Of a stretch of 64,000 nucleotides of DNA, positions 1-64,000 are shown piece by piece (the first letter of the stretch is position 1; every line of letters starts with the position of its first letter). The notes below the pieces were generated by a model that saw nothing but the letters and a program-made list of their open reading frames with translations, did not search any database and was not told the DNA's origin. This DNA comes from Candidatus Bathyarchaeota archaeon. Lineage in GTDB: Archaea > Thermoproteota > Bathyarchaeia > Bathyarchaeales > Bathycorpusculaceae. The translations under genes and the position numbers were made by a program. The DNA is taken from contig OY970176.1 of NCBI GenBank assembly GCA_963707955.1, forward strand, positions 864,001 through 928,000. Direction: 5' to 3'.

Positions 1-91
1 GCTTGGGATAAAACTTTACCCCAAAACCCAAACCCATTATTAGTTTATATGCGCATTGATTCAAAAACGGTGCTGAGAGAACAGTTAAAAA

Positions 92-301
92 ATGACTAAA
101 CAAAAGAGTCAAAAGAAAGTTGTTGGCAGAAAAGGGCTAATCCTTCTTGGAATCATGGGTATCGTAGGGCTGATCCTTCTTGCTTTTGGAGTGTTCTCGA
201 TATTCGAGAGATCCATACTTCTAGGTGTAATCTCATTGGTTCTAGGGTTCTTCGTATACTTTATATTTATACTCATAGAAAGAAAGTTGAAGCTTCTCTA
301 A
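92..301 (+). CDS. Small two-helix membrane protein
   Basis: 69 aa ORF with a basic N-terminus and two hydrophobic segments; TTTATA box at ~44-49. Confidence 0.6.
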   Translation: MTKQKSQKKVVGRKGLILLGIMGIVGLILLAFGVFSIFERSILLGVISLVLGFFVYFIFILIERKLKLL

Positions 302-495
302 AAGGTTCAGCTTTAATGATTAATGGATTTCTTACCACATCGAAAAGAAGCCTGGTCTTACCTTATTATGTTGAGCGCGCGCGGATACGGTGTTACCAGC
401 GTGTTACGAAATGTTTTTCGGGCGCTAGTTGTGATAAGCTAAAATTCTAGTCTCTGCTCTAGACATGCACGCAGGCTAGGCAAAAGGGGTTTCTG

Positions 496-1275
496 TTGTC
501 GTCTCGACGAAGTCTTGAAAGACTGAAAAGAAAAGCACCGCAACTGCTGGTTCTAGCCATCGTTGCCGTCGTGGTTGGAGTCATTTTGTTGGGTACTTTG
601 GAAGACACTTTGATCGAGGGAGGCACTTTCAGAGGCACGCCGCTTGATGTACTGTTGAACGCTGTCGTCATGCTTACGCATAACGTTACGGCAACCGTTT
701 CGTCTTGGGGTTATGCTGGAATCTTCCTGTTGATGCTACTTGAGTCGAGTTCTCTGCCCATTCCAAGCGAAGTGGTACTTCCGTTCTCAGGCTACCTCGT
801 TTCTCTGGGCCAGCTTAATTTGTGGTTAACCATTTTGGTTTCAACTCTTGCAGGAATATCTGGCTCGTTGGTTGATTACTACATTGGAAAGAAGGGAATG
901 AACCTGCTCGCCCATCGGAAAGCTCTGGGCCAGCTACTTTTCAATGAAGCACGCTTGGAAACGGCCGAGAGGTGGTTCAGTAAATATGGAGCTCCCACGG
1001 TGCTTCTGAGCCGCATGGTTCCAGGGTTTAGGACACTTGTGTCGTTTCCAGCAGGGGCAGTAAAGATGCCGCTGGCAAAATTCATCGCATACACGATTGC
1101 TGGGTGTCTATGCTGGAACGCCCTCCTAACTTACATCGGCGTGTACGTGGGCGCTAACTGGCCAGAGGTCGCTGGGGTATCACATTACTTAATCATAGGA
1201 CTTTTGGCGGCGATCCTAGCGGCGTTCATCGTGTTCTTGATCAGGAGAAAAAAAGGAGCGCAGGTTCGGGTTTGA
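496..1275 (+). CDS. dedA: DedA family membrane protein
   Basis: Motifs LESSSLPIPSEVVLPFSG, SRMVPGFRTLVSFPAG and WF.KYG, typical of DedA/SNARE_assoc proteins. Confidence 0.9.
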   Translation: MSSRRSLERLKRKAPQLLVLAIVAVVVGVILLGTLEDTLIEGGTFRGTPLDVLLNAVVMLTHNVTATVSSWGYAGIFLLMLLESSSLPIPSEVVLPFSGYLVSLGQLNLWLTILVSTLAGISGSLVDYYIGKKGMNLLAHRKALGQLLFNEARLETAERWFSKYGAPTVLLSRMVPGFRTLVSFPAGAVKMPLAKFIAYTIAGCLCWNALLTYIGVYVGANWPEVAGVSHYLIIGLLAAILAAFIVFLIRRKKGAQVRV

Positions 1276-1458
1276 CGGGTTAAGTTTCACGCTGCTTTGA
1301 ACACGTAAGATTCTTAAGAAGCTGATGTTCAGTACGTAACTTCAAGGAAGATGTCCCGCAAAAAGATATCGTGGGCGCGCGCTATTCTTTTTTTTGAAAC
1401 TGATTTCAGACAAATCTTTTATAATGGTTGCACTCTTCTGAAGAGGCAGGGTGAAAAC

Positions 1459-1824
1459 ATGGGAAGTTTATGGCTGGGAGCTTTCGTTGGCTTTCTCATA
1501 ACACTGGGTCTTGGGTGGCTGTTTCCAGGACTTGGACACCTCATAGGCGGGTTCATTGGTGGGTTAGTGGCAGGGCTCATAGCTCGAGGGATAGGAAAAG
1601 GAGCGTTAGCCGGTTTCCTCGCGGGAATATTCGGCGGGATCATCATCGCAGTACTAGTAGCAGCAGGTTTAACGGTGGCAGGTGGAGTAACGGGTGGGGT
1701 GCAAGGCGGAGTTTTTGGGTTCCTGTCAGGACTAGCCCTTGGAATCGCAGTGATTATCGTGGCTGCCTTCGGCGCAATCGCCTCAACGATAGGCGGACTC
1801 ATAGGCGGATTGCTCACAAGATAG
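1459..1824 (+). CDS. Gly-rich membrane protein (DUF5518-like)
   Basis: GxxxG-rich hydrophobic repeats; ATG at 1459 follows a GGTGA RBS. Confidence 0.7.
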   Translation: MGSLWLGAFVGFLITLGLGWLFPGLGHLIGGFIGGLVAGLIARGIGKGALAGFLAGIFGGIIIAVLVAAGLTVAGGVTGGVQGGVFGFLSGLALGIAVIIVAAFGAIASTIGGLIGGLLTR

Positions 1825-1860
1825 AAAATTCCCCATTTTATCTGTTCAGAAGAGCGCGTT

Positions 1861-2115
1861 TATTCACCTATTATTCATGTTGGAACAGCACAATCAAGAT
1901 GCACTCTAATGGAGATCAACGAAAAGACAGGCATCAGGACCAGGACAACTACCGAAAAGCCAAACGTTCTCATGACAAGGGACCCAGCGTGTGTCAAACT
2001 CGCTTTTCCACAACCTTTGGTTGTCGAACTTCATGACGAGATTCCTGCACTAGGCCGATTCATTCTGCGGGAAGGTTTGACAGTCGCAGGTGGAACTATC
2101 GTTACAATGTCCTAA
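1861..2115 (+). pseudogene. Orphan fragment resembling EF-1alpha/HBS1-type GTPase domain III
   Basis: Frame reads YSPIIHVGTAQSRCTL...DPACVKL.FPQPLVVE...IPALGRFILREGLTVAGGTI, like the C-terminal barrel of aEF-1A; no G domain upstream. Confidence 0.65.
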
Positions 2116-2669
2116 AAGTAGGCTGCTGTCTGCCCGCGTGGTCAGCTAACCCGCTTCTAGACACTGGCTGATTGTTCAAACCAGCATCCTGAAGAGGACA
2201 ACTTGAGGAACGTTCTGCGAAAGAAAAAGTAGCTTATTCCACAAACTTCACTGAACGACCCGCGCGCGCGAGTTAGCGCGCGCTAAGATTATGCCAGAAT
2301 AAGACTAAGCGCGCTAGTTCGAAGTCTATGTCTATTGTTGAGAAGGAAATCAGTCTTTCTTCTTTTCTTCTCCCTCAACCCCTTCCTTTATTCCCTTTCC
2401 AACACCCTTCACAACTCCAAAGCCTTTCTTAAGGCCTTTACCGATGGCTTCTCCGGTTTTCTCTGCAGCCTCTTCAGCTTTGCCTTTCTTTTCCTTTTTT
2501 TCAGGAATTCTTTCACCTCCAATCTAAAGATGCGTCTCAACTAGCTCATTTAATTCTTTTGCCACGGTGGATCCTCAGGAAAAACACGGTGCCGATTACT
2601 CAGATAATAGTCTAAATTCCCATTTATAAATATCTCAAGATCCTTTCCGGAGGCGCGCGGCGTCTGACT

Positions 2670-2963
2670 TCACGCAAATAGAAATCCCAGCGCGAGGCCG
2701 ATCAGGAATGCAACGGAAGAATAAGGTAAGACGTTGAGCCATCCGCTTCCGACATCGTAGAGCTTGGGCAAAAACTTCATGGCCTCATCGAAAAGGTCGG
2801 TGAAGGTCAAGCTCAGGATCCCGGTCGCGACGAGGACTATGATGAGTGCGACAATGGCTATCAGAAGTTTCAAACCTTTCTTGACTATAACACCTACCAG
2901 CAAGCCTATGATAAATGGCAGGACAACCGGGATTAGCCAAGCGATCTCAGGTGGAATCGACAT
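2670..2963 (-). CDS. Small membrane protein
   Basis: 97 aa with three hydrophobic segments; TATA-like sequence upstream at ~3014-3025. Confidence 0.7.
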   Translation of the reverse strand: MSIPPEIAWLIPVVLPFIIGLLVGVIVKKGLKLLIAIVALIIVLVATGILSLTFTDLFDEAMKFLPKLYDVGSGWLNVLPYSSVAFLIGLALGFLFA

Positions 2964-3118
2964 AGTTTTCCCAAAATTTTGGCTCTTTTTATCTACAAGT
3001 GACTTCAGAAACTTTTATATATAAAATTTTTGTCGCAGCCCGCACAGACCATTTCTACATTCAAAACGATTATTTCCTCAACTCCATGTCCTTCCTGCGC
3101 TCTCGGAAAACCATCAAT

Positions 3119-3355
3119 CTAGGTTTTGCGTCTCCACAAGTGAAGTCGACCAGAACTGATGGCCACGTGCTTGTTCTCCAAGAGTCCTCGTTTCCTTGCT
3201 TGCACAAGATATTTTGTCATGGTCCCAACGCCTAAACAGGCGTTCTTGGCAAGGTTTCTAGAATTTATCCAGAAACCACGCGGCATTTCATTAATCGCCT
3301 TTTCTGCCCTACTCATTTTCGTGATGTTCGTCAAAACACCGCTGCTCCTGTTCAA
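3119..3355 (-). CDS. Small putative winged-helix DNA-binding protein
   Basis: Basic 78 aa ORF with an HTH-like pattern (INSRNLAKNACLGVGTMTKYL..A.KRGLLE). Confidence 0.4.
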   Translation of the reverse strand: MNRSSGVLTNITKMSRAEKAINEMPRGFWINSRNLAKNACLGVGTMTKYLVQARKRGLLENKHVAISSGRLHLWRRKT

Positions 3356-3509
3356 AAGCTACTACAGCATTCGTCGTAGCTTCTACTGACTTAAGAAGGT
3401 AGCGACGATCCCGCGTGCTACTTGCGCCTTCTGAAGACCGCGCGCGGCGCGCGTTTTTCTTTCGAAACTCTTATCTTTGGTTTTGCTGATACTGAAATAG
3501 GATCAGGCA

Positions 3510-3710
3510 ATGGTGTTGTGTCCTAGGTGTGGAAACGAAGCATTAGATTCATCGACGGAGTGGGAATTTGCTGATTTCCACGTCAGGCTTTTTGTTTGCT
3601 CCAAATGCAAGAAGACATTCAAGGCATATTATCGAAAGGGAAGGTTAAGTCATACCATACCCAAACGTTCTGGACAAACCTTTCATTCAGGGTCAGCGCA
3701 CGCGCGCTAG
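3510..3710 (+). CDS. Small zinc-ribbon protein
   Basis: CPRC...CSKC pairs in a 66 aa ORF. Confidence 0.65.
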   Translation: MVLCPRCGNEALDSSTEWEFADFHVRLFVCSKCKKTFKAYYRKGRLSHTIPKRSGQTFHSGSAHAR

Positions 3711-3834
3711 TCAAGAAACAGAAAGAGAAGGAGCGGGTTAAATTGTCAGAAAAGGGGTTACTCTCTTTGTCGAGCCAAGCTGGCTCCGGCAAGAGACTAA
3801 AAAGTGAACAATAGAATTCGAAAGAGGTGAAAGA

Positions 3835-3987
3835 ATGGAAAAAAGAAAGTTGGACCTGGTCTTCATCGATAAGAATGGAAAGGTGTATCCGATAGATGAT
3901 GTTTCCCGAGCAGAATTAGCTGAGGGTCTTGAAAAGATCTCCAAAGAAATCGCAAAGAGACTGCTATTGGTGAAAGAACAAAGGTAA
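3835..3987 (+). CDS. Small hypothetical protein (50 aa, MEKRKLDLVFIDKNGKVYPIDD...)
   Basis: Read manually: GAGGTGA RBS at 3824-3830, ATG 3835, TAA 3985-3987. Confidence 0.55.
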   Translation: MEKRKLDLVFIDKNGKVYPIDDVSRAELAEGLEKISKEIAKRLLLVKEQR

Positions 3988-4149
3988 AACCCACAGTATT
4001 CTCTTTTTTCCAGTTCCCGGAAGCTACCCTCCGCTTCCATCTTATGCTCCCAGTGCGCGCTAGTTCATATTTCTGCTTCATAAAAAACTTATGCCGCCCA
4101 CAGCAAAAGTGTGAGGTTGCCCCAGATGAGGAAGCGGAGATGATGTGGA

Positions 4150-4623
4150 TTGTATGAGAACATTCTAGTTGTGGACGACGACGCAGATGTGAGAAAGAGC
4201 CTTTCTATGATACTATCCAATGAGGGATACTCAGTTGAAGCAGTGGAGAATGGTAAACAAGCGACGAAGATTATCGAAAAATTACGTTTTGACGTAGCCC
4301 TGATTGACATTAAGCTACCTGACATGGAGGGAACTGAGCTCCTTCAAAGGCTGAAGAAAGACCAGCCCCACATGGTTAAGATAATCATCACGGGTTTTCC
4401 GACGTTGGAGAATGCTATGGAGACAGTTAACGAGGGTGCCGATGGATACATTTTGAAACCTTTCGACGTGCAGAAATTGCTGGAGATGATCAGAAAGCAT
4501 CTGAAAAAGGAAACTGCTGAACATGTCAGCAATTGGATGGAATTTGACCAAGATAGAGCACGTATATCTGGGTCTGATCGAAACAATGATGTTAAGCGCA
4601 AATCTTTTTTTGAACCACAATAG
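4150..4623 (+). CDS. Stand-alone response regulator receiver protein
   Basis: ILVVDDD, LIDIKLPD phosphoacceptor, IIITG, YILKPF. Confidence 0.9.
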   Translation: MYENILVVDDDADVRKSLSMILSNEGYSVEAVENGKQATKIIEKLRFDVALIDIKLPDMEGTELLQRLKKDQPHMVKIIITGFPTLENAMETVNEGADGYILKPFDVQKLLEMIRKHLKKETAEHVSNWMEFDQDRARISGSDRNNDVKRKSFFEPQ

Positions 4624-4760
4624 ACCGAAAAAGCCAATAGACCTATCTGTCTATTGGCGAAAGAATCCCGAATTAAGAAAGAAGCGCTAAACTCTTTTGA
4701 ACGGCAAGTATAAAAGATTGAAGGCGCGCGCTGAGAATGATTAGCGCGCAACGATTGAGA

Positions 4761-4853
4761 CTACTTCTTCAATCGTTTCTCCTTGTGCTTTCTTCTTTTC
4801 TCTTCTCTTTCCTTTTTTGTCATTGGTTTCTTTTTAGTGGCTCCAGTGCTCAA
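4761..4853 (-). CDS. Tiny Lys/Arg-rich protein (MSTGATKKKPMTKKEREEKRRKHKEKRLKK)
   Basis: Read manually: GGTGA RBS, TTG start at 4853, TAG stop. Confidence 0.4.
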   Translation of the reverse strand: MSTGATKKKPMTKKEREEKRRKHKEKRLKK

Positions 4854-4888
4854 TGCAATCACCACGCTCATATAGTCAGAATAGGGAA

Positions 4889-5098
4889 TTAAGTTTTTGC
4901 GCGCGCCCTGGCCAATGCGAGTGCTTCTTCTAGTCTCCTTACTTTCTTAACGTTGCTCTTTCCATGTTTCCATGTTCTTCGACTTTTCATTCTTTTCAAG
5001 AATCGTTCTTTTTTCGCCTGCTTCTTCTTGGATCGTTTCAAACAAATCTTCCTTCTCAGAATCAAATAGTAACAACAAACAAGCATTATAACCTTCAC
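4889..5098 (-). CDS. Small highly basic protein
   Basis: K/R-rich ORF (KRSKKKQAKKERFLKRMKSRR...); start uncertain. Confidence 0.35.
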   Translation of the reverse strand: MKVIMLVCCYYLILRRKICLKRSKKKQAKKERFLKRMKSRRTWKHGKSNVKKVRRLEEALALARARAKT

Positions 5099-5609
5099 CT
5101 GAATAATCCGACAAAATCTAAGACTTAATGAGAAAGAAGTTCATTAGAGTATTGAGAGTCTGTTTATGAGCAGGCGCAGACGGTTTGACAGACTTGAATG
5201 TCGGGGTTTGCATTTACAAAAGCAGCACGTACTGCTGGAGACAGTGCCCGTACAACATCTGGAAGAAGGAAGAATACTAAATCTCGCGGTGAGCGAACGC
5301 AACGATTTTGCTCTCTTACACACGCCCTTGCACCAACGTCTTAGCCTGCTTAGACTGTCCTATGGAAACCAAGGCAAACCGATTCTATATTATATACGTG
5401 GTTTTCTCAACTTTCCATAGGACAGCTCAATGGTCAAAGCAGTGCGAAGAGCGGTTGCTTCTTCGCTGCAGGGGGCTGAGTTGCGTTCTCATCGGCTACA
5501 CACTCGAATAGCCTTCGCCCTCCCGCGCGCGTCTTTCTTGATGAGCATGACCATTCCGACTGAATGTGCTCTTTCCATCCTCTTCAACTATCGAACAGCT
5601 TAGCGCGCA

Positions 5610-5696
5610 CTATCTTACTCTCTTCCTGTTTCTCCGAAGCAAGCGTTTGTTTGGGAGTTTTGGTTTCTTCACACGTTTTGCATCCGTTGCAGCCAA
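5610..5696 (-). CDS. Tiny Lys/Arg-rich protein (MAATDAKRVKKPKLPNKRLLRRNRKRVR)
   Basis: Read manually: GGAGG RBS upstream, TTG start, TAG stop. Confidence 0.4.
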   Translation of the reverse strand: MAATDAKRVKKPKLPNKRLLRRNRKRVR

Positions 5697-5851
5697 GACT
5701 AGACCCTCCAAATAGTTTTGCTTCTCGTTTCTCTTAAAGCTAGTGTACAGCGCGCCCTAATGATAGTGGAGACGACTTACAGATTTAGCGCGCTGGATCG
5801 ATAGGCATGCGGAACATGCTAGAAATCAGCTATTAACCCGAAAATCTTGCA

Positions 5852-6040
5852 TTAGCGTTTAGCGCGCGCGCTTAGCTTCCTTACCCATTCTATTTTAGTA
5901 GAGTAAACTTCACGCAATTGTGGAGAAGTAATGGGTTTCCATTCTTGAGCCACTGCAAGCATTCGACTTTTGGATTTACTATTCTTGCCTTTTCGTTTGG
6001 GTTTTTCTTTCCTTATCGGTTTATAATGTTCAGGTTTCAT
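5852..6040 (-). CDS. Small basic protein
   Basis: 62 aa K/R-rich ORF with an ATG start and a TATA-like element upstream (~6078-6084). Confidence 0.4.
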   Translation of the reverse strand: MKPEHYKPIRKEKPKRKGKNSKSKSRMLAVAQEWKPITSPQLREVYSTKIEWVRKLSARAKR

Positions 6041-6506
6041 GTTCGATCTCTGCTAGTTCAAGCTTAGATACCTAACATATATAGAAGTTTTGTCACTTTT
6101 TTGATTTAGCGCGCTTTTACCAAAGGGTTGATACAGGCTATTTCCATGAATGAAACAAACCCGCGGGCGTGTCATCTATTTTTTGAGCTTTACGACGGGC
6201 AGATGTAGATTGGTTTTCCCTGTGTTCTCGGTTTCACGTGATTGTGCCTTGAGGAAGATCGCTTGGCCGCTTTTTATGTCCAAAACATCTGTCTTTCCTG
6301 AAGATGTCAGTTTTAGTTTGGCACCTTAGCGCGCGCGAATCTGGGACAAGGGAGCCGCACGAAAATATCCTCACGATGCTCTGTTGGTTAATCGGTTTAT
6401 AAGGAGGTTTGCGCATTATGGGGCAGTAGCGTTCTGTTGTTGAAGGACGAGAAGAACACAGCAACGTTGCACGTTACAATGAATGATGAAAAGGGGTGAT
6501 TTGGAA

Positions 6507-6794
6507 ATGGCGGAAGGATCGGCAATTGTTTTCATTGGAAGTAAACCACCAATGGACTATGTTCTAGCAGTTATGACAAGAATATCTGCTGGCAATGCTA
6601 AGGAAGTAGTTTTGAAAGCAAGAGGACAGGCGATCACTACAGCTGTTGATGTGGCTGAAATAACCAGAAATCGCTTCCTAAAAGACCTAAAAGTGGGCAG
6701 GATAGCTATCGGAACAGAGGAGATGCCGGCAAGAGAGGGCGAGAACAGGTCACGGATGGTTTCAACAATAGAAATAAGCCTTGCAAAAGAGTAG
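6507..6794 (+). CDS. albA: DNA/RNA-binding protein Alba
   Basis: [38 protein letters not shown]: Alba signature; GGGGTGA RBS. Confidence 0.95.
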
Positions 6795-6864
6795 GAGAAC
6801 CCTCGAGAAACACACGCGCAATTATGGTGAGTGGCTATTAAGAAACGGGTAACGATGAAGAACA

Positions 6865-8115
6865 ATGAAGCTTGCTGTTCTGGTCTACGAGTATCCCCCG
6901 AAGATCGTCGGTGGGTTGGGAACTTACTCGGCTGAAATAACTCGCCAGTTTGTTCTCATGGACAATGACGTTACAGTTTTCACGATGAATGATGATGCTG
7001 GTAGTTTGCCAACGCGGGAGATTTGGCATGGTATCGAAATTCATCGGCCCCAGCACATCGACATTTCTGACTCGTTGCCCGATGTAGTTGCAGAAGACAT
7101 AAAGAAATGGGGTAGTGGGGGACAGTGGTTCTCAAAAATCCTCGTGTACAATTATCTGAGCGCTGCAAAACTCGTTAATGAGTTGATAAGAAAAGAAGGC
7201 ATCAAGTTCGACCTTATCGTTGCTCATGACTGGCTTTCAGCTATAGGCGGAATGACTGTCAAGAAAGAGGCAGGATTGCCTTTTGCGTTCCACGTTCACT
7301 CAACAGAAAAAGGAAGAACGCTTGGAAAAGGCTCGGTTACAGTGAGCAACATTGAACTCCACAGCGCCAAGGCGGCTGATCTTATTGTGACAGTTTCTTA
7401 TGCAATGAAAGATGAGCTAATAGGCCTCGGATTTCCGAAAGAGAAAATCCAAGTTGCCTACAACGGGGTCGACCCAAAGAAATACGATCCCGCAAAAGTG
7501 ACATCTGAGCAGATCAAGAAAGTCAGAGCGATGTATGGTATCAAAGACGATGAGTACATGATTCTTTTCATAGGCAGACTCGTTGGCATCAAAGGCGTTG
7601 ACAAGCTTATCCTGGCGTTGCCCCACATTCTGCCGAAAAATCCAAAGGCGAAGCTTGTAATTGTGGGTCTAGGCGACTCGCAAGAATACCTGATGAATTT
7701 GGTTAAAGCCGCGAAAATGAGCGATTTTGTGAAGTTCCGTTTCGAGTTCATCCCAGAAGAGGAACGTATCCTTCACTACGCAGCATGTGATGTCGCAGTT
7801 TTCCCAAGCTTCTATGAACCCTTCGGAATAGTGGTTCTGGAGGCAATGAGTATGGCGCGACCAGTTGTCATCGGTGCTGCAGGCATCAGCGGTATGCGGG
7901 AGATAGTCGTGTATAACGGTGAAGAACAGTGCGGTTATCACATAGATCCGAGCAACCCGTCAGACATAGCTTGGGGCATAAACTGCGTCTTGGAAAACGA
8001 TGAGAAAAGAAAGTGGCTGGGCAGAAACGGAAGAAAGCGAGTTCTGAACGAGTTCACTTGGGACAAGATAGCTGAAAAGACACTGGGGCTTTATGAACAG
8101 ATCATCAAACGCTAG
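6865..8115 (+). CDS. Glycosyltransferase family 4 (glycogen synthase-like)
   Basis: YEYPP.IVGGLG, HDW, GRL..IKG, YEPFGIVVLEAM. Confidence 0.92.
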   Translation: MKLAVLVYEYPPKIVGGLGTYSAEITRQFVLMDNDVTVFTMNDDAGSLPTREIWHGIEIHRPQHIDISDSLPDVVAEDIKKWGSGGQWFSKILVYNYLSAAKLVNELIRKEGIKFDLIVAHDWLSAIGGMTVKKEAGLPFAFHVHSTEKGRTLGKGSVTVSNIELHSAKAADLIVTVSYAMKDELIGLGFPKEKIQVAYNGVDPKKYDPAKVTSEQIKKVRAMYGIKDDEYMILFIGRLVGIKGVDKLILALPHILPKNPKAKLVIVGLGDSQEYLMNLVKAAKMSDFVKFRFEFIPEEERILHYAACDVAVFPSFYEPFGIVVLEAMSMARPVVIGAAGISGMREIVVYNGEEQCGYHIDPSNPSDIAWGINCVLENDEKRKWLGRNGRKRVLNEFTWDKIAEKTLGLYEQIIKR

Positions 8116-8184
8116 GCTTGACGCGCAGTGGTCCGACGTTTAACCCAGAGTTTTTCGGTGAATTCGTGACAATTGTTTGAAGTT

Positions 8185-8745
8185 TTATTCGTAGAATATG
8201 AGGTTTTGTTCTTCTAAGCTTGCGTGAAGCTTGTGCACTGCGTCATAAACGTCCTGTTCTTTCTTCGCTCCTGTGCAGACAAGGTTTCCGCTTGCGAATA
8301 TCAGTATGACTACTTTAGGTTCGTCCATCCTGTAGATCAATCCTGGAAACTGCTCCGGTTCATACATGGTTTTTACAAGCTTGCTAACTGCCTGTTCCAA
8401 GTCTACTTTTCCGCCTAAGCTTACGGAGGCAACGATGTTCTGAATCTTCAACTCCGGTTTGCTGATGATGATTATTCCACTCTTTTTCAACTCTTTAACA
8501 ACTGTCAATACAGCCCTGCGGGCTTCTTTTTCCGATTTCGCTCCCGTGCAAACCATTTTTCCAGAATTGAAAATCAGCGTGGCTGTCTTCGGTCGTTTGA
8601 GCCTATACACCAGTCCTGGAAACTGTTCTGGACGATATTCTACTCCTGGATAACTCTTCACGATAGCGTTCAAGTCAATTCTCTGGTTTAAGGTAGCAGA
8701 AGCGACAACGTTTTGAATTTTTATTATGGCTTTAGTCTTCGGCAT
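8185..8745 (-). CDS. tbp: TATA-box-binding protein
   Basis: Two IQN.VAS...YxPEQFPGL...GKMVCTGAK repeats. Confidence 0.97.
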   Translation of the reverse strand: MPKTKAIIKIQNVVASATLNQRIDLNAIVKSYPGVEYRPEQFPGLVYRLKRPKTATLIFNSGKMVCTGAKSEKEARRAVLTVVKELKKSGIIIISKPELKIQNIVASVSLGGKVDLEQAVSKLVKTMYEPEQFPGLIYRMDEPKVVILIFASGNLVCTGAKKEQDVYDAVHKLHASLEEQNLIFYE

Positions 8746-9464
8746 TAAAGACCACTCCTAATAGTGCGCGCGCATTCGATGACGCTTAAGCTTCCGCTTC
8801 TCCCCAGTCGCAACTGCCGTTCACCGCTGAACCAGGTTACTTTGCCATTTTTGATGTCAACCACGTCGCCCTTATGCACCATGCTGATCTGGTGGTTCCA
8901 TAAGCTCATTTTCATTGAACCAGTTTCGTCTTTGATAAGTGCGTTTGATATACAAGCCGTCGTTCCATATCTCGTGTAGACGATTTTAGATTCTGGAATC
9001 TCGAGCACCTCTGCTTTGACGCTGACTTTCTTCATTCCGACTTTCAAGTCACCAATCTTTGAGGTTACACCCTCGAAATTCTTGAATGAGGAAACTCTGG
9101 CCAAAATTGCTTTTGTGATGCTTTCAAGCTGATTCTCTCCCTGCAAGATGGCAATCGAAATCGGAAATTGAGCTATAACCTTCCCCGCGCGCTTCCGACC
9201 ATGGGTAAAGAGAAAAATCGCTGAATTCTTCGTCCTCACACGACATTTTACAGCCAACTGCCCACATTCTGACCCGTCGTAATTCCAAGCTTCGACAATG
9301 CGATCAAAGAATTCACTCGAATCAACCTTATGCAGCACCGCGATTCTGGCAAGGCTCTCCAGAATCCTTCCATCCTTGTACGAAGGCCTGCCGTTAAGAG
9401 GCCTGCCTCTACCTCTCCAAATCTGCTTAGCCATCAAACTTGTTTCCACTCTGCTTTTTTTCAC
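8745..9464 (-). CDS. Protein with a C-terminal OB-fold ssDNA-binding (RPA/SSB-like) domain and an unknown N-terminal domain
   Basis: KIGDLKVGMKKVSVKAEVL...IKDETGSMKMSLWN...LRLGRSG; stop overlaps the tbp start (TAATG). Confidence 0.8.
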   Translation of the reverse strand: MKKSRVETSLMAKQIWRGRGRPLNGRPSYKDGRILESLARIAVLHKVDSSEFFDRIVEAWNYDGSECGQLAVKCRVRTKNSAIFLFTHGRKRAGKVIAQFPISIAILQGENQLESITKAILARVSSFKNFEGVTSKIGDLKVGMKKVSVKAEVLEIPESKIVYTRYGTTACISNALIKDETGSMKMSLWNHQISMVHKGDVVDIKNGKVTWFSGERQLRLGRSGSLSVIECARTIRSGL

Positions 9465-9809
9465 TCAACAAATCCATCATTAAAATAATAGATCTGGAAT
9501 GTGCATCTCAATATTGTCAACATCGCTTATATAGCTTAGCTGCTAGGCCTACCCTTCTAATGTTATTGAAGTCGTCTGAGGTACGCCCTCACGTTTAGCG
9601 CGTTCTAGCTGAGCACTTCGACTCTTGCTCCTATTCCTTGTCCAAGTGTGCCTTTGTGGAATTTTGCTGTGACAACGCGCGCGCTGTAGAAAGAAACATG
9701 CAAGGATTTCAGGTGTCCATAGAAGTTTATTAGTAGAATTGACTGACAGTAAATATGGATGTGATGGTTTATATTTGAAGGTGAGAGAACTGAGATTTTC
9801 TGGGCAGGA

Positions 9810-10004
9810 TTGTTTCTGTTTGGAGGCACCATCTTTGGTTTGTTTACCACCATTTGGTATACTCTTCTCAATCCACCTGATTGGACCTACATAACACCTT
9901 GGACTTTCGGATTTGCAGTTTTCCTGATCATTGGATTTTACATGATGATGACTGGTGTGAAAAAGGAAAAACAGAAAGAAACACAACCTTTGAAAGAGCA
10001 GTAA
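9810..10004 (+). CDS. Small membrane protein
   Basis: Two hydrophobic helices and a charged tail; start uncertain. Confidence 0.45.
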   Translation: MFLFGGTIFGLFTTIWYTLLNPPDWTYITPWTFGFAVFLIIGFYMMMTGVKKEKQKETQPLKEQ

Positions 10005-10170
10005 TGGAAAAGTTAGGTTCCATCGTTAGAATTCTATCGTTGAATTTCCATCTTTGGAATTTCTGAATGTGAGAGCATGATATAATAATTGTTCTAGGAC
10101 TCGTCGTCGTTTGGTTGGATAAAACTTTACCGGCAAGAGAAAAAAGAGAAGAAAAAGGGGAAAAAGGTGC

Positions 10171-10413
10171 CTACCAGTATTTCTTGGTCGCGAATGCTGC
10201 TATTGTAGGTCCTATGATTATTGCAACCGCTACCAGCGCAGCTGCCTTCTCCAAGTCCCCGCTAATGCCGAAGACTGCTATTCCCCAGTTGGCAATTCCA
10301 AGCGCTAGCACAGCTAGGATTATGGCGATGATTATGCCTATGATGCTTATCAATAGCTCTTTTCCAGTCGAAGCTGCTTTTTCAGCCACTTGTTCAGCTT
10401 TTTTTTCAGCCAT
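10171..10413 (-). CDS. Small membrane protein
   Basis: ATG at 10413 (MAEKKAEQ...), two hydrophobic helices; followed by a T-rich tract on its strand. Confidence 0.6.
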   Translation of the reverse strand: MAEKKAEQVAEKAASTGKELLISIIGIIIAIILAVLALGIANWGIAVFGISGDLEKAAALVAVAIIIGPTIAAFATKKYW

Positions 10414-10591
10414 ATAAGTCACAGCCTTGTATCTTTCGGTCAGCACATAAAACACTTGCTGTTCTAACTCGTCCGCTTGTCAATCGGCATCAAATTTTTC
10501 CGTGATTAGGTTTGGATTTGAGATGAAACTTTACCCCAACCAACTTCTGAACTGAAATTATATGGTTTTATTAAGATGCTTCTTTTCTTCC

Positions 10592-10969
10592 TTAAGGCGT
10601 CTCAGCCTTTTGTTGTTGTTGTGTTGGGGTTTGCTGTTTTGTTTTGATTTCTTTGATGAGGTTTTCGAGTTCTTGGAGGTCTGCGTCTATTTTTGCTTCT
10701 TCGTAGGTTTTGCCGATGCCGTTGATGACTTGGCTGATGTATGCTGCTAGGCGCGACCAGTTCTGTTTGGTTTCGACTTTAGCTGGGTGCGTGTCGATGG
10801 CTTTTTGTTGGGCCTGTTCGGCGAGGGCCTTGAGTTCAAGGATGAGTTCGAACCTCACTTTTCGCATGTCGACGTTGTATTTGTCCGCGGCGAAGCAGAG
10901 TCTTCTCTGCATGTGTCCGAACGAGGTGCTGTGTTCCATACCCCTCCTCGGTTTCAACGTATCATGCAT
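10592..10969 (-). CDS. Hypothetical alpha-helical protein
   Basis: Amphipathic helices (KQNWSRLAAYISQVINGI...LQELENLIKE); start uncertain. Confidence 0.55.
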   Translation of the reverse strand: MHDTLKPRRGMEHSTSFGHMQRRLCFAADKYNVDMRKVRFELILELKALAEQAQQKAIDTHPAKVETKQNWSRLAAYISQVINGIGKTYEEAKIDADLQELENLIKEIKTKQQTPTQQQQKAETP

Positions 10970-11233
10970 ATTTGGATCCAAATATGTAACATCCTCCAGC
11001 GCGCAGGACTGGTCGAGTGTTAAGCAGGGCAGTTCGAAGCAATAATGGACACGGTCCCTTTGATGGGTGAGGTGATGAGTTCGAGAAGAGAATGGCATTG
11101 CGGTGGAACGCCTGAGCTAATTCATCGATGGACGTCTTCTCAAGGAATGTTGCAGTAAGGGCTCTTCTGTTTCCACTGGTGTTACAACCAGCAGCAATCC
11201 TTCTGGAATGGCGTGCGTAGTTTTGGTTTGCGT

Positions 11234-14200
11234 TCATTGATCCTGCTTAGGCTGAGCAGTTGGTGTTTTTTGCAGGGTTGGACTTTGTTTGAGGAGGTGT
11301 TTAGTGCGCCGATGTTTGATGTGGAATGCGAGCACGATGCCTGCCGCTGAAAGGGTTATGATCAGGACTATCAAGATGGGGATTACGTATGGAGCCATAG
11401 AGTAGGGGATAAGAACTTGCCCCAGAAGTGGAAGATGCCACACGACAAATACTGCGCGCGCGGATTGCGCGTCTAACTCTGTCACTTGCGAATTGTCAAG
11501 CCGGATTTCACCGTACCCGTACAACGTCCCGACTTTCGAGTTTAAGAGTGAAAAGAAAGATCCTTGTGTGCGATCCTCGTCGTCTATCTCGGTGACCGTG
11601 CTGTTGTTTAGCCAAAAGTGAGCGGTGCCCAAATTCTGTATCCAGATCATCGTGCTGTTCGTCAGTCGAACGTAAGAGGTGCTCTCGAAGATTTCGATGT
11701 AGTCGCCGGTGCTGTTGACCAGCTGAATCGTTGTGTTGCCAGGGTTAGCATAGATCTGATTAGCGTAGACCTCGTCGATGACCGAGTCGCTTGCATAAAT
11801 CGCTGTGGTGTTCAGTGCGTAGACGAAGTTTTTGACGACGTCGCGTTCTGTGGCTTCTGGACCGATTGCGTGTTGAAACGTGCTTATTGAACTGTTGCTG
11901 AGGACGAGGCTGGAGTTGTCGTAGAGGTAAACTCCGCTGTTTGCCGATCCCGCTGGGTTGCCATTCCACGAAAGATTAGAATTACTCATTGCTATCTCTG
12001 CTTCGTCGTAGGCCGCTATGACGTGGTAGTAGATGGCTTCAGGTTCGACGGGATAGTAGTAGTCTATGTTTGTGGGTGCGAGAAGCATTATGTTGCTGTC
12101 GCTTATGTTCAGCTTGCCCGTGCCCTGAACGATTATTTGTCTGGTTCTCCAGTAATAGGTGGTGTGGACAACTGGCTCCAACACGTCTGGTTCTTCGCTG
12201 ATATTCCAGTTTGAAACGAATGTGCAGTTTCTGATGAACACTTGGGCTTGGTCGGATATTATTAGCCTCCCCGCTATGTTGAACTCACAGTTGTCGATCA
12301 GCAACGTTTGACCGCCGTTGACGATCAAGTCACCACTGTAATTCGTCACGTTCGGAAACTGCAAGGCATAGCTGAGATATACATACGTGTTCGCCGTATC
12401 TGTCCAGTTTTCGAAAGGCCACGACACATTGTTCAGCAGAACCGTGAAGCTTCCATTCCAAAGATTCTGAACAATGGCGTTCGGCAAAGTCATTCTGCAG
12501 AAACCGCTCGTGGCTTCTGGACCGGATTCTGGACCTGGAAAGTTGAGGTTGACTGTTCGGTTGGCCACGTCGACTTGCACGTTCAAAAGCGTAGAGTTCC
12601 TTATGACTTCAGCGTTCAGGGCGGTTCCGTTCCAAGTGCCAACGTCAAGAACGGTGATCGGCGCTACGAGCGGATAGTGATCCGTGTTGTTGGCATCGAA
12701 CAAGTACTGTGTGTCGCCTATTCCGTCGCTGCTGGTGACGTTTTGGTAGACGCCGCTGAACAGGTCTGTGCCGTTGTAGTTTTTCCAGTAGTTTCCGCCA
12801 GATGGATAGCCGAGGTCCCAGGTGTTGTTTCCGTCACAGGTTGTCACCGGGTTCGCTGATAGAAAATTGTTGTGATAAATCACGTTGTTTTGACCTGGTG
12901 CTATGCTGATGGTTTCCAGCGTGTTCTCTACTATCGTATTATTAGTAGGCCCAATCAGGTCGGGCAATCCGAACAGAGAAATGTCGAGACCGTTGCCGTC
13001 GAAGATGTTATCGCTCACTGTGTTCTGTTGAGAAATTTTCTGTGGACCGCTTGCGCCGAATATCTCCAGTCCCACGTTTTGACGGGAAATGTTGTTCAGC
13101 ATCATTACGTTTTGGATTCCATAGACCATTTGTATTCCAAAATAGCTGTTGTCATCGATCACGTTTCCAATGATGGCATTACCCATCAAATCGTGTCCAA
13201 ACGAGCCTAGGTCTATTCCTCTGAGCTGGTTTCCGATGATGAAATTGTCGCTTACGACGTTGCCGTCGCCATAGCCCCATACTCCGTCTCCGTTGCCAGT
13301 GATGTTGTTCTGCGTGATACTGCAGCCTGAAACATCGTCCAGAAACACTCCTTCGCCAGATTGCTGAATCGTGTATCCGTTCTGAATCGTGAAGCCGCTT
13401 ACGGTGACGTTGTTTCGCATTATGTGTATTACCGTTTCTTGACCGCCGCCATCCAAGACTGTGGCCATGTTTTCGCCCATCAGTGCAACAGATTTGTTGA
13501 CGACAGGGTTTTCAAAGTAGGTTCCAGACTCAACGAATATAGTGTCTCCGTCACCTGTTTCGGATGCGTTGATCGCATCCTGTATTGCAGAATAGGCCAA
13601 GCCTGTTTTGATGTTGTGAACCGGGAGAAAACTCCATGGATGCACAAGCGGATAGTTATCTGTGTTGTTGACTCCTATGACATAAGGTGTGTCTGCAATG
13701 CCGTCGCCGCCAGTTTCATTCTGATATGGGCCCTTGTACACGTCTACGGTGTTTAAGTCGCTCCAGTAGTTGCCGCCCGCTGGATAACCGTCATCCCAAG
13801 TGTTTGACGACTCTTCGATGTGCCCTATTTGATACGTGTTGCCTATGATGTTGTGGTGGAATATCACGTTACTCGAAGCGGAAACAAGCCAGAAGCCGTC
13901 GAAGTTGTTTGTTATGTTGTTTTTGAAAATGCTGTTGTAACTTGAAAAACCAAGATAGATGCCCATGCCTTTGTTTGCCGTCACAGTGTTTCCAGAAACG
14001 CTGCTAAAGTTCGAAGAGCTTAACGCGATACCGTCCGAACCATTTTTCGTCACGTTGTTTCTGGAAAGCGTATTGTTGGAAGAGTCGAAAAGGTCTATTC
14101 CGTCATTAGCGTTTGATTTTACGTCGTTTTCAGAAATGAGGTTATAGTCGGAAGAGGAGTAGAGCACGATGCCAGCGCTGTTGTTCATCAAGGTGTTTTC

Positions 14201-14593
14201 AGAAATCGTGTCGCCTGAAGAGCCGTTAAGTTCGATGCCATTATTGAAACCAGTGATAGTCATGTTTCTTACTGTTACACTGTGCGGACCAGAGATGTTC
14301 ACTCCATCATCAGGCCCTGAACCATGGAGGACGTAGCCTGCTCCATCAAGCACAATGCTGTTCCTCTGCACAACGATTGATTCTTCGCTGATGTTGTCCG
14401 TGAACGTGTATGTGATGTTGTCAACCGTTGAAATCGGCGCTGTTGACGGGGTTATGCTTCCGTCCGCATTTACGTAGATGGTTCCAATTTCATCTGCATT
14501 GGCAGGTTGAATCTTAAGTGCCAATGTCAACGCGCTCATAACCAACAAGATCAACAGCGCGGCTGAAACAATCTTGCGAGACAATCGAAACAT
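11234..14593 (-). CDS. Secreted/surface right-handed beta-helix (NosD/CASH) protein
   Basis: Signal peptide, Asn/Ser-rich parallel beta-helix repeats, two WD.GYP.GGNYW...DGI.DT.Y...D.YPL modules, C-terminal TM anchor. Confidence 0.9.
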   Translation of the reverse strand: MFRLSRKIVSAALLILLVMSALTLALKIQPANADEIGTIYVNADGSITPSTAPISTVDNITYTFTDNISEESIVVQRNSIVLDGAGYVLHGSGPDDGVNISGPHSVTVRNMTITGFNNGIELNGSSGDTISENTLMNNSAGIVLYSSSDYNLISENDVKSNANDGIDLFDSSNNTLSRNNVTKNGSDGIALSSSNFSSVSGNTVTANKGMGIYLGFSSYNSIFKNNITNNFDGFWLVSASSNVIFHHNIIGNTYQIGHIEESSNTWDDGYPAGGNYWSDLNTVDVYKGPYQNETGGDGIADTPYVIGVNNTDNYPLVHPWSFLPVHNIKTGLAYSAIQDAINASETGDGDTIFVESGTYFENPVVNKSVALMGENMATVLDGGGQETVIHIMRNNVTVSGFTIQNGYTIQQSGEGVFLDDVSGCSITQNNITGNGDGVWGYGDGNVVSDNFIIGNQLRGIDLGSFGHDLMGNAIIGNVIDDNSYFGIQMVYGIQNVMMLNNISRQNVGLEIFGASGPQKISQQNTVSDNIFDGNGLDISLFGLPDLIGPTNNTIVENTLETISIAPGQNNVIYHNNFLSANPVTTCDGNNTWDLGYPSGGNYWKNYNGTDLFSGVYQNVTSSDGIGDTQYLFDANNTDHYPLVAPITVLDVGTWNGTALNAEVIRNSTLLNVQVDVANRTVNLNFPGPESGPEATSGFCRMTLPNAIVQNLWNGSFTVLLNNVSWPFENWTDTANTYVYLSYALQFPNVTNYSGDLIVNGGQTLLIDNCEFNIAGRLIISDQAQVFIRNCTFVSNWNISEEPDVLEPVVHTTYYWRTRQIIVQGTGKLNISDSNIMLLAPTNIDYYYPVEPEAIYYHVIAAYDEAEIAMSNSNLSWNGNPAGSANSGVYLYDNSSLVLSNSSISTFQHAIGPEATERDVVKNFVYALNTTAIYASDSVIDEVYANQIYANPGNTTIQLVNSTGDYIEIFESTSYVRLTNSTMIWIQNLGTAHFWLNNSTVTEIDDEDRTQGSFFSLLNSKVGTLYGYGEIRLDNSQVTELDAQSARAVFVVWHLPLLGQVLIPYSMAPYVIPILIVLIITLSAAGIVLAFHIKHRRTKHLLKQSPTLQKTPTAQPKQDQ

Positions 14594-14612
14594 CCTTTCT
14601 CAAGATTCATAT

Positions 14613-16137
14613 TCAACGTTCAAGGATAAAAGAGTTATTAGCTATCGGATTTGTTAGTTGAGTTACCTGTTTTCTTGACTGTTCAAGCCGATCTGTCCGC
14701 TGGAAAGAAGTGAAGACGGCAATAGAAACAAGGAGAGCCTCTGTCCCAAAGCGCGCACGGCAAGCGACCAGACGCGTTTGAACGGGGAAAAAGGGGGGAG
14801 GCGCTACCAGTCTGTATTGCCACTCGTAGTATATCGTTGCGGTGCTGTTGGTGTCCACGTTTATGACCCATGAAAGACCGGAGCCGATTCTGGTGGCATT
14901 GGGTGTGGAAGTTACTAGGTCGTAGCCGTTGATGTCTTGTTGGATGAGAATCTGGACGTTTATCTGCTTGTAGTTTTGGATTGTTATGTTTATTCCTTGG
15001 TCCTCGTATCTGCTTTGCGATATCGATTTCGTCACTGTTGAGGCGACTTTGATGTCGTAGGCGTAGTTGACTATGGCGATGCTTTCTCCGTTAACGGGCG
15101 TGTAGCCGATGCTGTCTTCGCCCATCCACTGTTCGCCTCGATAGAACTCTATGGTTCCAGAGGCAAGCGGCTCGTTGAGGGTGTTGTTCAAGTGGTACCG
15201 GTTCTGCACTTCGCCGCCTGACCAGAAGTATTCCTGTCGAAGTTTCACGGTGCCTTCGAACAGAGGCAACTTGACAGTGGTACCCGCTTCGAAAGACACC
15301 TTCGCGCCATAAGTGTATTCATGGTATTCGTCCGTTGTAGTCGACGTGAAATCGATTGAAGGAGAGCTGACCGTGGCCATCATCGGTACCGCATAAAAGG
15401 CTTGAAGGGCTGGGCTGTCGTACACTAGGTGGGGGCCGCCGCTTACGAGCACTAGGGTGAAGTTGCTCCAGCTTTCCACGTTTTCCAGCGTTGCCCAGCA
15501 TTGCAGATAGGATGTTTGAAGGTCGACGAAGTATGTGGGCTTCCACGTTGGTCCGCGCATCAGGTAAGAGACGTTCATCTGATAGTCTCCTGCCGGCGAG
15601 TCTGTCGTGACTTGTACGAGTATTTTTGGTCCCTGGACCTGAACTACTTCGTTTAGAATGATCATGGTGATTGTTGATGTTGGAATCATGAGCGTTTCGT
15701 TGTTGACCTGTAGAAGCAGTGTGGTGTCCCAGACTGATGAACGTGCCCGTGTAGTTGCCGTCTTCTGTGCATACCGTTATCACGTCGCCCCTGTCGATTA
15801 TCGGTTGATTCTCATCGCTCGTGACGATTTTGACAACGTTGATTCCTGAAACTGTGAGCGTGTCGGTTAACGCGCCCGACGGAAGATAGAACTGAACGGA
15901 GCTGGTGTCGTTCTCAAGCGTAATGGCCTGTTCAAACGTTACGAAAGTGACGCCGTTTCCGTAAACTGTGACCTTGTCTGCCGCATCTTCGGGAGTCTGA
16001 AATGCTATGCCGTTCGTCGGTCCCAAGTTCGTGAACCTCATGGCTGCAAAGGCAAATCCGGCTGCGGAAACTGCCAGAATGCATAGTAGCGCCATCAATT
16101 TCTTTGCGGAAAAACGCATAGGATTCTTCATTTTCAA
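14613..16137 (-). pseudogene. DUF4139/DUF4140-like secreted protein split by a frameshift near 15732
   Basis: N-part DKVTVYGNG...YTGTFIS continues in another frame as WDTTLLLQVNNETLMIP...SYLMRGPTWKPTY. Confidence 0.65.
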
Positions 16138-16313
16138 AGCCTTCGTGAATCCTCTGTAGGTATCTGGATCGACGCGGTATTTTATACCAATGTGTGGTAC
16201 TGGTCAGTCTAGAAATTAGTACGGTCAAAGACGAGCGCTAGGTTGTTCCGAGAATATGTTAGGCGCGCCATTGAGTGTAGATATTATAAGCTGAACGCTG
16301 TTACAAGCTAAAG

Positions 16314-16529
16314 ATGACTTTAATGTCTGTTCCTTCGGCAAGTGAACGGGCTACTGCCTATGTCATCATCGCAATCGGATTCCTTGTCGTCGGACTGTGC
16401 AGTTTGCTGCTTGGGAATGTGCCAGTTGCAGCTGGGCTTCTGGTGGCTTCGCTTATGTCGTTGCTCGCCTCGCTGTTCTATTTAACGAAAGAGCATAGAG
16501 AGAAGCCGCCAAGTGATGGTCACAGCTGA
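16314..16529 (+). CDS. Small membrane protein
   Basis: Two TM helices; TTATAA box at ~16284. Confidence 0.55.
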   Translation: MTLMSVPSASERATAYVIIAIGFLVVGLCSLLLGNVPVAAGLLVASLMSLLASLFYLTKEHREKPPSDGHS

Positions 16530-16743
16530 CCCAGCACGAGCGCGCATGCTTGTTCCTAAATTCCGTTGAAGAGAGGTGCATGGCGTTTTCCGATGGTTGA
16601 TGGTTGCTGTCGCGGTTCGAGTGGGTTCTCGCTTGCTCACACCCTCCCCCCGGGTATCCTATATGATCCAAATATGATTGAAGAGCAGAATGAGCAGCAC
16701 TGCGTTGAGTTGGATGGGCTTGGACTGAAGTCGCAAAGGATAT

Positions 16744-17802
16744 ATGGATATCGGTTATTGGATATCGGAAAGCAGGGCGCTACGGAGTTGTCTGCGTTAT
16801 TTGTGGGTGACTGATGTGGTTGAGGGTCTTGTGATCGAGACGAGGGGGCTTAGGAAGACTTTCGTTTCTAAGGAGAGAGGTGGAAAGAGGCAGGTTGAAG
16901 CGGTTAAGGGTATAGACCTGGCTGTGAGGAGGGGGGAGATTTTTGGTTTTCTCGGTCCGAACGGTGCTGGTAAGTCTACGACGCAGAGGATGCTTTCCAC
17001 TCTTCTGTGTCCTTCTGGTGGAGAGGCGAAGATATTGGGGTATGACTTGGCGGAGGAGCAGGAGGAGATTAGGCGGAACGTCGGGTACGTGAGTCAGGCC
17101 GGCGGGGCAGACTTGGCTTCTACGGGTCTTGAGAATCTGGTCTTGCAGGCTCAGCTGTACGGTTTAGACGTTTTGACCGCGAAGAAGTACGCGGCCGAGT
17201 TTGCGGGGCGGTTTCAGATGAACTCGTTTGTTAATAGGCCTGCTTCGTCTTATTCGGGTGGTCAGAAACGCCGTTTGGACGTTGCGCTCGGGATGATTCA
17301 TCATCCGCGGCTGCTTCTGCTGGATGAGCCGACGTCGGGTCTTGACCCGCAGAGCAGGGCGTACCTGTGGGAGCAGATTAGGAAGCTGAAGGCTGAGGGG
17401 GTGACCGTTTTCTTGACGACTCAGTACATGGATGAGGCTGACAAGCTTTGTGACAGGATAGCGATCATAGATAACGGGGTGATCATCGTGACTGGGACGC
17501 CGGAGGAGTTGAAGGGCAACGTCGGCGGCGACACGATCGTGTTTGGTTTTCCCATGGAGGAGGTTGCCCGCAAGGCCGAAGCTGTGTTGACGATGAACAC
17601 TCAGCTGGAGAAGATTCACGCCGTGAACAGTTCCGTTTTTCTGTATGCTAAGGACGGGGAGAGAATGATGCCTGACCTTCTCAGGTCGCTTGATGCAAAA
17701 CGCTTAGACGTGCAAAGCATCATGTTGTCCAGGCCGAGTCTGGATGACGTTTTCTTGAAGTACACGGGCCGTTCACTGAGGGAGGATGAGAGGGGAAGAT
17801 GA
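16744..17802 (+). CDS. ABC-2 exporter ATP-binding subunit (DrrA-like)
   Basis: GPNGAGKST Walker A, YSGGQKRRL signature, LLLDEPT Walker B; true start probably ~16816. Confidence 0.93.
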   Translation: MDIGYWISESRALRSCLRYLWVTDVVEGLVIETRGLRKTFVSKERGGKRQVEAVKGIDLAVRRGEIFGFLGPNGAGKSTTQRMLSTLLCPSGGEAKILGYDLAEEQEEIRRNVGYVSQAGGADLASTGLENLVLQAQLYGLDVLTAKKYAAEFAGRFQMNSFVNRPASSYSGGQKRRLDVALGMIHHPRLLLLDEPTSGLDPQSRAYLWEQIRKLKAEGVTVFLTTQYMDEADKLCDRIAIIDNGVIIVTGTPEELKGNVGGDTIVFGFPMEEVARKAEAVLTMNTQLEKIHAVNSSVFLYAKDGERMMPDLLRSLDAKRLDVQSIMLSRPSLDDVFLKYTGRSLREDERGR

Positions 17803-18572
17803 AAATGAAAATGAAGTTGTTACGCGATACTTGGTTGATGTTTGTGCGCAACGTGCAGCACACGGTTCGCAACCCGGTTTTTGTTTTTGCGAGCATGTTT
17901 CAGCCGCTTCTTTATCTGCTCTTGTTCATGCCGCTTCTGAACAATCTCGGCGGTGCTTCAGGGTTACCAGTAGGGCAGACGGTTGACGTGTTCATCCCGG
18001 GCCTTTTGGTTATGCAGGCGCTGTTCGGTTCAGCGTTCGTGGGGTTCTCGCTTATCGATGACATCAGGTCGGGTGTTATAGAGCGTTTTTTGGTGACTCC
18101 TGTGGGGCGGTCAGCGATCCTGTTGGGCAGGATTCTTAGGGACGGTGTTGTTCTTCTTCTCCGATGCGTCCTGATAACGCTTGTCGCGATCCCGTTTGGA
18201 TTGAGCGTGAACGACGGCGGATTTTTGCTGTCTCTGGTGCTGTACGCTTTGATCGGAGTTTCGATGGCTTCCATGTCGTACGGTTTTGCTCTTATTTACA
18301 AGGTTGAAGACCCTTTGGCTCCGACTTTGAACACGATAGCGCTGCCCGTTTCTCTGCTGTCAGGAATCATCCTTCCTCTTGCGCTTGCTCCTTGGTGGCT
18401 TCGAGACATCGCGAAGGGTAATCCGTTCTCGTACGGAGTTGATGCTGCACGCGCGTTGTTTGCGGGCAACTTTCAGAACGTCGAAATCTTCGAGGGCTTC
18501 GCCATCATCAGCGTGCTTGCAATCGTCATATTCCTTTTGGCGTTGAGGCAGCTCAACAAAATGACGTCATGA
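17799..18572 (+). CDS. ABC-2 exporter permease (DrrB-like)
   Basis: Six TM helices, IERFLVTP, NPFSYGVDAAR; ATGA overlap with the ATPase gene. Confidence 0.92.
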   Translation: MKMKMKLLRDTWLMFVRNVQHTVRNPVFVFASMFQPLLYLLLFMPLLNNLGGASGLPVGQTVDVFIPGLLVMQALFGSAFVGFSLIDDIRSGVIERFLVTPVGRSAILLGRILRDGVVLLLRCVLITLVAIPFGLSVNDGGFLLSLVLYALIGVSMASMSYGFALIYKVEDPLAPTLNTIALPVSLLSGIILPLALAPWWLRDIAKGNPFSYGVDAARALFAGNFQNVEIFEGFAIISVLAIVIFLLALRQLNKMTS

Positions 18573-18651
18573 CTGCAAGCCGCATACTTTGCAGTTCTTC
18601 GGTACCGGTGCGTTATTGGCGCGCGCGCTCAATTTGTCACAATCGCATGTC

Positions 18652-19737
18652 TTAGCGCGAGTATTTGAAGCTGAAGCCTTTCTGAACTTTCTTAACTGTG
18701 GCTGTCAAGAGCTTGACGGAATTGACAACGTCATTGACGTCCAAGACTTCGTACGAGTGGGCATATCTCGTTGGAATTGAGATCACGCCGCTGGGAACAC
18801 CTTCCCTCGTCAAATGAATCGTTGCCGCGTCAGTAGAACCCTGAGGCAAGACTTCCATTTGATATGGAATTTTCTCCTCCTCTGCGGTCGAAACCAGAAG
18901 TTCCCTCACTTTTGGATGAGAGATCAAACCCAGAGCTCCACCTGCTTTATCCATGACTTTTATGGCTGGACCCGCGCCAACTTTGGTGACTTGATCTTTT
19001 TCGGCGATGCCGGGAATGTCTCCGGCAAGTGTTATGTCAACGGCTATGGCCATGTCGGGAGCGATCTTGTATGCTGCGACTTGTGCTCCACGGCAACCGA
19101 CTTCTTCTTGGACGTCTGCTACGCCGTAAACGTTTGCTTCAAGTTTCTCTCTTGCAAGTTTCTTCATGGTTTCTATGATCACGCACACGCCGACTCGATC
19201 GTCAAACGCCTTGCTGGCAAGTATGTTTCCCGATCCGAGAGCTTTGAATGGGCGTTCGAAAGTGACTGAGTCTCCGATGTGGATGCCTAGCTTCTCGGCT
19301 TCTTTCCTGTTCTTAGCTCCTACGTCGATGAAGAACGCCTTTGGGTCGGGCATTTTATTCGCTTCTTCCGGTGTTTCGGATGGCTTGCAGCAGGTCAAGC
19401 CGCTTACCGGACCTTTCTTGCAATGGACGGTGACAGACTGGGAGAATAAAGATCTTGGAGACACTCCGCCGATTCTTTCGAAGTGTAGAAAGCCCTTCTC
19501 ATCGATGTGCTTGATGAGAAGCCCGACCTCGTCCATGTGCCCGGCAAGCATGATCTTTGGGCCGTCCTTCACACTGGCTTTTTTCAGGGATATCACGTTG
19601 CCGAAATTGTCTGTCTCGACCGAGTCGACATATCGTTCAAGCTCGTGGTAGATTAGCTTTCCAACATCCATCTCGTACCCAGAGACTCCTGATGCTTCGG
19701 TCAGACGTTTCAGAAGACCCTTTATTTCGTTCTCCAA
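18652..19737 (-). CDS. M42 family (TET) metallo-aminopeptidase
   Basis: AGHMDEVG, KAFDDRVG, VQEEVG, IPTRYAHS. Confidence 0.93.
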   Translation of the reverse strand: MENEIKGLLKRLTEASGVSGYEMDVGKLIYHELERYVDSVETDNFGNVISLKKASVKDGPKIMLAGHMDEVGLLIKHIDEKGFLHFERIGGVSPRSLFSQSVTVHCKKGPVSGLTCCKPSETPEEANKMPDPKAFFIDVGAKNRKEAEKLGIHIGDSVTFERPFKALGSGNILASKAFDDRVGVCVIIETMKKLAREKLEANVYGVADVQEEVGCRGAQVAAYKIAPDMAIAVDITLAGDIPGIAEKDQVTKVGAGPAIKVMDKAGGALGLISHPKVRELLVSTAEEEKIPYQMEVLPQGSTDAATIHLTREGVPSGVISIPTRYAHSYEVLDVNDVVNSVKLLTATVKKVQKGFSFKYSR

Positions 19738-20227
19738 GCCAATTCAACTCGCAACAGGTGCGCTGATAGCGTGCACTATGCTGTCGATTCAATAAAAGAT
19801 TTTTCCAGATCTGCATGCGCTGAGTGTTACGACCAACAAGCTGGCGCGCGCTACGCGGTAAATTTACAGAGTTGAGGAGTAGTCTTCTGAGTTTAGTTCG
19901 GCGTCTTGCCGCTTGAATAGTTCGCCTTTTTTCTTGTTTTCAGCGTGCGTTCCCGTACCTGGATAAAGTGTAAAAGCCGTTGTCTCACCCTTTCCTTACA
20001 AACTTTATAACTTACAATATTTGTAAGGATTTTCTTGACAAAGTTCTGCGATTTGCCAAGAGGCGTCGGCCCCTCTAGTGCGCGCGTTTTTCAGAAAGTT
20101 AATGTTGTATGCCAACTGATGGGTAAATGCGTTAAATTTCTGAATGAGTTGAGGCTTGGCAGGTTTTAAATATTTTTAATGCAGTATGCCATAAAATGGA
20201 TAACTACGTTAAAAAAGTGAAAAGCCT

Positions 20228-21055
20228 ATGGTGAACAAAACGGAAGCACTCTACAATGCTCTTCTCCCCACGAAAATTGCAGGCTTTGACGACATTATGC
20301 AAGTAGCGTCAACCGTAATTGAAGGCCCTGCAAACCGCAAATACGTCTATCGCAAGTACGTTAAAAGACTGATTGAAGCTCACAAGTTTCTGGCAATCCG
20401 GAAGGGTCTGTATGCCGTTCTGTCTCCGCTGGAAAAAGCAGAAAAGTACGAACCAGATAAACTTCTAATCGCCTCCAAAATCAGAAAAGAATACTACTTG
20501 GGCTTCCACACCGCCTAGGAATACTACGGCTGCGCTTACTCTGCTTTCAATGAAGCTTACATATGCGTCAACTCGAAAGTCAACTCGAAAGACAGGTTCG
20601 ATCTTTTCAGGTACAAACGGTTCATCTTCAAACCGTTATTCGTCAAAGACACGACATCACAGGTCGTTGAGAAACGGTACGGAAGCAGCCTTCTGAGAGT
20701 CAGTGGCAAGGAAAGGACGTTCACCGAATGCATCGACAGAGTTCAATATGTCGGAGGCTGGGAAGAATGCGTAAAAAGTCTGGAAAATCTCCGCGGACTC
20801 GACGTTGAAAAACTGATCAGCCTAACCCTTCAGCAAGGGAAGAGGAGTCTTCTCAGACGGATCGGCTTCATCGTGGATCTTCTGAGAAAGAGATCACCGT
20901 TCTATGAACACGTCACCGATACTATGCTGAGCAAAATAGACATTGAAACCAGAGGTCCACCGCAATACTTGGTCCGTGGAAAAAAAGGCAGCCTAAACAG
21001 AAGATGGAACCTGTACATTCCAGAAGCTTTGGATGAACAACTTAGAGGCATCTGA
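20228..21055 (+). pseudogene. Type IV TA antitoxin AbiEi-like transcriptional regulator with an in-frame TAG at 20516-20518
   Basis: IRKGLY, YLGFHTA*EYYG, ERTFTECIDR, RWNLY; the frame continues to 21055; 12-bp in-frame tandem duplication at 20567-20590. Confidence 0.75.
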
Positions 21056-21349
21056 GTGAAAAGGAAATACGATTTTGATGCGTTAACGCTGCAATACGGG
21101 TTCAGCGCCAAAGAAATAGAAAAAGTATGCCGAATCTCGGATCTGCTAGAGGACATCTCAGCTGTGAAATTCCTCTCAGACCGCCTATCACTTTACGGCG
21201 GAACAGCTCTCACATTCATCTACTCACCAGAAACACTGCGATTGTCCATAGACCTCGACTTCAACTATCGACACACAGACAATGCAGACTGGGGAGAGAT
21301 CCGAAAGGAAATCGACAAACGGCTGAAAGATCTAGCGCGCGCGCAATAG
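21056..21349 (+). pseudogene. Truncated AbiEii-like nucleotidyltransferase toxin
   Basis: LYGGTAL...RLSIDLDFN motif, but the ORF ends after 97 aa at a (GC)5 run. Confidence 0.8.
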
Positions 21350-21493
21350 GTTACGGCCAACACGCTAGCCCCTTGAAGAAACTTGTCTAGAGGATATTTG
21401 TCTTTGTAGAATGCGTAATCAGAGCTTTAGAGTGTTTGTAGTAAGAGTTAAGTGTAACTTATGTGTCATTTTGTTATGGATAAGGGATACTTC

Positions 21494-21688
21494 ATGAGCG
21501 TAACGAAAACCCGAAGAGTTGGCGGTTCGCTGGTCGTGACAATACCCAAGAAACTCATCGATAGTAAGAAAATCAAGGAAGGAGAGTTGGTGGAGATAAG
21601 CGTAAGGAAGGTAAAGATGGATGGGTTCGGAGCATTTAGAATGCTGAAACCGTTCACGGCGGAAGACGAGTTGAACGCGCATGACTAG
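21494..21688 (+). CDS. AbrB/MazE-type antitoxin (VapB-like)
   Basis: TRRVGGSLVVTIPK...IKEGELV; overlaps the PIN gene. Confidence 0.85.
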   Translation: MSVTKTRRVGGSLVVTIPKKLIDSKKIKEGELVEISVRKVKMDGFGAFRMLKPFTAEDELNAHD

Positions 21689-22088
21689 AGAATATGTAGT
21701 TGACGCGTATGCTTGGATAGAGTATCTGATTGGAAGCGACGTCGGCGCAAGAGTCAAGGTTGTACTTGAGGATGAGAATAATGGGATTTACACGAGCGCT
21801 GTGACGCTTGGAGAGGTGATAAGCAAGATTGCTCGTGAAGAGCAGGACGTGTGTACTGCGTATCGCATTTTGCTCAGTAACTCAGATGTCATTGACGTAG
21901 ATGAGGAGTTGTCGAAGCAAACAGGAATAATTCACGCTGAAATGCGAAAGAGCAAGAAAGATTTCGGACTGGCCGACGCATTCGTTTTGGCCACGGCAAG
22001 AAAACTTGGAACAAGAATCCTGACAGGTGACCCACACTTCCAAGGCATCAAAGAAGCGACGCTAGTGATAAAAAAGCCTGTTAGTTAA
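21681..22088 (+). CDS. vapC: PIN-domain toxin (VapC)
   Basis: VVDAYAWIEY, LGEV, GLADAFVLA, ILTGDPHF. Confidence 0.9.
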   Translation: MTREYVVDAYAWIEYLIGSDVGARVKVVLEDENNGIYTSAVTLGEVISKIAREEQDVCTAYRILLSNSDVIDVDEELSKQTGIIHAEMRKSKKDFGLADAFVLATARKLGTRILTGDPHFQGIKEATLVIKKPVS

Positions 22089-22301
22089 TCTTCTATGACT
22101 CCTCCTGCGACGGGAGAGCAGATATCTCATAGTATCTAGGCATATCTCCTCGGTTAATAGGCAAAGGCGAAATCTACTAGGTAAGACATTCGGAACGGAT
22201 TTTCTATCAAGCAGAGCCCTGATTCAGGTATCGACTATGGGGTAAGCAAAGTCTTATACAATCTGGGTTAAGACTAACTGTCTCCGAGACTAGCGCGCGG
22301 G

Positions 22302-23051
22302 TTGTGCATGGTCGAGTATGAGCATAGAGGCAAGACTTCGAAACCGTTTGTGACTTTTTGGGGATCACTTACGAGCAAGGAAGGAGGAAAGGAGAGGGCA
22401 CGCATTGTGCTGGAACCCGTAAATGAATACTGCAAGCAGGCAAAGAAGATACTGGAAATAGGTTGCGGAATTGGAGAGGTCTTGGTCAATCTTCCCGATA
22501 GATACGCTGTCTACGGTTTGGACGTCGAAAGAGACTACATTGAGGTTTGCAGAAGGAGAATGCCAAGGGGCGAGTTTTTTGTTTTCAGCATGCACAACTT
22601 CAAGGTTGATGAGAAGTTTGATGTCATTTTCTCTGCTAACGATGCTGTCAACTTTCTGAAGGATTTTGCCCAGTAGAAATCAACGTTCAAGGCGGTGTAT
22701 GAACATCTTAAAAGGGATGGGCTGTTCATCTTTGATGTGTATACTCCGAAGATGCTGAGGGATACGGTTCGTTGGTTGGAAAAGTATAACAGGTCCACTT
22801 CATCGGTCAGGGAATTTGCCAAAGGATTCTACTATGACAAGGAGATTGTGAAGGGCAACACGCTGACTTGGGATTCCAGAGTCTTTGAAGAACTCCCAAA
22901 TGGACTTTACAGGCTTCACAAGTACAAGTTTAAAGAAACGATGTACCCGGTTGCAAAGATGAAATCCGCCCTGTCCGAGTATTTCGAGATCGTTGAAGCC
23001 GATTTGAGAGAAGAAGGCAGAAAGATTCTATTTGTCTGCAGAAAAAATTAA
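22302..23051 (+). pseudogene. Class I SAM-dependent methyltransferase with an in-frame TAG at 22674-22676
   Basis: ILEIGCGIG, FDVIFS, then in frame AQ*KSTFKAVYEHLKRDGLFIFD. Confidence 0.75.
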
Positions 23052-23394
23052 AAGCGCACGCTTCTTCAAAGCGCAGAATCAGCTCTAACGTCACTCTAGG
23101 CGGCATGCCTGATGTGTATAGAATTATATCGCGACACATAAAGCGAATTGTACAATGGGCTGGTCACTGATTGGCAAGAAAACACATTGTCAGGGTTGTT
23201 TTGAGTTCACAACACAAGGAAATGCTAGACGATATTGCCAGAAATTGGGCAGAGTCAAAGTGAGACTCTGCTTGTAGCCTTCCTAGAATACGCGAAAAGT
23301 CTAAGCCTAGTACCTGAAAAAGTCCATGAAAAAAGAAGAGAATCTAGCTATCAAAGCGGAAAAATGATTCAATTTCAGTTGTCGAAAAGAATTT

Positions 23395-24678
23395 ATGATA
23401 AGAAAAGAACATAGGATTGGAATGGGCACCACCAAGAAGGATGCACTCACTAGTGATTTGCGCGATGCTATTGCCAAAGAACTACTGGATTCCCTATATA
23501 TAGGATTTGAGTTAAGCAAAAAGGTGTACTTCATACTTGACACCTCTGATAGAGATGCCGAGTTTCTTCAAGATTATATATTGGCCGAGATTCGAGCTCG
23601 ATTGGGAGAACCCTTTGTTGTAGATTTTGCAGAAGTGGGATCTGGAATTACACTCGTGCAGGATCTTCTCACCATGATTTTTCTGAGGTCCGAATTCCCC
23701 TTTGCTTTACTAAACACAAAGAAGAAAGGGACTCATATCAGAATATTCCAAGTTTTCTTGGAGAAAACTAATCAGCCCCTTCTAGAGATTGCTCAACGAT
23801 TCCTTGAATGCAAACGCTTGAATAATCGCCAAAGAAAGAAGTTGAACGTTGACTCCGATCTTTCTGATTTAAGAAATGCTGTTGACTTCTTCACAGAAGG
23901 AGTATGTTCGTATTTTCAATCCTCGAAGAGAATGCCTGTTTTCTATTTCAAGAATCTTAAGCTTGATAAAGATGAGCTGAAAGCGGACGCAACAACCAGA
24001 TTTCTTGAAGGAGTACAGAGAGAAATTCCATGTGTCTTTGTTATGAAGGTCGAAAGAGACTCTGAATATCTGTTACTCTATGTTGAGGATTGTTCCAACA
24101 TAACCAGAATTCCTGCCTTACGTTCCGAGAACCTGAAGGACTCTGTTTCTCGTATATGTGAATCCTCGCAATCTGCAAACAAGCCAAGATTTACCGAAGA
24201 GGGACTGTGTGAATTTTGCAGTGCAATGTCTCATATTCACGGAAAGACTCTTTCTGCGTCAGCACTGACAAAAGCTTTGCTTGATGCTGAGGGCAACGCA
24301 AGGTTGAATAAATCTGAAACGATTTCGGCCGAAACAGTCAGAGAACTCTTTTCAGTTGCCACCGTTAACGCAGCACGTCCGAAACCGAGAGAGCCCAGAG
24401 TTGGTCTCTCACCATATTTTGCCACTGAAGTCGAGCGTCTTACTAGGCAGTGCAAAATCTTTGGACTGGATCCACATTATGCCCTACCTTGGAATTTCAA
24501 GAAAGTTATGTACTATATCAGTTCCGGGTCCCTGAGATACTGCCAAGATAGTGACACATTTGAGACTTTGAGATACATTGGACACCAGTATTGGCTCGAC
24601 TTGGATTCTGCACTTCGTTTGATGGGTTATAGGTATGCCGGAGAAGGAAAGTGGGTTTTTTCGCCGCAGAGAGAGTGA
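23395..24678 (+). CDS. Hypothetical protein, probable inactivated AAA-like ATPase
   Basis: AAA lid-like RFTEEGL...LTKAL...ETISAETVREL segment but no Walker A GKT. Confidence 0.55.
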   Translation: MIRKEHRIGMGTTKKDALTSDLRDAIAKELLDSLYIGFELSKKVYFILDTSDRDAEFLQDYILAEIRARLGEPFVVDFAEVGSGITLVQDLLTMIFLRSEFPFALLNTKKKGTHIRIFQVFLEKTNQPLLEIAQRFLECKRLNNRQRKKLNVDSDLSDLRNAVDFFTEGVCSYFQSSKRMPVFYFKNLKLDKDELKADATTRFLEGVQREIPCVFVMKVERDSEYLLLYVEDCSNITRIPALRSENLKDSVSRICESSQSANKPRFTEEGLCEFCSAMSHIHGKTLSASALTKALLDAEGNARLNKSETISAETVRELFSVATVNAARPKPREPRVGLSPYFATEVERLTRQCKIFGLDPHYALPWNFKKVMYYISSGSLRYCQDSDTFETLRYIGHQYWLDLDSALRLMGYRYAGEGKWVFSPQRE

Positions 24679-24684
24679 CATATC

Positions 24685-26334
24685 CTATAGTGTTTTGAAC
24701 AGAATCGTAAATCTTGCTTTTCTCAAGCTGTTGCTAGCCATGTCCTTATCATGAGTCAGGAGTGTCGCGTCGTAGAGTTCGGCAATATCTATAATCATTC
24801 TGTCAATCGAATTGAAGCTGGAGGTTTCCTTGATCTCGGACCCAGTAGGATTTCGACCAACTTCACTTAATTCAATCCTACCCGTGGAATTAAGACCCAC
24901 CAACATTTGATATTCTTGTCTTGCCAGTCTACTTACTAATCGTTTCTCTTCTTTCTTATCCCATGAGGACATTTCAGAAAGAACAGCAATCGGAATGAAG
25001 ACTTTGATCCGCCGTGTTTTAAGCTCTGGAATCCATTTGCATAGCGCCGAGAAGTCGAGTCCTGCTAGCGATGACGTATCAAGTACAAGCGAATACAGAG
25101 TGTCTGCTAGGAAATTTATCAAATGGTTTGCGTTGGTTCCGCAGAACGGACATGTCGCTCTCCTTATCGTGACCGCTGTGTTGCCAATGGGCATGGTCGT
25201 CTCAACCACAAGCAGAGGCAACTTGCTACCACAGTTAGTGCATTTGAAGAAGAGAGTTGGAAGCATTTCTGACACGGTTTTTTCGAGATCTTTCTTGGAA
25301 ATGAAATATTCCTGCCTGTCTTGGACTGAACGGTTGAGAGATTTCTGCATGATTTTAACTAGCTTTCCCGGTTCCAAAGGAAACATGCTCAGGAGGTATT
25401 TCTCTGCCTCTGAAGTGAGAGGATAACTTGCAGACGTCAAGTGCTCATCAAGTTTTACATCGGATAAGGCCTTAGTCTTGGCAGAATCAACGTAACTTTT
25501 CCTTGCATCTGTAATGAACTCTCCTATGTCTCTCTCCAGCAAAAGAGGAAGTTCGAGGTTTTCAAAAGCGGCGCTTTTTGGATGTAATATTCGGTTAAAG
25601 CCATCGATTTTACCCGACTCGATAGAGAGGAAGAAACTGGACAAGTCCATCACTGAACTCAAGAGTTTAGCCATCTGAACTTTATTGTCCTCATTAATGT
25701 AAGTGATCAGATCATCAAACAAGATTTCGCAATGATCAGCAATCAAGACCGGATAAAACTGCTTCTGAAAGAAGGCATAATAGAAGCGCAAAAGGTTCGC
25801 AAGCACGTCAATCTCAATCCAGACATCTTTGATATTGGGCATCCAACTTTCGCCATGTTTCACTAGGTTTCCATTCAACCATTCTCTCAACTTCTCAGGG
25901 TTCCGACTGACCCTTGTGAAAACCGTTGCAATTACACTGGACGCACCAGTTAGTTGTCTCAGATCAGGAAGACCATTTGGCTTAGCAACAAATTCCAGAA
26001 AGGCATCTACACAACCGTTCAGCATGAGAGAGTTAAGAATCTGAGAATATAATTGAAAGGGCACTCTGGCGAAAATGAAATCAACCTCGAGACAACGCAT
26101 CTGCGACTCACTGAAAATCCTGTTTCGAACAAAAGCCAATAGATGCGTCTTCCCTGATTGATGCGGACCGTATATCACAATCTGGGCTCTCGAATTCACC
26201 TTCAGAATAGCTGTTATTAACCCTTCAATCCTTTTCTTCAATTCACCCCTTTCAAAATATAGTAGTGCGTCAAGGAGCGGGTTTGGAACAAGATTCTTTC
26301 GCACAAGAAATTCTTCGTAGAGCAATCGCTTCAC
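24685..26334 (-). CDS. AAA ATPase-zinc ribbon-PIN ribonuclease fusion
   Basis: YGPHQSGKTH Walker A; atypical Walker B LIADHCE; YPLT.EA lid; CTNC/CPFC; PIN motifs LVLDTSSL, E, IDRMII, LLTHDK. Confidence 0.8.
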   Translation of the reverse strand: MKRLLYEEFLVRKNLVPNPLLDALLYFERGELKKRIEGLITAILKVNSRAQIVIYGPHQSGKTHLLAFVRNRIFSESQMRCLEVDFIFARVPFQLYSQILNSLMLNGCVDAFLEFVAKPNGLPDLRQLTGASSVIATVFTRVSRNPEKLREWLNGNLVKHGESWMPNIKDVWIEIDVLANLLRFYYAFFQKQFYPVLIADHCEILFDDLITYINEDNKVQMAKLLSSVMDLSSFFLSIESGKIDGFNRILHPKSAAFENLELPLLLERDIGEFITDARKSYVDSAKTKALSDVKLDEHLTSASYPLTSEAEKYLLSMFPLEPGKLVKIMQKSLNRSVQDRQEYFISKKDLEKTVSEMLPTLFFKCTNCGSKLPLLVVETTMPIGNTAVTIRRATCPFCGTNANHLINFLADTLYSLVLDTSSLAGLDFSALCKWIPELKTRRIKVFIPIAVLSEMSSWDKKEEKRLVSRLARQEYQMLVGLNSTGRIELSEVGRNPTGSEIKETSSFNSIDRMIIDIAELYDATLLTHDKDMASNSLRKARFTILFKTL

Positions 26335-26365
26335 TAGTTAATCTTTTCTACTGAATCTGTTTATA

Positions 26366-27862
26366 ATGATTGGGGCAAGGTCGATTGCAATGGAGTCATT
26401 AGGTATCAAGTATATACCCAAGGAATATGTCAAAGTTGGCGATCGTCTTTCGATAGATAGTAGAGCAATAAAAGGGAAGAACATAATACTGAGTCATTCC
26501 GCAGAGAGAATCGAATTTGATTCCATCATATTCTTGGGAAAAGTTGTTGAACACACTCCGACAGTTGACTATTTCGGGTTCAATGTATGGTTAGATACAA
26601 GCTACCCCTTCGTCGTTCTAGTTCCTGGAAGAAGAGGCACTGGAAAGAGCTACACTCTAGGCATTCTGTCTGAAGGATTGGCGTTAAATAAAGACGAAAG
26701 TCCAATCACCACAAAAGAAACTAGTCATTCAGTTGTAATCATTGACACGCTTGGACAGTTCTGGCAGATGAAATACAAACCCAATGCAAATGATTATGAG
26801 GGTAAGAAACAGTTAGAGGATTTGAATGATTGGGGATTAAAGCCAGTCGCTTTGAGCAACATTCAGGTTTTTACTCCAAAGGGCATGAAAATTGGAGAAT
26901 CATGGAAAGAGCTTTCTATCCGATTCTGTGAAGTTGAAGTTGGTGAACTTGCTGGGTTTCTAGACGTAGATTTGTATCTTGATCGAATGGGGCAACTACT
27001 GCTGCATATCTATGAAAGAGTGGACGAAGGTGGGTACCAAAGCGCTCACATTGACGAAAAGACAAATGAAGTTGTTAAGGGAGCATTCATTCCAATTTCG
27101 AAAGATTTTGATATAGATGACCTGATAGGTTGCATAGATTCTGATCATGAGATAATCTCGAAGACAACGGGATTTGAGGTTCAAACTCGTCGAGCCCTGA
27201 GAAATCGTCTGATGATAATGCGTAAATGGAAGATCTTCTCGGACAAAGGAACCGCGATAAACGAGATCGTCAAAGAAGGGACACTCACGGTTGTTGATTT
27301 GGAAGGCGCAGATCAGGATTTGAGGAACCTTGTCACTGCTGTATTGACAAGGAAGATATTTCAGGCAAGATCAGAGGCCCGAAGACAGGAGAAACTTGCA
27401 GAGACTGAAGGAGCTGATACTTTCTTTAAGAAATCCCCAATATTGACACCAATGTGGTTAGTCATTGACGAAGCGCATGAGTATTGCCCTTCCACAGGGC
27501 GGACAGCAGCAAAAGAGCCACTGATTCGATTTGCGAAGGAAGGCAGAAGCATCGGATTAGGTTTGATAATGGCAACGCAACAACCTTCTGCTCTGTCTGA
27601 GAAGATCTCTTCCCAGACGGAGGTATTGATCAGTCATGCACTGGCATTTGCAAGTGACATTCAGTCACTCGAAAATCGACTTGTCAACAAGAAAGTAGAT
27701 ACATTTCAGGGCAGAAACCAATCTCACTCATTTGAAGATCAGATTCGCCTTATCTCTCCAGGCACAGCATTTGTTTCCATTGTGAACGTGTCTTCCGTTT
27801 TTCTGCTAATGCTTAGGCCGAGACTGACTATGCATGGAGGAAAGGCGCCCAAAATGGGTTGA
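26366..27862 (+). CDS. HerA/FtsK-superfamily (DUF87) ATPase
   Basis: GRRGTGKS, IIDTLGQ, LVIDEAHEY, AKEGRS.G, ATQQPS. Confidence 0.9.
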   Translation: MIGARSIAMESLGIKYIPKEYVKVGDRLSIDSRAIKGKNIILSHSAERIEFDSIIFLGKVVEHTPTVDYFGFNVWLDTSYPFVVLVPGRRGTGKSYTLGILSEGLALNKDESPITTKETSHSVVIIDTLGQFWQMKYKPNANDYEGKKQLEDLNDWGLKPVALSNIQVFTPKGMKIGESWKELSIRFCEVEVGELAGFLDVDLYLDRMGQLLLHIYERVDEGGYQSAHIDEKTNEVVKGAFIPISKDFDIDDLIGCIDSDHEIISKTTGFEVQTRRALRNRLMIMRKWKIFSDKGTAINEIVKEGTLTVVDLEGADQDLRNLVTAVLTRKIFQARSEARRQEKLAETEGADTFFKKSPILTPMWLVIDEAHEYCPSTGRTAAKEPLIRFAKEGRSIGLGLIMATQQPSALSEKISSQTEVLISHALAFASDIQSLENRLVNKKVDTFQGRNQSHSFEDQIRLISPGTAFVSIVNVSSVFLLMLRPRLTMHGGKAPKMG

Positions 27863-28332
27863 TATTAGTGCCAATTATCGATGCTGATCAGATAAGGATA
27901 TGGACGGAAGATATTCCGGGAAAGTTTGCAGAACTATTGCGGATTTCTGACCCATTGAATGTCTACATATCTTCTCCATGGATAAGTGAATTTGAGCATC
28001 CGTTAATAAATCTCAGAAGGATTCTAGCCAAAAAGAAAGCCAGTACTATAATACTGACGAGACCGCCACAGAACCTTGCCTCAAAACGATTTCTCGCAAG
28101 ACTTAAGAATGAAACTCCTACAAGGATTTATGTTAACAGGCGTCTTCACGCCAAACTATACATAATTGAAGGACCCAAGCAAAAATACGTGGTTATCGGC
28201 TCATCCAATTTTACGCAGGAAGCACGTTTCAATGTTGAATTCGCCGTAGTAATCGTGGGAAGTGATATCATGACAAAAAGAGTAATATACAGTTTCCTCG
28301 CATACCTGAAACCAGCATGCGCGATTTGGTGA
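27859..28332 (+). CDS. Phospholipase D (HKD)-family nuclease, DpdK-like
   Basis: ISSPWI, LHAKLYI...IGSSNFT...N.E. Confidence 0.88.
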   Translation: MILVPIIDADQIRIWTEDIPGKFAELLRISDPLNVYISSPWISEFEHPLINLRRILAKKKASTIILTRPPQNLASKRFLARLKNETPTRIYVNRRLHAKLYIIEGPKQKYVVIGSSNFTQEARFNVEFAVVIVGSDIMTKRVIYSFLAYLKPACAIW

Positions 28333-29516
28333 CTGATTTGCAGTGTTCTGACTATGGTTTGAAGCGTCCATCTTTTCAATTAGATCCAGAAATGGACAGC
28401 GAGATATTTGTGGGCAGAGAGGACGTAAAGAAACGTTTGGAGGATCGCCTTAAACGCGCAATTGTAACTGGCACGAGTCTTCATACCTTTATATACGGCG
28501 ATTATGGATCAGGCAAGACTCATACTCTGAACTATGTCTACAGGTTCTTGAATAAGCAGGATCTCAATGTCTTGCCTATACTTGTTCGTCAGCCTAGGAT
28601 TACGCAGAAATCCGACCCATCTGACTTGTATGCGAGCATTGTTTCGGCAGTCTCAATTTCCGAGATTTTCACCTTGTTTGTTAGGGTACACGACTCCGTT
28701 CAGACCAAACTTAAAGATATAACCGACTTGTACAAACGCGTAGAAGTACTGCGAGGAGTGGTTGAGAATAGAGATTTGTCATTCATCATAAACAATTATG
28801 TTACGAACAGACCGATCGAAGATTATGCCGTGGTCAAGTGGCTTTCGGGCGAAAAGATGGCGGCTAGAGAGAAGGCCGTTTTGAATGTTGTCACGGACAA
28901 CTCTGATCCTTATGTAGCTATCCAGACACTTTTAGCTCTCGTTAAGCTATTTAACAAGATAGGGAAAAAATACGTTTTGTTAATGCTTGACGAGATGGAA
29001 TCTTTGCAAATGATAAGCAGCGAGAAAAAACAAATGCCTTTTGAGGAATTCCTACGGATCCTCACGAGCGAAGATAAAGGACTTGGGGTCCTGTTGGCTC
29101 ACACTACGAAACAAGCCCTAGAAGATGTGACGCCGATGTTTAAAAGCAACACGGCAATAGGTACAAGAATTGGCTATCCGCAGAATTACATTTATCTCAA
29201 ACAATTTGAAGACATGGAATCAATGAAGACCTTTGCGCGGCAGCTCATCAGCGCGTTGAGGGACCCAAAAATCGACGTAAAAGCTCTGGCAAAGAAAAAT
29301 CAGAGCAATACAAACGAACACCTAGCTCTTGATTTCTATCCCTTTACAGAGGAAGCAATTGAAGCAATACACCAATTATCTCAGGGTAGTGGCATGATAA
29401 AACTGTTACTGCCGCGGGACATTCAAAAAGTCATGACGGATAGTCTGGGGGATGCGATGATTCAAAACAGGGCTTTCGTCGATCAAGAAATTGTCTCAAA
29501 GATCATGTCAACCTGA
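28317..29516 (+). CDS. P-loop AAA ATPase (BrxD/Cdc6-like fold), module 1
   Basis: FVGRE, YGDYGSGKTH, LMLDEMES, FYPFTEEAI, PRDI. Confidence 0.88.
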   Translation: MRDLVTDLQCSDYGLKRPSFQLDPEMDSEIFVGREDVKKRLEDRLKRAIVTGTSLHTFIYGDYGSGKTHTLNYVYRFLNKQDLNVLPILVRQPRITQKSDPSDLYASIVSAVSISEIFTLFVRVHDSVQTKLKDITDLYKRVEVLRGVVENRDLSFIINNYVTNRPIEDYAVVKWLSGEKMAAREKAVLNVVTDNSDPYVAIQTLLALVKLFNKIGKKYVLLMLDEMESLQMISSEKKQMPFEEFLRILTSEDKGLGVLLAHTTKQALEDVTPMFKSNTAIGTRIGYPQNYIYLKQFEDMESMKTFARQLISALRDPKIDVKALAKKNQSNTNEHLALDFYPFTEEAIEAIHQLSQGSGMIKLLLPRDIQKVMTDSLGDAMIQNRAFVDQEIVSKIMST

Positions 29517-29530
29517 TTTGAATTGAACCG

Positions 29531-30706
29531 TTAAGCTCGGATGTATCTTCTTCCTGGAATACGCGTAGAGAAATCGAATTTCCTAACCTTTGCTAGTTGC
29601 ACAATCTTTTCCCCATACTCAGCATAGCTCAGACTCTTCGAAAAATCAAGAGAAGAAGCAAGTATCGAAAAGTACAGATCCTCATATGGTATCATGATTA
29701 GTCCAATGTATTTGTAGAATGCTGTGAAGTGAGAGAATTGTCTTTCGAATTCTTCATCAGTCAAGGCGACTAGTCCCTTTCCGTAATTCTCTGCTAGAAG
29801 GATTCCAAGGTTGTTTTCCTTGTCATCGAGGAGTTTTGATACTGCTTTGTCGTCTAACGAGGTCAATTGTTTCTTGAAATCCTTGGCGAGATCACTTAGG
29901 CTAAACTCAGAGCGTTCCTTCATAACAAAACCTGTATCCCTAAGAAAGTGCAATCTGGGGTAAATCTGGCTCTCTCTATGGATTTTGCCATATCCACCTT
30001 CCTTCTCGCTTTTTGCAAATCTGGCTTTCTCTGCTGCATAGAAATTGCGTCTGGTCGAATTTAATTCAATTTGGGCCTTTCTCTCATACCACTTGCTTAC
30101 AGCTGCAAAATATCGATCCTGCAAATCTGATTCAGTGACACTGTCATCCATACACTGAATAAGAGGAATTGTCCCATCCGGGTCTGACGATAGAAGAGCA
30201 TTTGCAAAGACAAATTGCTCGGACCGTGGTAACTTTGCAACTAATCCCCTAGTCCTAAGCATCTCCTCTTTTTTCTGAGGGTCAAGAAATAGAGGTTTTC
30301 CTTTGTCATCTGAGTATCTACCCGCAAGATGCCATCCGTACTTACGCCAAATGTTTATCTCTGGTTTGATAAAACCTAGATTTTGCGCTAACAAGACATG
30401 GCCCATTGCGATAGAATCCTTGCTTGCGACAACGGTCTTGTCGCCAATACCGCTCCCTGACACGGAAAGATTCGTTTCAGGATCCTCATTCCACTTGTAC
30501 TCTTCCCTGTATTTCCTGACAGTTTCCTTGTATTTTGCGACCAATTGAGATGTAAAAATGTAACTCGATGGAAATGTCAGCAGCACAATTACCTTTATGA
30601 AGCCCAACCTTTTCAGCGGTAGACTGAGATTTATGAAACGCTCGATCATCAAGATACACTGTACAGTGAAAGATACATATAAAAAAGAGTGTTTGAGAAC
30701 TAGCAA
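29531..30706 (-). CDS. Hypothetical protein, probable tandem winged-helix; co-transcribed after dpdA
   Basis: Long ORF with HV.LAQNLGFI and PRLHFLRDTGFV...FSLSDLAK wing-like segments. Confidence 0.6.
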   Translation of the reverse strand: MLVLKHSFLYVSFTVQCILMIERFINLSLPLKRLGFIKVIVLLTFPSSYIFTSQLVAKYKETVRKYREEYKWNEDPETNLSVSGSGIGDKTVVASKDSIAMGHVLLAQNLGFIKPEINIWRKYGWHLAGRYSDDKGKPLFLDPQKKEEMLRTRGLVAKLPRSEQFVFANALLSSDPDGTIPLIQCMDDSVTESDLQDRYFAAVSKWYERKAQIELNSTRRNFYAAEKARFAKSEKEGGYGKIHRESQIYPRLHFLRDTGFVMKERSEFSLSDLAKDFKKQLTSLDDKAVSKLLDDKENNLGILLAENYGKGLVALTDEEFERQFSHFTAFYKYIGLIMIPYEDLYFSILASSLDFSKSLSYAEYGEKIVQLAKVRKFDFSTRIPGRRYIRA

Positions 30707-30745
30707 TAATGAGAGTTCAGTAATGTTACCCCTTTGCTTGAGTTC

Positions 30746-32491
30746 TTAAGGTATGTATTTCAAAAGACCTGCCTCGGGCGGGGTTGCTTTTTCAATGATA
30801 TTACACAAATCCCCATAGCCTTTGCTCCTGATGATCGTGAACCGATCGTCCCAGAGGTTATGAAGTGCTTTTCGATACTTCTCTCCTGCAATTACAACTA
30901 TTTTATCATGTTCTTTGAGTAATTCTCCCAACTTCTTTTCGACAGCGGGTTGGATATCTAGAACATCTTGTTCATTGCTGAGGATTTTTTCGTAACCACC
31001 AATGATGTCGTTCGGCAAGAGCAAGCCGTATTTTGCAGAGATGATTACGTAGTTGAACCCCATTGCTTGACAATATCTCCTAACACACTTGAACAATCGG
31101 CCTTGGTACATCTCTTGGGCAGTTGTTCTGACGTTAATACGGTAACCGAGTTTCCTTTTGCTACACTCCGTTACGACGAGAACGTTGTCGCCTTTCTTCA
31201 AAGACGAAAGCTCTGTTCCGGGTTTTTTTTCTCTCCAGTTCATGAATGCAGCCCATAGTTTCGGGTTCTTGAAGACACTGTGAAAAACATATGTATTGTG
31301 AAAACCTCGACGGCGATTACGGTTATTTCCCCTGAATATCACCACCTCGATGCCGGCTTGTCTGCATATTGGGCAACCGCATGATTTCCAGGGCTTATCT
31401 TCCAAGGTTCTGCGGTAAAAAGGTAACAACTCAGGACTCTCGCCTATGGCTTTGTTGAATCTAAACAAGACCAACATTACTTCATCAATACTTGCTTCAT
31501 TTCCATCATACAACCTCAGAGTCTTCAAACTCTCTTGCTCGAGGTTTTTCAACCGGGGAAGAGCAAAACCGGCAGGCAGTTTCTTCGCTCTCTGTGCCCT
31601 CAATTTATTCGTGAAAGGAATCCTTATCGCCGTATAACCTTTCCCTTCAGGATTCAGATAGTTAAGTTGAGACATGGGGGCAGACAACCAAGCCTTACGA
31701 AGATATGAAGCTGAGTCAAATCCAACTCTAACCCCCAAATTCTCCAGTTCCTGGAAGCGCGGAAACAAAGCAGTTCTTGCTAAACCGAAAAAGTGAAGAT
31801 AAGTGGGCATTTTCTTTGAGTGGCTTATCTCAACGAGCAGCTCATCTATCAACTTCGCTATGAATGGAGTCAACGATCGTGAAAGACCGCCAAACGCTAA
31901 GTGTGAAGCACCCATGCCAACGTAGTTCTTGTACATCTTGATGTAGTCTGAGATATCCCAACCTTGAATGGCCACTACAAGTTGAAAATCATCGATGTAT
32001 CTTTTGGACCATTCTTTGTAGGCTTTGACACCATTTTCATAGGTGATTTTCATTCTTTCTTCTTTGTGATTCTTGAATTGAGGGACTACTAGGTGATCCA
32101 CAGATACACCATAGTTGAACCCTAATTCCTTGTAGTAATCCAGGATCCTTACAGGGTCAAATGGAGGCTTTTTCTCGTTTACATATCCAAAGGCTCCGCA
32201 GTCTCCAAGAATTTCAAAATTCTGTGGAAGTCGCAATGCTTTGTGGATTCCTTCAAATCGAGCTTGGGCGTATTTTCTCCTGTCTTCCTCTATCGTTATC
32301 CGCGATATAAGTAGACCATCAAAAGGAACTTTGTCCGGTCCAAATATCTCCCACATATAGACATCATTCTTCGTTGGTTCTTGCTCATGTTCTGGCGAAT
32401 GTGTGTCACTGATGAAATCATATCTTGGATCAACGCGATCATTCCACTCGGGTATGAAGTACTTCAATGTTTTCTCCTCATGCTGAATCAA
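30746..32491 (-). CDS. dpdA: DNA 7-deazaguanine transglycosylase DpdA fused to a YaaA/DUF6884-like domain
   Basis: YFIPEWNDRVDPRYDF, GDCGAFGY, SVDHL, IQGW, HFFG, FDSAS, CGCPIC...IFRGNNRNRRRGFHN (DpdA hallmarks); C-terminus TECSKRK...MYQG...IISAKYGLL. Confidence 0.88.
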   Translation of the reverse strand: MIQHEEKTLKYFIPEWNDRVDPRYDFISDTHSPEHEQEPTKNDVYMWEIFGPDKVPFDGLLISRITIEEDRRKYAQARFEGIHKALRLPQNFEILGDCGAFGYVNEKKPPFDPVRILDYYKELGFNYGVSVDHLVVPQFKNHKEERMKITYENGVKAYKEWSKRYIDDFQLVVAIQGWDISDYIKMYKNYVGMGASHLAFGGLSRSLTPFIAKLIDELLVEISHSKKMPTYLHFFGLARTALFPRFQELENLGVRVGFDSASYLRKAWLSAPMSQLNYLNPEGKGYTAIRIPFTNKLRAQRAKKLPAGFALPRLKNLEQESLKTLRLYDGNEASIDEVMLVLFRFNKAIGESPELLPFYRRTLEDKPWKSCGCPICRQAGIEVVIFRGNNRNRRRGFHNTYVFHSVFKNPKLWAAFMNWREKKPGTELSSLKKGDNVLVVTECSKRKLGYRINVRTTAQEMYQGRLFKCVRRYCQAMGFNYVIISAKYGLLLPNDIIGGYEKILSNEQDVLDIQPAVEKKLGELLKEHDKIVVIAGEKYRKALHNLWDDRFTIIRSKGYGDLCNIIEKATPPEAGLLKYIP

Positions 32492-32823
32492 TACCTAGTT
32501 TTGGCGAAGTGGGTCTTTAACATTTTGACTTTGTTCTGCACGCAAGCAAGGTTGAAATAGCCTAAATAAATCCGATTTACTTACCTCATCTATCCTCCAA
32601 GGTATTCTGCTAGAATGAAGCGGATTGTTTCTTGGATCGTTCCTAGCTTTCTTTTTTCTCTCTCTTTCTCCAGAGTTCGATTCATTGAGTCCGGAACCGA
32701 CATAGTGAACTTCTTTGCCATGATGTTTGCCTCTTTGGAATTCTATGGGCGTAAAAATATTTATAAGTAGGTAATTCTTTAGAAGTCTAAAGAAGTAACC
32801 ATATTGAGGAGAATTATTGTCCG

Positions 32824-34005
32824 ATGAGCAGTGAGAATACTCCCTTGGATTTTAGGTCAGCAACGAAGAAATATGAAAAGTATGGGCTCACGTGTAATCC
32901 CTTTCCTTATGTGGGTGTGCCTGATGACACATTGTCGTTGTACACAGATCGCAAGAGAGAATTGAAGACAATTGAAGAGGTCGTCAGAGTTTCCTTGAAT
33001 GGCACATCCTCGCATATAGTCTTGGTTGGGAGTTATGGAAACGGGAAGACGCACACGATGAAATACATCAAGAAGCAGTTGGAGAGCCAAGTGCAGAACG
33101 CTCAGGTGATATACATTGCCGCTCCTGGAGACCGATTCTTGTCACTGTATGCAAATCTGATGTTCGAATTCGGTTTTGATCGTCTGGAAAGCCTGGTGTG
33201 GAGATTCCTGGAATTTGTCAACGGCGAAGAAAATCTGAGGAAGAAAGTGAATGATGGCGAAGTGCTTTTGCCCGAGATCCTAGAGATCGGCAAGAGACGA
33301 TTGCGGAATGAAGTTAAGTATACAGACTTCGCAACTGCTTTTCTCAAGTTGACTCTAGAAGAGTACAAATTCATTGCATGGAAGTACCTATGTGGAGAGC
33401 CTATTCCTTTTGAGCATCGAAGGGAACTCGATGTTGTTATGGCAATAGACAATGACGACAAAGCTCTGAGGGCTTTCATGAGTTTGAAGAAAATCCTTTC
33501 ATTGCTAGGGAACAAGCTGATATGCATACTGATTGACGAGTTTGAGTCCATTGAGTATGTTAACATACTCTTGAAGCAGAAGATCCTTAACAGCGTTCGT
33601 CATCTAATAGATCTTAACCCGCAAGGACTTTGCCTCATAATCGGATGTGCTCCAGACGTTTGGGTTGACATAATCAAAGAATACCACGCCTTCTCCGAAA
33701 GGATATTCAGACAAGTCACACTTCGAGCGCTTAACAAGGAGGACCTGCGCAATTTCGTTATTTCCTACCTACGACATTTCCGAGTCAAAGATTCGGATCC
33801 ACCGACGGATATCTTCCCTTTCACTGAAGATGCAGTTAGCGAGATCCAAAAGGCAGCTGAGGGGAATATACGTCGAATGCTTATGATCTGTAACCAGGCG
33901 ATTGATTTTGGAGTCGATGCAGGATTTCCAACTATGAACGCAAAGAAACTGAAGGAATTGCTGCCTGATCTTTTCGAAATCTCTACGCAGAGTAGTACGC
34001 CTTGA
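32824..34005 (+). CDS. P-loop AAA ATPase (BrxD/DUF2791-like), module 2
   Basis: YGLTCNPF, YTDR, GSYGNGKTH, ILIDEFES, FPFTEDAV, GNIRR. Confidence 0.9.
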   Translation: MSSENTPLDFRSATKKYEKYGLTCNPFPYVGVPDDTLSLYTDRKRELKTIEEVVRVSLNGTSSHIVLVGSYGNGKTHTMKYIKKQLESQVQNAQVIYIAAPGDRFLSLYANLMFEFGFDRLESLVWRFLEFVNGEENLRKKVNDGEVLLPEILEIGKRRLRNEVKYTDFATAFLKLTLEEYKFIAWKYLCGEPIPFEHRRELDVVMAIDNDDKALRAFMSLKKILSLLGNKLICILIDEFESIEYVNILLKQKILNSVRHLIDLNPQGLCLIIGCAPDVWVDIIKEYHAFSERIFRQVTLRALNKEDLRNFVISYLRHFRVKDSDPPTDIFPFTEDAVSEIQKAAEGNIRRMLMICNQAIDFGVDAGFPTMNAKKLKELLPDLFEISTQSSTP

Positions 34006-35085
34006 CGCTAGACGATGACCTATCAATGTTTCAAATAATAGCTTCGGACAACCTAGCCAGAATTGGTGAGTTAGAAACAAAACATGGATTATTGAAGACG
34101 CCAGCACTATTTCCGGTGCACAATCTTGGCACAGAGGGTGGCTGGAATACGCCCCGGTACTGGGAAAGATACCCTTTTATCAACACGGCCATGTTTAACG
34201 CGTCTTTTCTTTCAATGAACAGAGGTGGGCATCTCGGAACAATCCTGCAGATAGGTGTTCAGCGCTTCATCAGATTCTTTGGAATATCATTTGCTGACAG
34301 TGGCGGGTTCATCTACAAGAAGTACAAGCTGACTCTCAAACCGGAGAGGATTTTAGAAATACAAGAAAAAATGGGAGCAGATATAGCTTCTACTCTTGAT
34401 TATCCAATCCAATGCAAACCGATTTCTGAAAACACCAATGTGACACGTACGATAAAGAACGCTAAACTTGCTCTTTCTTTGAGAAGAGATCCAAAGTTGC
34501 TTCTTTTTGCTAGCATAAATGGATATGACCCTGTGGTTCTGAGAAACGCTGTAAAAAACCTAAAGAGAGCGGGCGATTTCGACGGTTTCGCAATAGGCAG
34601 TTTGATGCCGAGGTACACCAACTATAGGCTCCTGGTCGATTTTATACTCGCTGTGAAACTTGAAGCCCGCGAGACTCCAATACACGTATACGGGTTAGGA
34701 AGTCCGCTTGTCACTCATCTTCTGATGTTTCTTGGCGTCGACTCATTTGATTCCTCCTATTTTGTAGTAGCTTCTGGAAATAGAATCTACTCAATTCCTG
34801 GTTACGGACGCACGGAGTTCAAGGACTTGCACGAATCTGATTCCCCTCCATGCCAATGCCCTGTATGTCAGAAGCATTCGCTCTCTGAGCTTGAGGATAA
34901 GTCGGGAACTTCTCACGCTTCACAACCTATGGACGCTATGGAATGAGATAGATCAAACGAAAACAGCCATTAGAGAGAGAAGACTTGAAGAGCACCTTTC
35001 TTACCGTTTCAGAAACGCAAAATGGGCCAAAAAAGCCTTCGAATACGCAAAACATCGAATACAATATCGTTTCTCGGGTGGTTGA
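34002..35085 (+). CDS. TGT-fold transglycosylase (archaeosine-TGT-like catalytic domain, no PUA domain), frameshifted near 34890
   Basis: ARIGEL....LKTPALFPV, ADSGGF, TLDYP, GFAIGSL, HVYGLG, GVDSFDSS, CQCPVC; Zn-site His LTLHNL lies in the +1 frame 34891-35085. Confidence 0.85.
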
Positions 35086-35940
35086 ATGAGTCTGAGAAAA
35101 ACAATGCGGCCTGTAACGTTGAAAAGAGTAGTAGAGGTCTGCAGCTTGGCAAGCGAGAATGAAGCCATAGACATTGTTGTTGTCTCACAGAGACTCGGCG
35201 TGAGTCATTCCAGAGCCGAAGAGATCGTTCTTGAAGTGGAGGAAATGAGGTTGTTGACAAATCTTGGGGACAAGTGTATAGCTAATCGCGAAACTTCAGA
35301 GTTTCTTAGGCATTTCGAGAACGAGCGATGGGAGAGAATTCATGAGCATTTCCTGGAGAAGTATCGTTTCTACAGAGATTTTATCCACATACTCGCTGGC
35401 CATATTGATGACGAAAAAGGTCTGTCTTTAGAGGAGATCAAAGAAGAATCGACGAGTCGACAATTAAGCCTGAACCAAACGGCAGTCGAGGTCTTGTCAG
35501 ATTGGTGTGACAGACTAGGTGTAATCCAACGACATCTTTACACTAGACGAATTTACACAGTGCGGAAGGATATTGAACCTAAGATTTTCAAAATTGCCCT
35601 CTGCAAATGCTATCGAGAACTTTCCACATGCCATGGGCGAAAAGGAGTATTCGTCGAGATACCGACGATGAGAGAAGATACTTGTGAGAATTTGAAAATT
35701 CCAAGAAAGACCTTTGATGAAAGATTGCGTCTCCTCTTCTTAGAAAATATAGGGCGAATTGAGCTAAGCGGAGCCCCGATCATAACTCTTGCAAAAAAGA
35801 GTCCATTTACCGAGAAGAAAATGATGTCTGATAGCAAAGCTGCTATATTGTCTCCAAAATACGAAGTGAAAAGAGAAAGGGAAGGTTTAGCAGTGGGTCA
35901 GAAAACTTACTATTACTTGGCGATTCATGAGAGCATCTAG
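35086..35940 (+). CDS. Hypothetical protein, probable multi-winged-helix DNA-binding protein, module 2
   Basis: VSQRLGVSHSRAEEI HTH-like segment, LSDWCDRLGVI, VEIPTMRE..CE.L. Confidence 0.65.
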   Translation: MSLRKTMRPVTLKRVVEVCSLASENEAIDIVVVSQRLGVSHSRAEEIVLEVEEMRLLTNLGDKCIANRETSEFLRHFENERWERIHEHFLEKYRFYRDFIHILAGHIDDEKGLSLEEIKEESTSRQLSLNQTAVEVLSDWCDRLGVIQRHLYTRRIYTVRKDIEPKIFKIALCKCYRELSTCHGRKGVFVEIPTMREDTCENLKIPRKTFDERLRLLFLENIGRIELSGAPIITLAKKSPFTEKKMMSDSKAAILSPKYEVKREREGLAVGQKTYYYLAIHESI

Positions 35941-36085
35941 AGAACAGTCTTACTGTTGTCGCCTACACGCATTAGGACCTGTCTTTGGCGCAATCGTCTA
36001 TCGCCTTGGCGACTTGTCAGCGTTTGAAGACGGTGCGGAAGCACTCTAAGGTGTTGTCTCTAGGCATGCGAGTGTAGATGCAAAA

Positions 36086-36724
36086 CTAGACGCCTTTCTT
36101 ACTGCCCCACACAATTTTATGTTGCTGAAGAATAACCCTTGAATCAAGCCCATCTTTCTTGGCAAACTCTACCAATTGCTTAGCGAATTTCCTGTGCGCC
36201 CATTCGGGTTGGATGACCACGTTTAATGGACTCAGGCGTTCAATGATTCTCTTGGCATATTCGTAGTCCATTCTATTGGCGACCACGAATTTGAACTGAG
36301 TTTTGTGATCGTATAATTCTCTTGTTTTCCCCAAAACACGTTGATCACTTTGCATTCCAGAAGAAGGGCATTTGCAGTCCATGCTGATCAAGTCCACTGA
36401 ATCAAAGATCCTTTTGTGGAAAATCGTTCCATTTGTGTTTATTTGTATCCAATATGCATGATTTTTCAGCTGTTTAACAAGCTTTACCACTTCTTCGATC
36501 TGACAAAGAGGTTCTCCCCCAGTTATTGAGACGCTTTTGCAGGGATACTTTACGATTCTGCTTATCGCGTCCTTGACATCCATTTCCTTACCATTTTGAC
36601 GCGCATATTTTGTGTCACACCAAGAACACTCAAGATTGCATCCAGCCAGTCTGATGAAAATCTCCCGTCTCCCAATCTGAATTCCTTCACCTTCAATGGA
36701 GTAGAAAATCTCTGAAATCTTCAA
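36086..36724 (-). CDS. queE: 7-carboxy-7-deazaguanine synthase (radical SAM)
   Basis: ISEIFYSIEGEG, FIRLAGCNLECSWCDT, ITGGEP, QQHK. Confidence 0.95.
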   Translation of the reverse strand: MKISEIFYSIEGEGIQIGRREIFIRLAGCNLECSWCDTKYARQNGKEMDVKDAISRIVKYPCKSVSITGGEPLCQIEEVVKLVKQLKNHAYWIQINTNGTIFHKRIFDSVDLISMDCKCPSSGMQSDQRVLGKTRELYDHKTQFKFVVANRMDYEYAKRIIERLSPLNVVIQPEWAHRKFAKQLVEFAKKDGLDSRVILQQHKIVWGSKKGV

Positions 36725-37470
36725 ATCTTGCCCTCTTGTCTCAATTTGAGAATTAATGGGTCTTCAATTCCAGCTTCCTGAAATCCTTTGGCCCTGAGCA
36801 AACAAGCATCGCATCTTCCACATGGTACTTCCTCACCAGCGTAGCAGCTCCAGGTCAACTCCAGAGGTGCCTTTAATTGCATGCCTAGTTCCACGATTTC
36901 TCTTTTGTTCTTGAAGAGTAGTGGTGTCTCTATCTTCATTTCGACATTGTATTGTGTACCAACTTTGCTCGCGAATTTCATCAAATCATTAATCCGAGTA
37001 TAGAATTCTGGTCTGCAATCTGGATATCCCGAATAGTCCGTAACGTTGGCAGCAATGAAAATTCTGGCCTCTATGTCTCTTGATCTAATACCATCTTGTT
37101 CAAGCTTGTAGAGGATCTCGGATTCGAGGTATGCTGCAGCCAGAATTATTAGAAAGGTGTTTCGCATTGGAACATATGTTATCGGTATCGTTTTTGACAT
37201 TTCTTCAGGGACTCTGTTTTTAGGAATGGCAAACAACTCTGGGTGAGTTAGGGCCGAGTACCACGCCATGTCTTTGTAGGATGAAATGTCAACTATTGTG
37301 TGCTTGATTTCCAGCACCTTGGCTATTCTCTCAGCACATTGAACTTCTTTGCTAAGCCGTTGACCATAATGCACCGTAATGGCATGCACATCATAACCTA
37401 GACTCTTTGCATAAGCAGCAGTTGTTGTTGAATCCAGTCCGCCGCTAAGCAGAATGACACCTACCTTCAT
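36721..37470 (-). CDS. queC: 7-cyano-7-deazaguanine synthase
   Basis: LSGGLDS, TYVPMRN, YSGYPDCRPEF, TWSCY...CGRCDAC. Confidence 0.96.
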   Translation of the reverse strand: MKVGVILLSGGLDSTTTAAYAKSLGYDVHAITVHYGQRLSKEVQCAERIAKVLEIKHTIVDISSYKDMAWYSALTHPELFAIPKNRVPEEMSKTIPITYVPMRNTFLIILAAAYLESEILYKLEQDGIRSRDIEARIFIAANVTDYSGYPDCRPEFYTRINDLMKFASKVGTQYNVEMKIETPLLFKNKREIVELGMQLKAPLELTWSCYAGEEVPCGRCDACLLRAKGFQEAGIEDPLILKLRQEGKI

Positions 37471-37506
37471 GAACCCCGCCTCATCATAATGTAATAAGCA
37501 CGCAAA

Positions 37507-37866
37507 TCAACTCTGAAAGTACTCGCACCAACTGTTGGTGCTTTCCCAGACCCTAACCTTTTCCAATCGAACAGATTCTGGCAGATCTTTCAAATTTCGG
37601 TAGATGTATCGCGAAATGTTTTCGGAAGTTGGGTTACCTATGTCTTTGAAGTGATTGAGATAAGAATGGTCAAGTTTTTCAGTTATCTGGCACAAGTTTT
37701 TTTTCAGGGTCTTGAAGTCAACTAGAATTCCGATATTGTCAGGCTTTTCTCCGATAACAAAGACTTCAACTTTCCACGTGTGTCCATGAAGTTTTGAGCA
37801 TTTTCCTTTGTATCCAACTAACTTGTGTGCTGCATCGAAATGCGATTCAATCCTCAGCCTATGCAT
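37507..37866 (-). CDS. queD: 6-carboxy-5,6,7,8-tetrahydropterin synthase
   Basis: FDAAHKL...CSKLHGHTW, LDHSYLN, NPTSEN, VWES. Confidence 0.95.
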   Translation of the reverse strand: MHRLRIESHFDAAHKLVGYKGKCSKLHGHTWKVEVFVIGEKPDNIGILVDFKTLKKNLCQITEKLDHSYLNHFKDIGNPTSENISRYIYRNLKDLPESVRLEKVRVWESTNSWCEYFQS

Positions 37867-37880
37867 TGTTTCACCACCAC

Positions 37881-38674
37881 CTAGAGAACCCCCCTCCACT
37901 CTGAACAGACATTGTGATCATGGATCGACTCGAAGCTCACGCATTTCACTCTGCAATATTTCGAGGGATACTTCTCTTTCAGCAATTGAACACATTTTCT
38001 GACAACATCTTCGACGAATCTAGGGTTCTTATGGATTCTCTCTACAATCTCTTTTTCTTCTGGTCTCTTTAACAACGAGAACGTTGGCGAACTAAAACTC
38101 TGATTGCAGATGTCTATGATGTCCAGGAGTTCGATGTTGTTTCTTGTAATGTCAATCGCTACGCTTAGGGTCCCTCTTTGATTGTGGGTCAGACCGTTAC
38201 ACATTTCTTTCGAACAAGGACAAGCTAATACACCGCTCAGAGAGATTCCAACTGTCTTCTGCTTTGATTTGGTGGAATATGTGGCAAACATCCTCGCAAC
38301 AGAGTTCTCGGTCTCTCCACTTGGTCTTGTTCTTTCAAAAGGAAGTTGGCCGAATACTTTGGTGAAACAATTGTAACCGTGCTTTGCGAAGGCATTTTCA
38401 GAGATTTTTTGCGCCAAGTCTTCTATTGACACAGTTTCTTTGGGATCTCTTCAACCGATTCCACGAACCTGCTCATGTGGACCCCTCGAAGATTAGAAGG
38501 CAGAGTTATGTAGCTGTTTATGGCGACAATCACGTGATAGAGTTTGTCTGGTCTCTTTACCACGACGTATTTTTTTAGTCCTTCTACTCCGACTTTCTCT
38601 AACTCGATTTCATTCTCTGGTTTTTCATTCTGCACATCAATCATTTCAGCAACTTTACTATCTACGTTTTTCAA
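37881..38674 (-). CDS. folE2: GTP cyclohydrolase of the FolE2/MptA family, split by a one-base frameshift near 38440
   Basis: DVQ, VGV, RGVHMSRF in 38423-38674; ACPCS, HNQRG, LLKRPEE, NPRFVEDVVR, ESIHDH in 37881-38432. Confidence 0.88.
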
Positions 38675-38677
38675 TGC

Positions 38678-39007
38678 CTACTTCACTCTCCCAGTCAAAA
38701 GATCCTCGTAGACCCGTCTCATGTGAAACACGGCGACTGCAGTTTTCTCATCCAAATTGCATCTGCATGCCTTGCACGACTGGCATATCAACCATCCGCA
38801 CTTGGGGCAAACCGCGGTTTTTGCCGAATCAATTTTTTCGCCGCACTCAAAGCAATAGACTTCCGGGTTGGCGAAGAATTCTAAGAAGTTTTCAATAAGC
38901 CTTGATACTGGAATATGCTTCCGTTTTGCTTCAGCGACCGCTCTTTGTTTCACTTTCTTGTCGATAGTAACATTCAACTTTTCCTTTGTCTTAGCCGACG
39001 GATTCAT
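38678..39007 (-). CDS. Ribbon-helix-helix plus Cys-rich zinc-finger protein, putative regulator of the preQ0 operon
   Basis: KEKLNVTID...A......PVSRLIENFL (RHH) followed by CFEC, CPKC, CQSC..C.C. Confidence 0.75.
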   Translation of the reverse strand: MNPSAKTKEKLNVTIDKKVKQRAVAEAKRKHIPVSRLIENFLEFFANPEVYCFECGEKIDSAKTAVCPKCGWLICQSCKACRCNLDEKTAVAVFHMRRVYEDLLTGRVK

Positions 39008-39176
39008 ACGCCTTGATACGTATTAAGGCGCATTTAATACTTGCTCACGTGTCCATGTAAAAAGCGCGCGCACTGACAAGCTTGAATTCCTATTCACGCA
39101 AGTCAGTCGTGAACTGGCAAGATATTATTATGAGTTCTTCAGTAACTGATCTTGCCGGTCGGAGTGTTGAAATCAG

Positions 39177-39677
39177 TTGAATGTCGAAACGTCCAATGCC
39201 ATTTTGTTCAAGGTTGCTAGGGAATTGCAGGATAGATCTTTGGAGCAAGGTTTGAGTTTGGCGTTGAGAGGCGGGCTTGCAGTCCATATTCTGATGGCGA
39301 GCGTTGGAAAAGAGCCAAAGGACTGGAGGCACAAAGATATTGATGTTGTGCTATTGGAGAAGCAACTACCCAATTTCATAGCTTTGATCAAGAGTCTTGA
39401 GTATGTTAGATCCCCTCTTTCGTCAAAGACCGAGAACTGCCATGTTTATCAAAATGAAGTCAATGGAAGAAGAGTTTCAGTCAATTTCGTAGGCCAGAAA
39501 ACTCTCGAAGTCGAGGCAAAAGAATACGATGGGTACTACTATAATATTATGCCACCTCAGCTTCTGTATGAACAGATAAGGGAGAAATGGATTTCAATGG
39601 ACAAGAACCCTAAAGTCGCAAGGTCTGTTGACTTCTTGAATGGATATGTCAAACATCAAGTTCAGGAGAAACGTTGA
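39177..39677 (+). CDS. Minimal nucleotidyltransferase-fold protein
   Basis: LRGGLAV...HKDIDVV (GG...DxD Pol-beta superfamily motif). Confidence 0.7.
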   Translation: MNVETSNAILFKVARELQDRSLEQGLSLALRGGLAVHILMASVGKEPKDWRHKDIDVVLLEKQLPNFIALIKSLEYVRSPLSSKTENCHVYQNEVNGRRVSVNFVGQKTLEVEAKEYDGYYYNIMPPQLLYEQIREKWISMDKNPKVARSVDFLNGYVKHQVQEKR

Positions 39678-40618
39678 TGATTGAAGGCTCATATCGGGCG
39701 TCTTTTAGGGAGGTGCGCAGGTTGGCCTATCTTAGGTTTGCCTGCGACATTATGGCGATAGAGAAATCGAGCGAGATCAACTTAGCCAGTGAGAAATTCC
39801 TTAATAAGACAAGAACCCTGAACTGGAAACTAAGAACATACACACGAAACACTGGAAAAGTTGAAAGGATTTCGGTGGCAAAGAACCATTTTATAATAGC
39901 GAAGGCGCTTGGGCTAATGAAGATAGAAGGCGAGTTCGTCAAGTCAACTAGTATATCTGCTTTCTTTGCATCCTTGCTAAAAAACGATGAGAACCCATTT
40001 TACCTGTCTCTAGAAGAGAAACTCTCCTTTTTCGAGGAACTGTTCGAGTACAAAGGTCAGGATTTGGCCCCATTGCTGATTCTGTTTGATGATGAAGATT
40101 GGATTGATCTCGGGGAAGGAATAAATAGAATGAAAATAGAGCCAAGACCCCATGTTGATCAAATAGTGAAGTCTGGTTTTGATTGGTTTGTTGATCTTGG
40201 CCTGCTAAGTGCCACATCAGCGAGGAAAGGCAAGTTTGGGATAACAAGAGTTGGCAAGAGTCTGAGGGAGGTTCTTGAATCCAGCAACGGCAGTCATAAA
40301 TCCTCAACTCTACTTGAAGTGTATGCGGAAGATCTCTTGGGTCATATTGATATCTTGGACAGGGCAGATGACGAGTCCATAATGTCATCTTTCCATAAAG
40401 CGAGAGAGAGAACGAGAAAATTTGCAACTAGCGAGATTAGTCGTGATCTCCTTTCTGCCCTGCCAATCGTCCTATTCACACGGTTGCAACTGCTGGCGAA
40501 ATATAGGATACTTTTAAGCGTGGATGAGCTGATTACACATATGAGAGAACTACTTCCCAAGAGTGGAATATCCTTCAAGTGGGATCCCATATACAAAGGG
40601 GGTTACATAAGAACATGA
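39674..40618 (+). CDS. Hypothetical protein, probable winged-helix, module 3
   Basis: NHFIIAKALGLM, NPFYLSLEEK, DWFVDLGLL...FGITRVGK. Confidence 0.65.
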   Translation: MMIEGSYRASFREVRRLAYLRFACDIMAIEKSSEINLASEKFLNKTRTLNWKLRTYTRNTGKVERISVAKNHFIIAKALGLMKIEGEFVKSTSISAFFASLLKNDENPFYLSLEEKLSFFEELFEYKGQDLAPLLILFDDEDWIDLGEGINRMKIEPRPHVDQIVKSGFDWFVDLGLLSATSARKGKFGITRVGKSLREVLESSNGSHKSSTLLEVYAEDLLGHIDILDRADDESIMSSFHKARERTRKFATSEISRDLLSALPIVLFTRLQLLAKYRILLSVDELITHMRELLPKSGISFKWDPIYKGGYIRT

Positions 40619-41811
40619 AAAGCTCAATCCCAAAGGGATACAAGCAGACCATGAAAGAGCTAGGGTTAAAAAGAAACCCATTTCCTATCGAAGCCCCAAA
40701 CTCAGTTGACCATTGGGCAGATTTCAAGAAGTTATTTGACAAACTTCTGGAAGTTCACCTTCAAGCATTACTTAATCCGTCCCCTAGGATTTACGTGTAT
40801 TGGGGCCATTTGGGAACTGGGAAGACTCATGCGTGCAGATATTTCTGCAATGTTAAGACGCAGAAAAAACTGGTCGAGTCTGTGCAGAAGAGGGGATCGA
40901 TCGGAAAGGTAAAGTGTGTTTCAGCGGCAGCCCAGATTCCAGGAAAGACTGGGCAACTAGTATATCACGTATACTTGCAGATCCTTTCAAGACTTCTAGA
41001 CGAAATGACTAAGGAGGACTTCAAAGACCTGTCAAATATCACCGGAGATGCTGGACCATCTTGCGTGATGGCGCTCAATAGTCTTGCTCGGGGGATAACC
41101 GAGCAGACTCAGCTTTCCGGTCCGTTTTTTGGTTTGATGAAGAACACAGAGGAGTACAGATTCCTCACCTTAGGGAGAACCAGAAAATACGGAACTCTGG
41201 AAACAACATCGGATCTCAGCCTGGTCATAGAGAGGATCTTGAAAGCGATTTTGAGATCATATCGAGTGTTCATCTGGGTTGATGAACTGGAAGACCTCAG
41301 GGAATCCAATCTGGTCGAGAGAAGGTTGTTCAGCGACTTCATACGTAGTGTCTACGATGAAATAGACTATGGCCTAACAATCATTCTAAATTTCTCCTGT
41401 GATACGTTTGACGAAGTCGAAAGACTGCTGTTGCCAGCCGTATGGAGCAGAATCAGAAAGGAAGACACCCAAGAAGGTGTAATCGAGTTTCAACTTTTGA
41501 AAGATGATGGTGACCTGCGAGAATACCTTCTTTCCAGTCTGAGGTTTGGAAGAGGTGCTGATCCCAGTGAGATCATAGAAAAGGAAGCCGCCGAAAGCAT
41601 TCTGGAGACCATGAAAAGGGAGGGAGGCAAGAATGGAATATCACCAAGAGATTTCAACAGAAGAATGCAGGAGTTGTTGTGTAGAAGTTATTATTTCTGG
41701 AAGAAGGAAGGCAAAGGTGAGTTTAAGATAACGAAAGCATCTATTGAACAACCAGAGAAACGCCAAGAAATGCTTGAAGAGCTGAGAGAGAAATTGCTTG
41801 GTGGAAACTAG
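40615..41811 (+). CDS. P-loop AAA ATPase, module 3
   Basis: LGLKRNPF, WGHLGTGKTH, IWVDELED, SPRDF; ATGA overlap with the upstream gene. Confidence 0.88.
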   Translation: MKSSIPKGYKQTMKELGLKRNPFPIEAPNSVDHWADFKKLFDKLLEVHLQALLNPSPRIYVYWGHLGTGKTHACRYFCNVKTQKKLVESVQKRGSIGKVKCVSAAAQIPGKTGQLVYHVYLQILSRLLDEMTKEDFKDLSNITGDAGPSCVMALNSLARGITEQTQLSGPFFGLMKNTEEYRFLTLGRTRKYGTLETTSDLSLVIERILKAILRSYRVFIWVDELEDLRESNLVERRLFSDFIRSVYDEIDYGLTIILNFSCDTFDEVERLLLPAVWSRIRKEDTQEGVIEFQLLKDDGDLREYLLSSLRFGRGADPSEIIEKEAAESILETMKREGGKNGISPRDFNRRMQELLCRSYYFWKKEGKGEFKITKASIEQPEKRQEMLEELREKLLGGN

Positions 41812-41814
41812 GCA

Positions 41815-42522
41815 ATGGCAGAAACAAAGGAGGAAGAGCATAAGCTAGTTTTCGTCTTCGACAATACTTTCTTGGATTTCATTTACTGCAAGCAATTGGA
41901 CCTCAAAATCCTCGATTTAATTAGAACAGTGTTTGATCTCACTCTGGGCAATTTAGACCTGATGATAGTGACTGACAAAGTTCACGATAAGATGGTCAAA
42001 AAATACGCGTACCCCTATGGTGATGAATTCGATAGAATGCATAAGAACTGGGTAAATTTGGCTGAAAGACTTTATGGGAACTCGGAGGTTTTTTGTCAGC
42101 ACTACGAGACTAAAAAGCGTTTTTGGGAAAGGGCATTCGGTTGCTGCAGAACCCACTTTGCGAGTGAAGATGTTGATTTGATCACTTCGGCTGCACTTCT
42201 AAAGCAGAAGCAATTCAATCCTGTTATAGTTTCCGACGATTCCCGCCTCATTTACTTTTCGGATATAATGTCTTCCTATTTTGGCTTCTATTTTAGATCC
42301 TTTTCCACGTTTGAACTGCTGTCGTACCTAGGTACGCCTAAATGCCGGCGAGAGCTCTTCCTTTCCAAGAATCATTTTGACCTGGGAATGAGTCTTGCTT
42401 CACTGAATGATAAGCGAGGAATCACCAATTGTCAGTCTCTCGTTGAGGACCTGAAGGCTGCGACGAGAAAAGGGGTTTTCTCTACGCACTATTGTTCTGC
42501 AAAGTTCCCCCAAACGGTTTGA
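41815..42522 (+). CDS. Divergent PIN-like domain protein
   Basis: FVFDNTFL...SEDVDLITSA...IVSDDSRL acidic pattern of PIN nucleases. Confidence 0.65.
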   Translation: MAETKEEEHKLVFVFDNTFLDFIYCKQLDLKILDLIRTVFDLTLGNLDLMIVTDKVHDKMVKKYAYPYGDEFDRMHKNWVNLAERLYGNSEVFCQHYETKKRFWERAFGCCRTHFASEDVDLITSAALLKQKQFNPVIVSDDSRLIYFSDIMSSYFGFYFRSFSTFELLSYLGTPKCRRELFLSKNHFDLGMSLASLNDKRGITNCQSLVEDLKAATRKGVFSTHYCSAKFPQTV

Positions 42523-42630
42523 ACACACTATTGACACCGAATCAGGTGAAATCCAACTTCTGTCTCTACACCGTCACAAACTACAGCAATTCTAATAACA
42601 TAACAGAACTTTTCTAAGAAGCAGAAGAAA

Positions 42631-43773
42631 ATGAAAACAATAAAGCCGATGCTATTTGCGGTTTACAGTGTCTGGGGAAACCAATGGCTAAAACTCGCCA
42701 TGTTTATGCAAGAATGGTGCAGAGACATAAATGTACTCGTGAGCACGGATAGCGTCTTGAATAGTAGTGTTCCAAGGTATGAAGCAATTACAAAATATGG
42801 ATTATCAAAAGGTTTCATAAAGACAAGGGAAGAATACCGCGAATTCATGGAAAATACGGCAAGAAAATTCCCTTATTTGTCGAATTATCTGGACGAATTC
42901 GAGAAACCATTGCCAAAGATGACGTCCCTGTTTATGCTGGACAGCGGTGGATATGGTTTTACAAAGGCTTTCGAAGGTAACAACATACGTAATCAACTGA
43001 GAATACGCATCCCAGATCTCTACAATTGTTGGAAGCACGGAGACGAAAAGTCTCAAGACATGGTTCTGGAGAAGCAGCAACTCCTAAAACCGGATATTCT
43101 GATAACCCTTGATAAAGTTATCTTCCCCAACGAATTGGCCAAAGCAAAAAAGGAGAAAATTGGATTCAGCCTCAAATGCGCAAAGATAGCACTTCAGCGA
43201 AAAAAAGAAGGGATCATCGGCAATACAGCCTTGTTCGCAGCAGTTCATGGTTATGGACCAAGTCCCAACAATGGACCAGAAAAGTACTATGATAACACAA
43301 GAGAGTACATGAATAACTTGTTGAGCTTTGAGAGTGAAGTAGGTGTTCGCTTTGATGGCTTTTCAATAGGATCTCTAGTTCCAATATCGAACGAGCAGAT
43401 ACTAAGCTCGATAGCTAACGCAGTCCGGGATGTCCTCGGAAGTGAAAGGCGTAAAACGGCAGTCCACGGCCTTGGTGCCTCTACTGACAACAAAATATCG
43501 ACGCTCTACAAGTGTGGAGTCAGGATCTTTGACACAAATCTCCACATGAAGAATGCGAGGAATCGATTAATATACCATCCAACTGAACGCAGATACGTTA
43601 GTACCAAAAAGATCAAAAAAGAAGATTGGGAATGCGACTGCAAGATCTGCAGCAACTATACTTGGGATATACTGAACGAAAATCGTCGGAGAGTTCGCGA
43701 AGTTTCCACCGTACTCATCTCACTTCATAACCTATACACTGATCATCTGAGATTCCTTGAAACTCTGCGCTGA
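42631..43773 (+). CDS. Third, divergent TGT-fold transglycosylase
   Basis: MLDSGGYG, ITLDKV, AVHG, DGFSIGSLVP, VHGLGA, GVRIFDT, CDCKIC...LHNL. Confidence 0.85.
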   Translation: MKTIKPMLFAVYSVWGNQWLKLAMFMQEWCRDINVLVSTDSVLNSSVPRYEAITKYGLSKGFIKTREEYREFMENTARKFPYLSNYLDEFEKPLPKMTSLFMLDSGGYGFTKAFEGNNIRNQLRIRIPDLYNCWKHGDEKSQDMVLEKQQLLKPDILITLDKVIFPNELAKAKKEKIGFSLKCAKIALQRKKEGIIGNTALFAAVHGYGPSPNNGPEKYYDNTREYMNNLLSFESEVGVRFDGFSIGSLVPISNEQILSSIANAVRDVLGSERRKTAVHGLGASTDNKISTLYKCGVRIFDTNLHMKNARNRLIYHPTERRYVSTKKIKKEDWECDCKICSNYTWDILNENRRRVREVSTVLISLHNLYTDHLRFLETLR

Positions 43774-43892
43774 CATGATAGGCCTTCTAATAAGCCATTG
43801 TAGGGAAGACATAGCACTAGCGCACGCTTGTCCGCTTTGTTATGTTCTAAACCGTTTGTCTAGTCTGTAGCGCGTTCTTAGAATTCTTCCTT

Positions 43893-45275
43893 TCATAAAG
43901 AGTATTCTTTTGCATATTCTATCGTCTGGGCGTTCTTGAAGTAGTGTCCGAACAGTTGCTGATTCTCAGTGTGCACCGGAAAAACCTGTTTGGGTTGAAT
44001 GCAGTTGATCAAGTCCACTAGTTGGTCCTTATTCAAGTGCCCTGATGCATGCAGTTGATGAAAGTGCATTCTGAAGTGATCTATCCAGTTGTGCATTACC
44101 GCATCTTCAATGTCTTCTTCGCTGAACGGCTCACTCATGCTGTGAATGAACTGGCTGCCGGGCTCCGGTTTGATGTCTATCAACTCCGCGAACTGGTAGA
44201 AGTCCAGGTCCATCACAAGCTTTCCTTGGTTCTTGTGAATAAACTCGTGCGTCACCATTTTGTCCATGAACTTTCGCTCCCAAACATAGTAGTCCCTCTC
44301 ATCGAAGCTACCTGACTTTTTCCGCTTGTAGTAAACCAAGATATCGTCATCGTTCAGCGGATCCGGAAGATCGAGATGCTCATCATCAAGAAGTTTGCTC
44401 AGCAAATATGCAGTCTTGGGCGAAACCACGATTTTCCTTCCGTTTTTCTTGGCGACCTTGTAGAAGCTTCTAAACCTGTCTAAATCTCGACTGTAGCGCA
44501 TCGCAAGCACCAACTTATCGGTTGAGGAAACAACTTCGTTGCTCAACTGCTTAACCTGAGATTCCGAATAGTTCTTGCGCTTCTCCTTCTCAACCATCCT
44601 TGTCCCCTCACAGATCAAGCCAACCGGCTCACAACCTTGGGCCTTCTCCAAGAAATCTTCGGTCAGATCTTTCCTTGGACCGTGAATTCTCAGGTCTCCC
44701 GTGTAGACCACTGAACCTTCAGAAGTGTGAATGATGAAACCATAAGCGGCCGGAATAGAATGATCCACATGCACCGGTTCAACCGTCACGCCATCAACCT
44801 TAAAGCTGTGTCCAGTGCGAAACTTGCGACATTCATGTTCTCCATACTTGCAGAAACTACTAGTCTCCTCCATAGACTCCATCAACAGCTTAGTGCCAAC
44901 CCCGACGTAGACGGGAATCTTCGGGTCCAAGAACTGAATATGAGCCACATGATCAAAATGAGCATGCGACAAAAACACAGCATCCACCTCAGGCTCAGAG
45001 TATGGAAGATTGGTCGAAGCCAACATTTCCCGAGAATACAAACCGCTGATGCGAGGCAACAGGTTAAACGCAAAGTAATCTCCTAGACCGTTGACTGCTC
45101 TTGGTCCGAGCCAACTCGTGAAGTAATCAGTACCAAAGGTGAAAGACTGCCCAAAATCGAAGAAAATCCTCGTCTTTCCGTCTTCCAGGAGAATCTTGTT
45201 GCCACCAATCTCGTTCACTCCACCGTAGAACCTGAGTTTAACCAAACGAAGCCCCTCACAAGAGCATAAGTACAA
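43893..45275 (-). CDS. Metallo-beta-lactamase/beta-CASP ribonuclease (RNase J-like)
   Basis: GGVNEIGGN, SHAHFDH, VDHS, YTGD, HASGH, PVHTE. Confidence 0.9.
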   Translation of the reverse strand: MYLCSCEGLRLVKLRFYGGVNEIGGNKILLEDGKTRIFFDFGQSFTFGTDYFTSWLGPRAVNGLGDYFAFNLLPRISGLYSREMLASTNLPYSEPEVDAVFLSHAHFDHVAHIQFLDPKIPVYVGVGTKLLMESMEETSSFCKYGEHECRKFRTGHSFKVDGVTVEPVHVDHSIPAAYGFIIHTSEGSVVYTGDLRIHGPRKDLTEDFLEKAQGCEPVGLICEGTRMVEKEKRKNYSESQVKQLSNEVVSSTDKLVLAMRYSRDLDRFRSFYKVAKKNGRKIVVSPKTAYLLSKLLDDEHLDLPDPLNDDDILVYYKRKKSGSFDERDYYVWERKFMDKMVTHEFIHKNQGKLVMDLDFYQFAELIDIKPEPGSQFIHSMSEPFSEEDIEDAVMHNWIDHFRMHFHQLHASGHLNKDQLVDLINCIQPKQVFPVHTENQQLFGHYFKNAQTIEYAKEYSL

Positions 45276-45316
45276 GAGTCTTATAGCATCTTGCGAATGG
45301 AACGAGACGGGTACAT

Positions 45317-45571
45317 ATGAGCAAAGAAGCCGTTGCGAGGCAATTCTTCCTCGATTTTATCGAGAACCTTGGAAGCGAATACGAAGACGAATACAACCAA
45401 GAACATATTGAGGAAGAGGCCAACCTAATACTAACAGATCTCTTCTTTTCAGGCTTGTTGAAAATCGAGTGGAATCCAAGAAAGCACGTGTTGAGACTCA
45501 ACTTCAGAGATCGCAAGAACAAAGAAAGCAAACGACAGAAGCGCGGGCTAGTTTTAATGTTCGAAAAGTAA
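45317..45571 (+). CDS. Small hypothetical protein
   Basis: 84 aa ORF with an ATG start; acidic N-half and basic C-half. Confidence 0.5.
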   Translation: MSKEAVARQFFLDFIENLGSEYEDEYNQEHIEEEANLILTDLFFSGLLKIEWNPRKHVLRLNFRDRKNKESKRQKRGLVLMFEK

Positions 45572-45688
45572 TGTTGCTTCTGCCCTTCCTCATACTATAT
45601 TACAGAAAATACTGATTTCATCATTGATTATCAAGGGACAAGCGCGCGCTTAAAGAATCTATATGCGGAACCCTGCATCTCTTTTCAC

Positions 45689-46012
45689 ATGAAGCGAGAA
45701 CCTTCTCCAGCTGTCTACTTCTCCGATGAGCTCAATGATCTGATGAAGACACTCAAACCTGACGACAAAATTCTGAAATGGCTCAAGGGCATGGCCGCTG
45801 TCCTCAAAGAAAACAAAAAAGCCGGAGAGCAAATAGGGAAAAGCAGAATCCCGCAACTCTACATAAAAAAATATGGTGTAAATAACCTCTATCGGTACAG
45901 GCATCCAGAAGGATACAGATCATGCTATACTCTTGTGAATAAATGTCCTTGGATATTGGATCTAAAATCACATCTTGAGTATGACAGGATTTTTGGATAT
46001 AGAACGATTTGA
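45689..46012 (+). CDS. RelE/ParE-like toxin
   Basis: LKEN..AGEQI....IP..Y...YGVNNLYRY..P.GYR..YTL...H.EYDR.FGY pattern. Confidence 0.6.
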   Translation: MKREPSPAVYFSDELNDLMKTLKPDDKILKWLKGMAAVLKENKKAGEQIGKSRIPQLYIKKYGVNNLYRYRHPEGYRSCYTLVNKCPWILDLKSHLEYDRIFGYRTI

Positions 46013-46288
46013 CTAGAGTATCCTTACGCTCGTCTTGATCAATTTTTCTAACTTGGGATTGTTGACTCCAGTGTAGATAATAGTTCTGCCGTTGAATTCT
46101 ATCTTTCCAGAAGCTTCCAGATACTCTAGTATTCTTTGGAAAGTCTGATACTGCACTTTCTTGGGCAAGCTTCTCCAAAGCTGCATGCGCGTGGGATATT
46201 CCTTAGATTCTAGAATAGCCTTCTCAACCATTAGAATAGTGTCAAGCTGAGGTTCATGCAATACCTTTTTTTCCGATTGGATGTTCAC
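46013..46288 (-). CDS. Small winged-helix protein, putative antitoxin/regulator
   Basis: PQLDTILMVE...QLWRSLPKKVQYQTFQRILEYLEASGKI. Confidence 0.65.
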   Translation of the reverse strand: MNIQSEKKVLHEPQLDTILMVEKAILESKEYPTRMQLWRSLPKKVQYQTFQRILEYLEASGKIEFNGRTIIYTGVNNPKLEKLIKTSVRIL

Positions 46289-46316
46289 CGATATTCACCA
46301 ATATTCACCAATATTC
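46281..46316. repeat. Tandem 10-bp repeat ATATTCACCA (~3.5 copies)
   Basis: atgttcaccg atattcacca atattcacca atattc. Confidence 0.85.
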
Positions 46317-46666
46317 TATAGCTAACTATTATATAAACTTATATATCGCGCGCAAAAGCCTGAAGGAAGTGTTCAGACCCGTTTCTTTGTTCTCTTTGAT
46401 CCGCCGTTCAGACCTTTCAGTATTGCATAGTTTTCCCTGATGCTTTCATGAAGAACGGCAAAGGGGTCTTTTCGGCACTTTGCCATCTCTTAACCACGCT
46501 TCTATCTCAATCACATCATAAGACCTGATGTCTTTTATGACTTATGATGATCTTATACACCAATGTATTATACACTACTGTATAATTGACCATTGTTACA
46601 ACAATGTCACTAACTTCTGTATGCACTAATGCATTTTGTTATGAATCCAAAATGTAGCATAAGCTT

Positions 46667-48691
46667 TCATGCAGCCTTTATCTGTGAAACGCCGTCTTTC
46701 TTCTCGATTTTCATGACTTGGTCTGCGAAGCTTTCTAGTTCTTTCTCGTGTGAGACCATGATGACTTGGGGGCATTTCAGTTCGTCCAGTATCTCTCTTA
46801 TCTTGAACAGCTGTTCCTTGCTGAAGCCATCGGTGGGTTCGTCAAGTATCAGAAGATTGGACTTGATTCCCGCTGAGACCTTCTGCACGATAGTGTTAAG
46901 TGACAGTCTATAAGCTAAAGCCAGACTGGTTTTCTCGCCGCCGCTTAGATAGTTGTAGTCTTGTTCATAGCCGTCCTGTTCAACTATCGGAGTGAAATCT
47001 TCGTCGATGCGGCTTTCTTTGCCTGGGTCGTCGACGAGCATCGTCCACCATTTCTGGAAGTGCATATTGAATTCCTGGTTTATGTTCATCATCACGTGCG
47101 TCTCGATCGATTGCAAAGTGGGTATGAAGAAATCTTCAAGCCACATCTCGTATTCCCTCAGTCTCTCCGCGGCTTTTCTCTCCTTCTCCTTACCCTGGAT
47201 CTCTATTTCCAGTTCGTCAACTTCTCTTGTGAGCATTTCACGGGTTCTCTGGCTTCCAGAGATGCCCTTTTCCACCTTAGTGAGCTGCAACTCATCTTCC
47301 TTCAGCTCCTTGGATAATCCTTCAATCTCCGTTGAGATCCTGTTGAATTCCTCAACGTGTTGCCTGGCCTTCTCAAGCCTATCTTCTGCATTCGCGACCT
47401 GCTCCTTCAGCTTCTGGGCTTTTTCACGGTCCTTTTCTATTCTCTCCTGGTTCTTCTTGACGCGTTCGGCCAGATTCTGCAGCCTATCTTGGGCTTTCTT
47501 GTACTCTCTGAGCGCATCTTGCAGGACTTCTATTTCTTTGATTCTTCTTTCACAGGCAGCGACTTCTTCTAATGCCTGGCTTTTCTCTTCTTTTTTGAGC
47601 CTGATCTTCTCTTCAAACTCCTCTGGTTCCGCTGGTCTATCGCACGTTGGGCAGACCCTGTTTCTTTCAACAGACTCGTAATCACATATCTTTGCGCCTA
47701 TGACATCCTGCGCCGACCTCATTTCCCGCTCTTTCTGCCTCGCCATCCTCAATTCTTCTTTCAGCTGGTCCTCAGTCTTCGGCGTAGGCTCCTGCATCTT
47801 GCTCAGCCTTTCCACGTCGGGCTGCAGTTTTCCTGTTTCCGACGCAAGCTCTTCAACCTCATTTTCGAGGTTAACAACTTCACTGTTCTTGTCTTTGATA
47901 TCCGCTTCTAGGAGGGGAACTTCACCTGCAGCTTTTACGAGCGACTCCGTGCTTTTCCTTAGTGCATCGACCTTCTCTCGCAGCGTGGCAACTTTTCCGT
48001 CAAGATCCGCCTTCTTTCTGCCTAGACCTGCCAGTTCTTCCTCGCATTTTGCGATTTCGCCCTTTTTTGCCCTGTATTTTTCTCTGCGGCCTTCAAGGTC
48101 GGAAGCGTGTGAAGCTAGCTTGATCGACTTTTCCTTAATCGACTTCGCCAGAGTTGACGAGTTGTCCTGCGCTATTCGATAATCCTCGATTCTGAACGCT
48201 TTCCGAAGAGTCTGCAGCCTAGAGTCTGCCCTCATCCAGATAATCGCTTTCATCTCTTCCTGGGGCGTGAAAATCGCGTACCTGAAGATGACGCTCTGCG
48301 CCTTTGGGTCTGCTGGCTCGTTGAAAGCGAGTATGTCAAGAATCTTCTCTTTCATTTCAGAAGCTGATAACTGCAGAACCGTGCCCTCGGTTTTGAGGCT
48401 GCAGTCAGATTGTTGGACGCTCTTGGCTTTTCGCTCCAGGCTGCGGCAGGCCTCATACTCTTTGCCATCAACTTCGAAGCACAATGTTACTAACCCTTTT
48501 TTTGCGCCGGCCTTAAGCAGGGCTCCGCCTTTCTCTGAGCCTAATCCGAACAGCGCGAATTCTATCGCCATCAGGATGGTTGACTTTCCCGAACCTATGT
48601 CGCCCTCAAACAACGTCGTGCCCATGGGAAAAGTGATTGCCTGCTCCTTGTAGCTTCTGATGTTTTCAAGCCTGAGCGATTTGAGTATCAC
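46667..48691 (-). CDS. rad50: DNA double-strand break repair ATPase Rad50
   Basis: GDIGSGKS, coiled coils, CPTC zinc hook, LSGGE, LILDEPT. Confidence 0.95.
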   Translation of the reverse strand: MILKSLRLENIRSYKEQAITFPMGTTLFEGDIGSGKSTILMAIEFALFGLGSEKGGALLKAGAKKGLVTLCFEVDGKEYEACRSLERKAKSVQQSDCSLKTEGTVLQLSASEMKEKILDILAFNEPADPKAQSVIFRYAIFTPQEEMKAIIWMRADSRLQTLRKAFRIEDYRIAQDNSSTLAKSIKEKSIKLASHASDLEGRREKYRAKKGEIAKCEEELAGLGRKKADLDGKVATLREKVDALRKSTESLVKAAGEVPLLEADIKDKNSEVVNLENEVEELASETGKLQPDVERLSKMQEPTPKTEDQLKEELRMARQKEREMRSAQDVIGAKICDYESVERNRVCPTCDRPAEPEEFEEKIRLKKEEKSQALEEVAACERRIKEIEVLQDALREYKKAQDRLQNLAERVKKNQERIEKDREKAQKLKEQVANAEDRLEKARQHVEEFNRISTEIEGLSKELKEDELQLTKVEKGISGSQRTREMLTREVDELEIEIQGKEKERKAAERLREYEMWLEDFFIPTLQSIETHVMMNINQEFNMHFQKWWTMLVDDPGKESRIDEDFTPIVEQDGYEQDYNYLSGGEKTSLALAYRLSLNTIVQKVSAGIKSNLLILDEPTDGFSKEQLFKIREILDELKCPQVIMVSHEKELESFADQVMKIEKKDGVSQIKAA

Positions 48692-49959
48692 TGACCTTCA
48701 TCTCCCAGGCCCAAGGAAGCCCACGCGTGCTTCTGAACGCGTTCCTCATAGTCCTTCTTCGTCTCGTTAACCCTCTGCTCCTGCCTCAGGATCTTCAGTA
48801 AGTCCTCCGCGAGCTTGGCACCTTTGTCGGCTTTCAGCTCCTCTGCAGAAACTTTGACGGCTCCTATGTTCTCTCTGAGAAGTTTACTCTCGACGGCAGG
48901 AATGTCTTCGCCCCTAACCGTGACCGGCGAGTAATCCTTGGACGTCAACCCGTAACGATTCACGATTACTTCCAACGCGCCGTTGGTTTTCAGCAGGTCT
49001 CTGATTTCGGTTGAGCTTACCTCTGAAGTCTTGCCTCCGGACAGTGTTCCCTTAATCTTGACAACGGCAATCTTGTCTTGAACCTCAATCTTACCGAGCT
49101 TGTCAAGCAGGGCTTTCCTGGCCTGCACCGAGTTCTTATCAGTCACGTCGTACTCGAAGTATTCGAAACCGCACACGGACACTTCGATGAACTTCACGTC
49201 TTGCACTATGTCACCAAAGTACACTATGTAGAAACCTCTCTCCTCGCCTTTGGCAGTGTCCTCCAAGTCTCTCGGATACCCTGCGAACAGCGCCCCTGGG
49301 AAAACCACTCTTTCATACCCTGGAAACCCCGATTCAGTCCTCCGATGCACATGGCCGCTCGCGTAATAGTCAAAGCCCTTCGGAAGCAGAGACACCGGAA
49401 CAGACTCCATCTGCGCCAAGATTTCAGGCTTCAACTCTGAGACGGCGCTGTGGAAAGCGAATATTTTGAAGCCCTGCTCTGCTTCTAGGCTTTCTCGGTC
49501 GAGAATTTCAAAATAGTTTTTTTCCAGCCCTGCTTTTCTGCCCGATAGGCCGACGAGTTTTGCCTTCGTCTTCGGGTCCGTGAACACTTCCAGCCTGAGC
49601 TTGCCATCAACGACTTCCCCCTTCACCACCTTCTTGATCAGGCCCGTGCTGTCAAGAATATCGATTATCGACGTGGCATTCGGGCTGTAGTCGTGGCTTC
49701 CATAGATGACGTAGATAGGAATGCCCGCATCCCTGACTTCCTTCATCTTCTTGACGGCTTCGTTGGCAACGTGCATGTCCGGAAGGTTGGCGTGAAACAG
49801 GTCTCCGGCTATCAGAACAAAGTCAACGCTTTCCTGCACGCAGGTTTCCATGGCTTTGCTGAACGCGGCTAGTTCCAGTTTTTCCAATACTGGGTCTCTG
49901 TTTGCGCCTATGTGACAGTCTGCCATGTGTGCAAATTTGAACATGGCTTTACCCCACAA
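48688..49959 (-). CDS. mre11: DNA double-strand break repair nuclease Mre11
   Basis: ADCHIG, AGDLFH, GSHD, FHSA, SGHVH. Confidence 0.93.
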
Positions 49960-51490
49960 AAACTGTTTTCTCTTTTCTCTTCATCTGTGCCTTGTCCTCG
50001 ACGTACTCTTCGAACAGGGGTATCTGGATGGGCACGGCGAATCTTGTGAAGTTGCTGCTCACAATGGCTTCTCCTTTGTCGAGGCTCGCGATGGTTCTAT
50101 CGTCCGAAGACAGGTCCTGTGCCGCGCTGTCCATCACGGCCTGCCTTTCGGCTGCCAGTTCGTTTCCAAGGATTATCTTGGTGTTCATATTTGCAAGTAT
50201 CGTTCGCGGAATCAAGCTGACCAGCTGAGTTATGGCGATTAATCCTACTCTGAACTTTCTGCCTTCTCTTGCAATCGTGCTGTAGATGCTGTCCCCGCGG
50301 GCTTCAAGAACGTCGGCTCCGAGGACCCTCGGCGCCTCTTCAATCACGACGCTTACCACAGGTTTCTGCTCCAACGTGCCCTCAGACTTGTATCTCTGAT
50401 ACTTGTAGAAGATTCCGCTTGAAACGATGCTTCCTATGAGCAGTTCGGCCTCGTCGAGCAGCTTTGAAGTGTCCACGATGACTTTCTTGCCGTCTTCCAG
50501 AGCCTTCGTGATCTCTTTCGTCGTGGCCATGCCAGCAGTGTCGCTGAAGACGCCGCTTCTGCACTGGATGTTGCCGCTTTCGTCTGTGTAGACGCCGAGA
50601 ACGTTGTCAAACCTTCTCTTCAGCACCTCGAGGGTTCTGGGGGCAACGCCAGCTTCAATGTCAGTTCCCCGCACGATGTTCTCTATCCACTCGTCTCCGA
50701 ACCTGTGGAAGTAGAGGGATATGGCATCCTGCTGTGCGTCGGTGAATGCTACTATGCCCTGGAAGTGTGGAGGCATGATCGACCTGAGGTTTACGACTAG
50801 CGTGTTAGTTCCTGGAACAGGATTTGTGGAGTAATACAGCAGGTTTTGCTTTGCCAGCGGATGGTCCTTCAGCCCCTTCGCGTGCCTCCCATAGTACTCG
50901 TCATGCGGGTCCAAAACGAGTATGCCGATGCCTTCTTGCTCCAGAACGCTCCACAACATGACCTTGACAAGGTTGCTCTTTCCCCTTCCAGTAGTAGCCG
51001 GAATCAACACGTGATGCGTGAGCATGTCCTTTCCATTAACGTAGACGGGCACATCCAGTATCTTCGACCCGCTTCTGACTTTTCCAAGATACACAGGGCT
51101 CTCTGGTTTCGTGAGAAAACAAAGATCTTTCTCGGCAACGTGTCTGATGGTGGAAAAGAACTTGGGAAGGGTCTTGGGAATCTTCAATTCATTGTTCTTG
51201 CCGACCCGTAAGAGTGCCTTGATTTGTGCTATAACATAGTTCCGCAGCTGCGGCTCAAGAAAATCTAGGTCAACGCCCATGCCCTCAAGCTTCATGCCCG
51301 CCAGAAGCTCCCTCACTAGCTGCGGCACTTGACTCCCATAAACAAGCTCGTAGGCCTGAAGAATCACGTATCCTCCATCTTCTTCAGCTACAAGCAGATC
51401 GCCAATCTCTATTTCTCCACCGGCTTTTTCCCTTGCTAGAATCTGCCCGGTTTTCCCCGCGATTATCTGACCTGAAACTTCCAACGTCAC
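49949..51490 (-). CDS. herA: DNA repair helicase/translocase HerA
   Basis: HAS barrel, [31 protein letters not shown]; lies within the nurA-mre11-rad50 operon. Confidence 0.93.
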
Positions 51491-51496
51491 ATTCCA

Positions 51497-52603
51497 TCAA
51501 CCCTTCAACAAGTCTAACACGCCGTGAGCGTCACCAGAACAAATATGCCTCGACATCTTCTTCCACTTACCATGCTTCGATATTTCCGACATAAGCGGCA
51601 CTCTGTACGCATCTATCTCGTCAACGCTCACTCTTGCAAAATTGTCGGCATCTATCAGGCCATAAGGATACCCAGGGAAGCTTATGTCCTTCGAATTGCT
51701 TGCCAAGGCGGAAGTAACCCTGCAAAAATCTTCTTCACTCATTCTCCTCGCCTGCTCACCATAAATCTCATACCTGAAAACATACCTCGCACTCTCATGC
51801 AGCTTAACCACGTAAATGAACGCATTATGCAACACGTTAGCAACCTTGGCTACCTGAAGACACCAAGGACCCTTCACCGCGTAATCCTCAGCCAACTTCT
51901 GCACAGCACCCAACAATGAAAGCCCAGTGGTCGTGAACAGAGTACTCGTCTTCGAAATCCCAGCAAAAAATACCCCTTTGTTCACAGCTGCTTCAACCGC
52001 TCGCGCCAAGTACTTATACTCATTAGTAAGACTCGTCTGCAAACTGCCATCATGAACTATCAAATCTCCCTCCTCAAGCTCCATTTCAATAACATGCCTA
52101 GCAAACTCCCACTCAGCAAACCTCCTCGCAACAGAAGCAACATGCTGAATGTCCGCCCTCTGACTTCCAATCGTGACTGTTCTGTCAAGCGAACTAAACG
52201 ATAGAAACTGAACAGGAACGAAGCCCCCGAACTCAGGCTTCAGAGGAAAGACCGAAGTATCATAAAATATTCCGTCATCTCTGTAATTTGCCATCGTTGC
52301 AGAGTAAAACTCTGCCTTTCTGGGCAAAAACTTAGGAAGGATTCTCTCTCGACCCTTGAAAATGTTAAAGTACACCCTATTCATCTGAACCGAGAAGTTC
52401 GGCGCACCAATCATCTCATTGTTTCCACCATCCACGAAAGCCGTACGAATGCTCGGTTCCATATCTCGGATTGGAACAAAATTGGCAGTGGGAAACGGCA
52501 ACGTTTCATAGTCTGGATTGCCGAAATACGGCTGACCCAAGTCACTTTCCTCAATCTCCAAATCCAGAAACTCTGCCACTCTCTTCGAAACATCTGCAGA
52601 CAT
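51497..52603 (-). CDS. nurA: DNA double-strand break repair nuclease NurA
   Basis: AFVDGG, AEW, HDGSL, GISKTS, GYPYGLIDAD..ARV. Confidence 0.92.
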   Translation of the reverse strand: MSADVSKRVAEFLDLEIEESDLGQPYFGNPDYETLPFPTANFVPIRDMEPSIRTAFVDGGNNEMIGAPNFSVQMNRVYFNIFKGRERILPKFLPRKAEFYSATMANYRDDGIFYDTSVFPLKPEFGGFVPVQFLSFSSLDRTVTIGSQRADIQHVASVARRFAEWEFARHVIEMELEEGDLIVHDGSLQTSLTNEYKYLARAVEAAVNKGVFFAGISKTSTLFTTTGLSLLGAVQKLAEDYAVKGPWCLQVAKVANVLHNAFIYVVKLHESARYVFRYEIYGEQARRMSEEDFCRVTSALASNSKDISFPGYPYGLIDADNFARVSVDEIDAYRVPLMSEISKHGKWKKMSRHICSGDAHGVLDLLKG

Positions 52604-53114
52604 GTGCTTATCACACAACAATGTACATATGCTCCCAACCTGTTAAAAGAGTATTTCAGCGATGCATGCACAGCGCACGATATGAATCAGAGTTCAGTCA
52701 AAGATCCTTTCACAAGTCATAAAAGGTAAGCATCTCACTCAGCACCGTGATGAAGGAGTTAATTATAAATAATAAACATGAAGATACGAGGCGTTCAGGG
52801 TCAACCTATGACTGAAGTTGATAAAGGACTAAAGAAGTTCGGTATCACAGTGTCCAAGCCAGTGCTGGCTGCAATTGCCATAATATTCGGTCTGCTAGTC
52901 ATAGCATTTCACGACTTGCTTCAGTGGATCGTCGGATTGTACTTCATAATACAGGGCATACTGCTTTTCATAGACTACTATGAACTGAGAAGAAAATAGC
53001 GTAGAGCAGAACAGAATTCCCCACACTTTTTTCTCCTATGCGAAGCGCGCGCAGACATGTGCTTTATCGAACAACAACATATGTATGCTTTCAACTCGTT
53101 AAAAGAGTATTTCA
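52596..53114. repeat. Imperfect ~63-bp direct repeat (52596-52658 and 53051-53114) covering the nurA promoter/start
   Basis: gcagacatgtgctt...gttaaaagagtatttca is present in both copies. Confidence 0.85.
52778..52999 (+). CDS. Small membrane protein
   Basis: Two TM helices (LAAIAIIFGLLVIAF; IVGLYFIIQGILL). Confidence 0.7.
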   Translation: MKIRGVQGQPMTEVDKGLKKFGITVSKPVLAAIAIIFGLLVIAFHDLLQWIVGLYFIIQGILLFIDYYELRRK

Positions 53115-53228
53115 ACCGGCGCGCCCGCGCTGAAAAGGTGGTAGACAGCAAATATCGCATTGCAGAGCCGATGCTGGCCTATGGTATTCTTAGAGAACCT
53201 TTCAACGAATGATGGCATTTAGTAGACC

Positions 53229-53256
53229 TACCCCTACTTGGTAGGGGTACCCCTAC
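53229..53256. promoter_or_regulatory. Nested palindrome TACCCCTAC-TTG-GTAGGGGTA-CCCCTAC, putative operator
   Basis: 9-bp inverted repeat with a 3-nt spacer plus an overlapping perfect 16-bp palindrome GTAGGGGTACCCCTAC. Confidence 0.45.
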
Positions 53257-53380
53257 TAACACCTCGATTCCCAAAAAACAAAACGGGCAAGATGCGGGAG
53301 CCCTAGGTACTGTCATGCTTGTTTTCTCGTTCTAAATCTTGTCTTCAAAAGAGTGCGCGCGTTGGATGGAGACTTGGTTC

Positions 53381-53740
53381 CTACCTTTCGTCCAGCCAGC
53401 ATACTCTCCATTCGGAGACGCGTTGACCGCGTATTTTAGCAGTCCAAATGTTTGGGCCATCGAGTGGTTTGAAAGAACAGGTAGAATAGCCAACTATAAC
53501 GACAACATTGCCTTGAATTGTTACACAGGTGAATATGTTTCTGTAATCAGGGTATTTCTTGAAGAATTCTCTCCAACCCTCTTTCACAGCATTTTTGCCC
53601 TTAGTCGTCTCTCCCTTGTTATTTGCTATGACAATGAGCGCGTGGTCATCAGTCATCAGTTCAGCTAAGCCTTCCAGGTCTCGCTGGTTAATTCTTTCAT
53701 TGAACCTCAAAGCAGGCAACATTAACTTTGAAGAATCCAT
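53381..53740 (-). CDS. NTF2/SnoaL-like protein
   Basis: FNERINQRDLEGLAELMTDD...GK..V...W..FF...PDY. Confidence 0.85.
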   Translation of the reverse strand: MDSSKLMLPALRFNERINQRDLEGLAELMTDDHALIVIANNKGETTKGKNAVKEGWREFFKKYPDYRNIFTCVTIQGNVVVIVGYSTCSFKPLDGPNIWTAKIRGQRVSEWRVCWLDER

Positions 53741-54060
53741 TTCGATTTGAAAAATAAGAATCAGTCAATTTAAGCCTTCGCATTTTCTGCTACACCATCC
53801 CTCTATCACCTTTCTTAAGCCAGTTTATCCAATTTACTCCTAGAAGAAAACGGTCATGTGGCGACGGGCGCGCGCACTTCAATTCGTTACACTTGATGGT
53901 TCTTTCCACATTCTGCAAACCTTCTCAAAATCACAATTTGTTACAGTCCGGTCGACAAAAGAATTTCGCCAAGTCAGTATTGCTAATAGCGCGCGCGGCC
54001 TTCATCCACGACTACGCGAACTCTTTTAAATATTAATCTTCACAAAGAACAAAGAACGAC

Positions 54061-54897
54061 GTGATAGAAATGAACGACAGTTTTCCGCCGGTAACAATCC
54101 GTGACTCAGAATTGAGGTTCCTTAAATCGAGATTGTTGGGAAAAGAGTACAAGATTCAGGTTGCATTACCGGCAGGTTACGCTGAGAGCAAAGAAACGTA
54201 TCCTGTTCTCTACCTGTTGGACGCGGATAACTGCTTCGGCGATATCACTGAGACCGTTCGCTTCCTGGCAGCTGTTGGGAAAACGTTCAGTATGGAGGTG
54301 CCCGATATGATCGTCGTCGGCATCGGGTACCCACTTGATTTTGCGAAACCATCCGAATACTATACAAGATGGGGTAGCGCGCGCTCTAAAGACCTCACGC
54401 CTACCAAAGTGGAGCCAAACGCTTTATGGCCTTTATCTGGCGGAGCCAGCGATTTTATGGCCTTCATCCGGGATGACCTCAAACCCCTGATCAACTCGAA
54501 CTATAGAGCCAACCCTGAAGACAATACCATACTAGGAGTTTCATTTGGAGGTCTGTTTGCGCTATACGTACTCTTCCACAGACCAGACACTTTCAATCGC
54601 TATATCGTCCTAAGCCCATCATTATGGTGGGACAAGAAAGTGACATTCGATTATGAGCGTGAGTACGCCAACGAACACACTGAACTCCCCGCGAGACTGT
54701 TTCTATCCATAGGCTCACTAGAAAAAAACGACTCGCAAGATCATCTACGGGAATTTGTGCAAATTCTTAAAAAAAGAAACTACAAGGGTCTTGAATGGGC
54801 TTCCCATATTTGTGAAGGCGAAAATCACATAACCGCCTTTTATGCAGCAAAATGCCGAGCAATCCTCTTGGTATTCTCATCGCCAAAGAAAGACTAA
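54061..54897 (+). CDS. Alpha/beta-hydrolase esterase (IroE/BesA-like)
   Basis: YPVLYLLDA, IVVGIGY, GVSFGG nucleophile elbow, SPSLWW, GENH. Confidence 0.9.
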   Translation: MIEMNDSFPPVTIRDSELRFLKSRLLGKEYKIQVALPAGYAESKETYPVLYLLDADNCFGDITETVRFLAAVGKTFSMEVPDMIVVGIGYPLDFAKPSEYYTRWGSARSKDLTPTKVEPNALWPLSGGASDFMAFIRDDLKPLINSNYRANPEDNTILGVSFGGLFALYVLFHRPDTFNRYIVLSPSLWWDKKVTFDYEREYANEHTELPARLFLSIGSLEKNDSQDHLREFVQILKKRNYKGLEWASHICEGENHITAFYAAKCRAILLVFSSPKKD

Positions 54898-55007
54898 GCC
54901 AGAATGCTGCAGGAACGTCCGCCCAATTTGCAGACACGTGAAAGCGCGCGCTAGAGCACAAGCTTTAAGCATCTCAAAAAGTGAGCTGTTTGGGCTGGGG
55001 GTAGAAC

Positions 55008-55511
55008 TTGGACGAAAACATTGCAGAGGTTATCTTTGATCCTGAGGCTAAACGAATTGTGAGGATGACTTTTTATCGTGATGATCTTCGTTTCCGGTGT
55101 ATACGCTGTGCTGTCTTCTGCTGCAAGCTTGGGGGACCAATACTCACTAAGAGCGATATGGAGCGTGCAAAGCTGGCAGGACACTGGTTGGAAGACTCTT
55201 TGGAGACAACAGCGGATCCGAAGTTCAAGCGCTTGCCTATGACTGTTGGAAACTTAAAAAACAATAAAGCCGGATCGTGTATTTTCCTAAAATCCAGCCC
55301 AAGGAGAGGAGTTTACGAGTGTCCGATCTACGATTCTAGACCAGCTCGCTGCAGATTGTACCCGTTCGACTTTGAAACAATCAGTCCGAACTCCTTCACG
55401 CTTAAACTTATTCCTTGCTGCAACGGCCTAAACGCTGAAGATGGTGAGTTGGTGAATGAAAACTTCATTACGAAACATTTGCTTAACGCCTTGTTGGACC
55501 TGTTCGTATGA
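55008..55511 (+). CDS. YkgJ-family cysteine-cluster protein
   Basis: FRCIRCAVFCC, CIFL, CPIYDSRPARCRLYPF. Confidence 0.88.
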   Translation: MDENIAEVIFDPEAKRIVRMTFYRDDLRFRCIRCAVFCCKLGGPILTKSDMERAKLAGHWLEDSLETTADPKFKRLPMTVGNLKNNKAGSCIFLKSSPRRGVYECPIYDSRPARCRLYPFDFETISPNSFTLKLIPCCNGLNAEDGELVNENFITKHLLNALLDLFV

Positions 55512-55611
55512 GCGCGCGCTGTTACGCTGGACTGTTACAAAAGCCCATCAAAAACGGGTATTCTCAGTTAGCGCGCGCGATTATTGTTTTGAGCCTCAAG
55601 CGCGGAAGTTT

Positions 55612-56877
55612 TCATGATTTTTCGATTGGACGCGGCCTTGGCTCCTTTATTCGAACGAGTATCAACGTTGCCAACACAAATATCGGTGTCGAGGCGATGA
55701 AGGGAGACAGTGGACCCAGAGTTTGAAAGAGGTAACCTCCTACTATTTGTGCTGGAATGGCGGTGATCAGCGAGAACACACTGAACATAGCCATTATTCT
55801 CCCACGCATCTCTTGCGGTGAAAGATTCGCCTGAAGCGCCGTCAGCGACGGGCCTAGTAAAGCACCGCTCGCGCCGCCTATTGAAGTCCACGTTACAAAG
55901 TCGTCTGCTCCTTTGGCCCTCACGAATATGAGTTGATTCACAGGAATTGAAAGAGAAGCGTAAACCGCACTTTTCGCCAGACCGACTCTTTCGATTATTC
56001 TGGCCGCAGGCAGCAAGAGCAAGACGCTGATCAGTCCAGCAACATTTGTTAGAAGACCATAGAATTCTGGGGCCAAATGTGCGACGTTTACCAGATAGAT
56101 CGATGTGTAGGGCACGGTCATGGCCGTTCCAGCACTAGCCAAAACGGCGTAGATCAGAAGCTTCTTTGCTCCGTCCGTGGCGTTTCGCAGAACAAACAAA
56201 TTGTCCGCGAAAAAGTCTGAAAGAAGACGCCGAATTTGCTTTTTCTCCTTCCCCTTAACCCCCACGTAGGTCTCTTTAAGCGTGACAGCCCTGTATGACA
56301 CTCCAATGACGCCTAGGAGCCCACTGAAGAAAAACGCTATGCGCAGCCCTTCAAGTGTTCCAAGCGTCTGCATCAGTGTCCCTCCAACGTATGGGAAGAA
56401 AATCGAGGGCAACGAAGTAACAAGCGTGAAGGAAACCAAACCCCGCGCCCTAAGCTCCGGCTCCATAGAATCAGTCAAAGTCGCATTGAACGCAGGACCA
56501 TAAATCCCCGAGATCGCCCCAATCACTATGGGAATCATCAAAAGAACCGGCGCTGATATGAAAATGAACACAAAAGCGGAGCCAGCGCTCAGAAAACTGA
56601 AGACAACGATAACTTTTCTTCTACCCCAAGCATCCGCAACATATCCGCCTACTAATTGCATCAAAGCCGTGACAGCCGAGTTGACACCTAAGAGAACACC
56701 GATGAAAAACGAACTCGCCCCCAAACCTGAGAAATAAACAGACTGATACGGGCTAATCATCGCCCCCCCGATATTCCAAACAGTTGAGCTCAGAGCAAGA
56801 ACCCACGTGTTGCCCGGAAGATAGAACCTTCCTCGCCAATTCTTCGAAAGCTCTCTGGATTCACCGGAACCAGCCAA
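55612..56877 (-). CDS. MFS transporter
   Basis: GGYVADAWGRRK motif A; about 12 TM helices. Confidence 0.92.
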   Translation of the reverse strand: MAGSGESRELSKNWRGRFYLPGNTWVLALSSTVWNIGGAMISPYQSVYFSGLGASSFFIGVLLGVNSAVTALMQLVGGYVADAWGRRKVIVVFSFLSAGSAFVFIFISAPVLLMIPIVIGAISGIYGPAFNATLTDSMEPELRARGLVSFTLVTSLPSIFFPYVGGTLMQTLGTLEGLRIAFFFSGLLGVIGVSYRAVTLKETYVGVKGKEKKQIRRLLSDFFADNLFVLRNATDGAKKLLIYAVLASAGTAMTVPYTSIYLVNVAHLAPEFYGLLTNVAGLISVLLLLPAARIIERVGLAKSAVYASLSIPVNQLIFVRAKGADDFVTWTSIGGASGALLGPSLTALQANLSPQEMRGRIMAMFSVFSLITAIPAQIVGGYLFQTLGPLSPFIASTPIFVLATLILVRIKEPRPRPIEKS

Positions 56878-56976
56878 TGAAATAGACCTCTGAGCCTACG
56901 GTACAAGAAAACATATAAAAGCTTGATGAACAGCCCACTGCGCGCGCCACTTGAGTATCCTGTTTTTCTGCATCTG

Positions 56977-57399
56977 TCACTTGCTTCTACGCAGAAGATA
57001 GGACATCTGGACTTCCACTATTTTGCTGCCTCTCCAGACGTCTTTCTGAAAAACGTATTTATCATCTAAGAGATACAGACGAAAGTCAAACACAAGATCG
57101 CCGTAGATCCCTCTGACTGAAACAAAATTCCCTTTCTTCACGCCTTCGGCAGAAAAATCCCTCTGGGACAAAACCACCTTGTCGCCCACTAGTCTTATGA
57201 CCATGTCCCTCGTAACATCTTTGCCCTTGTCAAGTCCCAGAGCCGTGATACTGATCGTTTCAGAATCCTTGATCTTCATTATCTCCTCGTATTCTTCGAC
57301 CTTAACTTCGTGGTTAGGGGTGACAGTAACGTCTCTCGTCACCCAAGTCCCCTCCAAAAACGCGACTATTTCGTTCGCTCTTCTTCTATCTTCTGCCAA
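56977..57399 (-). CDS. Hypothetical protein (beta-rich, lipocalin-like)
   Basis: FLEGTW start motif, GGAAGGGG RBS, 140 aa ORF. Confidence 0.6.
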   Translation of the reverse strand: MAEDRRRANEIVAFLEGTWVTRDVTVTPNHEVKVEEYEEIMKIKDSETISITALGLDKGKDVTRDMVIRLVGDKVVLSQRDFSAEGVKKGNFVSVRGIYGDLVFDFRLYLLDDKYVFQKDVWRGSKIVEVQMSYLLRRSK

Positions 57400-57802
57400 A
57401 TCAAAAGCCCCTTCCTACATTTACTAAGCAACATTTTCATAAAAAAACATTGCAGCAAGATCCGTCCCATTGACCGGGAACCCCTGCTCGTTCTTCCGCG
57501 CGCGCAAAATAAGGATTAACTGTTTTTGATGGACTTTCGTAACGATTTTGCTGTAACGATCAGTAACAAGTCCAGTTTTTCTGGAATTCTCAGAATTACA
57601 ATGAACACAACGTTGATTTTTGAGGTTTTGTGACACTTTGCTGAAAGAGACCAGTTCTCAAAGAATTGGGCTTCTTTTTGCGGTACCGCAATGAAATATT
57701 CGCAAGAATGTGGAGCGCGCTCTGGTTTTTGAACTCTACCACACGCTTCAGTATTAGCGAGTCTGCAGAAGCAAGAGTACGCATAACAAATGCAGTCTTT
57801 GA

Positions 57803-58327
57803 CTACGATGTTTCAACTTTGGCGGAGTTGATTTTCACCATAGAATTCACTGCTAAATCGATTTTGGGTTCAACAAGTAGATAGTAGTCAAATACTTTCT
57901 TGATTCGCCGTGGGGCAAGCCCTGTGCTGAATATTTTGTACATTTTGATGAGTTGGGGTTGAATGCGAAGGATATCCGTTAGCGTTACTAACCCAAGCAA
58001 CTCGCCTTTTCTTATGATGGGCATCTTTTTGATGTTCTTCTCGAACATTAGTTTTGACGCATCTCCGATTTCAACAGTGGGTTCCACAGATATCAAGGGT
58101 GTAGACATCACTTCCTCAACTCTTATTCTCTTGAGGTTTTCGGACTTGGCAAGAATCCTTTTCAGAAGATCTCGCTCTGTAAGTATTCCCACAGCCTTTT
58201 TGTTTTCTGTGACGATTAAGCACCCTATCTCATGGTCATTCATCAGCTTAACAGCTTCTTCCACCGTTGAGTTACTCGTTGTGGTTACAACTTTCGTTAC
58301 CATTATGTCACGCATTCGAACTGACAT
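57803..58327 (-). CDS. CBS-domain protein
   Basis: Two CBS repeats (IGCLIV...GILTERD; IKKMPI...GLVTLTD). Confidence 0.92.
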   Translation of the reverse strand: MSVRMRDIMVTKVVTTTSNSTVEEAVKLMNDHEIGCLIVTENKKAVGILTERDLLKRILAKSENLKRIRVEEVMSTPLISVEPTVEIGDASKLMFEKNIKKMPIIRKGELLGLVTLTDILRIQPQLIKMYKIFSTGLAPRRIKKVFDYYLLVEPKIDLAVNSMVKINSAKVETS

Positions 58328-58733
58328 TTGGAGTTTCCCTGAACGTTCTATAATGGAAAGAGGGATAAGGCTTGTGAAGTCTTAATAAATATCCAGAGTC
58401 CAACCCTCGCGGTAGCGCGCTAGCGTGTTCCTAAATTCCTTTTCTTAAGTGTGATAGAGTTGATTTGCGCCTTCTGAACGATGCTCATCGTATCCCGACG
58501 TCCATCACTATCCATAGACGGAGTAAAGCCGGAAGCACAAGATACTCTGCAAACGAATTCAGGAACAGGCATGCGCGCGTAACAAACCGTCACAGAAATT
58601 CTTTTCTACGAAGGTTTGTAACAATCATTAATTTCGGACTCTCTTCTGCCTGTGTTGAAAGAATTGTAAAATGTAACAAGTTACTTTGCGCGCTGTTTTT
58701 CCATGAAAAACGGTGAATATCTTATGAGGAACC

Positions 58734-60026
58734 TTGGCCAACCTTGTACGGCGCGTGAGCTTGGGAAAGGATGAGTCGAGGGGCCGCCTCCGCCCTGGAC
58801 AAAGGCTTCAACGGTTTTCACGTCTGTTTTCGAAGGCAGGCCTCTCCGGTTTATCCTCTCAGGTTTACATCTTGGTTTTTCTGGGCTTTCTTATCTCGCT
58901 TGGAAGGAACATTGCTTTTTCTTATCTTGCCATGTTCTTGGCTGGGAAAACTCAGAGCGGCGGATTAGCATTCGACCCCTCGCTCGTCGGCCTGATGCTT
59001 ACAATAGGCGGACTCGCAAACACCTTCGCTCTTCCAACGGCAGGTCACCTGTGCGACAGGTTCGGAAGAAAAAGAATAATGCTTTATTCACTCATTCCAC
59101 AGGTTGCGCTGACCCTTGGCTTCGCGTACGCTCGCAGTTATGCAGAGTTCCTGTCACTATTCGCAGCTCTGTCGATCGTGATGGCGCTTTACCAACCCGC
59201 GCACAGCGCCATGATCGCAGACTTGGTTGAGCCCGAGAAAAGAGAGCACGCTTACGGTCTTGACTACATGATCGGCAACGTCGGTTTCATGATCGGGCTG
59301 CCCATCGGAGGCTTGATCGCAAGTACAAGCGGATTCTCTGTGCTCTACTTCTACTGCACTGTTCTTGTGGGTGCAACGGCAGCCGGCGTCAGCCTGCTGA
59401 TCAAAGAATCAAAGCCTGAACAGGGCTCCAATGCACCCTTAATCGTCGTTGGTTCAGTATTCCGAAACAAGGTTTTCATGCTCTTCTGCCTCATGATGTT
59501 CTTCACGAACTTCCTCTACGCGCAGTTCTACAGCCTGCTCTCCGTCTACACCGAACACCTCGGCTTCGAACCGTACGTCTTTGGCACTCTTTCCTCGATA
59601 GCCGGCGCTATGGTTGTAACGCTCCAAATCCCCATCAGGCTGGGCACAGTGCGAATAGGTCCCGCAAAAGCATTCATAATCGCTCAGACGCTCTTTGCCG
59701 CCGGATTCACCTGTTTCATGTTTGCCTCAAACTTCATCGAATTCGTAGCAGCCATTGCCCTTCTGACACTTGGGGAAATGATCTATTACCCGGCGAGTTC
59801 GGCTTTTGCCGCTAATCTTGCACCAGCAGACCAGATGGGCAGATACATTGCCATGATGGGACTGTTCTCAGGAATAGGAGGTTCAACAGCTTCAGTCGCA
59901 GTCTTCAGCATTTACGGAATGCTGGTCAACAAAACCACAGTATGGGGCATATGGGGAGCCCTCGGGTTTGCGGTTCTTCCAGGCTATTTTCTGCTATCCA
60001 AAGTCACCAAGAACCACAAGAAATAG
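58734..60026 (+). CDS. MFS transporter
   Basis: GHLCDRFGRKR motif A, multiple TM helices. Confidence 0.92.
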   Translation: MANLVRRVSLGKDESRGRLRPGQRLQRFSRLFSKAGLSGLSSQVYILVFLGFLISLGRNIAFSYLAMFLAGKTQSGGLAFDPSLVGLMLTIGGLANTFALPTAGHLCDRFGRKRIMLYSLIPQVALTLGFAYARSYAEFLSLFAALSIVMALYQPAHSAMIADLVEPEKREHAYGLDYMIGNVGFMIGLPIGGLIASTSGFSVLYFYCTVLVGATAAGVSLLIKESKPEQGSNAPLIVVGSVFRNKVFMLFCLMMFFTNFLYAQFYSLLSVYTEHLGFEPYVFGTLSSIAGAMVVTLQIPIRLGTVRIGPAKAFIIAQTLFAAGFTCFMFASNFIEFVAAIALLTLGEMIYYPASSAFAANLAPADQMGRYIAMMGLFSGIGGSTASVAVFSIYGMLVNKTTVWGIWGALGFAVLPGYFLLSKVTKNHKK

Positions 60027-60465
60027 TAGCACACGCGAAACAAACTCCCGAAGACAACGCCACTGAACCCGTTTTCTCCACGGTTAAACAACACAGCCAC
60101 CACAATTCAGAAAGCCAAAATGATTGAACCGAACAACCGAAACAGCACACACGACTTCAAAGCCATCACACGACCATATCAAAAAAACGTATATGCAAAA
60201 CGTATAAGCAACACGAAGCATCGACACAAAGCTGAACAACTCGCTCCCAGCATACTTTTTCAACGACAACATCAACATGACCAGGACCGAAGCAAGCCTA
60301 CGCTGGGCAACGCGGGCAAGTCTCTGGCACACCGGCGTTTCCTTGAACTGCAGCATGTGGCAACTGATTCATATTTCAACTTCACAAACGACATATCTCA
60401 CCTAAGGAACGAATTACTTGAAAGCTTGCAGCGGAAGCGGAAGAAAAAGTGCAAGGTGATCGATC

Positions 60466-60918
60466 ATGCTAACCAGCATCCTAGTCGTTGACGATGACGC
60501 CGGAGTGAGAACCATGCTCTCAACGGTACTGGGCGATGAGGGATACCTGGTTGAAGCCGTGGAAAACGGCAAGCAGGCAGTCAAGACCTGTGAAAAATCT
60601 TCTTTCGACGTCGCCCTCATCGACATCGAACTGCCAGACATGAAAGGCACCGAACTTCTCAACAAACTGAAGAGAATACAGCCTAAAATGATCAGGATAA
60701 TCATCACGGGACACCCCAGCCTCGAAAGCGCCATGAAAGCCGTCAACGAAAGGGCAGACGGATACGTACTGAAGCCCTTCGAGGTAACAGAACTACTGCA
60801 AAAAATAAGAAGACTCCTAGAAGAGAAGACCAACGAGTACCTGCGCATCTCCACAGAAACCGCTCACGAAAAAGAGAGCACTCCAGCCGTCAAGTACCAA
60901 CGCCCAGACAGATGGTAA
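60466..60918 (+). CDS. Stand-alone response regulator receiver protein (paralog of 4150-4623)
   Basis: ILVVDDD, LIDIELPD, IIITG, YVLKPF. Confidence 0.9.
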   Translation: MLTSILVVDDDAGVRTMLSTVLGDEGYLVEAVENGKQAVKTCEKSSFDVALIDIELPDMKGTELLNKLKRIQPKMIRIIITGHPSLESAMKAVNERADGYVLKPFEVTELLQKIRRLLEEKTNEYLRISTETAHEKESTPAVKYQRPDRW

Positions 60919-61117
60919 CGAATCAAAACCATTTTTGACCATTTTAGGAACACGCATGCGCGCTATCTTATGCGAGTGAGCGCAAAATCAATAAATATCA
61001 GTGAACGGCAAATTAGCGCGCGCCAGATGGAGTCTGAAATGAACTCATCGGCAAAAAGACCCTATCGAAAAAAGGACTCGCGCTAGACGCAAGCGGATAA
61101 AATCAGCAAAGAGAGGC

Positions 61118-61885
61118 GTGCGTATGCATATGGAATTCTTCAACTCCTATCAGGATGCCAGACGCGCAGAAACCTACGCGAAGCTCGAGTTTCCAGTCAC
61201 GTACTATTTGGCCTACAGGGATCTGCCTGAGATCATACGCGAACATGCCAAAGGGAGAAGAGCACTTGATTTTGGATGCGGAGCTGGACGTTCCACGCGT
61301 TTTCTGCGGAGGCTTGGACTCAACGTTGTCAGCGTTGACATTTCAGAGGACATGCTAAAGAAGGCAAGAGAACTGGACCCCAAGGGCGATTATCGTCTAA
61401 TCGAAGAGGACAACCTAGGCCAGTTTGAGGACAATGCCTACGACCTTGTGCTATCCGCTTTCACGTTCGACAACATTCCCACAATGGAAAAAAAGCTGAG
61501 GAATTTCAAAGAGCTTAGACGTCTGCTGAAGACTGAAGGAACCCTAGTTAACCTGGTCTCGTCACCAGAGATCTACACGCACGAGTGGGCGTCTTTTTCC
61601 ACGAAAGACTTTCCAGAAAACAAACACGCGAAGAGCGGAGACAAAGTGAGAATAATCCAAACAGACCTGAACGATAAGAGGCCGGTGCAGGATGTTGTCT
61701 GGACGGACGAGTCTTACCGAGAGACCTACATGAGGGCCAGGCTTGGATTGGTCAAGACCTACAAGCCATTGGCAAAAGAGAGTGAGCCGTACGAGTGGGT
61801 CAACGAAACGAGGATTGCGCCATGGGTCATCTATGTGCTGAGAAAACTTGGTGGACGCTCTGGCCGAAGCGGGCGCTCTTCTTAG
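61118..61885 (+). CDS. Class I SAM-dependent methyltransferase
   Basis: ALDFGCGAG, VDISEDML, YDLVLS. Confidence 0.9.
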   Translation: MRMHMEFFNSYQDARRAETYAKLEFPVTYYLAYRDLPEIIREHAKGRRALDFGCGAGRSTRFLRRLGLNVVSVDISEDMLKKARELDPKGDYRLIEEDNLGQFEDNAYDLVLSAFTFDNIPTMEKKLRNFKELRRLLKTEGTLVNLVSSPEIYTHEWASFSTKDFPENKHAKSGDKVRIIQTDLNDKRPVQDVVWTDESYRETYMRARLGLVKTYKPLAKESEPYEWVNETRIAPWVIYVLRKLGGRSGRSGRSS

Positions 61886-61945
61886 GGAAGGCTAATAACA
61901 TTGAAAGAAACTCACAACGCTGACTGACAGAAGGGGCAACGAGTC

Positions 61946-62518
61946 ATGGTCGTGGATTTAAATTTTCGTCCGCTCACTTCTGAAACGTGGCAGGATCTTC
62001 AGACGCTTTTTGAAGAGGATAGAGTGTGTCGCGCTTGTTGGTGCATGTGGTGGAGGATTTCAGCATCAGATTGGATGAGGCAGAGGGGCAAAGATAATAG
62101 AGAAGCCATGGAAGCAATAGTGAAATCTGGAAAAGTTGCCGGCATACTGGCTTATTCTGATGACAAACCGATCGGCTGGTGCTCGATATCGCCTAGAGAG
62201 GAATATTGCAGGTTGGAAAGATCCAGAACTCTCAGAAGAATTGATGACAAACTAGTGTGGTCCGTTGTATGTTTCTTCGTTGGTAAACCTTTCAGGGGAC
62301 ACGGTGTTGCAACCAGATTGCTCGAGGCCGCTGTTGCATATGCTGGAAAGCAAGGAGCCAAGATTGTAGAAGGCTATCCAAGCAGGTCAAACGAGAAGCA
62401 ATCAGACCGGTTCGTTTACACTGGCCTTATGTCTTCGTTCGAGAAAGTCGGGTTTCTTGAAGTTCAGAACAGTTCCAAGAGCAAGGCAATCATGCGGTAC
62501 GTGTTTGAAGGCAAGTAG
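61946..62518 (+). CDS. GNAT family acetyltransferase
   Basis: CWCMWWR, VCFFV..PFRGHGVA..LL, VEGYP, FEKVGF. Confidence 0.9.
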   Translation: MVVDLNFRPLTSETWQDLQTLFEEDRVCRACWCMWWRISASDWMRQRGKDNREAMEAIVKSGKVAGILAYSDDKPIGWCSISPREEYCRLERSRTLRRIDDKLVWSVVCFFVGKPFRGHGVATRLLEAAVAYAGKQGAKIVEGYPSRSNEKQSDRFVYTGLMSSFEKVGFLEVQNSSKSKAIMRYVFEGK

Positions 62519-62673
62519 CGACAACGTCTGATCGATGTTAGTAGAAAAGGAGATTTTTGAGAGAGGCATCTCCGTGAGCTATACGATGCGATCAACCCAT
62601 TGGCTTTTTGAAACGATGCCGTTTTCGCTCCCTTTTTGGCTTGTGGTCCACTGGGCTCAAGCACGCTCTGGTT

Positions 62674-63602
62674 TCAAGTTAGGCATAGTATGGCAACGCC
62701 GATGATTGCAACGACTGCCCCTAGAATGCCGCGCCAGTTAGTCTTTTCTCTGTAGATTATCCACACCACTGGAATGATGAGAACTGGCATCAAGGACATC
62801 AATGTCTGCGCAATGCCTGCCGCAATGTAGGCTACAGCCACCATTGAGAGCGTCATGCCCAAGAACGGACCTACCACTGCACCGGCCGCAGTATACTTGA
62901 TTCCCTCTTTGTCCTTCACGGCCCGGTGCAGGTCCGGCAGTTTTCCCGCGAAAAGAGCACAAGTCCACACGAAAACACCTGCCAGCATCATCCGTATCAG
63001 TGCGACAGACACCGGATTCACCGCCACGCTCACGCCGAGGTACATTCCCTTTTTTGAGAGGGCAAGGCCGAACCCTTGACCCATGGCCGAAATCACGCCA
63101 AAAAGCACTCCCCAAGTCTTCCGGTTCTTTGCTGCAACTTCTCTTCCGCCTTCTCTTCCGAAGTCTCCTCCTGCTCCAACAAGACAACGGCGATCCCTGT
63201 CAACGTGACAGCTATTCCAAATATCGCCAATGGTGAGATCGTCTCTCCAGACATCCAGTACGCGCCTAATGCCGCAAATATTGGAGCCGAGGACTGGATT
63301 AGAACCGAACGCCGCGGACCGATCATGACGTACGCTGCAAACAACCCGAAATCACCGATGCCGAGCCCAACGACGCCGCTCAAACCCAGCCATAACCATT
63401 GCCCGCTGCTCGCAAGAGGCAGCAGAGTACCCAACAAAACGACATGAGCACAAGCAAGAAGCCCAATGGCCATTATCGTGCGATACGCGTTGACGCTGAA
63501 CGAACCAAACCTTCTGCCAGCCGACGTGAAAAAGATGCAGCTGAACGTCCATAAGCACGATGTGAGAATCGCAGCTGACTCTCCCAAGACACTTGAGTCC
63601 AA
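62674..63602 (-). pseudogene. EamA/DMT family transporter split by a frameshift near 63140
   Basis: Two EamA halves (63093-63602 and 62674-63108) lie in different frames. Confidence 0.8.
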
Positions 63603-64000
63603 AGGCCTCACTGTTAGATTAGGGCAAAACGACCCGGATAACCTTAAACCTTTCCCACAGTCCGCGCCGTTTAGGTTTAGAACAGCAGTTAGCCACGCGA
63701 GACGAGAAGACATGGATGAACTGGTTCAAGAAACAGAGCATGGCCTCTAAGACGTTCAGAAGGGATCTGCGTGCTTGGATACTGTGAAGATTATGATCAG
63801 GTTAAAGGATAATGCGCATTCTTCATGCGGATGGCCCGAAAACTTCACGAACTTCTCAGAAGGGCTTATGTGGTGCGCGCGTGGAAGCGTATACGTTTTG
63901 CATATACGGAGTAGCGCGCTGAATCATTTACTAATATTCCTGTCTGCTGATGATCTATTTTCTGCAGGAACCTCTGATTCTGATTCTGAATTCATATCTT

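What the first reader, a model, noticed from the sequence alone, without database searches (positions are those of the whole stretch)
375..63920. Highly iterated GCGCGC palindrome (HIP1-like) marking host intergenic DNA
Seen: roughly 50-55 GCGCGC-containing runs by eye, often as (T/C)TAGCGCGCGC, for example at 375, 1375, 2261, 2276, 3440, 4724, 5862, 9677, 18619, 21335, 22293, 45642, 53045, 55571, 58415 and 61017. Most are between genes or at gene ends. A rough random expectation at ~45% GC is under 10. Between 22.3 and 45.6 kb I found only one (39064), and the island's other intergenic gaps lack it. Established: cyanobacterial HIP1 (GCGATCGC) is a similar over-represented palindrome, and alternating CG favours Z-DNA. 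Inference: a lineage-specific chromosomal signal (chromatin/SMC binding, methylation, termination or recombination site) that also dates foreign DNA.
Basis: seen in the sequence. Interest (0 to 1): 0.72.

Follow-up and report, generated by a model that had tools for sequence, protein, structure and literature searches.

The report
GC-repeat scars at DNA rearrangement joints
A short alternating G-C palindrome is greatly over-used between the genes of one group of uncultured archaea, and it sits where DNA has been deleted, inserted or swapped, so it looks more like a scar of break repair than a regulatory signal.

Summary
The window has 56 alternating G/C runs of 6 or more bases: 84 overlapping GCGCGC matches against 10.2 +/- 3.6 in shuffles.

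- **Genome-wide:** GCGCGCGC is the most over-represented 8-mer, 16-fold overall, 77-fold in intergenic DNA and 4.9-fold in coding DNA.
- **Lineage:** the excess is seen in 10 of 10 congeners (Bathyarchaeia MAGs). A relative of equal G+C has O/E 0.4.

It is not HIP1-like. It is intergenic, and no C5 methylase or Vsr was found. The N4/N6 methylases do not follow the trait.

New result: the runs sit at structural-variant joints.
- 39 of 127 homology-block ends between two species lie within 5 bp of a run (3.2 expected).
- In 11 of 20 simple large indels the short allele is a bare (GC)3-5 run.
- Other congeners carry the long allele in two of these cases, which makes them deletions. A third is probably one too.

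Runs look born perfect and then decay about neutrally. They never exceed 11 bases, prefer the A(GC)nT form, and are missing from a recently acquired low-G+C defence island. At most 7% are ends of an IS5-family IS/MITE. The genus carries a Ku-LigD end-joining operon.

Best reading (0.5): scars of break-and-rejoin events. The enzyme is not identified. The scan earlier noted a different hyper-abundant palindrome (AGGCCT) in Nanohaloarchaea.

The parts
375..383 (.). run GCGCGCGCG
1375..1382 (.). run GCGCGCGC; left edge of homology block 1384-2233
2261..2270 (.). run CGCGCGCGCG
2276..2283 (.). run TTA-GCGCGCGC-TAA
2309..2314 (.). run GCGCGC
2653..2659 (.). run GCGCGCG; left edge of block 2667-3075
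3439..3453 (.). two abutting runs CGCGCGCG + GCGCGCG between blocks 3097-3440 and 3453-4043
3701..3707 (.). run CGCGCGC
4055..4060 (.). run GCGCGC between blocks 3453-4043 and 4064-4636
4724..4749 (.). runs GCGCGCGC (4724-4731) and GCGCGC (4744-4749); left edge of block 4724-4906
4899..4906 (.). run GCGCGCGC; right edge of block 4724-4906
5105..6336 (.). about 1.2-kb insertion made of fragments separated by runs (5524, 5603, 5750, 5788, 5862, 6109, 6329). Paralogous copies and a contig of an unrelated metagenome join 5104 to 6337 through 27 other letters.
   Evidence: (joint 5104 to 6337)
5524..5531 (.). run CGCGCGCG
5603..5608 (.). run GCGCGC; left edge of block 5603-5755
5750..5755 (.). run GCGCGC; right edge of block 5603-5755
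5788..5793 (.). run GCGCGC
5862..5871 (.). run (GC)5; homology with two paralogous copies starts right after it, and those copies have no run there
6109..6114 (.). run GCGCGC; right edge of block 5872-6114
6329..6337 (.). run GCGCGCGCG; homology with two paralogous copies starts right after it, and those copies have no run there
8766..8773 (.). run GCGCGCGC at the end of the TBP block 8178-8766
9186..9192 (.). run CGCGCGC
9676..9684 (.). run CGCGCGCGC; homology with two paralogous copies ends here, and those copies continue without a run
10999..11004 (.). run GCGCGC at the end of repeat block 10605-10997
11454..11462 (.). run GCGCGCGCG
14751..14756 (.). run GCGCGC; 3 bp from the start of a block shared with G007
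16263..16268 (.). run GCGCGC
16538..16700 (+). truncated copy of a MITE of about 200 bp. Its left inverted repeat starts with the run 16540-16545 (GCGCGCATGCTTGTTCCTAAATTC). There are 23 other copies in the genome.
18450..18455 (.). run CGCGCG inside the ABC-2 permease gene, probably a chance occurrence
18619..18628 (.). run (GC)5
19844..20086 (.). variable intergenic segment bounded by runs 19844-19851 and 20080-20086. G007 has 1.1 kb of other modules here, separated by four runs.
21335..21344 (.). run (GC)5 at a joint. G007 has 170 more bases here, running to a TGA, followed by (GC)4.
22293..22299 (.). run GCGCGCG
23055..44000 (.). strain-specific island of 42-43% G+C with defence and 7-deazaguanine genes and only one run. 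It serves as the negative control.
39064..39071 (.). the only run inside the island, GCGCGCGC
45642..45649 (.). run GCGCGCGC; homology with G001 ends at it
46347..46353 (.). run CGCGCGC; homology with G001 starts right after it, and G001 has no run there
53045..53124 (.). GCGCGCGC, then 66 bp, then GCGCGC. The 66 bp match G001 DNA about 350 bp upstream of the joint, which has no runs beside it.
53355..53361 (.). run GCGCGCG
53868..53875 (.). run GCGCGCGC
53989..53997 (.). run GCGCGCGCG
54377..54384 (.). run GCGCGCGC
54944..55519 (+). run-to-run unit: GCGCGCGC, a 167-aa CxxCxxCC-domain gene, then GCGCGCGC. It is duplicated at genome 859214-859798 with the same ends.
55571..55579 (.). run GCGCGCGCG
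56940..56947 (.). run GCGCGCGC; G001 has 10 unrelated bases between the same flanks
57497..57505 (.). run CGCGCGCGC; left edge of repeat block 57499-57705
57715..57720 (.). run GCGCGC
58415..58579 (.). complete 164-bp MITE with GCGCGC-led inverted repeats at both ends
58688..58693 (.). run GCGCGC; homology with G001 starts right after it, and G001 has no run there
60940..60963 (-). solo MITE inverted repeat ending in run 60958-60963
61016..61023 (.). run GCGCGCGC
63875..63881 (.). run GCGCGCG
63914..63919 (.). run GCGCGC

Best explanation
The (GC)3-5 runs, typically A(GC)nT, are scars. They are short palindromic tracts written at the joint when this lineage rejoins broken DNA after deletions, insertions of copied fragments, cassette replacements and transposon movement.

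Each run appears to be born perfect. Runs survive where they do no harm, in intergenic DNA, and then decay by ordinary point mutation. This would explain why they pile up in the fast-changing parts of the chromosome and are missing from DNA that arrived recently.

**Shown:** the enrichment, the position at joints, the deletion polarity of two events, roughly neutral conservation, the length cap, the flank and phase bias, and the presence of a Ku/LigD end-joining operon.

**Inferred:** that end joining makes the tract. I cannot tell which of three sources supplies the G/C letters:
- (a) the few terminal bases of the GCGCGC-ended IS5-family element, left behind on excision;
- (b) filler synthesis by the LigD primase-polymerase on self-complementary G/C tails;
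- (c) staggered cutting of AGCGCGCT-like sites followed by fill-in.
For: **Joints between species.** Of 127 ends of homology blocks between G001:C1 (392 kb) and G000, 39 lie within 5 bp of a run in at least one genome. Ends shifted by 40-200 bp give 3.2 +/- 1.6. In only 6 cases do both genomes have the run.

**Simple indels.** I tallied by hand. Among the 39 colinear block pairs, 20 are simple indels with a short allele of 30 bp or less and a long allele of 80 bp or more. In 11 the short allele is a bare run, in 1 a one-mismatch run, in 8 there is none. In 8 of the 11 the printed edges of the long allele show no run.

**Polarity.**
- E4: 5 of 5 other congeners keep DNA between the flanks (0.9-1.2 kb in three, contiguous in G007, 11 kb in G008), so G000 lost about 1 kb and has CGCGCGCGC at the joint.
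- E5: 4 of 5 keep 3.2-4.8 kb (G003 gave no match), so G001 lost about 4 kb and has (GC)5.
- E1: G007 reads through the joint as G001 does.
- Window 21335: (GC)5 where G007 has 170 more bases running to a TGA.
- A separate 517-bp deletion in G007 has CCGCGTGCAAAG at its joint.

**Joints in the window.** 18 of 56 runs have a block end within 5 bp, against 0-3 when the runs are shifted.

**Joints within the genome.** 12% of 2430 repeat ends lie within 5 bp of a run, against 1% for random positions and 3% for random intergenic positions.

**Birth and decay.**
- In intergenic DNA the perfect 8-mer is counted 668 times, against 23-59 for each internal one-mismatch variant.
- Runs inside aligned DNA are conserved in 10 of 20 intergenic and 31 of 42 coding cases, close to what 92% identity predicts.

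**A bounded, phased product.**
- No run exceeds 11 bases: 6:510, 7:186, 8:267, 9:130, 10:56, 11:2.
- For lengths of 8 or more, (GC)n outnumbers (CG)n by 274 to 49 (one search counts).
- A..T flanks both sides in 87 of 177 intergenic (GC)4 and 16 of 30 (GC)5.
- Other dinucleotide repeats are not enriched.

**Repair genes.** G000 has an operon of LigD primase-polymerase, Ku, and ligase with 3'-phosphoesterase, about 30 kb right of the window. Ku was found in 7 of 10 congeners and 1 of 20 genomes outside the genus.

**The recent island** has 1 run where 7.8 are expected.
Against: - **Ku is neither necessary nor sufficient.** G016 has Ku but shows no enrichment: 7 GCGCGCGC in 1.6 Mb and hexamer O/E 0.6 in a 28-kb sample. 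G024 has a 14-fold 8-mer excess in a 100-kb sample, and Ku was not found there. The match between genus, Ku and runs is one phylogenetic event, not a statistic.
- **Most runs are unaccounted for.** Only 132 of 1151 runs have a within-genome repeat end within 10 bp. Only two events are firmly polarised. Most runs lie in DNA that cannot be aligned, so their origin is extrapolated.
- **The IS/MITE family cannot be the sole source.** Its inverted repeat is found 5, 3 and 1 times in G009, G008 and G004, which have 359, 254 and 128 GCGCGCGC. Only 85 of 1151 runs at most carry it in G000.
- **No precedent.** As far as I recall, no known end-joining enzyme writes alternating G/C.
- **Some joints point the other way.** Some have a run in both genomes with different DNA between (250446..251525). 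That fits pre-existing runs acting as break or recombination sites, that is, cause rather than consequence.
- **The conservation test is small** (20 intergenic runs) and cannot exclude weak selection.
Confidence: 0.5

Rival explanations
1. The runs come first. They are targets of a sequence-specific nuclease or recombinase, or are fragile sites. Breaks there drive deletions, captures and cassette swaps, so the run is the cause of the joint and not its product. Cutting an AGCGCGCT-like site with a 4-base stagger, followed by fill-in and joining, would give 8- and 10-base tracts that can no longer be cut.
For: - The association with joints is the same as for the best explanation.
- Units bounded by runs on both sides are duplicated as units, for example window 54944-55519. 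Of 139 full-length copies of inter-run segments, 51 have runs on both sides, 67 on one and 21 on none.
- Some swaps have a run at both edges in both genomes (250446..251525).
- The phase and A..T flank preference and the 6/8/10 length classes with a cap fit an enzyme recognising a defined palindrome.
- Close pairs of runs are rarer than chance: 18 with spacing of 20 bp or less, against 33.0 +/- 5.8.
Against: - In two polarised deletions the long allele of the relative printed has no run at either edge, so the run is new at the joint.
- At 26 of 32 joint-associated runs within 2 bp, only one genome has the run.
- No candidate enzyme follows the trait. The two methylase-Mrr fusion proteins were found only in G000 and G009 within the genus, with one partial match in G012.
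- This reading does not say how 77-fold excess runs arise in the first place.
Confidence: 0.2
2. The runs are a working cis-element kept by selection, for example a binding site for a chromatin, insulator or termination factor at gene boundaries. They appear at homology ends only because each gene unit carries its own copy.
For: - Density is 7-fold higher in intergenic DNA. It is highest in the first 20 bp after stop codons (2.81 per kb) and in convergent gaps (2.52 per kb), and lowest in the 40 bp before start codons.
- The palindromic core and the A..T flank would suit a dimeric binding protein.
- The trait is genus-wide.
Against: - Runs in aligned intergenic DNA are kept no better than neutral expectation, 10 of 20.
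- One-mismatch variants are common, as expected for decay.
- Runs are rarest in conserved DNA and densest in unalignable gaps.
- A bare run replaces 0.1-4 kb of DNA in 11 of 20 simple indels.
- Runs bracket non-genic fragments of 30-240 bp.
- A working defence island has none in its gaps but one.
Confidence: 0.15
3. The runs are ends, or excision footprints only, of GCGCGC-terminated IS5-family transposons and their MITEs. This is a narrower form of the scar reading in which the transposase is the sole author.
For: - G000 has a 1080-bp IS (DUF772 + DDE_Tnp_1, frame broken here, intact in G003 and G009) and 81 matches to its inverted repeat, which begins GCGCGC.
- MITE ends show the same A at -1 (16 of 22) as bare runs, which have 71-73%.
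- In G001 a 2.2-kb insert ending in that inverted repeat sits where G000 has a bare CGCGCGCGC.
- Two 5-base ends rejoined in different registers would give exactly 6, 8 or 10 bases and never more (inference).
Against: - At most 85 of 1151 runs carry the inverted repeat, and no second family is anchored to runs.
- G009, G008 and G004 have 359, 254 and 128 GCGCGCGC but 5, 3 and 1 inverted-repeat matches.
- TA precedes bare runs in 24-31% of flanks, against 13 of 22 MITE left ends.
- The only MITE with two alignable flanks is present in both genomes, so no filled-versus-footprint pair could be examined.
Confidence: 0.1
4. HIP1-like: a methyltransferase together with methylation-dependent mismatch repair converts near-matches into the palindrome throughout the genome.
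For: A palindromic 8-mer is 16-fold over-represented and is the top word of the genome. Clustered substitutions are seen at some orthologous runs.
Against: - The excess is 77-fold in intergenic DNA and 4.9-fold in coding DNA.
- No PF00145 or PF03852 match was found in a genome 97% complete.
- The N4/N6 methylases are strain-specific, or are shared with relatives that have 0-6 runs.
- Perfect runs far outnumber near-matches.
- Runs replace deleted DNA.
Confidence: 0.03
5. The runs are a plain (GC)n microsatellite made by slippage, or Z-DNA tracts kept to absorb supercoiling.
For: The sequence is an alternating G/C tract.
Against: - Length is capped hard: 56 runs of 10, 2 of 11 and none longer, although 267 runs have 8.
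- The phase bias is 274 to 49 and the flanks are specific.
- No other dinucleotide repeat is enriched.
- A survey of prokaryote genomes reports that such patterns are generally suppressed (PMC4060949, abstract and passages).
- From general knowledge, 6-10 bp is too short to flip to Z-form.
Confidence: 0.02

Closest known systems
HIP1 and alternate highly iterated palindromes of cyanobacteria (Elhai 2015, PMC4390886, abstract and passages read; Xu et al. 2018, PMC5861425, search listing only)
   Same: A short G+C-rich palindrome is the most over-represented word of the genome. It is lineage-specific and its function is unknown.
   Different: As I recall, HIPs fill coding and non-coding DNA alike, and Elhai reports that they go with cognate methyltransferases. 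Here the excess is intergenic (77-fold against 4.9-fold) and no methylase follows it. The runs also sit at indel and rearrangement joints, and density is far lower: about 200 8-mers per Mb against the 300-2700 HIP1 per Mb in Elhai's table.
Transposon excision footprints repaired by end joining (Tc1/mariner, hAT and P elements in eukaryotes; recalled, no paper read)
   Same: A few terminal bases of a cut-and-paste element remain at the donor site, next to the target duplication, after end joining. A GCGCGC-ended IS5-family element and a Ku/LigD operon are both present here.
   Different: As far as I know, footprints have not been described as a genome-wide over-represented word in a prokaryote. 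Extant element ends account for at most 7% of runs. Three congeners have many runs and almost no copies of the element.
Filler DNA, N and P nucleotides and templated insertions at NHEJ or MMEJ joints (recalled); archaeal primase-mediated MMEJ (PMC12019639, abstract read); bacterial and archaeal Ku/LigD (PMC11936186, passages read)
   Same: Extra letters are written at repaired double-strand breaks. Deletions carry small insertions. A 66-bp insert in the window was copied from a few hundred bp away.
   Different: Known fillers vary in sequence. Here the filler is a defined alternating palindrome with a fixed phase and a length cap.
Neisserial intergenic mosaic elements (dRS3 repeats flanking RS units) and REP/BIME arrays (recalled; REP papers seen only in the search listing)
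   Same: Short repeats in intergenic DNA bracket variable fragments and coincide with rearrangement points.
   Different: Those repeats are 20-40 bp with internal structure and, for REP, a dedicated RAYT transposase. Here the unit is a bare 6-10 bp tract with no wider palindrome.
IS5-family insertion sequences and their MITEs
   Same: A subset of the runs are truly the outermost six bases of the inverted repeats of such an IS (DUF772 + DDE_Tnp_1) and of MITEs of about 120-300 bp.
   Different: About 93% of runs have no inverted repeat beside them.

Membership tests
Highly iterated palindrome (HIP1-like) | Palindromic word many-fold over-represented genome-wide | tested here: met
   GCGCGCGC occurs at 464 sites against 28 expected (order-1) and is the top 8-mer.
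Highly iterated palindrome (HIP1-like) | Present at similar excess in coding and non-coding DNA | tested here: not met
   O/E is 77 in intergenic DNA and 4.9 in coding DNA; for the hexamer 12.7 and 1.24.
Highly iterated palindrome (HIP1-like) | Cognate DNA methyltransferase that co-occurs with the palindrome (Elhai 2015) | tested here: not met
   No PF00145 match. The methylase-Mrr fusions were found only in G000 and G009 within the genus, with one partial match in G012. A third methylase is in G000, G001 and G007 and in three relatives with 0-6 runs. Specificities could not be determined.
MITE / IS terminal inverted repeat | Run continues into a conserved inverted repeat, paired with a second copy in inverted orientation | tested here: not met
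   Met for a minority only. There are 81 matches to the inverted repeat, 22 pairs, and at most 85 of 1151 runs carry it. No other anchored family was found.
Transposon excision footprint | Same site filled by the element in one genome and carrying terminal bases plus the target duplication in another | tested here: inconclusive
   One case has a bare CGCGCGCGC against a 2.2-kb insert ending in the inverted repeat. Of 7 MITE pairs in G001:C1 and 22 in G000, only one, the same conserved copy, had two alignable flanks.
End-joining (NHEJ/MMEJ) junction filler | Extra letters located exactly at deletion or insertion joints | tested here: met
   39 of 127 block ends against 3.2 expected. 11 of 20 simple indels. 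Deletion polarity for E4 and E5.
End-joining (NHEJ/MMEJ) junction filler | Organism encodes the end-joining machinery | tested here: met
   An operon of LigD_Prim-Pol, Ku, and ligase with LigD_N phosphoesterase. Ku was found in 7 of 10 congeners.
End-joining (NHEJ/MMEJ) junction filler | That machinery produces the observed tract | not testable with these tools
   This needs a repair assay. Ku-positive G016 shows no enrichment, and G024, where Ku was not found, shows some.
REP/BIME-type extragenic palindrome | Imperfect palindrome of about 20-40 bp able to form a stem-loop | tested here: not met
   Complementarity of the flanks equals chance at distances 2-15 from the run.
DNA uptake sequence-like signal | Frequent close inverted pairs forming terminator-like hairpins (recalled property of DUS/USS) | tested here: not met
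   18 pairs have spacing of 20 bp or less, against 33.0 +/- 5.8 for random placement.
Dinucleotide microsatellite | Open-ended length distribution without phase or flank preference | tested here: not met
   No run is longer than 11 bases. (GC)n outnumbers (CG)n by 274 to 49 at 8 or more bases. A..T flanks are preferred.
Selected cis-regulatory site | Orthologous sites conserved above neighbouring neutral DNA | tested here: inconclusive
   10 of 20 intergenic runs are conserved at about 92% overall identity. The sample is small.

The most novel reading that the evidence does not exclude
This archaeal genus has a break-repair process that writes a defined palindromic signature, A(GC)3-5T, into joints. 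The likeliest agents are its Ku/LigD end-joining set, alone or acting on ends made by a GCGCGC-specific transposase or nuclease. The chromosome would then carry a readable, slowly fading record of more than a thousand past double-strand-break repairs. The palindrome's abundance would be a by-product of repair chemistry, not a selected signal. No such sequence-defined repair scar is known in prokaryotes.
Probability: 0.25. Interest if true: 0.85.

Novelty: new variant of a known kind. Interest (0 to 1): 0.66.

Why it matters
Over-represented short palindromes such as HIP1 have resisted explanation for decades. Here the comparative data point to a concrete origin: joints of deletions, insertions and swaps.

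If the scar reading holds, three things follow.
- It gives a new mutational signature for archaeal double-strand-break repair, in a lineage that has a Ku/LigD system, which is rare in archaea.
- It gives a simple marker for reading the history of structural change in uncultured Bathyarchaeia genomes, and for telling long-resident DNA from recent arrivals.
- It warns against reading every hyper-abundant motif as a selected binding site.

It also makes testable predictions for enzymologists about what LigD primase-polymerase or an IS5-family transposase does at G/C ends.

Tried and rejected
- **Methylation link.** No C5 methylase or Vsr was found. Three N4/N6 methylases were traced through 30 relatives and none follows the trait. 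The 864-aa methylase and the 377-aa THUMP-like one were not traced.
- **PolX.** No PF14792 match in the genus.
- **Hairpins from paired runs.** Close pairs are rarer than chance.
- **Wider palindrome or repeat around the run.** None found.
- **G+C content as the explanation.** G012, with 48.8% G+C, has O/E 0.4.
- **Expression.** No RNA holder was listed among 20 public runs, so transcript ends at runs could not be examined. The contigs laid show presence only.
- **MITE filled-versus-empty sites.** Only one two-flank orthologue was found, and it is occupied in both genomes.
- **Polarising further events.** E6 has its flanks on different contigs in the third genomes. For E3 the short allele is shared by G000 and G007, so polarity is ambiguous.
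- **tRNAs.** None in the window.
- **Literature.** Searches for GCGCGC with over-representation, intergenic, palindrome or archaea, and for Ku/LigD with Bathyarchaeota, found no report of this motif. Two searches failed on term format. The first was redone; the second was dropped.
- **Gene map.** It is a crude greedy ORF map. Some runs scored as coding lie in over-extended or spurious ORFs.

Full report

Yes. GCGCGC occurs 84 times (overlapping) in the window against 10.2 +/- 3.6 in 100 dinucleotide-preserving shuffles, and none of the shuffles reaches 84. Only one (39064) lies between 22.3 and 45.6 kb.

The window is bases 864001-928000 of a single 2,346,764-base contig with 47.9% G+C. In the whole genome GCGCGC is the top hexamer both against an order-1 model (1453 sites against 488) and against the maximal-order Markov model (ratio 1.51). 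GCGCGCGC is the top octamer under order-1 (464 against 28). (AT)n, (AC)n and (AG)n are not enriched.

A 6.6-kb contig of a public run reproduces window 1-4803, with eleven runs, letter for letter. That run may be the source sample. The excess also recurs in ten separately assembled congeners, so this is not an assembly artefact.

**2. Whose genome, and how wide is the trait?**

The window encodes TBP and a HerA-NurA-Mre11-Rad50 operon. The closest public records, 94% identical for the Mre11-like protein, are titled Candidatus Bathyarchaeia MAGs.

GCGCGCGC counts per genome:
- 29-434 in 10 of 10 genomes of the same genus;
- 0-14 in 8 other genera of the family;
- 0-6 in the other families of the order, except G024 with 53.

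Sampling shows that G+C content is not the cause. G012 has 48.8% G+C and hexamer O/E 0.4. G018 and G016 have 0.6. The congeners have 3.0-8.3. G024 (42% G+C) has 2.4. A published survey found that alternating G/C tracts of 6 and 8 bases are generally suppressed in prokaryotes (PMC4060949, abstract and passages).

**3. Anatomy**

*Position.* I used a crude greedy ORF map (2566 ORFs, 85% coding).
- 631 of 1151 runs, and 326 of 455 runs of 8 or more bases, lie in the 15% of the genome that is intergenic. That is 1.83 against 0.26 runs per kb.
- With region-specific models, O/E is 12.7 (hexamer) and 77 (octamer) in intergenic DNA, against 1.24 and 4.9 in coding DNA.
- All kinds of gaps carry runs. 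Density is highest just after stop codons and in convergent gaps, and lowest in the 40 bp before start codons.

*Surroundings.*
- There is no larger repeat around the run. Only position -1 carries information, and the flanks are not complementary beyond +/-1.
- The motif has a phase. For 8 or more bases there are 274 (GC)n against 49 (CG)n.
- The motif has a flank. In intergenic (GC)4 and (GC)5, A precedes the run in 71-73% of flanks. A..T brackets it in 87 of 177 and 16 of 30. TA precedes it in 27-31%, against 5.4% background.

*Length and spacing.*
- Lengths stop abruptly: 267 runs of 8, 56 of 10, 2 of 11, none longer.
- Close pairs, which could form hairpins, are rarer than chance, 18 against 33.0 +/- 5.8.

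**4. What the runs sit on**

Comparing the window with congeners gave an unexpected result. Homology comes in blocks whose ends fall on the runs.

Alignments at single joints show the run often in one genome only, exactly where homology stops:
- At window 46347 and 58688, homology with G001 starts right after the run, and G001 has no run.
- At 53045-53124, a 66-bp copy of DNA is bracketed by two runs. In G001 that DNA lies about 350 bp upstream of the joint and has no runs beside it.
- At 56940, a run replaces ten unrelated bases.
- At 21335, G000 has (GC)5 where G007 has 170 more bases running to a TGA, followed by (GC)4.

Paralogous copies inside G000 behave the same way at 5872, 6337 and 9678. 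A contig from an unrelated wetland metagenome joins 5104 to 6337 through 27 other letters. This shows that window 5105-6336, a string of fragments separated by seven runs, is an insertion.

**5. Numbers**

*Within G000.* 12% of 2430 repeat ends lie within 5 bp of a run, against 1% for random positions and 3% for random intergenic positions.

*Between species.* I fetched one whole contig of G001 (392 kb) and aligned it to G000. Median identity is 92% and 60% of the contig is alignable.
- Of 127 block ends, 39 lie within 5 bp of a run in at least one genome. Ends shifted by 40-200 bp give 3.2 +/- 1.6. Both genomes have the run in only 6 cases.
- Run density is 0.32 per kb in aligned DNA, 4.3 in gaps under 300 bp, 1.0 in gaps of 0.3-2 kb, and 0.6-0.8 in larger gaps.

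*Simple indels.* I classified the 39 colinear neighbouring block pairs by eye.
- 20 are simple indels, with a short allele of 30 bp or less and a long allele of 80 bp or more.
- In 11 the short allele is essentially a bare run, in 1 a one-mismatch run, and in 8 there is none.
- In 8 of the 11 the printed edges of the long allele show no run.

*In the window.* 18 of 56 runs have a block end within 5 bp, against 0-3 after shifting. This used only the relatives' loci already fetched.

**6. Polarity**

| Event | Short allele | What the other congeners show | Reading |
|---|---|---|---|
| E4 | G000, CGCGCGCGC | 5 of 5 keep DNA between the flanks: 0.9-1.2 kb in three, contiguous in G007, 11 kb in G008 | about 1 kb deleted in G000 |
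| E5 | G001, (GC)5 | 4 of 5 keep 3.2-4.8 kb with homologous genes; G003 gave no match | about 4 kb deleted in G001 |
| E1 | G000, GCGCGCGC | G007 reads through the joint as G001 does | deletion in G000 under two of the three possible trees |
| E3 | G000 and G007, GCGCGC | the short allele is shared by the two | ambiguous |
| E6 | G000, (GC)5 | flanks lie on different contigs | uninformative |
| E2 | G001, CGCGCGCGCG | G007 has its own 517-bp deletion in the same segment, with CCGCGTGCAAAG at the joint | the G007 joint carries a one-mismatch tract |

So in at least two cases, and probably three, the run was written where DNA was lost.

**7. Birth and decay**

In intergenic DNA the perfect octamer is counted 668 times (both strands). 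Each internal one-mismatch variant is counted 23-59 times, still 2-7 times its expectation, with transitions about twice as common as each transversion.

Random sequence would give the reverse proportions, about 8.6 perfect against 93 internal variants. The pattern fits tracts that are born perfect and then decay.

Only 62 of 209 runs on the G001 contig lie inside aligned blocks. Of those, 10 of 20 intergenic and 31 of 42 coding ones are still runs in G000. That is about what 92% identity predicts for 6-9 neutral bases. The sample is small.

**8. Mobile elements**

One repeat family is anchored to the runs. Its MITEs of about 120-300 bp have inverted repeats that begin GCGCGC(A/T)(T/A)GC.TGTTCCTAAATTC.
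- G000 has 81 matches to the inverted repeat and 22 pairs.
- There is one 1080-bp IS with DUF772 and DDE_Tnp_1 domains, that is, IS5 family. Its frame is broken in G000 and intact in G003 and G009.
- Window copies are 16538-16700 (truncated), 58415-58579 (complete) and 60940-60963 (solo end).

MITE ends show the same A at -1 (16 of 22) as bare runs. However, at most 85 of 1151 runs carry the inverted repeat. G009, G008 and G004 have 359, 254 and 128 octamers with only 5, 3 and 1 inverted-repeat matches. The family is therefore part of the picture, not all of it.

**9. Enzymes looked for**

- No C5 methylase and no Vsr were found.
- Two paralogous methylase-Mrr_cat fusion proteins occur only in G000 and G009 within the genus, with one partial match in G012.
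- Another methylase is shared with relatives that have 0-6 runs.
- No PolX was found in the genus.

About 30 kb to the right of the window, G000 has an operon of LigD primase-polymerase, Ku, and an ATP ligase fused to the LigD 3'-phosphoesterase. Ku was found in 7 of 10 congeners; the three without a match are 89, 83 and 65% complete. It was found in 1 of 20 genomes outside the genus. Ku is rare in archaea: one survey lists 19 archaeal sequences (PMC11936186, passages).

The link is suggestive only. It rests on one phylogenetic event. G016 has Ku without enrichment, and G024 has some enrichment although Ku was not found there.

**10. The island**

Window 23055-44000 was not found in any of 5 congeners searched. 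It has 42-43% G+C and encodes a defence set with 7-deazaguanine genes. It holds 1 run where 7.8 are expected.

On the G001 contig the two large strain-specific segments of low G+C (39.5% and 44%) have 0 and 2 runs. Those of native G+C have 0.6-2 per kb. So the motif is missing from compositionally foreign DNA, not from accessory DNA as such.

**11. Reading**

The simplest account of these facts is that the runs are scars of break-and-rejoin events. They accumulate where they are harmless and fade neutrally. The facts are:
- position at joints;
- runs replacing deleted DNA;
- runs bracketing copied fragments;
- birth as perfect tracts and about neutral turnover;
- a length cap, a phase and a flank;
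- absence from recent foreign DNA;
- an end-joining operon and a GCGCGC-ended cut-and-paste element in the lineage.

I put this at 0.5. Which enzyme supplies the letters is open. Each of the following is inference:
- (a) Terminal bases of the IS5-family element are left on excision. Two 5-base ends joined in register would give 6, 8 or 10 bases and no more.
- (b) Filler is synthesised on self-complementary G/C tails by the LigD polymerase, or by the replicative primase. The primase promotes microhomology-mediated joining in Saccharolobus (PMC12019639, abstract).
- (c) AGCGCGCT-like sites are cut with a stagger and filled in.

The main rival (0.2) reverses cause and effect: runs are break or recombination sites. 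Swaps with a run at both edges in both genomes favour it. The two polarised deletions, with no run at the printed edges of the long allele, speak against it.

A selected binding or boundary element (0.15) fits the position after stop codons. It does not fit the neutral turnover or the replacement of kilobases by a bare run.

HIP-like, microsatellite and Z-DNA readings fail specific tests (see the membership table).

**12. Novelty**

Three literature searches found no report of this motif in archaea or in Bathyarchaeia.

I rate this finding a new variant of a known kind, namely over-represented short palindromes and repair or transposition scars. The mechanism is unresolved.

Noticed in passing
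window 23055-44000: A strain-specific defence island of 42-43% G+C. It encodes two TGT-like (DpdA-like) proteins, QueC, QueD (PTPS), a radical-SAM QueE-like protein, FolE2, DUF6884, two BrxC/D-like ATPases, a PLD-like nuclease, a HerA-like ATPase and PIN proteins. It looks like a 7-deazaguanine DNA-modification and restriction (Dpd-like) system. It was not found in any of 5 congeners searched.
   Followed up: partly
G000:C1:957178-960233 (about 30 kb right of the window; L070 7179-10234): A complete Ku/LigD-type end-joining operon in an archaeon: LigD primase-polymerase (247 aa), Ku (281 aa), and an ATP ligase fused to a 3'-phosphoesterase (464 aa). Ku was found in 7 of 10 congeners and in 1 of 20 other relatives.
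   Followed up: partly
window 4700-9700; G000 about 1415-1418 kb and 1662-1664 kb: Several paralogous arrays of the same small modules (Alba, a GT4 glycosyltransferase, TBP, an SSB-like OB-fold protein, response regulators), in different orders at different loci. There are multiple TBP copies at 66-91% DNA identity within and between genomes.
   Followed up: partly
window 16538-16700, 58415-58579, 60940-60963; G000 389080-390159: An IS5-family insertion sequence (1080 bp, transposase frame broken in G000, intact in G003 and G009) and its MITEs. A 165-bp form has copies that are 95-97% identical in G001, so it was recently active there.
   Followed up: yes
G000:C1:1265663-1267033 and 993009-994178: Two paralogous proteins that fuse an N6_N4 DNA methylase to an Mrr_cat restriction-endonuclease-like domain. 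Within the genus they were found only in G000 and G009.
   Followed up: partly
window 46667-52621 (- strand): A conserved NurA-HerA-Mre11-Rad50 operon, 85-90% identical in G001 and G007. There is no run between 46353 and 53045.
   Followed up: no
G000:C1:2012439-2015975 against G001:C1:36188-36204: A 3.5-kb insertion in G000 bounded by a direct repeat of a tRNA-like 3' end (CCGGTTCGAGTCCGGGCGGGC...). It looks like an integrated element at a tRNA gene. There is no run at its edges.
   Followed up: no
G024 (another family of the order), e.g. C8:28423-28436: An independent, milder excess of alternating G/C: 4 octamers against 0.28 expected in 100 kb. It includes a 14-base run, longer than any in G000. 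Ku was not found in this genome.
   Followed up: no

Follow-up and report, generated by a model that had tools for sequence, protein, structure and literature searches.

A putative Dpd-like 7-deazaguanine modification-restriction island of different architecture in a bathyarchaeon

Our analysis of a 64,000-nucleotide stretch of a Bathyarchaeota genome (the window) revealed an island of ~23.4-43.8 kb that we read, with moderate confidence and from sequence comparison, as a putative Dpd-like 7-deazaguanine modification-restriction (defence) system of different architecture. Bacterial Dpd systems mark their own DNA and attack foreign DNA. The island lies within a low-GC stretch (20-47 kb), with GC dipping across it, and holds folE2-queD-queC-queE, three TGT-fold genes (TGT1-3), four mutually paralogous BrxD/ORC-like P-loop ATPases, a HerA-like ATPase, a PLD nuclease and one PIN domain (Table 1).

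Table 1. Genes of the island, in window coordinates
Position	Strand	Length (aa)	Assignment	Matches
23395..24678	+	427	protein without known family, outer end of HerA module	
24685..26334	-	549	BrxD/ORC-like P-loop ATPase with C-terminal PIN nuclease domain	PIN (Pfam, E 2.6e-5); weak AAA_16
26366..27862	+	498	HerA/FtsK-like ATPase	Pfam DUF87, HerA_C; PADLOC mad8, HerA
27859..28332	+	157	single-HKD PLD-family nuclease	PLDc_2 (E 1.3e-8)
28317..29516	+	399	BrxD-like AAA ATPase	Pfam BrxC_BrxD (E 1.1e-18); PADLOC SngB, BrxD
29531..30706 (start probably 30607)	-	358-391	protein directly downstream of dpdA	
30746..32491 (likely start 32467)	-	573	TGT1: DpdA DNA-guanine transglycosylase with C-terminal DUF6884 (DpdC-like) domain	
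32824..34005	+	393	triad AAA ATPase, BrxD/ORC-Cdc6-like	Pfam BrxC_BrxD, AAA_22, ORC-CDC6-like
34002..35085	+	~360	TGT2: arcTGT-like catalytic domain without C1/C2/PUA domains	
35086..35940	+	284	triple winged-helix protein of triad	
36086..36724	-		queE (7-carboxy-7-deazaguanine synthase), radical SAM	NCBIfam QueE models, 120-157 bits
36721..37470	-		queC (preQ0 synthase)	TIGR00364, 182 bits (cut-off 150)
37507..37899	-		queD	TIGR03367, 103 bits (cut-off 89)
37881..38674	-		folE2/MptA-type GTP cyclohydrolase	PF02649
38678..39007	-	109	RHH and Zn-ribbon protein	DUF6364; weak RelB, rubredoxin-like
39177..39677	+	166	possibly minimal nucleotidyltransferase	weak Pfam lead (E 0.056)
39674..40618	+	314	family-less, upstream of fourth ATPase	
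40579..41811	+	410	fourth BrxD/ORC-like P-loop ATPase	AAA_22, AAA_16
41815..42522	+	235	family-less	
42631..43773	+	380	TGT3: rare, deeply divergent TGT-fold enzyme, Asp and Zn motifs intact	

The genes and motifs listed in the preliminary description of the island stand, whereas two of its details, TGT2 as a single frame in the given sequence and a second PIN domain, do not. Specifically, Pfam and NCBIfam place all four folE2-queD-queC-queE genes on the minus strand, Pfam and PADLOC recover the HerA-like ATPase and the PLD nuclease, and all four P-loop ATPases are where they had been reported, the first with DH in place of DE at Walker B. Likewise, the three TGT-fold genes are matched by NCBIfam DpdA (TGT1) or by Pfam TGT (TGT2, 116 bits; TGT3, 72 bits), and their catalytic motifs (DCGAF/FDS, DSGGF/FDS and DSGGY/FDT, each with CxCxxC...H) are present in the translations and invariant in family alignments. 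Of the two PIN domains proposed, the C-terminal one of the 549-aa ATPase was recovered, but the other, in the 235-aa ORF, was not: searches of Pfam, NCBIfam, PADLOC and PDB gave no match for this protein. Outside the island range, at 21681-22088, there is a clear PIN of VapC type.

DpdA and its fused DUF6884 domain

TGT1 matches the DpdA models of NCBIfam (331 bits, cut-off 200) and PADLOC (290 bits), falls inside the DpdA clade of a maximum-likelihood (ML) tree with support of 99, and belongs to a family whose profile matches PDB entry 7ui4, a DNA-guanine transglycosylase of solved structure, at 255 bits. Homology places its DpdA domain in the DNA-guanine transglycosylase family, which exchanges G for preQ0 in double-stranded DNA. 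The preliminary description had recognized the TGT fold of this gene but missed the fused DUF6884 domain, which spans residues 442-547 (Pfam); PF21818 is found in 118 of 120 homologues among the matches listed. Taken alone, the domain gives no NCBIfam match and a partial PADLOC match to DpdC (29.6 bits), with the alignment confined to ~50-70 positions of the DpdC models, in their N-terminal third, and the same domain is found N-terminally in bacterial dpdA ORFs. In the portions of the literature consulted, DUF6884 is related to YaaA/DUF328 (PMC11701544), and DpdC is assigned to DUF328 (PMC12839542, PMC5699537). On these similarities, TGT1 is a genuine DpdA that carries a fused DpdC-like domain. 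The fused domain would take DpdC's job, either converting the inserted nitrile to an amide (dADG) or otherwise processing the flipped base.

The triad, TGT3 and the preQ0 supply

TGT2 sits between an AAA ATPase and a triple winged-helix protein, and orthologues of this ATPase (35-71% identity) always adjoin TGT2 and the winged-helix gene, which is itself present in every triad locus. The AF2 model of the winged-helix protein (pLDDT 78.6) predicts three wHTH units; Foldseek ranks the SelB four-WH fragment 1lva first (E 5e-4), and an Atlas comparison points to an AAA_assoc_C-like structure (TM 0.47-0.48). The triad adjoins DpdA::DUF6884 in the window and in loci L004, L006, L007, L011, L013, L014 and L125, and lies 13 kb from it in genome G431, where queC and queD flank the triad. 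Further, in a sample of 151 genomes from a single methanogen order, seven carry TGT2 and six DpdA::DUF6884, all six among the seven and with both genes on a shared contig, 5.5-22.5 kb apart; DpdA::DUF6884 was found in none of the 144 genomes lacking TGT2, and no DpdA was found in the remaining TGT2-bearing genome (G434).

In the assembly as given, the TGT2 frame runs only to 34946, and the Zn-site His as well as the final 63 residues are encoded in a different frame, this tail being 64% identical to residues 296-356 of the L006 orthologue; at 34891 the assembly has one base too many, which is missing from short-read contigs of three runs. The single gene of the preliminary description is therefore biologically right, although it is not one frame in the given sequence. 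Similarly, folE2 is split at ~38432-38441 into two pieces in different frames, the N-terminal of which aligns to intact FolE2, and a read contig of the sole run that spans this point has an additional C after 38441, the base missing from the assembly. Because the short-read contigs lack them, both frame breaks are errors of this assembly.

Neither TGT2 nor TGT3 falls among the housekeeping TGTs of tRNA G15: two ML trees recover TGT2 as a separate clade (SH-aLRT 97) that lies outside arcTGT+bTGT, and TGT3 as a long-branched clade of its own (support 100). Since the genome carries a separate 540-aa arcTGT at 1.97 Mb, as does each of five other host genomes, phylogeny and gene content together indicate that neither TGT2 nor TGT3 is a housekeeping enzyme. 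Nevertheless, TGT2 is nearest in sequence to the tRNA enzymes, scoring 147 bits against NCBIfam arcTGT (below the cut-off of 350) and only 27 bits against DpdA, so it is possible that it acts on a nucleic acid other than DNA; its closest PDB entry is 1iq8, to which both catalytic Asp residues and the Zn site align. We infer that all three TGTs act on DNA and share one preQ0 supply. With its Asp residues and Zn site intact, TGT2 would be a second base-exchange enzyme, modifying either different sites or the opposite strand.

TGT3 belongs to a rare family: a search of 5.8 billion proteins gave five further clusters, and one of 1.84 billion representatives gave 14 (clusters) at E<=1e-30. Its operon is tied to the rest of the island by adjacency in the window and in one related contig, L084, where the TGT3 orthologue adjoins a related ATPase and a stand-alone DUF6884 gene and the 166-aa protein has a 54% identical orthologue. 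The fourth ATPase is a paralogue of the triad ATPase, and the 314-aa protein has no match in Pfam, NCBIfam or PADLOC and does not resemble the other accessory proteins at the profile level. The operon (166-aa, 314-aa, AAA, 235-aa, TGT3) could represent a third cassette of the same ATPase-plus-TGT logic, drawing on the same preQ0 pool.

FolE2, QueD, QueE and QueC are shown by homology to make preQ0 from GTP. The island's genes are the only such set in the genome, with no second queC found by tblastn, and may thus serve tRNA archaeosine as well, or for the most part. The RHH/Zn-ribbon protein, with 55-60% identical orthologues in L006, L007, L084 and L125, is a probable regulator heading the preQ0 operon and would control precursor supply. 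Loci L004, L006, L007, L084 and L125 have no preQ0 genes; a conserved 219-223-aa multi-pass membrane protein, absent from the window genome, lies beside the cassette there and, in the last four, directly follows the RHH gene, the position of the window's preQ0 operon.

The HerA/PLD/BrxD module and comparison with bacterial Dpd

The other side of dpdA carries defence-type families, with BrxD/SngB and HerA/mad8 matches and weak ZacB, DrmC and DpdK matches of the PLD nuclease (PADLOC/profile search). The HerA-like ATPase, which is not the housekeeping HerA (49949-51490), has orthologues in L006 (64% identity), L016 (57%) and L125 (34%), the same three loci that hold orthologues of the PLD nuclease and the BrxD-like ATPase. 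The 29531..30706 protein has no Pfam, NCBIfam or PADLOC match and a poor AF2 model. Its features in the Atlas lead to the recognition domains of FokI, AlwI and BpuJI (0.90, 170 shared features), making it a candidate sequence-recognition DNA binder. Its orthologues (44% identity in L006, 31% in L016) adjoin dpdA together with HerA, PLD and the BrxD-like ATPase in both loci; in L016, the orthologue of the 549-aa ATPase lies between dpdA and this homologue. The 427-aa protein, also without a Pfam, NCBIfam or PADLOC match, has a 33% identical orthologue in L006, placed there as it is here. In the methanogen loci, no HerA/PLD module was found within 10 kb of dpdA, where the HerA-like proteins present are different ones (570-659 aa), which argues that the restriction arm is not universal.

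Compared with bacterial Dpd, the island shares its DpdA homologue, whereas BrxD/ORC-like ATPases, winged-helix proteins, HerA and PLD appear instead of DpdB, DpdD and helicases. In agreement with the preliminary description, which recognized neither DpdB nor a helicase, no DpdB, DpdD or helicase family match was obtained in the island; the DpdB model (NF041060) was also silent in two bacterial dpd genomes and thus had no working positive control. One potential explanation is that the triad stands in for the missing DpdB: its winged-helix protein would pick or hold DNA, and its ATPase would give the ATP-dependent step given by DpdB in bacteria. The HerA-like translocase, PLD nuclease, BrxD-like ATPase, FokI-recognition-like protein and ATPase-PIN fusion may form a restriction arm that captures and cuts DNA without the mark.

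Spread of the cassette

A sample of 401 genomes from the island's phylum has 3 with DpdA and 1 with TGT2, and neither is in the 25 genomes of the host's own family; this rarity and patchiness, together with the GC dip, fit a horizontally moving defence island. The full set (HerA, PLD, BrxD-like ATPase, DpdA::DUF6884, triad and RHH protein) is found again in other Bathyarchaeia. One of their genomes has two copies, L006 and L125, of which the second, L125, again groups HerA, BrxD-like ATPase, PLD, DpdA::DUF6884, AAA, winged-helix protein, TGT2 and RHH protein, at 27-58% identity to the window's proteins. The earlier interpretation, an archaeal system of different architecture, is supported: of the two counter-indications that could be tested, neither the grouping with tRNA TGTs nor a match to a described Dpd variant was found, the latter in a full-text literature search whose reach stopped short of the two founding Dpd papers and of all supplements. 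The system is no one-off but a conserved cassette in several archaeal phyla, and the island represents a recurring relative of bacterial Dpd, apparently undescribed in the literature searched.

The DpdA::DUF6884 gene and its recurrent neighbours

The island at about 23.4-43.8 kb of the window holds a genuine and undamaged set of archaeal genes that recurs elsewhere. The most fitting interpretation is a modification-restriction system that resembles Dpd but has a new architecture, in which two transglycosylases are conserved and the window adds a third; that it serves defence, and what TGT2, TGT3 and DUF6884 do in it, is inferred. The gene for its first transglycosylase, DpdA::DUF6884, scores 331.4 bits (residues 9-408) on the NCBIfam DpdA model NF041059, against a curated equivalog cut-off of 200, and 290 bits on the PADLOC DpdA model. 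Residues D89, D251, C363, C365, C368 and H390 are invariant in alignments of 10 and of 16 sequences, the family profile matches the solved DNA-guanine transglycosylase 7ui4 (255 bits, positions 1-397), and the archaeal DpdAs fall inside the DpdA clade with a support of 99 in quick maximum-likelihood (ML) trees. By profile, residue and tree, the gene is a true member of the DpdA family, and its predicted activity is the insertion of preQ0 into DNA.

DUF6884 makes up the C-terminal 140 residues. PADLOC DpdC models match it partially (25-30 bits over some 50-70 positions, in the N-terminal third) and not as a full-length DpdC. The authors of Pfam see a relationship of DUF6884 to YaaA/DUF328 and predict that it flips bases (PMC11701544), and DpdC is itself a DUF328 protein that converts dPreQ0 to dADG (PMC12839542, PMC5699537). 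PF21818 is present in 118 of the 120 best-listed homologues of the window DpdA (49-82% identity, about 570 aa), and NCBI names such homologues DpdA in Bathyarchaeia, Nitrososphaeria, Aenigmatarchaeota, Methanoculleus and Methanocalculus; the fusion is common in archaea. In three bacterial loci tested, the dpdA frame (about 680-800 aa) instead opens with a DUF6884/YaaA-like (DpdC-like) domain, reversing the archaeal order. The ORF directly after dpdA in the related locus L006 (322 aa), which has no window counterpart, gives a faint match to the HhH-GPD base-excision glycosylases (E 0.0035, 17 bits).

The comparison covered 80 loci around DpdA relatives. A triad of a BrxD/ORC-like ATPase, TGT2 and a 284-aa protein accompanies DpdA::DUF6884 in L004, L006, L007, L011, L013 and L014, and the triad-bearing loci come from records of Aenigmatarchaeota, Bathyarchaeia, Methanobacteriota and Methanoregula. 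In another genome (G431), 13 kb separate the triad from dpdA, and queC and queD flank the triad. Within one methanogen order (151 sampled genomes), TGT2 occurs in 7 genomes and DpdA::DUF6884 in 6, all six among the seven, with 5.5-22.5 kb between the two genes on one contig, while none of the 144 genomes lacking TGT2 has DpdA::DUF6884; these genomes are related, and the counts are not a statistical test. The triad, second transglycosylase included, is an obligatory-looking partner of DpdA::DUF6884. A complex prediction for the L006 DpdA::DUF6884 and TGT2, with alignments, scored 0.00; it was run without controls and counts neither way.

Beyond the triad, a block of HerA, PLD, BrxD-like ATPase and g06 (a candidate DNA binder) adjoins dpdA in L006 and L016. 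The genome with L006 holds a second, diverged whole set, L125, in the order HerA, BrxD-like ATPase, PLD, two ORFs without family, DpdA::DUF6884, ATPase, winged-helix protein, TGT2, membrane protein and RHH gene; among these, DpdA::DUF6884 is 32%, the ATPase 40%, the winged-helix protein 35%, TGT2 46% and the RHH protein 58% identical to the window counterpart. Because the set stays together over such divergence, it is most simply one system, and its L006 and L125 copies may differ in specificity.

The same genes could alternatively form a mosaic of independent neighbours, namely a modification-only DpdA cassette, a HerA/PLD/BrxD-like capture, a TGT3 system and toxin-antitoxin remnants, without modification-dependent restriction. 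Defence genes are well established to cluster for reasons besides shared function. The methanogen loci lack the HerA/PLD module near dpdA, none of the 80 dpdA loci holds a TGT3 orthologue, the left island edge carries unrelated remnants (part of AbiEii, VapC and an interrupted methyltransferase), and HerA-anchored capture is described as stand-alone immune systems in the accessible portions of PMC10853773 and PMC12839542. Against a mosaic stand the complete set in L006, found again in L125 at 27-58% identity to the window proteins, and the arrangement in L016, where an AAA-PIN gene and a g06 homologue directly follow dpdA on the same strand, as g06 does in the window. Chance neighbours tend not to remain linked over such divergence, and we hold a mosaic to be quite unlikely.

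In many bacterial loci, a second TGT paralogue of small size (293-366 aa) is encoded within a few kb of dpdA. Such paralogues form two clades, neither of them with the archaeal TGT2, and no mention of them was found in the accessible parts of the literature searched. Separately, one locus of an uncultured bacterium (L059) encodes, alongside a plain DpdA, an ATPase of the triad type (111 bits) and a winged-helix-like protein (52 bits on the profile of g10, the 284-aa triad protein), with no TGT2 within the locus; it may be a minimal bacterial form of a DpdB-less arrangement.

Layout, assembly and borders of the island

Gene content, obtained from ORF calling and three HMM libraries, falls into six transcription units (see table), and the island's four ATPases are paralogues within one BrxD/ORC-like family.

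Positions of the features discussed, in the window unless a related locus is named (L, related locus used for comparison; G, compared genome)
Feature	Locus	Position (strand)	Remark
ABC transporter and M42 peptidase	left flank	end at 19737	housekeeping
AbiEii nucleotidyltransferase fragment	left island edge	21056-21349 (+)	first 61 of 238 profile positions only
VapC-type PIN gene	left island edge	21681-22088 (+)	complete
Class-I SAM methyltransferase	window	22302-23051 (+)	one in-frame TAG at 22677-22679
Unit 1: g01; ATPase-PIN fusion	window	g01 23395-24678 (+)	g01 427 aa, no known family; convergent
Unit 2: HerA-like, PLD, BrxD-like ATPase	window		stops and starts overlap
Unit 3: dpdA::DUF6884, then g06	window	30746-32491 (-); 29531-30706 (-)	g06 directly downstream, same strand
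Unit 4: ATPase, TGT2, 284-aa protein (g10)	window	32824-34005 (+); 34002-35085 (+); 35086-35940 (+)	genes overlap
Unit 5: RHH/Zn-ribbon gene, then folE2, queD, queC, queE	window
Unit 6: g16, g17, ATPase, g19, TGT3	window	g16 39177-39677 (+); g17 39674-40618 (+); g19 41815-42522 (+); TGT3 42631-43773 (+)
Metallo-beta-lactamase/beta-CASP (RMMBL) protein	window	43893-45275 (-)	between TGT3 and rad50
nurA-herA-mre11-rad50 operon	right flank	from 46667	housekeeping
Multi-pass membrane protein	L006	5885-6556
Multi-pass membrane protein	L084	4615-5286
Multi-pass membrane protein	L125	10908-11567
Second whole set	L125	G003:C10:9300-29200
322-aa ORF after dpdA	L006	11728-12696
Bacterial dpdA frame, DUF6884 first	L023	9140-11266
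Bacterial dpdA frame, DUF6884 first	L031	8867-11284
Bacterial dpdA frame, DUF6884 first	L065	9989-12037
Bacterial second TGT, one clade	L022, L029, L035, L045, L064, L072
Bacterial second TGT, other clade	L034, L057, L069, L075, L078, L082
Winged-helix-like protein, ATPase, plain DpdA	L059	1994-7358	uncultured bacterium
343-aa TGT	L096	G399:C19:12701-13636	other genome of the phylum

Two genes appear broken in the window. The TGT2 frame stops at 34946, while orthologues have 342-356 aa; a shift to the +1 frame recovers the missing 63 residues, Zn-ligand His included, at 64% identity to the L006 orthologue. The folE2 gene is split between frames in the same manner. Because short-read contigs have one base fewer at 34891 (three runs of one study, depths 31, 6.9 and 5.3) and an extra C at 38441 (in the read contig of the sole run covering that site), TGT2 and folE2 are intact in the organism and the window assembly is wrong at both sites. 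Contigs of the same study differ further from the window by T>C at 38435 and by A>G at 38046, the latter in all four runs. The sequence context of the differences shows no common motif, and false frameshifts of this kind may be present elsewhere among the genes of the genome.

At the left edge, the AbiEii fragment and VapC look like the toxin-antitoxin remnants that are typical of defence-island borders. In the neighbouring methyltransferase (Methyltransf_25 and related families), both halves lie in the same frame, and the TAG may be a nonsense mutation, an assembly error, or a read-through or recoded codon. Near the other edge, the metallo-beta-lactamase protein may or may not belong to the island, since the genome encodes a second such protein, a paralogue with 38% identity, at another place.

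The island could alternatively belong to an integrated or degraded virus or plasmid that, like phage DpdA clusters, modifies its own (hence the host's) DNA against host restriction, rather than to host defence. Anti-restriction is the use to which DpdA and accompanying preQ0 genes are put in phages and archaeal viruses (PMC6884629, PMC10516641), and the viral DpdA1-4 clusters of phages and haloviruses are like the island in joining a TGT-family enzyme with folE, queD, queE and queC and, as predicted for the island, in inserting 7-deazaguanines into DNA after replication. A GC dip over the island (0.42-0.45 vs 0.47-0.52 in adjoining stretches) and the patchy distribution of its genes fit mobility. 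However, no integrase, capsid, terminase or replication gene, no tRNA gene and no Rfam family was seen, and flanking direct repeats comprise only chance-size matches of 16-29 nt. The viral enzymes serve anti-restriction without nuclease or ATPase modules, whereas nuclease and translocase genes are conserved here along with the cassette. Further, TGT2 and TGT3 have no close relatives in a collection of 50,697 phage records; the best matches reach only about 25% identity, and there is therefore no link from either protein to viral DpdA1-4. Taken together, a viral or plasmid element of this kind is very unlikely.

The second and third transglycosylases and the preQ0 supply

The preliminary description had proposed three non-identical TGT-fold genes with intact catalytic and zinc motifs. 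Alignments, HMM scores and trees agree, and assign them to three different kinds: DpdA, TGT2 and TGT3. The catalytic TIM barrel of TGT2 aligns to the Pyrococcus horikoshii arcTGT (PDB 1iq8, residues 10-338) with the catalytic Asp pair and the Zn-binding CxCxxC...H motif conserved; however, TGT2 lacks the tRNA-binding C-terminal C1, C2 and PUA domains, is about 356 aa long vs 484-676 aa for arcTGT frames, and scores 146.8 bits on the arcTGT/TgtA model TIGR00432, below the cut-off of 350. On the DpdA model (cut-off 200), TGT2 reaches 27.2 and TGT3 18.1 bits, and both lie outside the DpdA clade in two trees. These were quick IQ-TREE ML runs, with 69 and 57 rows and SH-aLRT support only. In both, TGT2 forms its own clade (support 97) outside arcTGT plus bTGT, which join at 97-99, and TGT3 is a separate long branch with a support of 100; the two extra enzymes do not group with the housekeeping arcTGTs. 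Methanogen TGT2s group with Bathyarchaeial TGT2s and not with the arcTGTs of their own hosts. An ordinary 540-aa arcTGT is encoded elsewhere in the window genome, and a separate arcTGT in 5/5 other host genomes checked, so that TGT2 coexists with a normal arcTGT in every genome examined. Clustering at 90% identity splits the TGT2 family into at least 111 clusters, each annotated simply as tRNA-guanine transglycosylase, and named records with homologues further include Methanoperedens, Jordarchaeaceae, Haladaptatus and Nitrososphaera. L096, from a different genome of the phylum, encodes a TGT that also lacks C-terminal domains and that lies, in the first tree, on a long branch outside arcTGT and TGT2; it may represent a further short TGT paralogue family.

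The 284-aa partner of TGT2 models as three winged-helix domains (AF2, pLDDT 78.6), with a SelB four-winged-helix fragment as its top fold match. For g06, FokI-type recognition domains are a language-model lead (Atlas), and its AF2 model (358 aa, 3-row alignment; pLDDT 52) is too poor for a fold search. The idea that the accessory "reader" proteins are paralogues was dropped, as profile-profile comparisons of g10 with g06, g10 with g17 and g06 with g17 gave probabilities below 3%. PDB sequence searches with g19, g16 and g01 returned nothing at E<=1 except a 13-bit match at chance level, and relaxed Pfam searches with the six island proteins without family gave leads at E>0.03 only.

TGT3 keeps the DSGG, FDT and CxCxxC...H motifs and is very rare, with five other clusters among 5.8 billion proteins and 14 representatives at E<=1e-30 among 1.84 billion. 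A metagenome scan found a single locus, L084, which combines TGT3 (66% identity) with an RHH gene, a membrane protein, g16, a related ATPase and, right after TGT3, a stand-alone DUF6884 gene. Since L084 repeats the logic of a TGT plus an ATPase plus DUF6884, the TGT3 operon would be a third cassette.

A conserved multi-pass membrane protein of 219-223 aa, with no family match when NCBIfam was run on the neighbours of related loci, lies beside the cassette in L004, L006, L007, L084 and L125, all of them without preQ0 genes, and directly follows the RHH gene in the last four. The window genome lacks this protein, and its preQ0 operon (folE2-queD-queC-queE) holds that position. The membrane protein is a candidate importer of a 7-deazaguanine precursor.

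The preQ0 operon might instead feed tRNA archaeosine, with the extra TGTs being specialised tRNA or rRNA transglycosylases. The island copies of queC, queD and folE2 are the only ones in the genome, which has a normal arcTGT, and NCBI and JGI both call TGT2 homologues tRNA-guanine transglycosylases. Yet nearly all relatives lack the genes: among 401 sampled genomes of the phylum, a TGT2-type match occurs in one (the window's own) and the DpdA domain in three, and DpdA is present in 0/25 genomes of the family. Because QueC is found in 8/26 genomes of that family while arcTGT-type matches occur in 24/25, de novo preQ0 synthesis is not ancestral housekeeping and is dispensable in this lineage. 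Given also that DpdA is a DNA enzyme family and that the neighbours belong to nuclease and ATPase defence families, a housekeeping role is extremely unlikely.

Alternatively, only DpdA::DUF6884 marks DNA, and TGT2, TGT3 or both act on protein (the partner ATPase being the obvious target) or on RNA (tRNA or viral), as regulators or effectors rather than as writers. TGT-fold enzymes with a protein substrate, or with a regulatory role in conflict systems, are on record (bioRxiv 10.64898/2026.10.19.760177). The TGT-like Cap10 of type IV CBASS places a deazaguanine on the N-terminus of its cyclase. The island is like type IV CBASS in having a TGT-fold enzyme in a defence locus with a QueC-family gene near. 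Moreover, the tRNA TGTs are nearest to TGT2 by HMM scores and tree, TGT2 and TGT3 are each operonic with a P-loop ATPase, and the PADLOC "TGT" model matches both weakly (TGT3 E 9e-4, TGT2 E 9e-3). Nevertheless, the CBASS pair of QueC-like and TGT-like proteins serves protein deazaguanylation, whereas the island QueC is a bona fide preQ0 synthase in a full pathway (182 bits on the true QueC equivalog, above cut-off), and the HMM libraries detected no cyclase (CD-NTase) family or Cap9-type partner in the island. In addition, TGT2 lacks PUA and the C-terminal tRNA-binding domains of arcTGT, has as its encoded partner a protein of three winged-helix units (a fold that binds nucleic acids), and co-occurs tightly with the DNA enzyme DpdA. 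We regard such protein or RNA targets as unlikely.

Relation to known systems and possible meaning

Like the bacterial Dpd systems (dpdA-K, in Salmonella Montevideo and others), the island has a true DpdA, a domain with partial likeness to DpdC, linked preQ0 genes, a patchy island-like distribution and a small PLD protein with a faint likeness to DpdK (21 bits vs a cut-off of 100). Unlike them, it has a DpdA::DUF6884 fusion, two more TGT paralogues and an archaeal host; in place of DpdD-K, the island encodes BrxD/ORC-like ATPases, winged-helix proteins, HerA and a PIN fusion. Nor were DpdB (a ParB-like ATPase), DpdD or the DpdE-J helicases detected. NCBIfam and PADLOC gave no match in the island for DpdB (DGQHR/DGQQR motif), and NF041060 gave none in the genome, though it was also silent in two bacterial dpd genomes. 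Since NF041060 thus failed a positive control, we built an HMM from 10 cyanobacterial loci, which recognises the cyanobacterial type only and found nothing at E<=10. The DpdD model NF041061 had no match in the whole genome, and no helicase family was seen in the island. The earlier impressions that no DpdB or helicase is recognisable, and that the architecture differs from bacterial dpd, are borne out by these searches.

According to PMC12839542, the BREX-related capture (BRC) system, which occurs in some archaea, has neither DpdB nor DpdC and brings together a TGT homologue, a DNA-binding protein of several parts, ATPase components of the BREX type and a HerA/FtsK translocase; the authors propose an ATPase in DpdB's stead. 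The island shares with BRC the combination of HerA and a TGT, and differs in its true DpdA::DUF6884, three TGTs, PLD nuclease and own preQ0 operon. Of the BRC components besides its universal HerA, Pfam searches found no PglZ, DUF6079/BrxC, STAND NTPase, DUF4007 or GNAT in the island (20 proteins at E<=0.01, the six without family at E<=5). The available portions of the literature searched yielded bacterial Dpd, viral DpdA1-4, BRC (partly archaeal) and TGT-like regulators. A description of DpdA::DUF6884 with the TGT2 triad was not found there; within that scope, the gene set matches no described Dpd variant, as the preliminary description had anticipated.

A more speculative reading, to which we give a low probability, is that TGT2 (perhaps also TGT3) is a restriction enzyme rather than a writer, a base-excision arm sharing the fold of its cognate modification enzyme. 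TGT chemistry removes guanine via a covalent Asp-ribose intermediate, and TGT enzymes cannot remove 7-deazaguanine once it is inserted. A restriction TGT would, for that reason, attack only unmarked (foreign) DNA. In such a scheme, the winged-helix partner and the ATPase would lead the TGT paralogue to target motifs; the resulting abasic sites or DNA-protein crosslinks would be left to the nucleases (PLD and PIN), and the host's own sites would be immunised by DpdA::DUF6884.

To our knowledge, the sole worked-out route to 7-deazaguanine marking of cellular DNA is the bacterial one of DpdA/B/C, and the cellular examples in the accessible parts of the literature searched are all bacterial. The gene system described herein suggests a conserved alternative in archaea of several phyla (among the named records are Bathyarchaeia, Aenigmatarchaeota, Methanoregula and other Methanobacteriota), in which a fusion of DpdA with a DpdC-like domain occurs without a recognisable DpdB and alongside a triad with a second TGT. 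Bathyarchaeia would add a HerA/PLD arm, and the window a third, very rare TGT. This makes testable how a DNA transglycosylase finds and opens its sites without DpdB, and what roles DUF6884 and the membrane protein, as a candidate preQ0 importer, may play. It likewise makes testable why two or three TGT paralogues are kept together, be it for two marks, two strands, a writer and an eraser, or a writer and a restriction enzyme. Finally, these proteins may provide new candidate enzymes for site-directed base exchange in DNA.

Follow-up and report, generated by a model that had tools for sequence, protein, structure and literature searches.

Several described systems resemble the locus analysed here. 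The Dpd system of Salmonella Montevideo (dpdA-K; PMC10164549, PMC5699537) is described as restriction-modification with a deazaguanine mark, and DpdB, its ParB-like ATPase, is needed for insertion. BREX-related capture (BRC) systems, counted in 45 taxa (NAR 2026, PMC12839542), are described as having in one locus a HerA/FtsK protein, a TGT homologue, an ORC/Cdc6-type ATPase and a BrxA/DUF4007-like multi-HTH protein, with an NTPase proposed as the stand-in for DpdB and 7-deazaguanine as the mark; a BREX-like chassis with a TGT has already been proposed in that account. The unit described for SspABCD and type 4 BREX (PMC10853773, PMC12839542) consists of the triple-wHTH SspB/DUF4007, the ORC/Cdc6-clade ATPase SspC/BrxC and a DNA-modifying enzyme, and HerA/FtsK-ORC/Cdc6 'capture' neighbourhoods (PMC10853773) are described with REase/iREase domains inserted in the ATPase.

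We analysed a window of 64 kb, which occupies positions 864-928 kb of the 2.35-Mb genome of a Candidatus Bathyarchaeota archaeon. Its region from about 20 to 45 kb is an island with a preQ0 operon, four related BrxD/ORC-like ATPases, one of them fused to a PIN domain (24685-26334), and three TGT-family genes, namely, one DpdA-DUF6884 fusion and two short TGTs. This archaeal island looks like a variant restriction-modification defence system that marks DNA with 7-deazaguanine. Its GC content is 0.42-0.45, versus 0.47-0.51 in the flanks. Genome-wide, the family of the winged-helix proteins P29531 and P39674, referred to as the X family, has two copies and that of P35086 has one, all inside the island; BrxC_BrxD (PF10923) matches two island ATPases and, partially, one place at 210 kb, and PF01702 matches two island TGTs, a housekeeping arcTGT of 540 aa and, weakly and partially, one place at 661 kb (E 0.007, below the cut-off). 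Because all copies of the X and P35086 families lie in the island, and few PF10923 or PF01702 matches lie elsewhere, the clustering of these families is not due to chance. The X family was found in none of 25 genomes of the same family, and DpdA likewise in 0 of 25.

Of the BRC combination of genes, this island has HerA at 26366-27862, TGT-family genes at 30746, 34002 and 42631, ORC/Cdc6-type ATPases and, in P35086, a multi-HTH protein that may be BrxA/DUF4007-like. The ATPases here, in contrast, are short and BrxD-like rather than BrxC-like; neither PglZ nor a DUF6079 (BrxC-like) ATPase appears among the Pfam matches of 23 + 36 + 3 ORFs of the window, and the island yielded no GNAT either. 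Absent from the published description of BRC (PMC12839542) are the three TGT paralogues, the preQ0 operon and the fusion of DpdA to DUF6884.

With Dpd, as described (PMC10164549, PMC5699537), the island shares a DpdA that exceeds the NCBIfam threshold, preQ0 genes within the island, a weakly DpdK-like PLD nuclease, the logic of restriction-modification with a deazaguanine mark and perhaps, through DUF6884, a DpdC-like domain. It differs in its archaeal host, in the fusion of DpdA to DUF6884 and in two extra TGT paralogues. The original prediction had placed three TGT genes in this region, and all three stand. First, the gene at 30746..32491 (minus strand) encodes DpdA (NCBIfam NF041059, 6.8e-99, 331.4 bits against a cut-off of 200; PADLOC, 5.4e-87) with a C-terminal DUF6884 domain (DpdC/DUF328-like; Pfam, 9.4e-16), where PADLOC DpdC matches residues 455-506, some 50 residues, at 2.7e-6. 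The homologue of this fusion in locus L031 matches H2O2_YaaD/DUF328 at 3.2e-5, below the cut-off, and there is no separate DpdC gene in the island. Second, a short TGT paralogue with catalytic barrel and zinc site only (34002..35085, plus strand; Pfam TGT, 2.8e-33) is frameshifted at 34891 as assembled, by a 1-base insertion relative to L001 behind which the zinc-site His falls; the extra base is missing from the contigs of three public runs (X1, X2, X3), and in seven intact sequences of this family DSGG, DxFD and the CxCxxC...H zinc site are invariant. Third, a divergent paralogue extended by about 100 aa at its N-terminus (42631..43773, plus strand; Pfam TGT, 8e-20) shows DSGG, FD and CxCxxC...H in its translation, and its sole relative found, in L031/L032, is 36% identical.

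The preQ0 operon (36086..38674, minus strand), with QueE, QueC, QueD and a FolE2/MptA-like protein assigned by Pfam and NCBIfam matches, has its FolE2 split into two ORFs, the N-terminal piece lying at 38423-38674 (GCHY-1 positions 1-68, 2.4e-17). Next to it, a small RHH-like protein with a Cys-rich tail (38678..39007, minus strand; Pfam DUF6364, 5.4e-7) has homologues that are 55-72% identical in L001, L002, L004 and L031, where it is kept beside related islands. Since the QueC of the operon is the genome's only full-length QueC match, the operon may also serve tRNA archaeosine, a possible role that weighs against a purely defensive reading of the island.

We infer DNA to be the substrate of the three TGTs from DpdA family membership and context. 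That one or both short TGTs instead modify protein or RNA, for example a neighbouring ATPase, and so act as a switch that regulates a defence effector, strikes us as improbable. A preprint (10.64898/2026.10.19.760177) describes a member of the deazaguanine transglycosylase family by which a SMODS enzyme is modified at its N-terminus, and TIM-barrel relatives that regulate effectors; moreover, TGT 34002 scores best with a tRNA enzyme model (arcTGT, 6e-43, 146.8 bits, below the cut-off of 350), and a DpdA fusion plus a short TGT in one conserved core call for two jobs. Yet the housekeeping arcTGT of 540 aa, encoded elsewhere in the genome, has a C-terminal tRNA-binding part that is missing from the short TGTs, TGT 42631 sits in the slot taken by a DNA methylase in related cassettes, and the partner proteins are winged-helix proteins of DNA-binding type.

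DpdB (NF041060) had no match in the 2.35-Mb genome at E<=0.01, in a search whose power is unproven as control genomes also gave no match; ParB_N matches are limited to 278 kb and 1,696 kb, more than 500 kb from the island. Models of DpdD-J matched none of the 23 island proteins scanned. In place of DpdB and DpdD-J, the island has BrxD/ORC-like ATPases and multi-winged-helix proteins. The three ATPases that had been predicted to accompany the TGTs are indeed related (BLASTP, 28317 versus 32824, E 4e-17; 32824 versus 40579, 2.5e-4 over 359 residues), and the motifs GxxGxGKTH and hhhhDE.E can be read in their translations. The AAA+ ATPase of module 1 (28317..29516, plus strand) matches Pfam BrxC_BrxD at 1.1e-18 (67.8 bits against a cut-off of 22.2) and NCBIfam BrxD at 8e-12, below the cut-off; that at 32824..34005 (plus strand) matches BrxC_BrxD at 8.6e-10 (38.5 bits against 22.2) and, over the cut-off, ORC-CDC6-like at 3.7e-7. 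Given 44.9 and 29.5 bits with the NCBIfam BREX BrxD equivalog, whose threshold is 350, both are classed by sequence as BrxD-like and not as BrxD. The P-loop ATPase of module 3 (40579..41811, plus strand), a distant paralogue of these two, has an AAA_22 match below the Pfam cut-off (2e-5). The fourth paralogue (24685..26334, minus strand) combines a P-loop ATPase (BLASTP, 1e-8 to 28317 and 2e-6 to 32824) with a zinc ribbon and, at the C-terminus, a PIN domain (residues 418-533; Pfam, 2.6e-5, 25.3 bits, over the cut-off); ATPases 40579 and 24685 have no match to PF10923. Beside it, a 427-aa protein (23395..24678, plus strand) has zero matches in Pfam, NCBIfam and PADLOC and no GxxxxGK[ST] in its translation; ESM Atlas leads to AAA_16, AAA_22 and ExeA folds (TM 0.43-0.50) suggest a possibly ATPase-like fold without visible P-loop.

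The partner proteins fall into two families. P35086 (35086..35940, plus strand; 90 relatives, each of about 285 aa) is modelled by AF2 (pLDDT 88.3, pTM 0.85) as a protein of three winged helices whose N-terminal half resembles BrxA, SspB and FokI; it has no Pfam match, with DUF4007 absent even at E<=10, and Foldseek gave SelB 4xWH (9.7e-5) and RPC62 (6.6e-4). Among the top VIA rows were BrxA (Z 7.9, rmsd 3.3, 148 aligned) and FokI (Z 7.9, 154 aligned), both for the first 160 residues, and SspB (Z 7.3, rmsd 14.1, 227 aligned), scores of 7-8 being what the tool states as its typical best for models without a true match. P35086 is a separate family, whose triple winged-helix model has modest fold likeness to BrxA, FokI and SspB. 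P29531 (29531..30706, minus strand; 12 relatives) immediately follows the DpdA fusion, in the same orientation, and has no Pfam match; its AF2 model (pLDDT 79.8) is helical with two winged-helix domains, one at residues 126-261 (CzrA, Z 7.8, rmsd 2.8, 86 aligned) and one at residues 283-358 (ORC WHD, Z 7.7). P39674 (39674..40618, plus strand; six relatives) is the second X-family winged-helix protein, and the families of P29531 and P39674 are probably homologous, as they align in full length with hhalign (77.9%, E 1.8e-5, 277 columns). P35086 matched neither of them (0.1% and 0.4%), and BLASTP detected no similarity among the three. The expectation of one partner family thus survives, as a probable homology, for P29531 and P39674, but fails for P35086; likewise, the threefold repeat is real, but not as one triad copied. 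No nuclease fold can be recognised in the X-family model; X proteins may be readers, specificity subunits or nucleases.

The unit of module 2 is kept together across loci. ATPase 32824, TGT 34002 and P35086 have relatives side by side in 6 of the 6 archaeal loci holding a TGT34002 relative, in two gene orders, with the ATPase adjoining the TGT in all six and the identities of the three proteins following the same rank order. Two deeper genomes from other families of the phylum also have the triad (A2 HMM, 9e-12 and 4e-11; ATPase, 2e-23 and 1e-19), as WH-ATPase-TGT divergent from, or adjoining, a DpdA-DUF6884 gene; the linkage survives changes between three gene orders and divergence to about 20-25% identity. 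The DpdA fusion adjoins the triad in the window, L002, L003, L004, L114 and L115, and lies 3.4 kb from it in L006. The pairing is broken in L005, which has the triad and no DpdA fusion within 8 kb, and in the Chloroflexi locus L101, a DUF6884-DpdA fusion without any triad. With SspABCD and type 4 BREX the triad shares its three roles, but its modifying enzyme is a TGT where Ssp has a PAPS reductase, a cysteine desulfurase is lacking, and SspB and SspC show no similarity here at the sequence level.

ATPase 28317 keeps other company. The HerA/FtsK-type translocase gene (26366..27862, plus strand; Pfam DUF87/HerA, 8.8e-13; PADLOC HerA models down to 3e-17) is the first of an operon followed by a small PLD-family (HKD) nuclease gene (27859..28332, plus strand; PLDc_2, 1.3e-8), whose ends overlap both neighbours and whose product also weakly matches DpdK (1.5e-4, 21.4 bits against a cut-off of 100) and DrmC. 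HerA, PLD and ATPase 28317 overlap end to end in an order kept in L002, where the PLD homologue is 72% identical and in the same position; ATPase 28317 is co-operonic with HerA and the PLD nuclease, not with DpdA. Together with P29531 this operon matches the 'capture' neighbourhoods as described (PMC10853773), with the difference that a separate small PLD protein takes the place of inserted REase/iREase domains and that a DpdA fusion is linked to the locus. Only two contigs give the context of module 1 and of the P29531 subfamily. The HerA and PLD genes, the 24685 fusion and the preQ0 operon were absent from the original prediction.

In module 3, P39674 heads a cassette with ATPase 40579 and a PIN-like putative nuclease (41815..42522, plus strand). 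Upstream, a 166-aa protein of unknown family (39177..39677, plus strand), whose stop overlaps the P39674 gene, has a weak nucleotidyltransferase-type match (0.056) and nothing else in Pfam, and no homologue in related loci. The nuclease assignment had been anticipated; it draws support from an alignment of 12 sequences with D142 invariant and D16, D21 and D141 nearly so, and from ESM Atlas leads to PIN families (scores 0.88-0.91, TM 0.44-0.47), but not from Pfam, where there is no match, and hhalign to the PIN of 24685 gives 0.2%. A search with P39674 recovered 19 metagenome loci, in 16 of which an ATPase directly follows X (two others end just past X, and L049 has no ATPase). A PIN-like gene comes next in 12 loci by BLAST, with L041/L042 added by position and alignment, and is always present where the contig permits. 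An N6/N4 DNA methylase (PF01555) adjoins the cassette in 8 of 10 loci scanned, BLAST adding L038 and L041; only in L031/L032 and the window does a TGT adjoin it, in place of the methylase. More distant X-like genes lie directly downstream of a methylase, 37-42% identical to that of L043, in 11 of 12 fetched genomes. Such MTase-X pairs also occur without ATPase or nuclease nearby, and in three archaeal families they show conserved synteny beside a phosphoribosyltransferase gene, which looks like a vertically inherited pair more than a mobile defence system.

These neighbourhoods bear on the original prediction, in which each ATPase and winged-helix pair is a dedicated loader or specificity unit replacing DpdB, so that three deazaguanine writers would run in parallel on a BREX/Ssp-like chassis. 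We now consider this unlikely as a whole. Part of it stands: no DpdB was found, the ATPases are BrxC/BrxD-ORC-like, the modelled fold of P35086 fits, the 32824 triad is conserved, and no TGT-family gene lies more than 2 kb from an ATPase gene and a winged-helix gene. The order 'modifier then X' recurs, moreover, as DpdA-P29531 here, TGT-X in L031 and MTase-X in L043 and 11 of 12 distant loci, which fits X as partner of a modifying enzyme, as do MTase-X pairs devoid of other cassette genes. On the other hand, the module 3 cassette is not specific to TGTs and elsewhere adjoins methylases; the conserved neighbour of the DpdA fusion is the 32824 triad and not 28317/29531, and the three partners are not one family. 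Because of the PIN-like gene in the cassette, and of HerA and PLD with 28317, a restriction or reader role seems to suit two of the three 'loaders' no less well.

Clustering is a known feature of defence genes, and it could be argued that the modules are unrelated defence genes piled up without functional coupling, given that PIN, HerA and RNase J-like genes are also carried by the island and that module 1 is seen in so few contigs. We disfavour this as very improbable, on account of a triad that stays intact through rearrangement and divergence, of the cassette recurring with an adjacent DNA-modifying enzyme in 12 metagenome loci, and of neighbouring island genes that overlap or abut.

The reading that we prefer, and to which we give an even chance, is that of a composite restriction-modification-type defence island with a 7-deazaguanine self-mark, made of one conserved writer core and interchangeable reader/nuclease cassettes. 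The preQ0 operon would supply the base. The writer core would comprise the DpdA-DUF6884 fusion, for preQ0 insertion followed by DpdC-like conversion towards the amide, and the 32824 triad, whose ATPase and BrxA/SspB-like P35086 may seek out target DNA and open it for the transglycosylase, as the ATPase of DpdB does in Salmonella Dpd and SspB/SspC do in Ssp. Modules 1 and 3 would be reader/restriction cassettes, each with an X-family protein, a paralogous ATPase and a nuclease arm: PLD plus HerA translocase in the former, the PIN-like protein in the latter, with the further ATPase-PIN fusion nearby. These cassettes may be writer-agnostic, serving an N6/N4 DNA methylase elsewhere and a TGT here. 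Conservation of the triad, the usual adjacency of the DpdA fusion, the modelled fold of P35086, the recurrence of the X-ATPase cassette and of distant X-like genes beside methylases, the fusion of ATPase and PIN in 24685, the end-to-end overlap of HerA, PLD and ATPase 28317, the lack of a DpdB match, the lower GC and the failure to find X or DpdA in genomes of the same family are consistent with this composite island, and are to be set against Z scores of 7-8 for BrxA/SspB, an X-family model in which no nuclease fold is recognised, MTase-X synteny unlike mobile defence, a P29531 context from two contigs only, the L005 and L101 exceptions and the lone QueC.

It is tempting to speculate further, although only tentatively, on an archaeal plug-in epigenetic defence, in which X, an ORC-like ATPase and a PIN or PLD nuclease form a reader/effector cassette for whichever writer adjoins, mostly an N6/N4 methylase but a deazaguanine transglycosylase here, with a separate BrxA/SspB-like and BrxD-like pair for loading. 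If true, as many as three distinct deazaguanine marks or motifs would be written by the island on a single chromosome, and the BrxA/SspB-like and BrxD-like pair would be the long-sought DpdB-independent loader for DNA transglycosylases.

The gene order between 23.4 and 45.3 kb was established from the ORF listing together with Pfam, NCBIfam and PADLOC scans. It begins with a 427-aa orphan (23395), followed by an ATPase-Zn ribbon-PIN fusion (24685, minus strand), and by HerA (26366), a small PLD nuclease (27859) and a BrxD-like ATPase (28317), which overlap end to end. Converging on these three, and directly downstream of a DpdA-DUF6884 fusion (30746-32491, minus strand), lies P29531, a winged-helix partner named, like P35086 and P39674, by its start. 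There follow a second BrxD-like ATPase (32824), a short TGT (34002) and P35086; QueE, QueC, QueD and FolE2 on the minus strand; a small RHH-like gene; and a 166-aa orphan, P39674, a third ATPase (40579), a 235-aa protein (41815) and a divergent TGT (42631). GC content is 0.42-0.45 over 20-46 kb versus 0.47-0.51 on both flanks, and a housekeeping-type NurA-HerA-Mre11-Rad50 operon forms the right flank. TBP, Alba and arcTGT genes elsewhere in the genome mark an archaeal host, and the closest related loci are those of Bathyarchaeia MAGs.

Searches of the 2,346,764-base contig that contains the window placed the two copies of the family of P29531 and P39674, here called X, and the single copy of P35086 inside the island. 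PF10923 matched two island ATPases, plus one partial match at 210 kb, and PF01702 the two island TGTs, an out-of-frame C-terminal fragment of 34002, a weak match at 661 kb and the 540-aa housekeeping arcTGT at 1.97 Mb. X-family and DpdA matches were found in none of 25 genomes of the same family, and thus the island is variable. Its left edge (21681-23051) holds a PIN gene standing on its own (1.9e-13) and a methyltransferase fragment of 124 aa, probably what is left of a toxin-antitoxin system and a broken gene, and at its right edge an RNase J-like beta-CASP metallo-nuclease (43893-45275, minus strand; TIGR00649 2.9e-28, under cut-off) converges on TGT 42631. The RHH-like protein (38678-39007, minus strand; DUF6364), which has a Cys-rich tail and may be an island regulator or antitoxin, recurs at 55-72% identity beside the related islands L001, L002, L004 and L031, preceded in L002 and L004 by a ~222-aa ORF without a family. 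The 427-aa orphan, with ATPase-like fold leads and no P-loop, converges on the PIN-fused ATPase, whose Walker B is D-H, not D-E; this pair (23395-26334) may be a fourth module without its own TGT. Membership of the orphan in the X or P35086 families was ruled out by hhalign (0.05% and 0.4%).

The original prediction held that an ATPase, a winged-helix-like protein and a TGT form a module repeated three times. First, the TGT-family assignment was upheld for all three genes by Pfam and NCBIfam scans. Second, sequence comparison showed the ATPases to be paralogous (28317 and 32824, 4e-17; 32824 and 40579, 2.5e-4; the PIN-fused ATPase and 28317, 1e-8), and two of them passed the Pfam BrxC_BrxD cut-off. 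Third, BLASTP among the partner proteins detected no similarity; with relatives gathered for each (90 for P35086, 6 for P39674 and 12 for P29531), profile comparison united P29531 and P39674 end to end in one family (77.9%, E 1.8e-5, 277 columns) and left P35086 outside it (0.1% and 0.4%). The repetition therefore stands for the TGTs and ATPases, whereas the partners are alike only as multi-winged-helix proteins, in two families.

The AF2 model of P35086 (pLDDT 88.3) consists of three winged-helix units, and Foldseek related it to the multi-winged-helix proteins SelB (9.7e-5) and RPC62 (6.6e-4). For the N-terminal 160 residues, a Foldseek-independent structure search with the model returned FokI (Z 7.9, 154 aligned), BrxA (Z 7.9, rmsd 3.3, 148 aligned), SspB (Z 7.3, with 227 residues aligned at rmsd 14.1) and the structure 3bhw (Z 6.8), values in a range that the tool flags as a possible common arrangement. 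Even so, these are exactly the proteins named as structural kin of BrxA in PMC12839542. The model of P29531 (pLDDT 79.8) has two winged-helix domains (126-261 and 283-358) and lacks a nuclease-type sheet, and its Foldseek comparison with the PDB gave nothing under E 0.09. No PDB sequence was matched by the profiles built for P35086, for X and for the PIN-like proteins of the 41815 family (best E 0.28, 0.15 and 0.1, respectively). Complex prediction for the TGT of L001 and its P35086 homolog scored 0.00, a 'no answer' that speaks neither for nor against binding.

The 32824-34002-35086 triad is conserved as a unit. Searching with TGT 34002 yielded 30 loci, six of them archaeal (37-89% identity), and in all six an ATPase and a P35086 homolog adjoin the TGT, in the order ATPase-TGT-winged helix in L001-L004 and TGT-winged helix-ATPase in L005-L006. 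From L001 to L006 the identities of the three proteins vary in step: 90, 70, 70, 70, 41 and 37% for the TGT, 88, 70, 71, 70, 38 and 36% for the ATPase, and 68, 54, 52, 53, 33 and 30% for the winged-helix protein. Around the remaining 24 loci, mainly bacterial (23-36% identity), BLAST detected none of the island ATPases or partners within 8 kb, and these loci are taken to be ordinary tRNA enzymes. A genome-collection scan with the P35086 alignment gave no loci beyond those already found.

The DpdA-DUF6884 fusion had been assigned to the 28317/29531 pair. However, it adjoins the triad in the window and in L002, L003, L004, L114 and L115, and lies 3.4 kb from it in L006, so that its steady companion is the triad instead; within 8 kb of the L005 triad there is no fusion, and L001 is too short to judge. 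Searching 401 genomes of the phylum with DpdA gave eight matches at E<=1e-10, three of them above the cut-off, including the window's own genome. Three of the seven foreign genomes, those outside f15, were fetched. In two of these, G115 and G380, a 615-627-aa DpdA-DUF6884 protein adjoins a winged-helix gene (A2 HMM, 9e-12 and 4e-11), a BrxC_BrxD-type ATPase and a ~300-aa TGT, with helicase and PLD genes in both and a preQ0-transporter-type Vut_1 gene in G115. The third, G394, has no triad, and its TGT occurs with a DUF5591 gene and NurA-HerA.

The genome-collection scan with the fusion gave one locus, from a Chloroflexi MAG (L101, 3050-8918), where a bacterial fusion in reversed order, DUF6884 then DpdA, neighbors a UvrD helicase, a PD-(D/E)xK nuclease and a Vut_1 transporter, without an ATPase/winged-helix triad. 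In L006 (11219-14433) the archaeal fusion, too, is flanked by such a UvrD and nuclease pair. DNA glycosylase-like genes (AGOG-like, OGG N-terminal domain) also adjoin the fusion gene in L002 (3807-4775) and L006 (16291-16834), and could handle base-excision intermediates or have a reader role. We found no literature specific to the DpdA-DUF6884 fusion or to DUF6884 in such a context.

As assembled, TGT 34002 stops at 34946, owing to one extra base near 34891 relative to L001, and its conserved C-terminus, with the fourth zinc ligand, runs on in another frame to 35085. Of four public runs, three each have a single contig over the site (depth 31.1, 6.9 and 5.3), and none of these contigs has the extra base; X4 has no coverage of 34891. 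The runs may include the source sample and are thus not fully independent. On the basis of these three contigs, TGT 34002 is most likely intact, a pseudogene was dropped as an explanation, and the insertion probably arose as an indel during assembly of this closed long-read genome. FolE2/GCHY-1 (37881-38674, minus strand) is likewise split near 38423-38432, and its two ORFs, which overlap, cover profile positions 1-68 and 80-259. The cause is either another indel error or a genuine frameshift in this enzyme, the first of the preQ0 pathway. QueC (36721-37470, minus strand) is the sole full-length QueC match in the 2.35-Mb genome, two others being partial, and therefore this 'defence' operon may also feed tRNA archaeosine synthesis.

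A different association was found for the P39674-40579-41815 cassette. The P39674 alignment recovered 19 metagenome loci, among which L031/L032 and L041/L042 look like duplicate filings. An ATPase follows X in 16 of the 19; L044 and L046 stop just after X, and L049 has room yet no ATPase. A 41815 homolog comes next in 12 loci by BLAST, with L041/L042 added by position and alignment. Only in L031/L032 does a TGT 42631 homolog (36% identity) adjoin the cassette. Instead, an N6_N4 DNA methylase does so in eight of ten Pfam-scanned loci (E 5e-22 to 3e-45), convergent downstream in seven and upstream in L043; in the other two, a TGT replaces the methylase (L031) or the locus is cut (L037). BLAST also detected the methylase in L038 and L041, and weakly in L044. 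Genome-collection scans with TGT 42631 and with X-family alignment A4 gave no loci.

Weak X-family matches occur in 27 further genomes of the phylum, and all 12 distant loci fetched have an X-like ORF of 365-396 aa (hmmsearch 3e-9 to 3e-16). Directly upstream, on the same strand, 11 of the 12 carry a methylase 37-42% identical to that of L043, with no ATPase or nuclease beside the pair. The ~190-residue N-terminal extension of X-like proteins of 520-577 aa has no Pfam domain (28 scanned; one sub-threshold DUF3244), and therefore offers no informative fusion. Given the methylase or TGT beside X across loci, X recurs as the immediate partner of a DNA-modifying enzyme, with the ATPase-PIN-like pair as a further addition, and TGT 42631 fills the methylase slot here. 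That ATPase and PIN act as one unit is supported by their fusion in 24685. The 41815 family keeps PIN-like acidic positions in the alignment and has PIN-family leads in ESM Atlas; profile searches gave no profile-level proof of PIN identity.

In L085-L096, from three other archaeal families, synteny around the methylase-then-X-like pair is conserved, and a phosphoribosyltransferase gene is often its neighbor. Eleven of the 12 fetched loci carry the pair, as do 12 of 17 genomes of one family, a stability that is unusual for restriction-modification pairs. The metagenome locus L031 (758-20260) is a sister island, with NurA-like, HerA and HNH genes, a 396-aa DpdA-like gene, MazG, a TGT-X-ATPase-PIN-like set, DpdA-DUF6884, a fourth TGT-family gene, HxlR, Vut_1 and DUF5591 (ArcS-type), adding up to four TGT-family genes within 10 kb.

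The HerA-PLD-28317 order of module 1 is kept in L002, with P29531 convergent and two genes, one AGOG-glycosylase-like, separating it from the DpdA fusion. This gene set matches a theme set out in PMC10853773, namely, HerA with an ORC/Cdc6 ATPase, a nuclease and a fast-evolving multi-wHTH protein. The BREX/Ssp analogy of the original prediction is apt for the triad and too simple for modules 1 and 3, which look like writer-agnostic reader/nuclease cassettes.

In Salmonella Dpd, preQ0 insertion requires the ParB-like ATPase DpdB, and DpdC converts preQ0 to ADG (PMC10164549). A profile search of the 2.35-Mb genome did not find DpdB, ParB_N matches lying far from the island, and Pfam scans found no PglZ, DUF6079 or in-island GNAT. 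PADLOC has no model for P29531, P35086, P39674, 40579 or 41815. Since these defining features (DpdB; PglZ, DUF6079) are missing, the island lies outside both Dpd and the BREX-related capture (BRC) systems, though it would work like both. The BRC paper (PMC12839542) already puts forward an NTPase in place of DpdB and a BREX-type mark made of deazaguanine. In passages from the Dpd and phage papers (PMC5699537 among the former), no comparable loci of archaeal cells are described. The island architecture is real, non-random and conserved; its mechanism we infer from start to finish.

Among DNA 7-deazaguanine systems, to our knowledge, only the bacterial Dpd cluster and those of phages have been elucidated. 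Because the island lacks DpdB yet has a conserved ATPase and triple winged-helix pair, this pair is a candidate alternative loader, directly testable. The exchange of a methylase for a TGT next to one conserved cassette amounts to a natural experiment, from which it could be learned how marks of different chemistry are read by restriction machinery. Functional context is also gained for three uncharacterised families, P35086 (90 relatives), X (148 representatives) and the PIN-like proteins.
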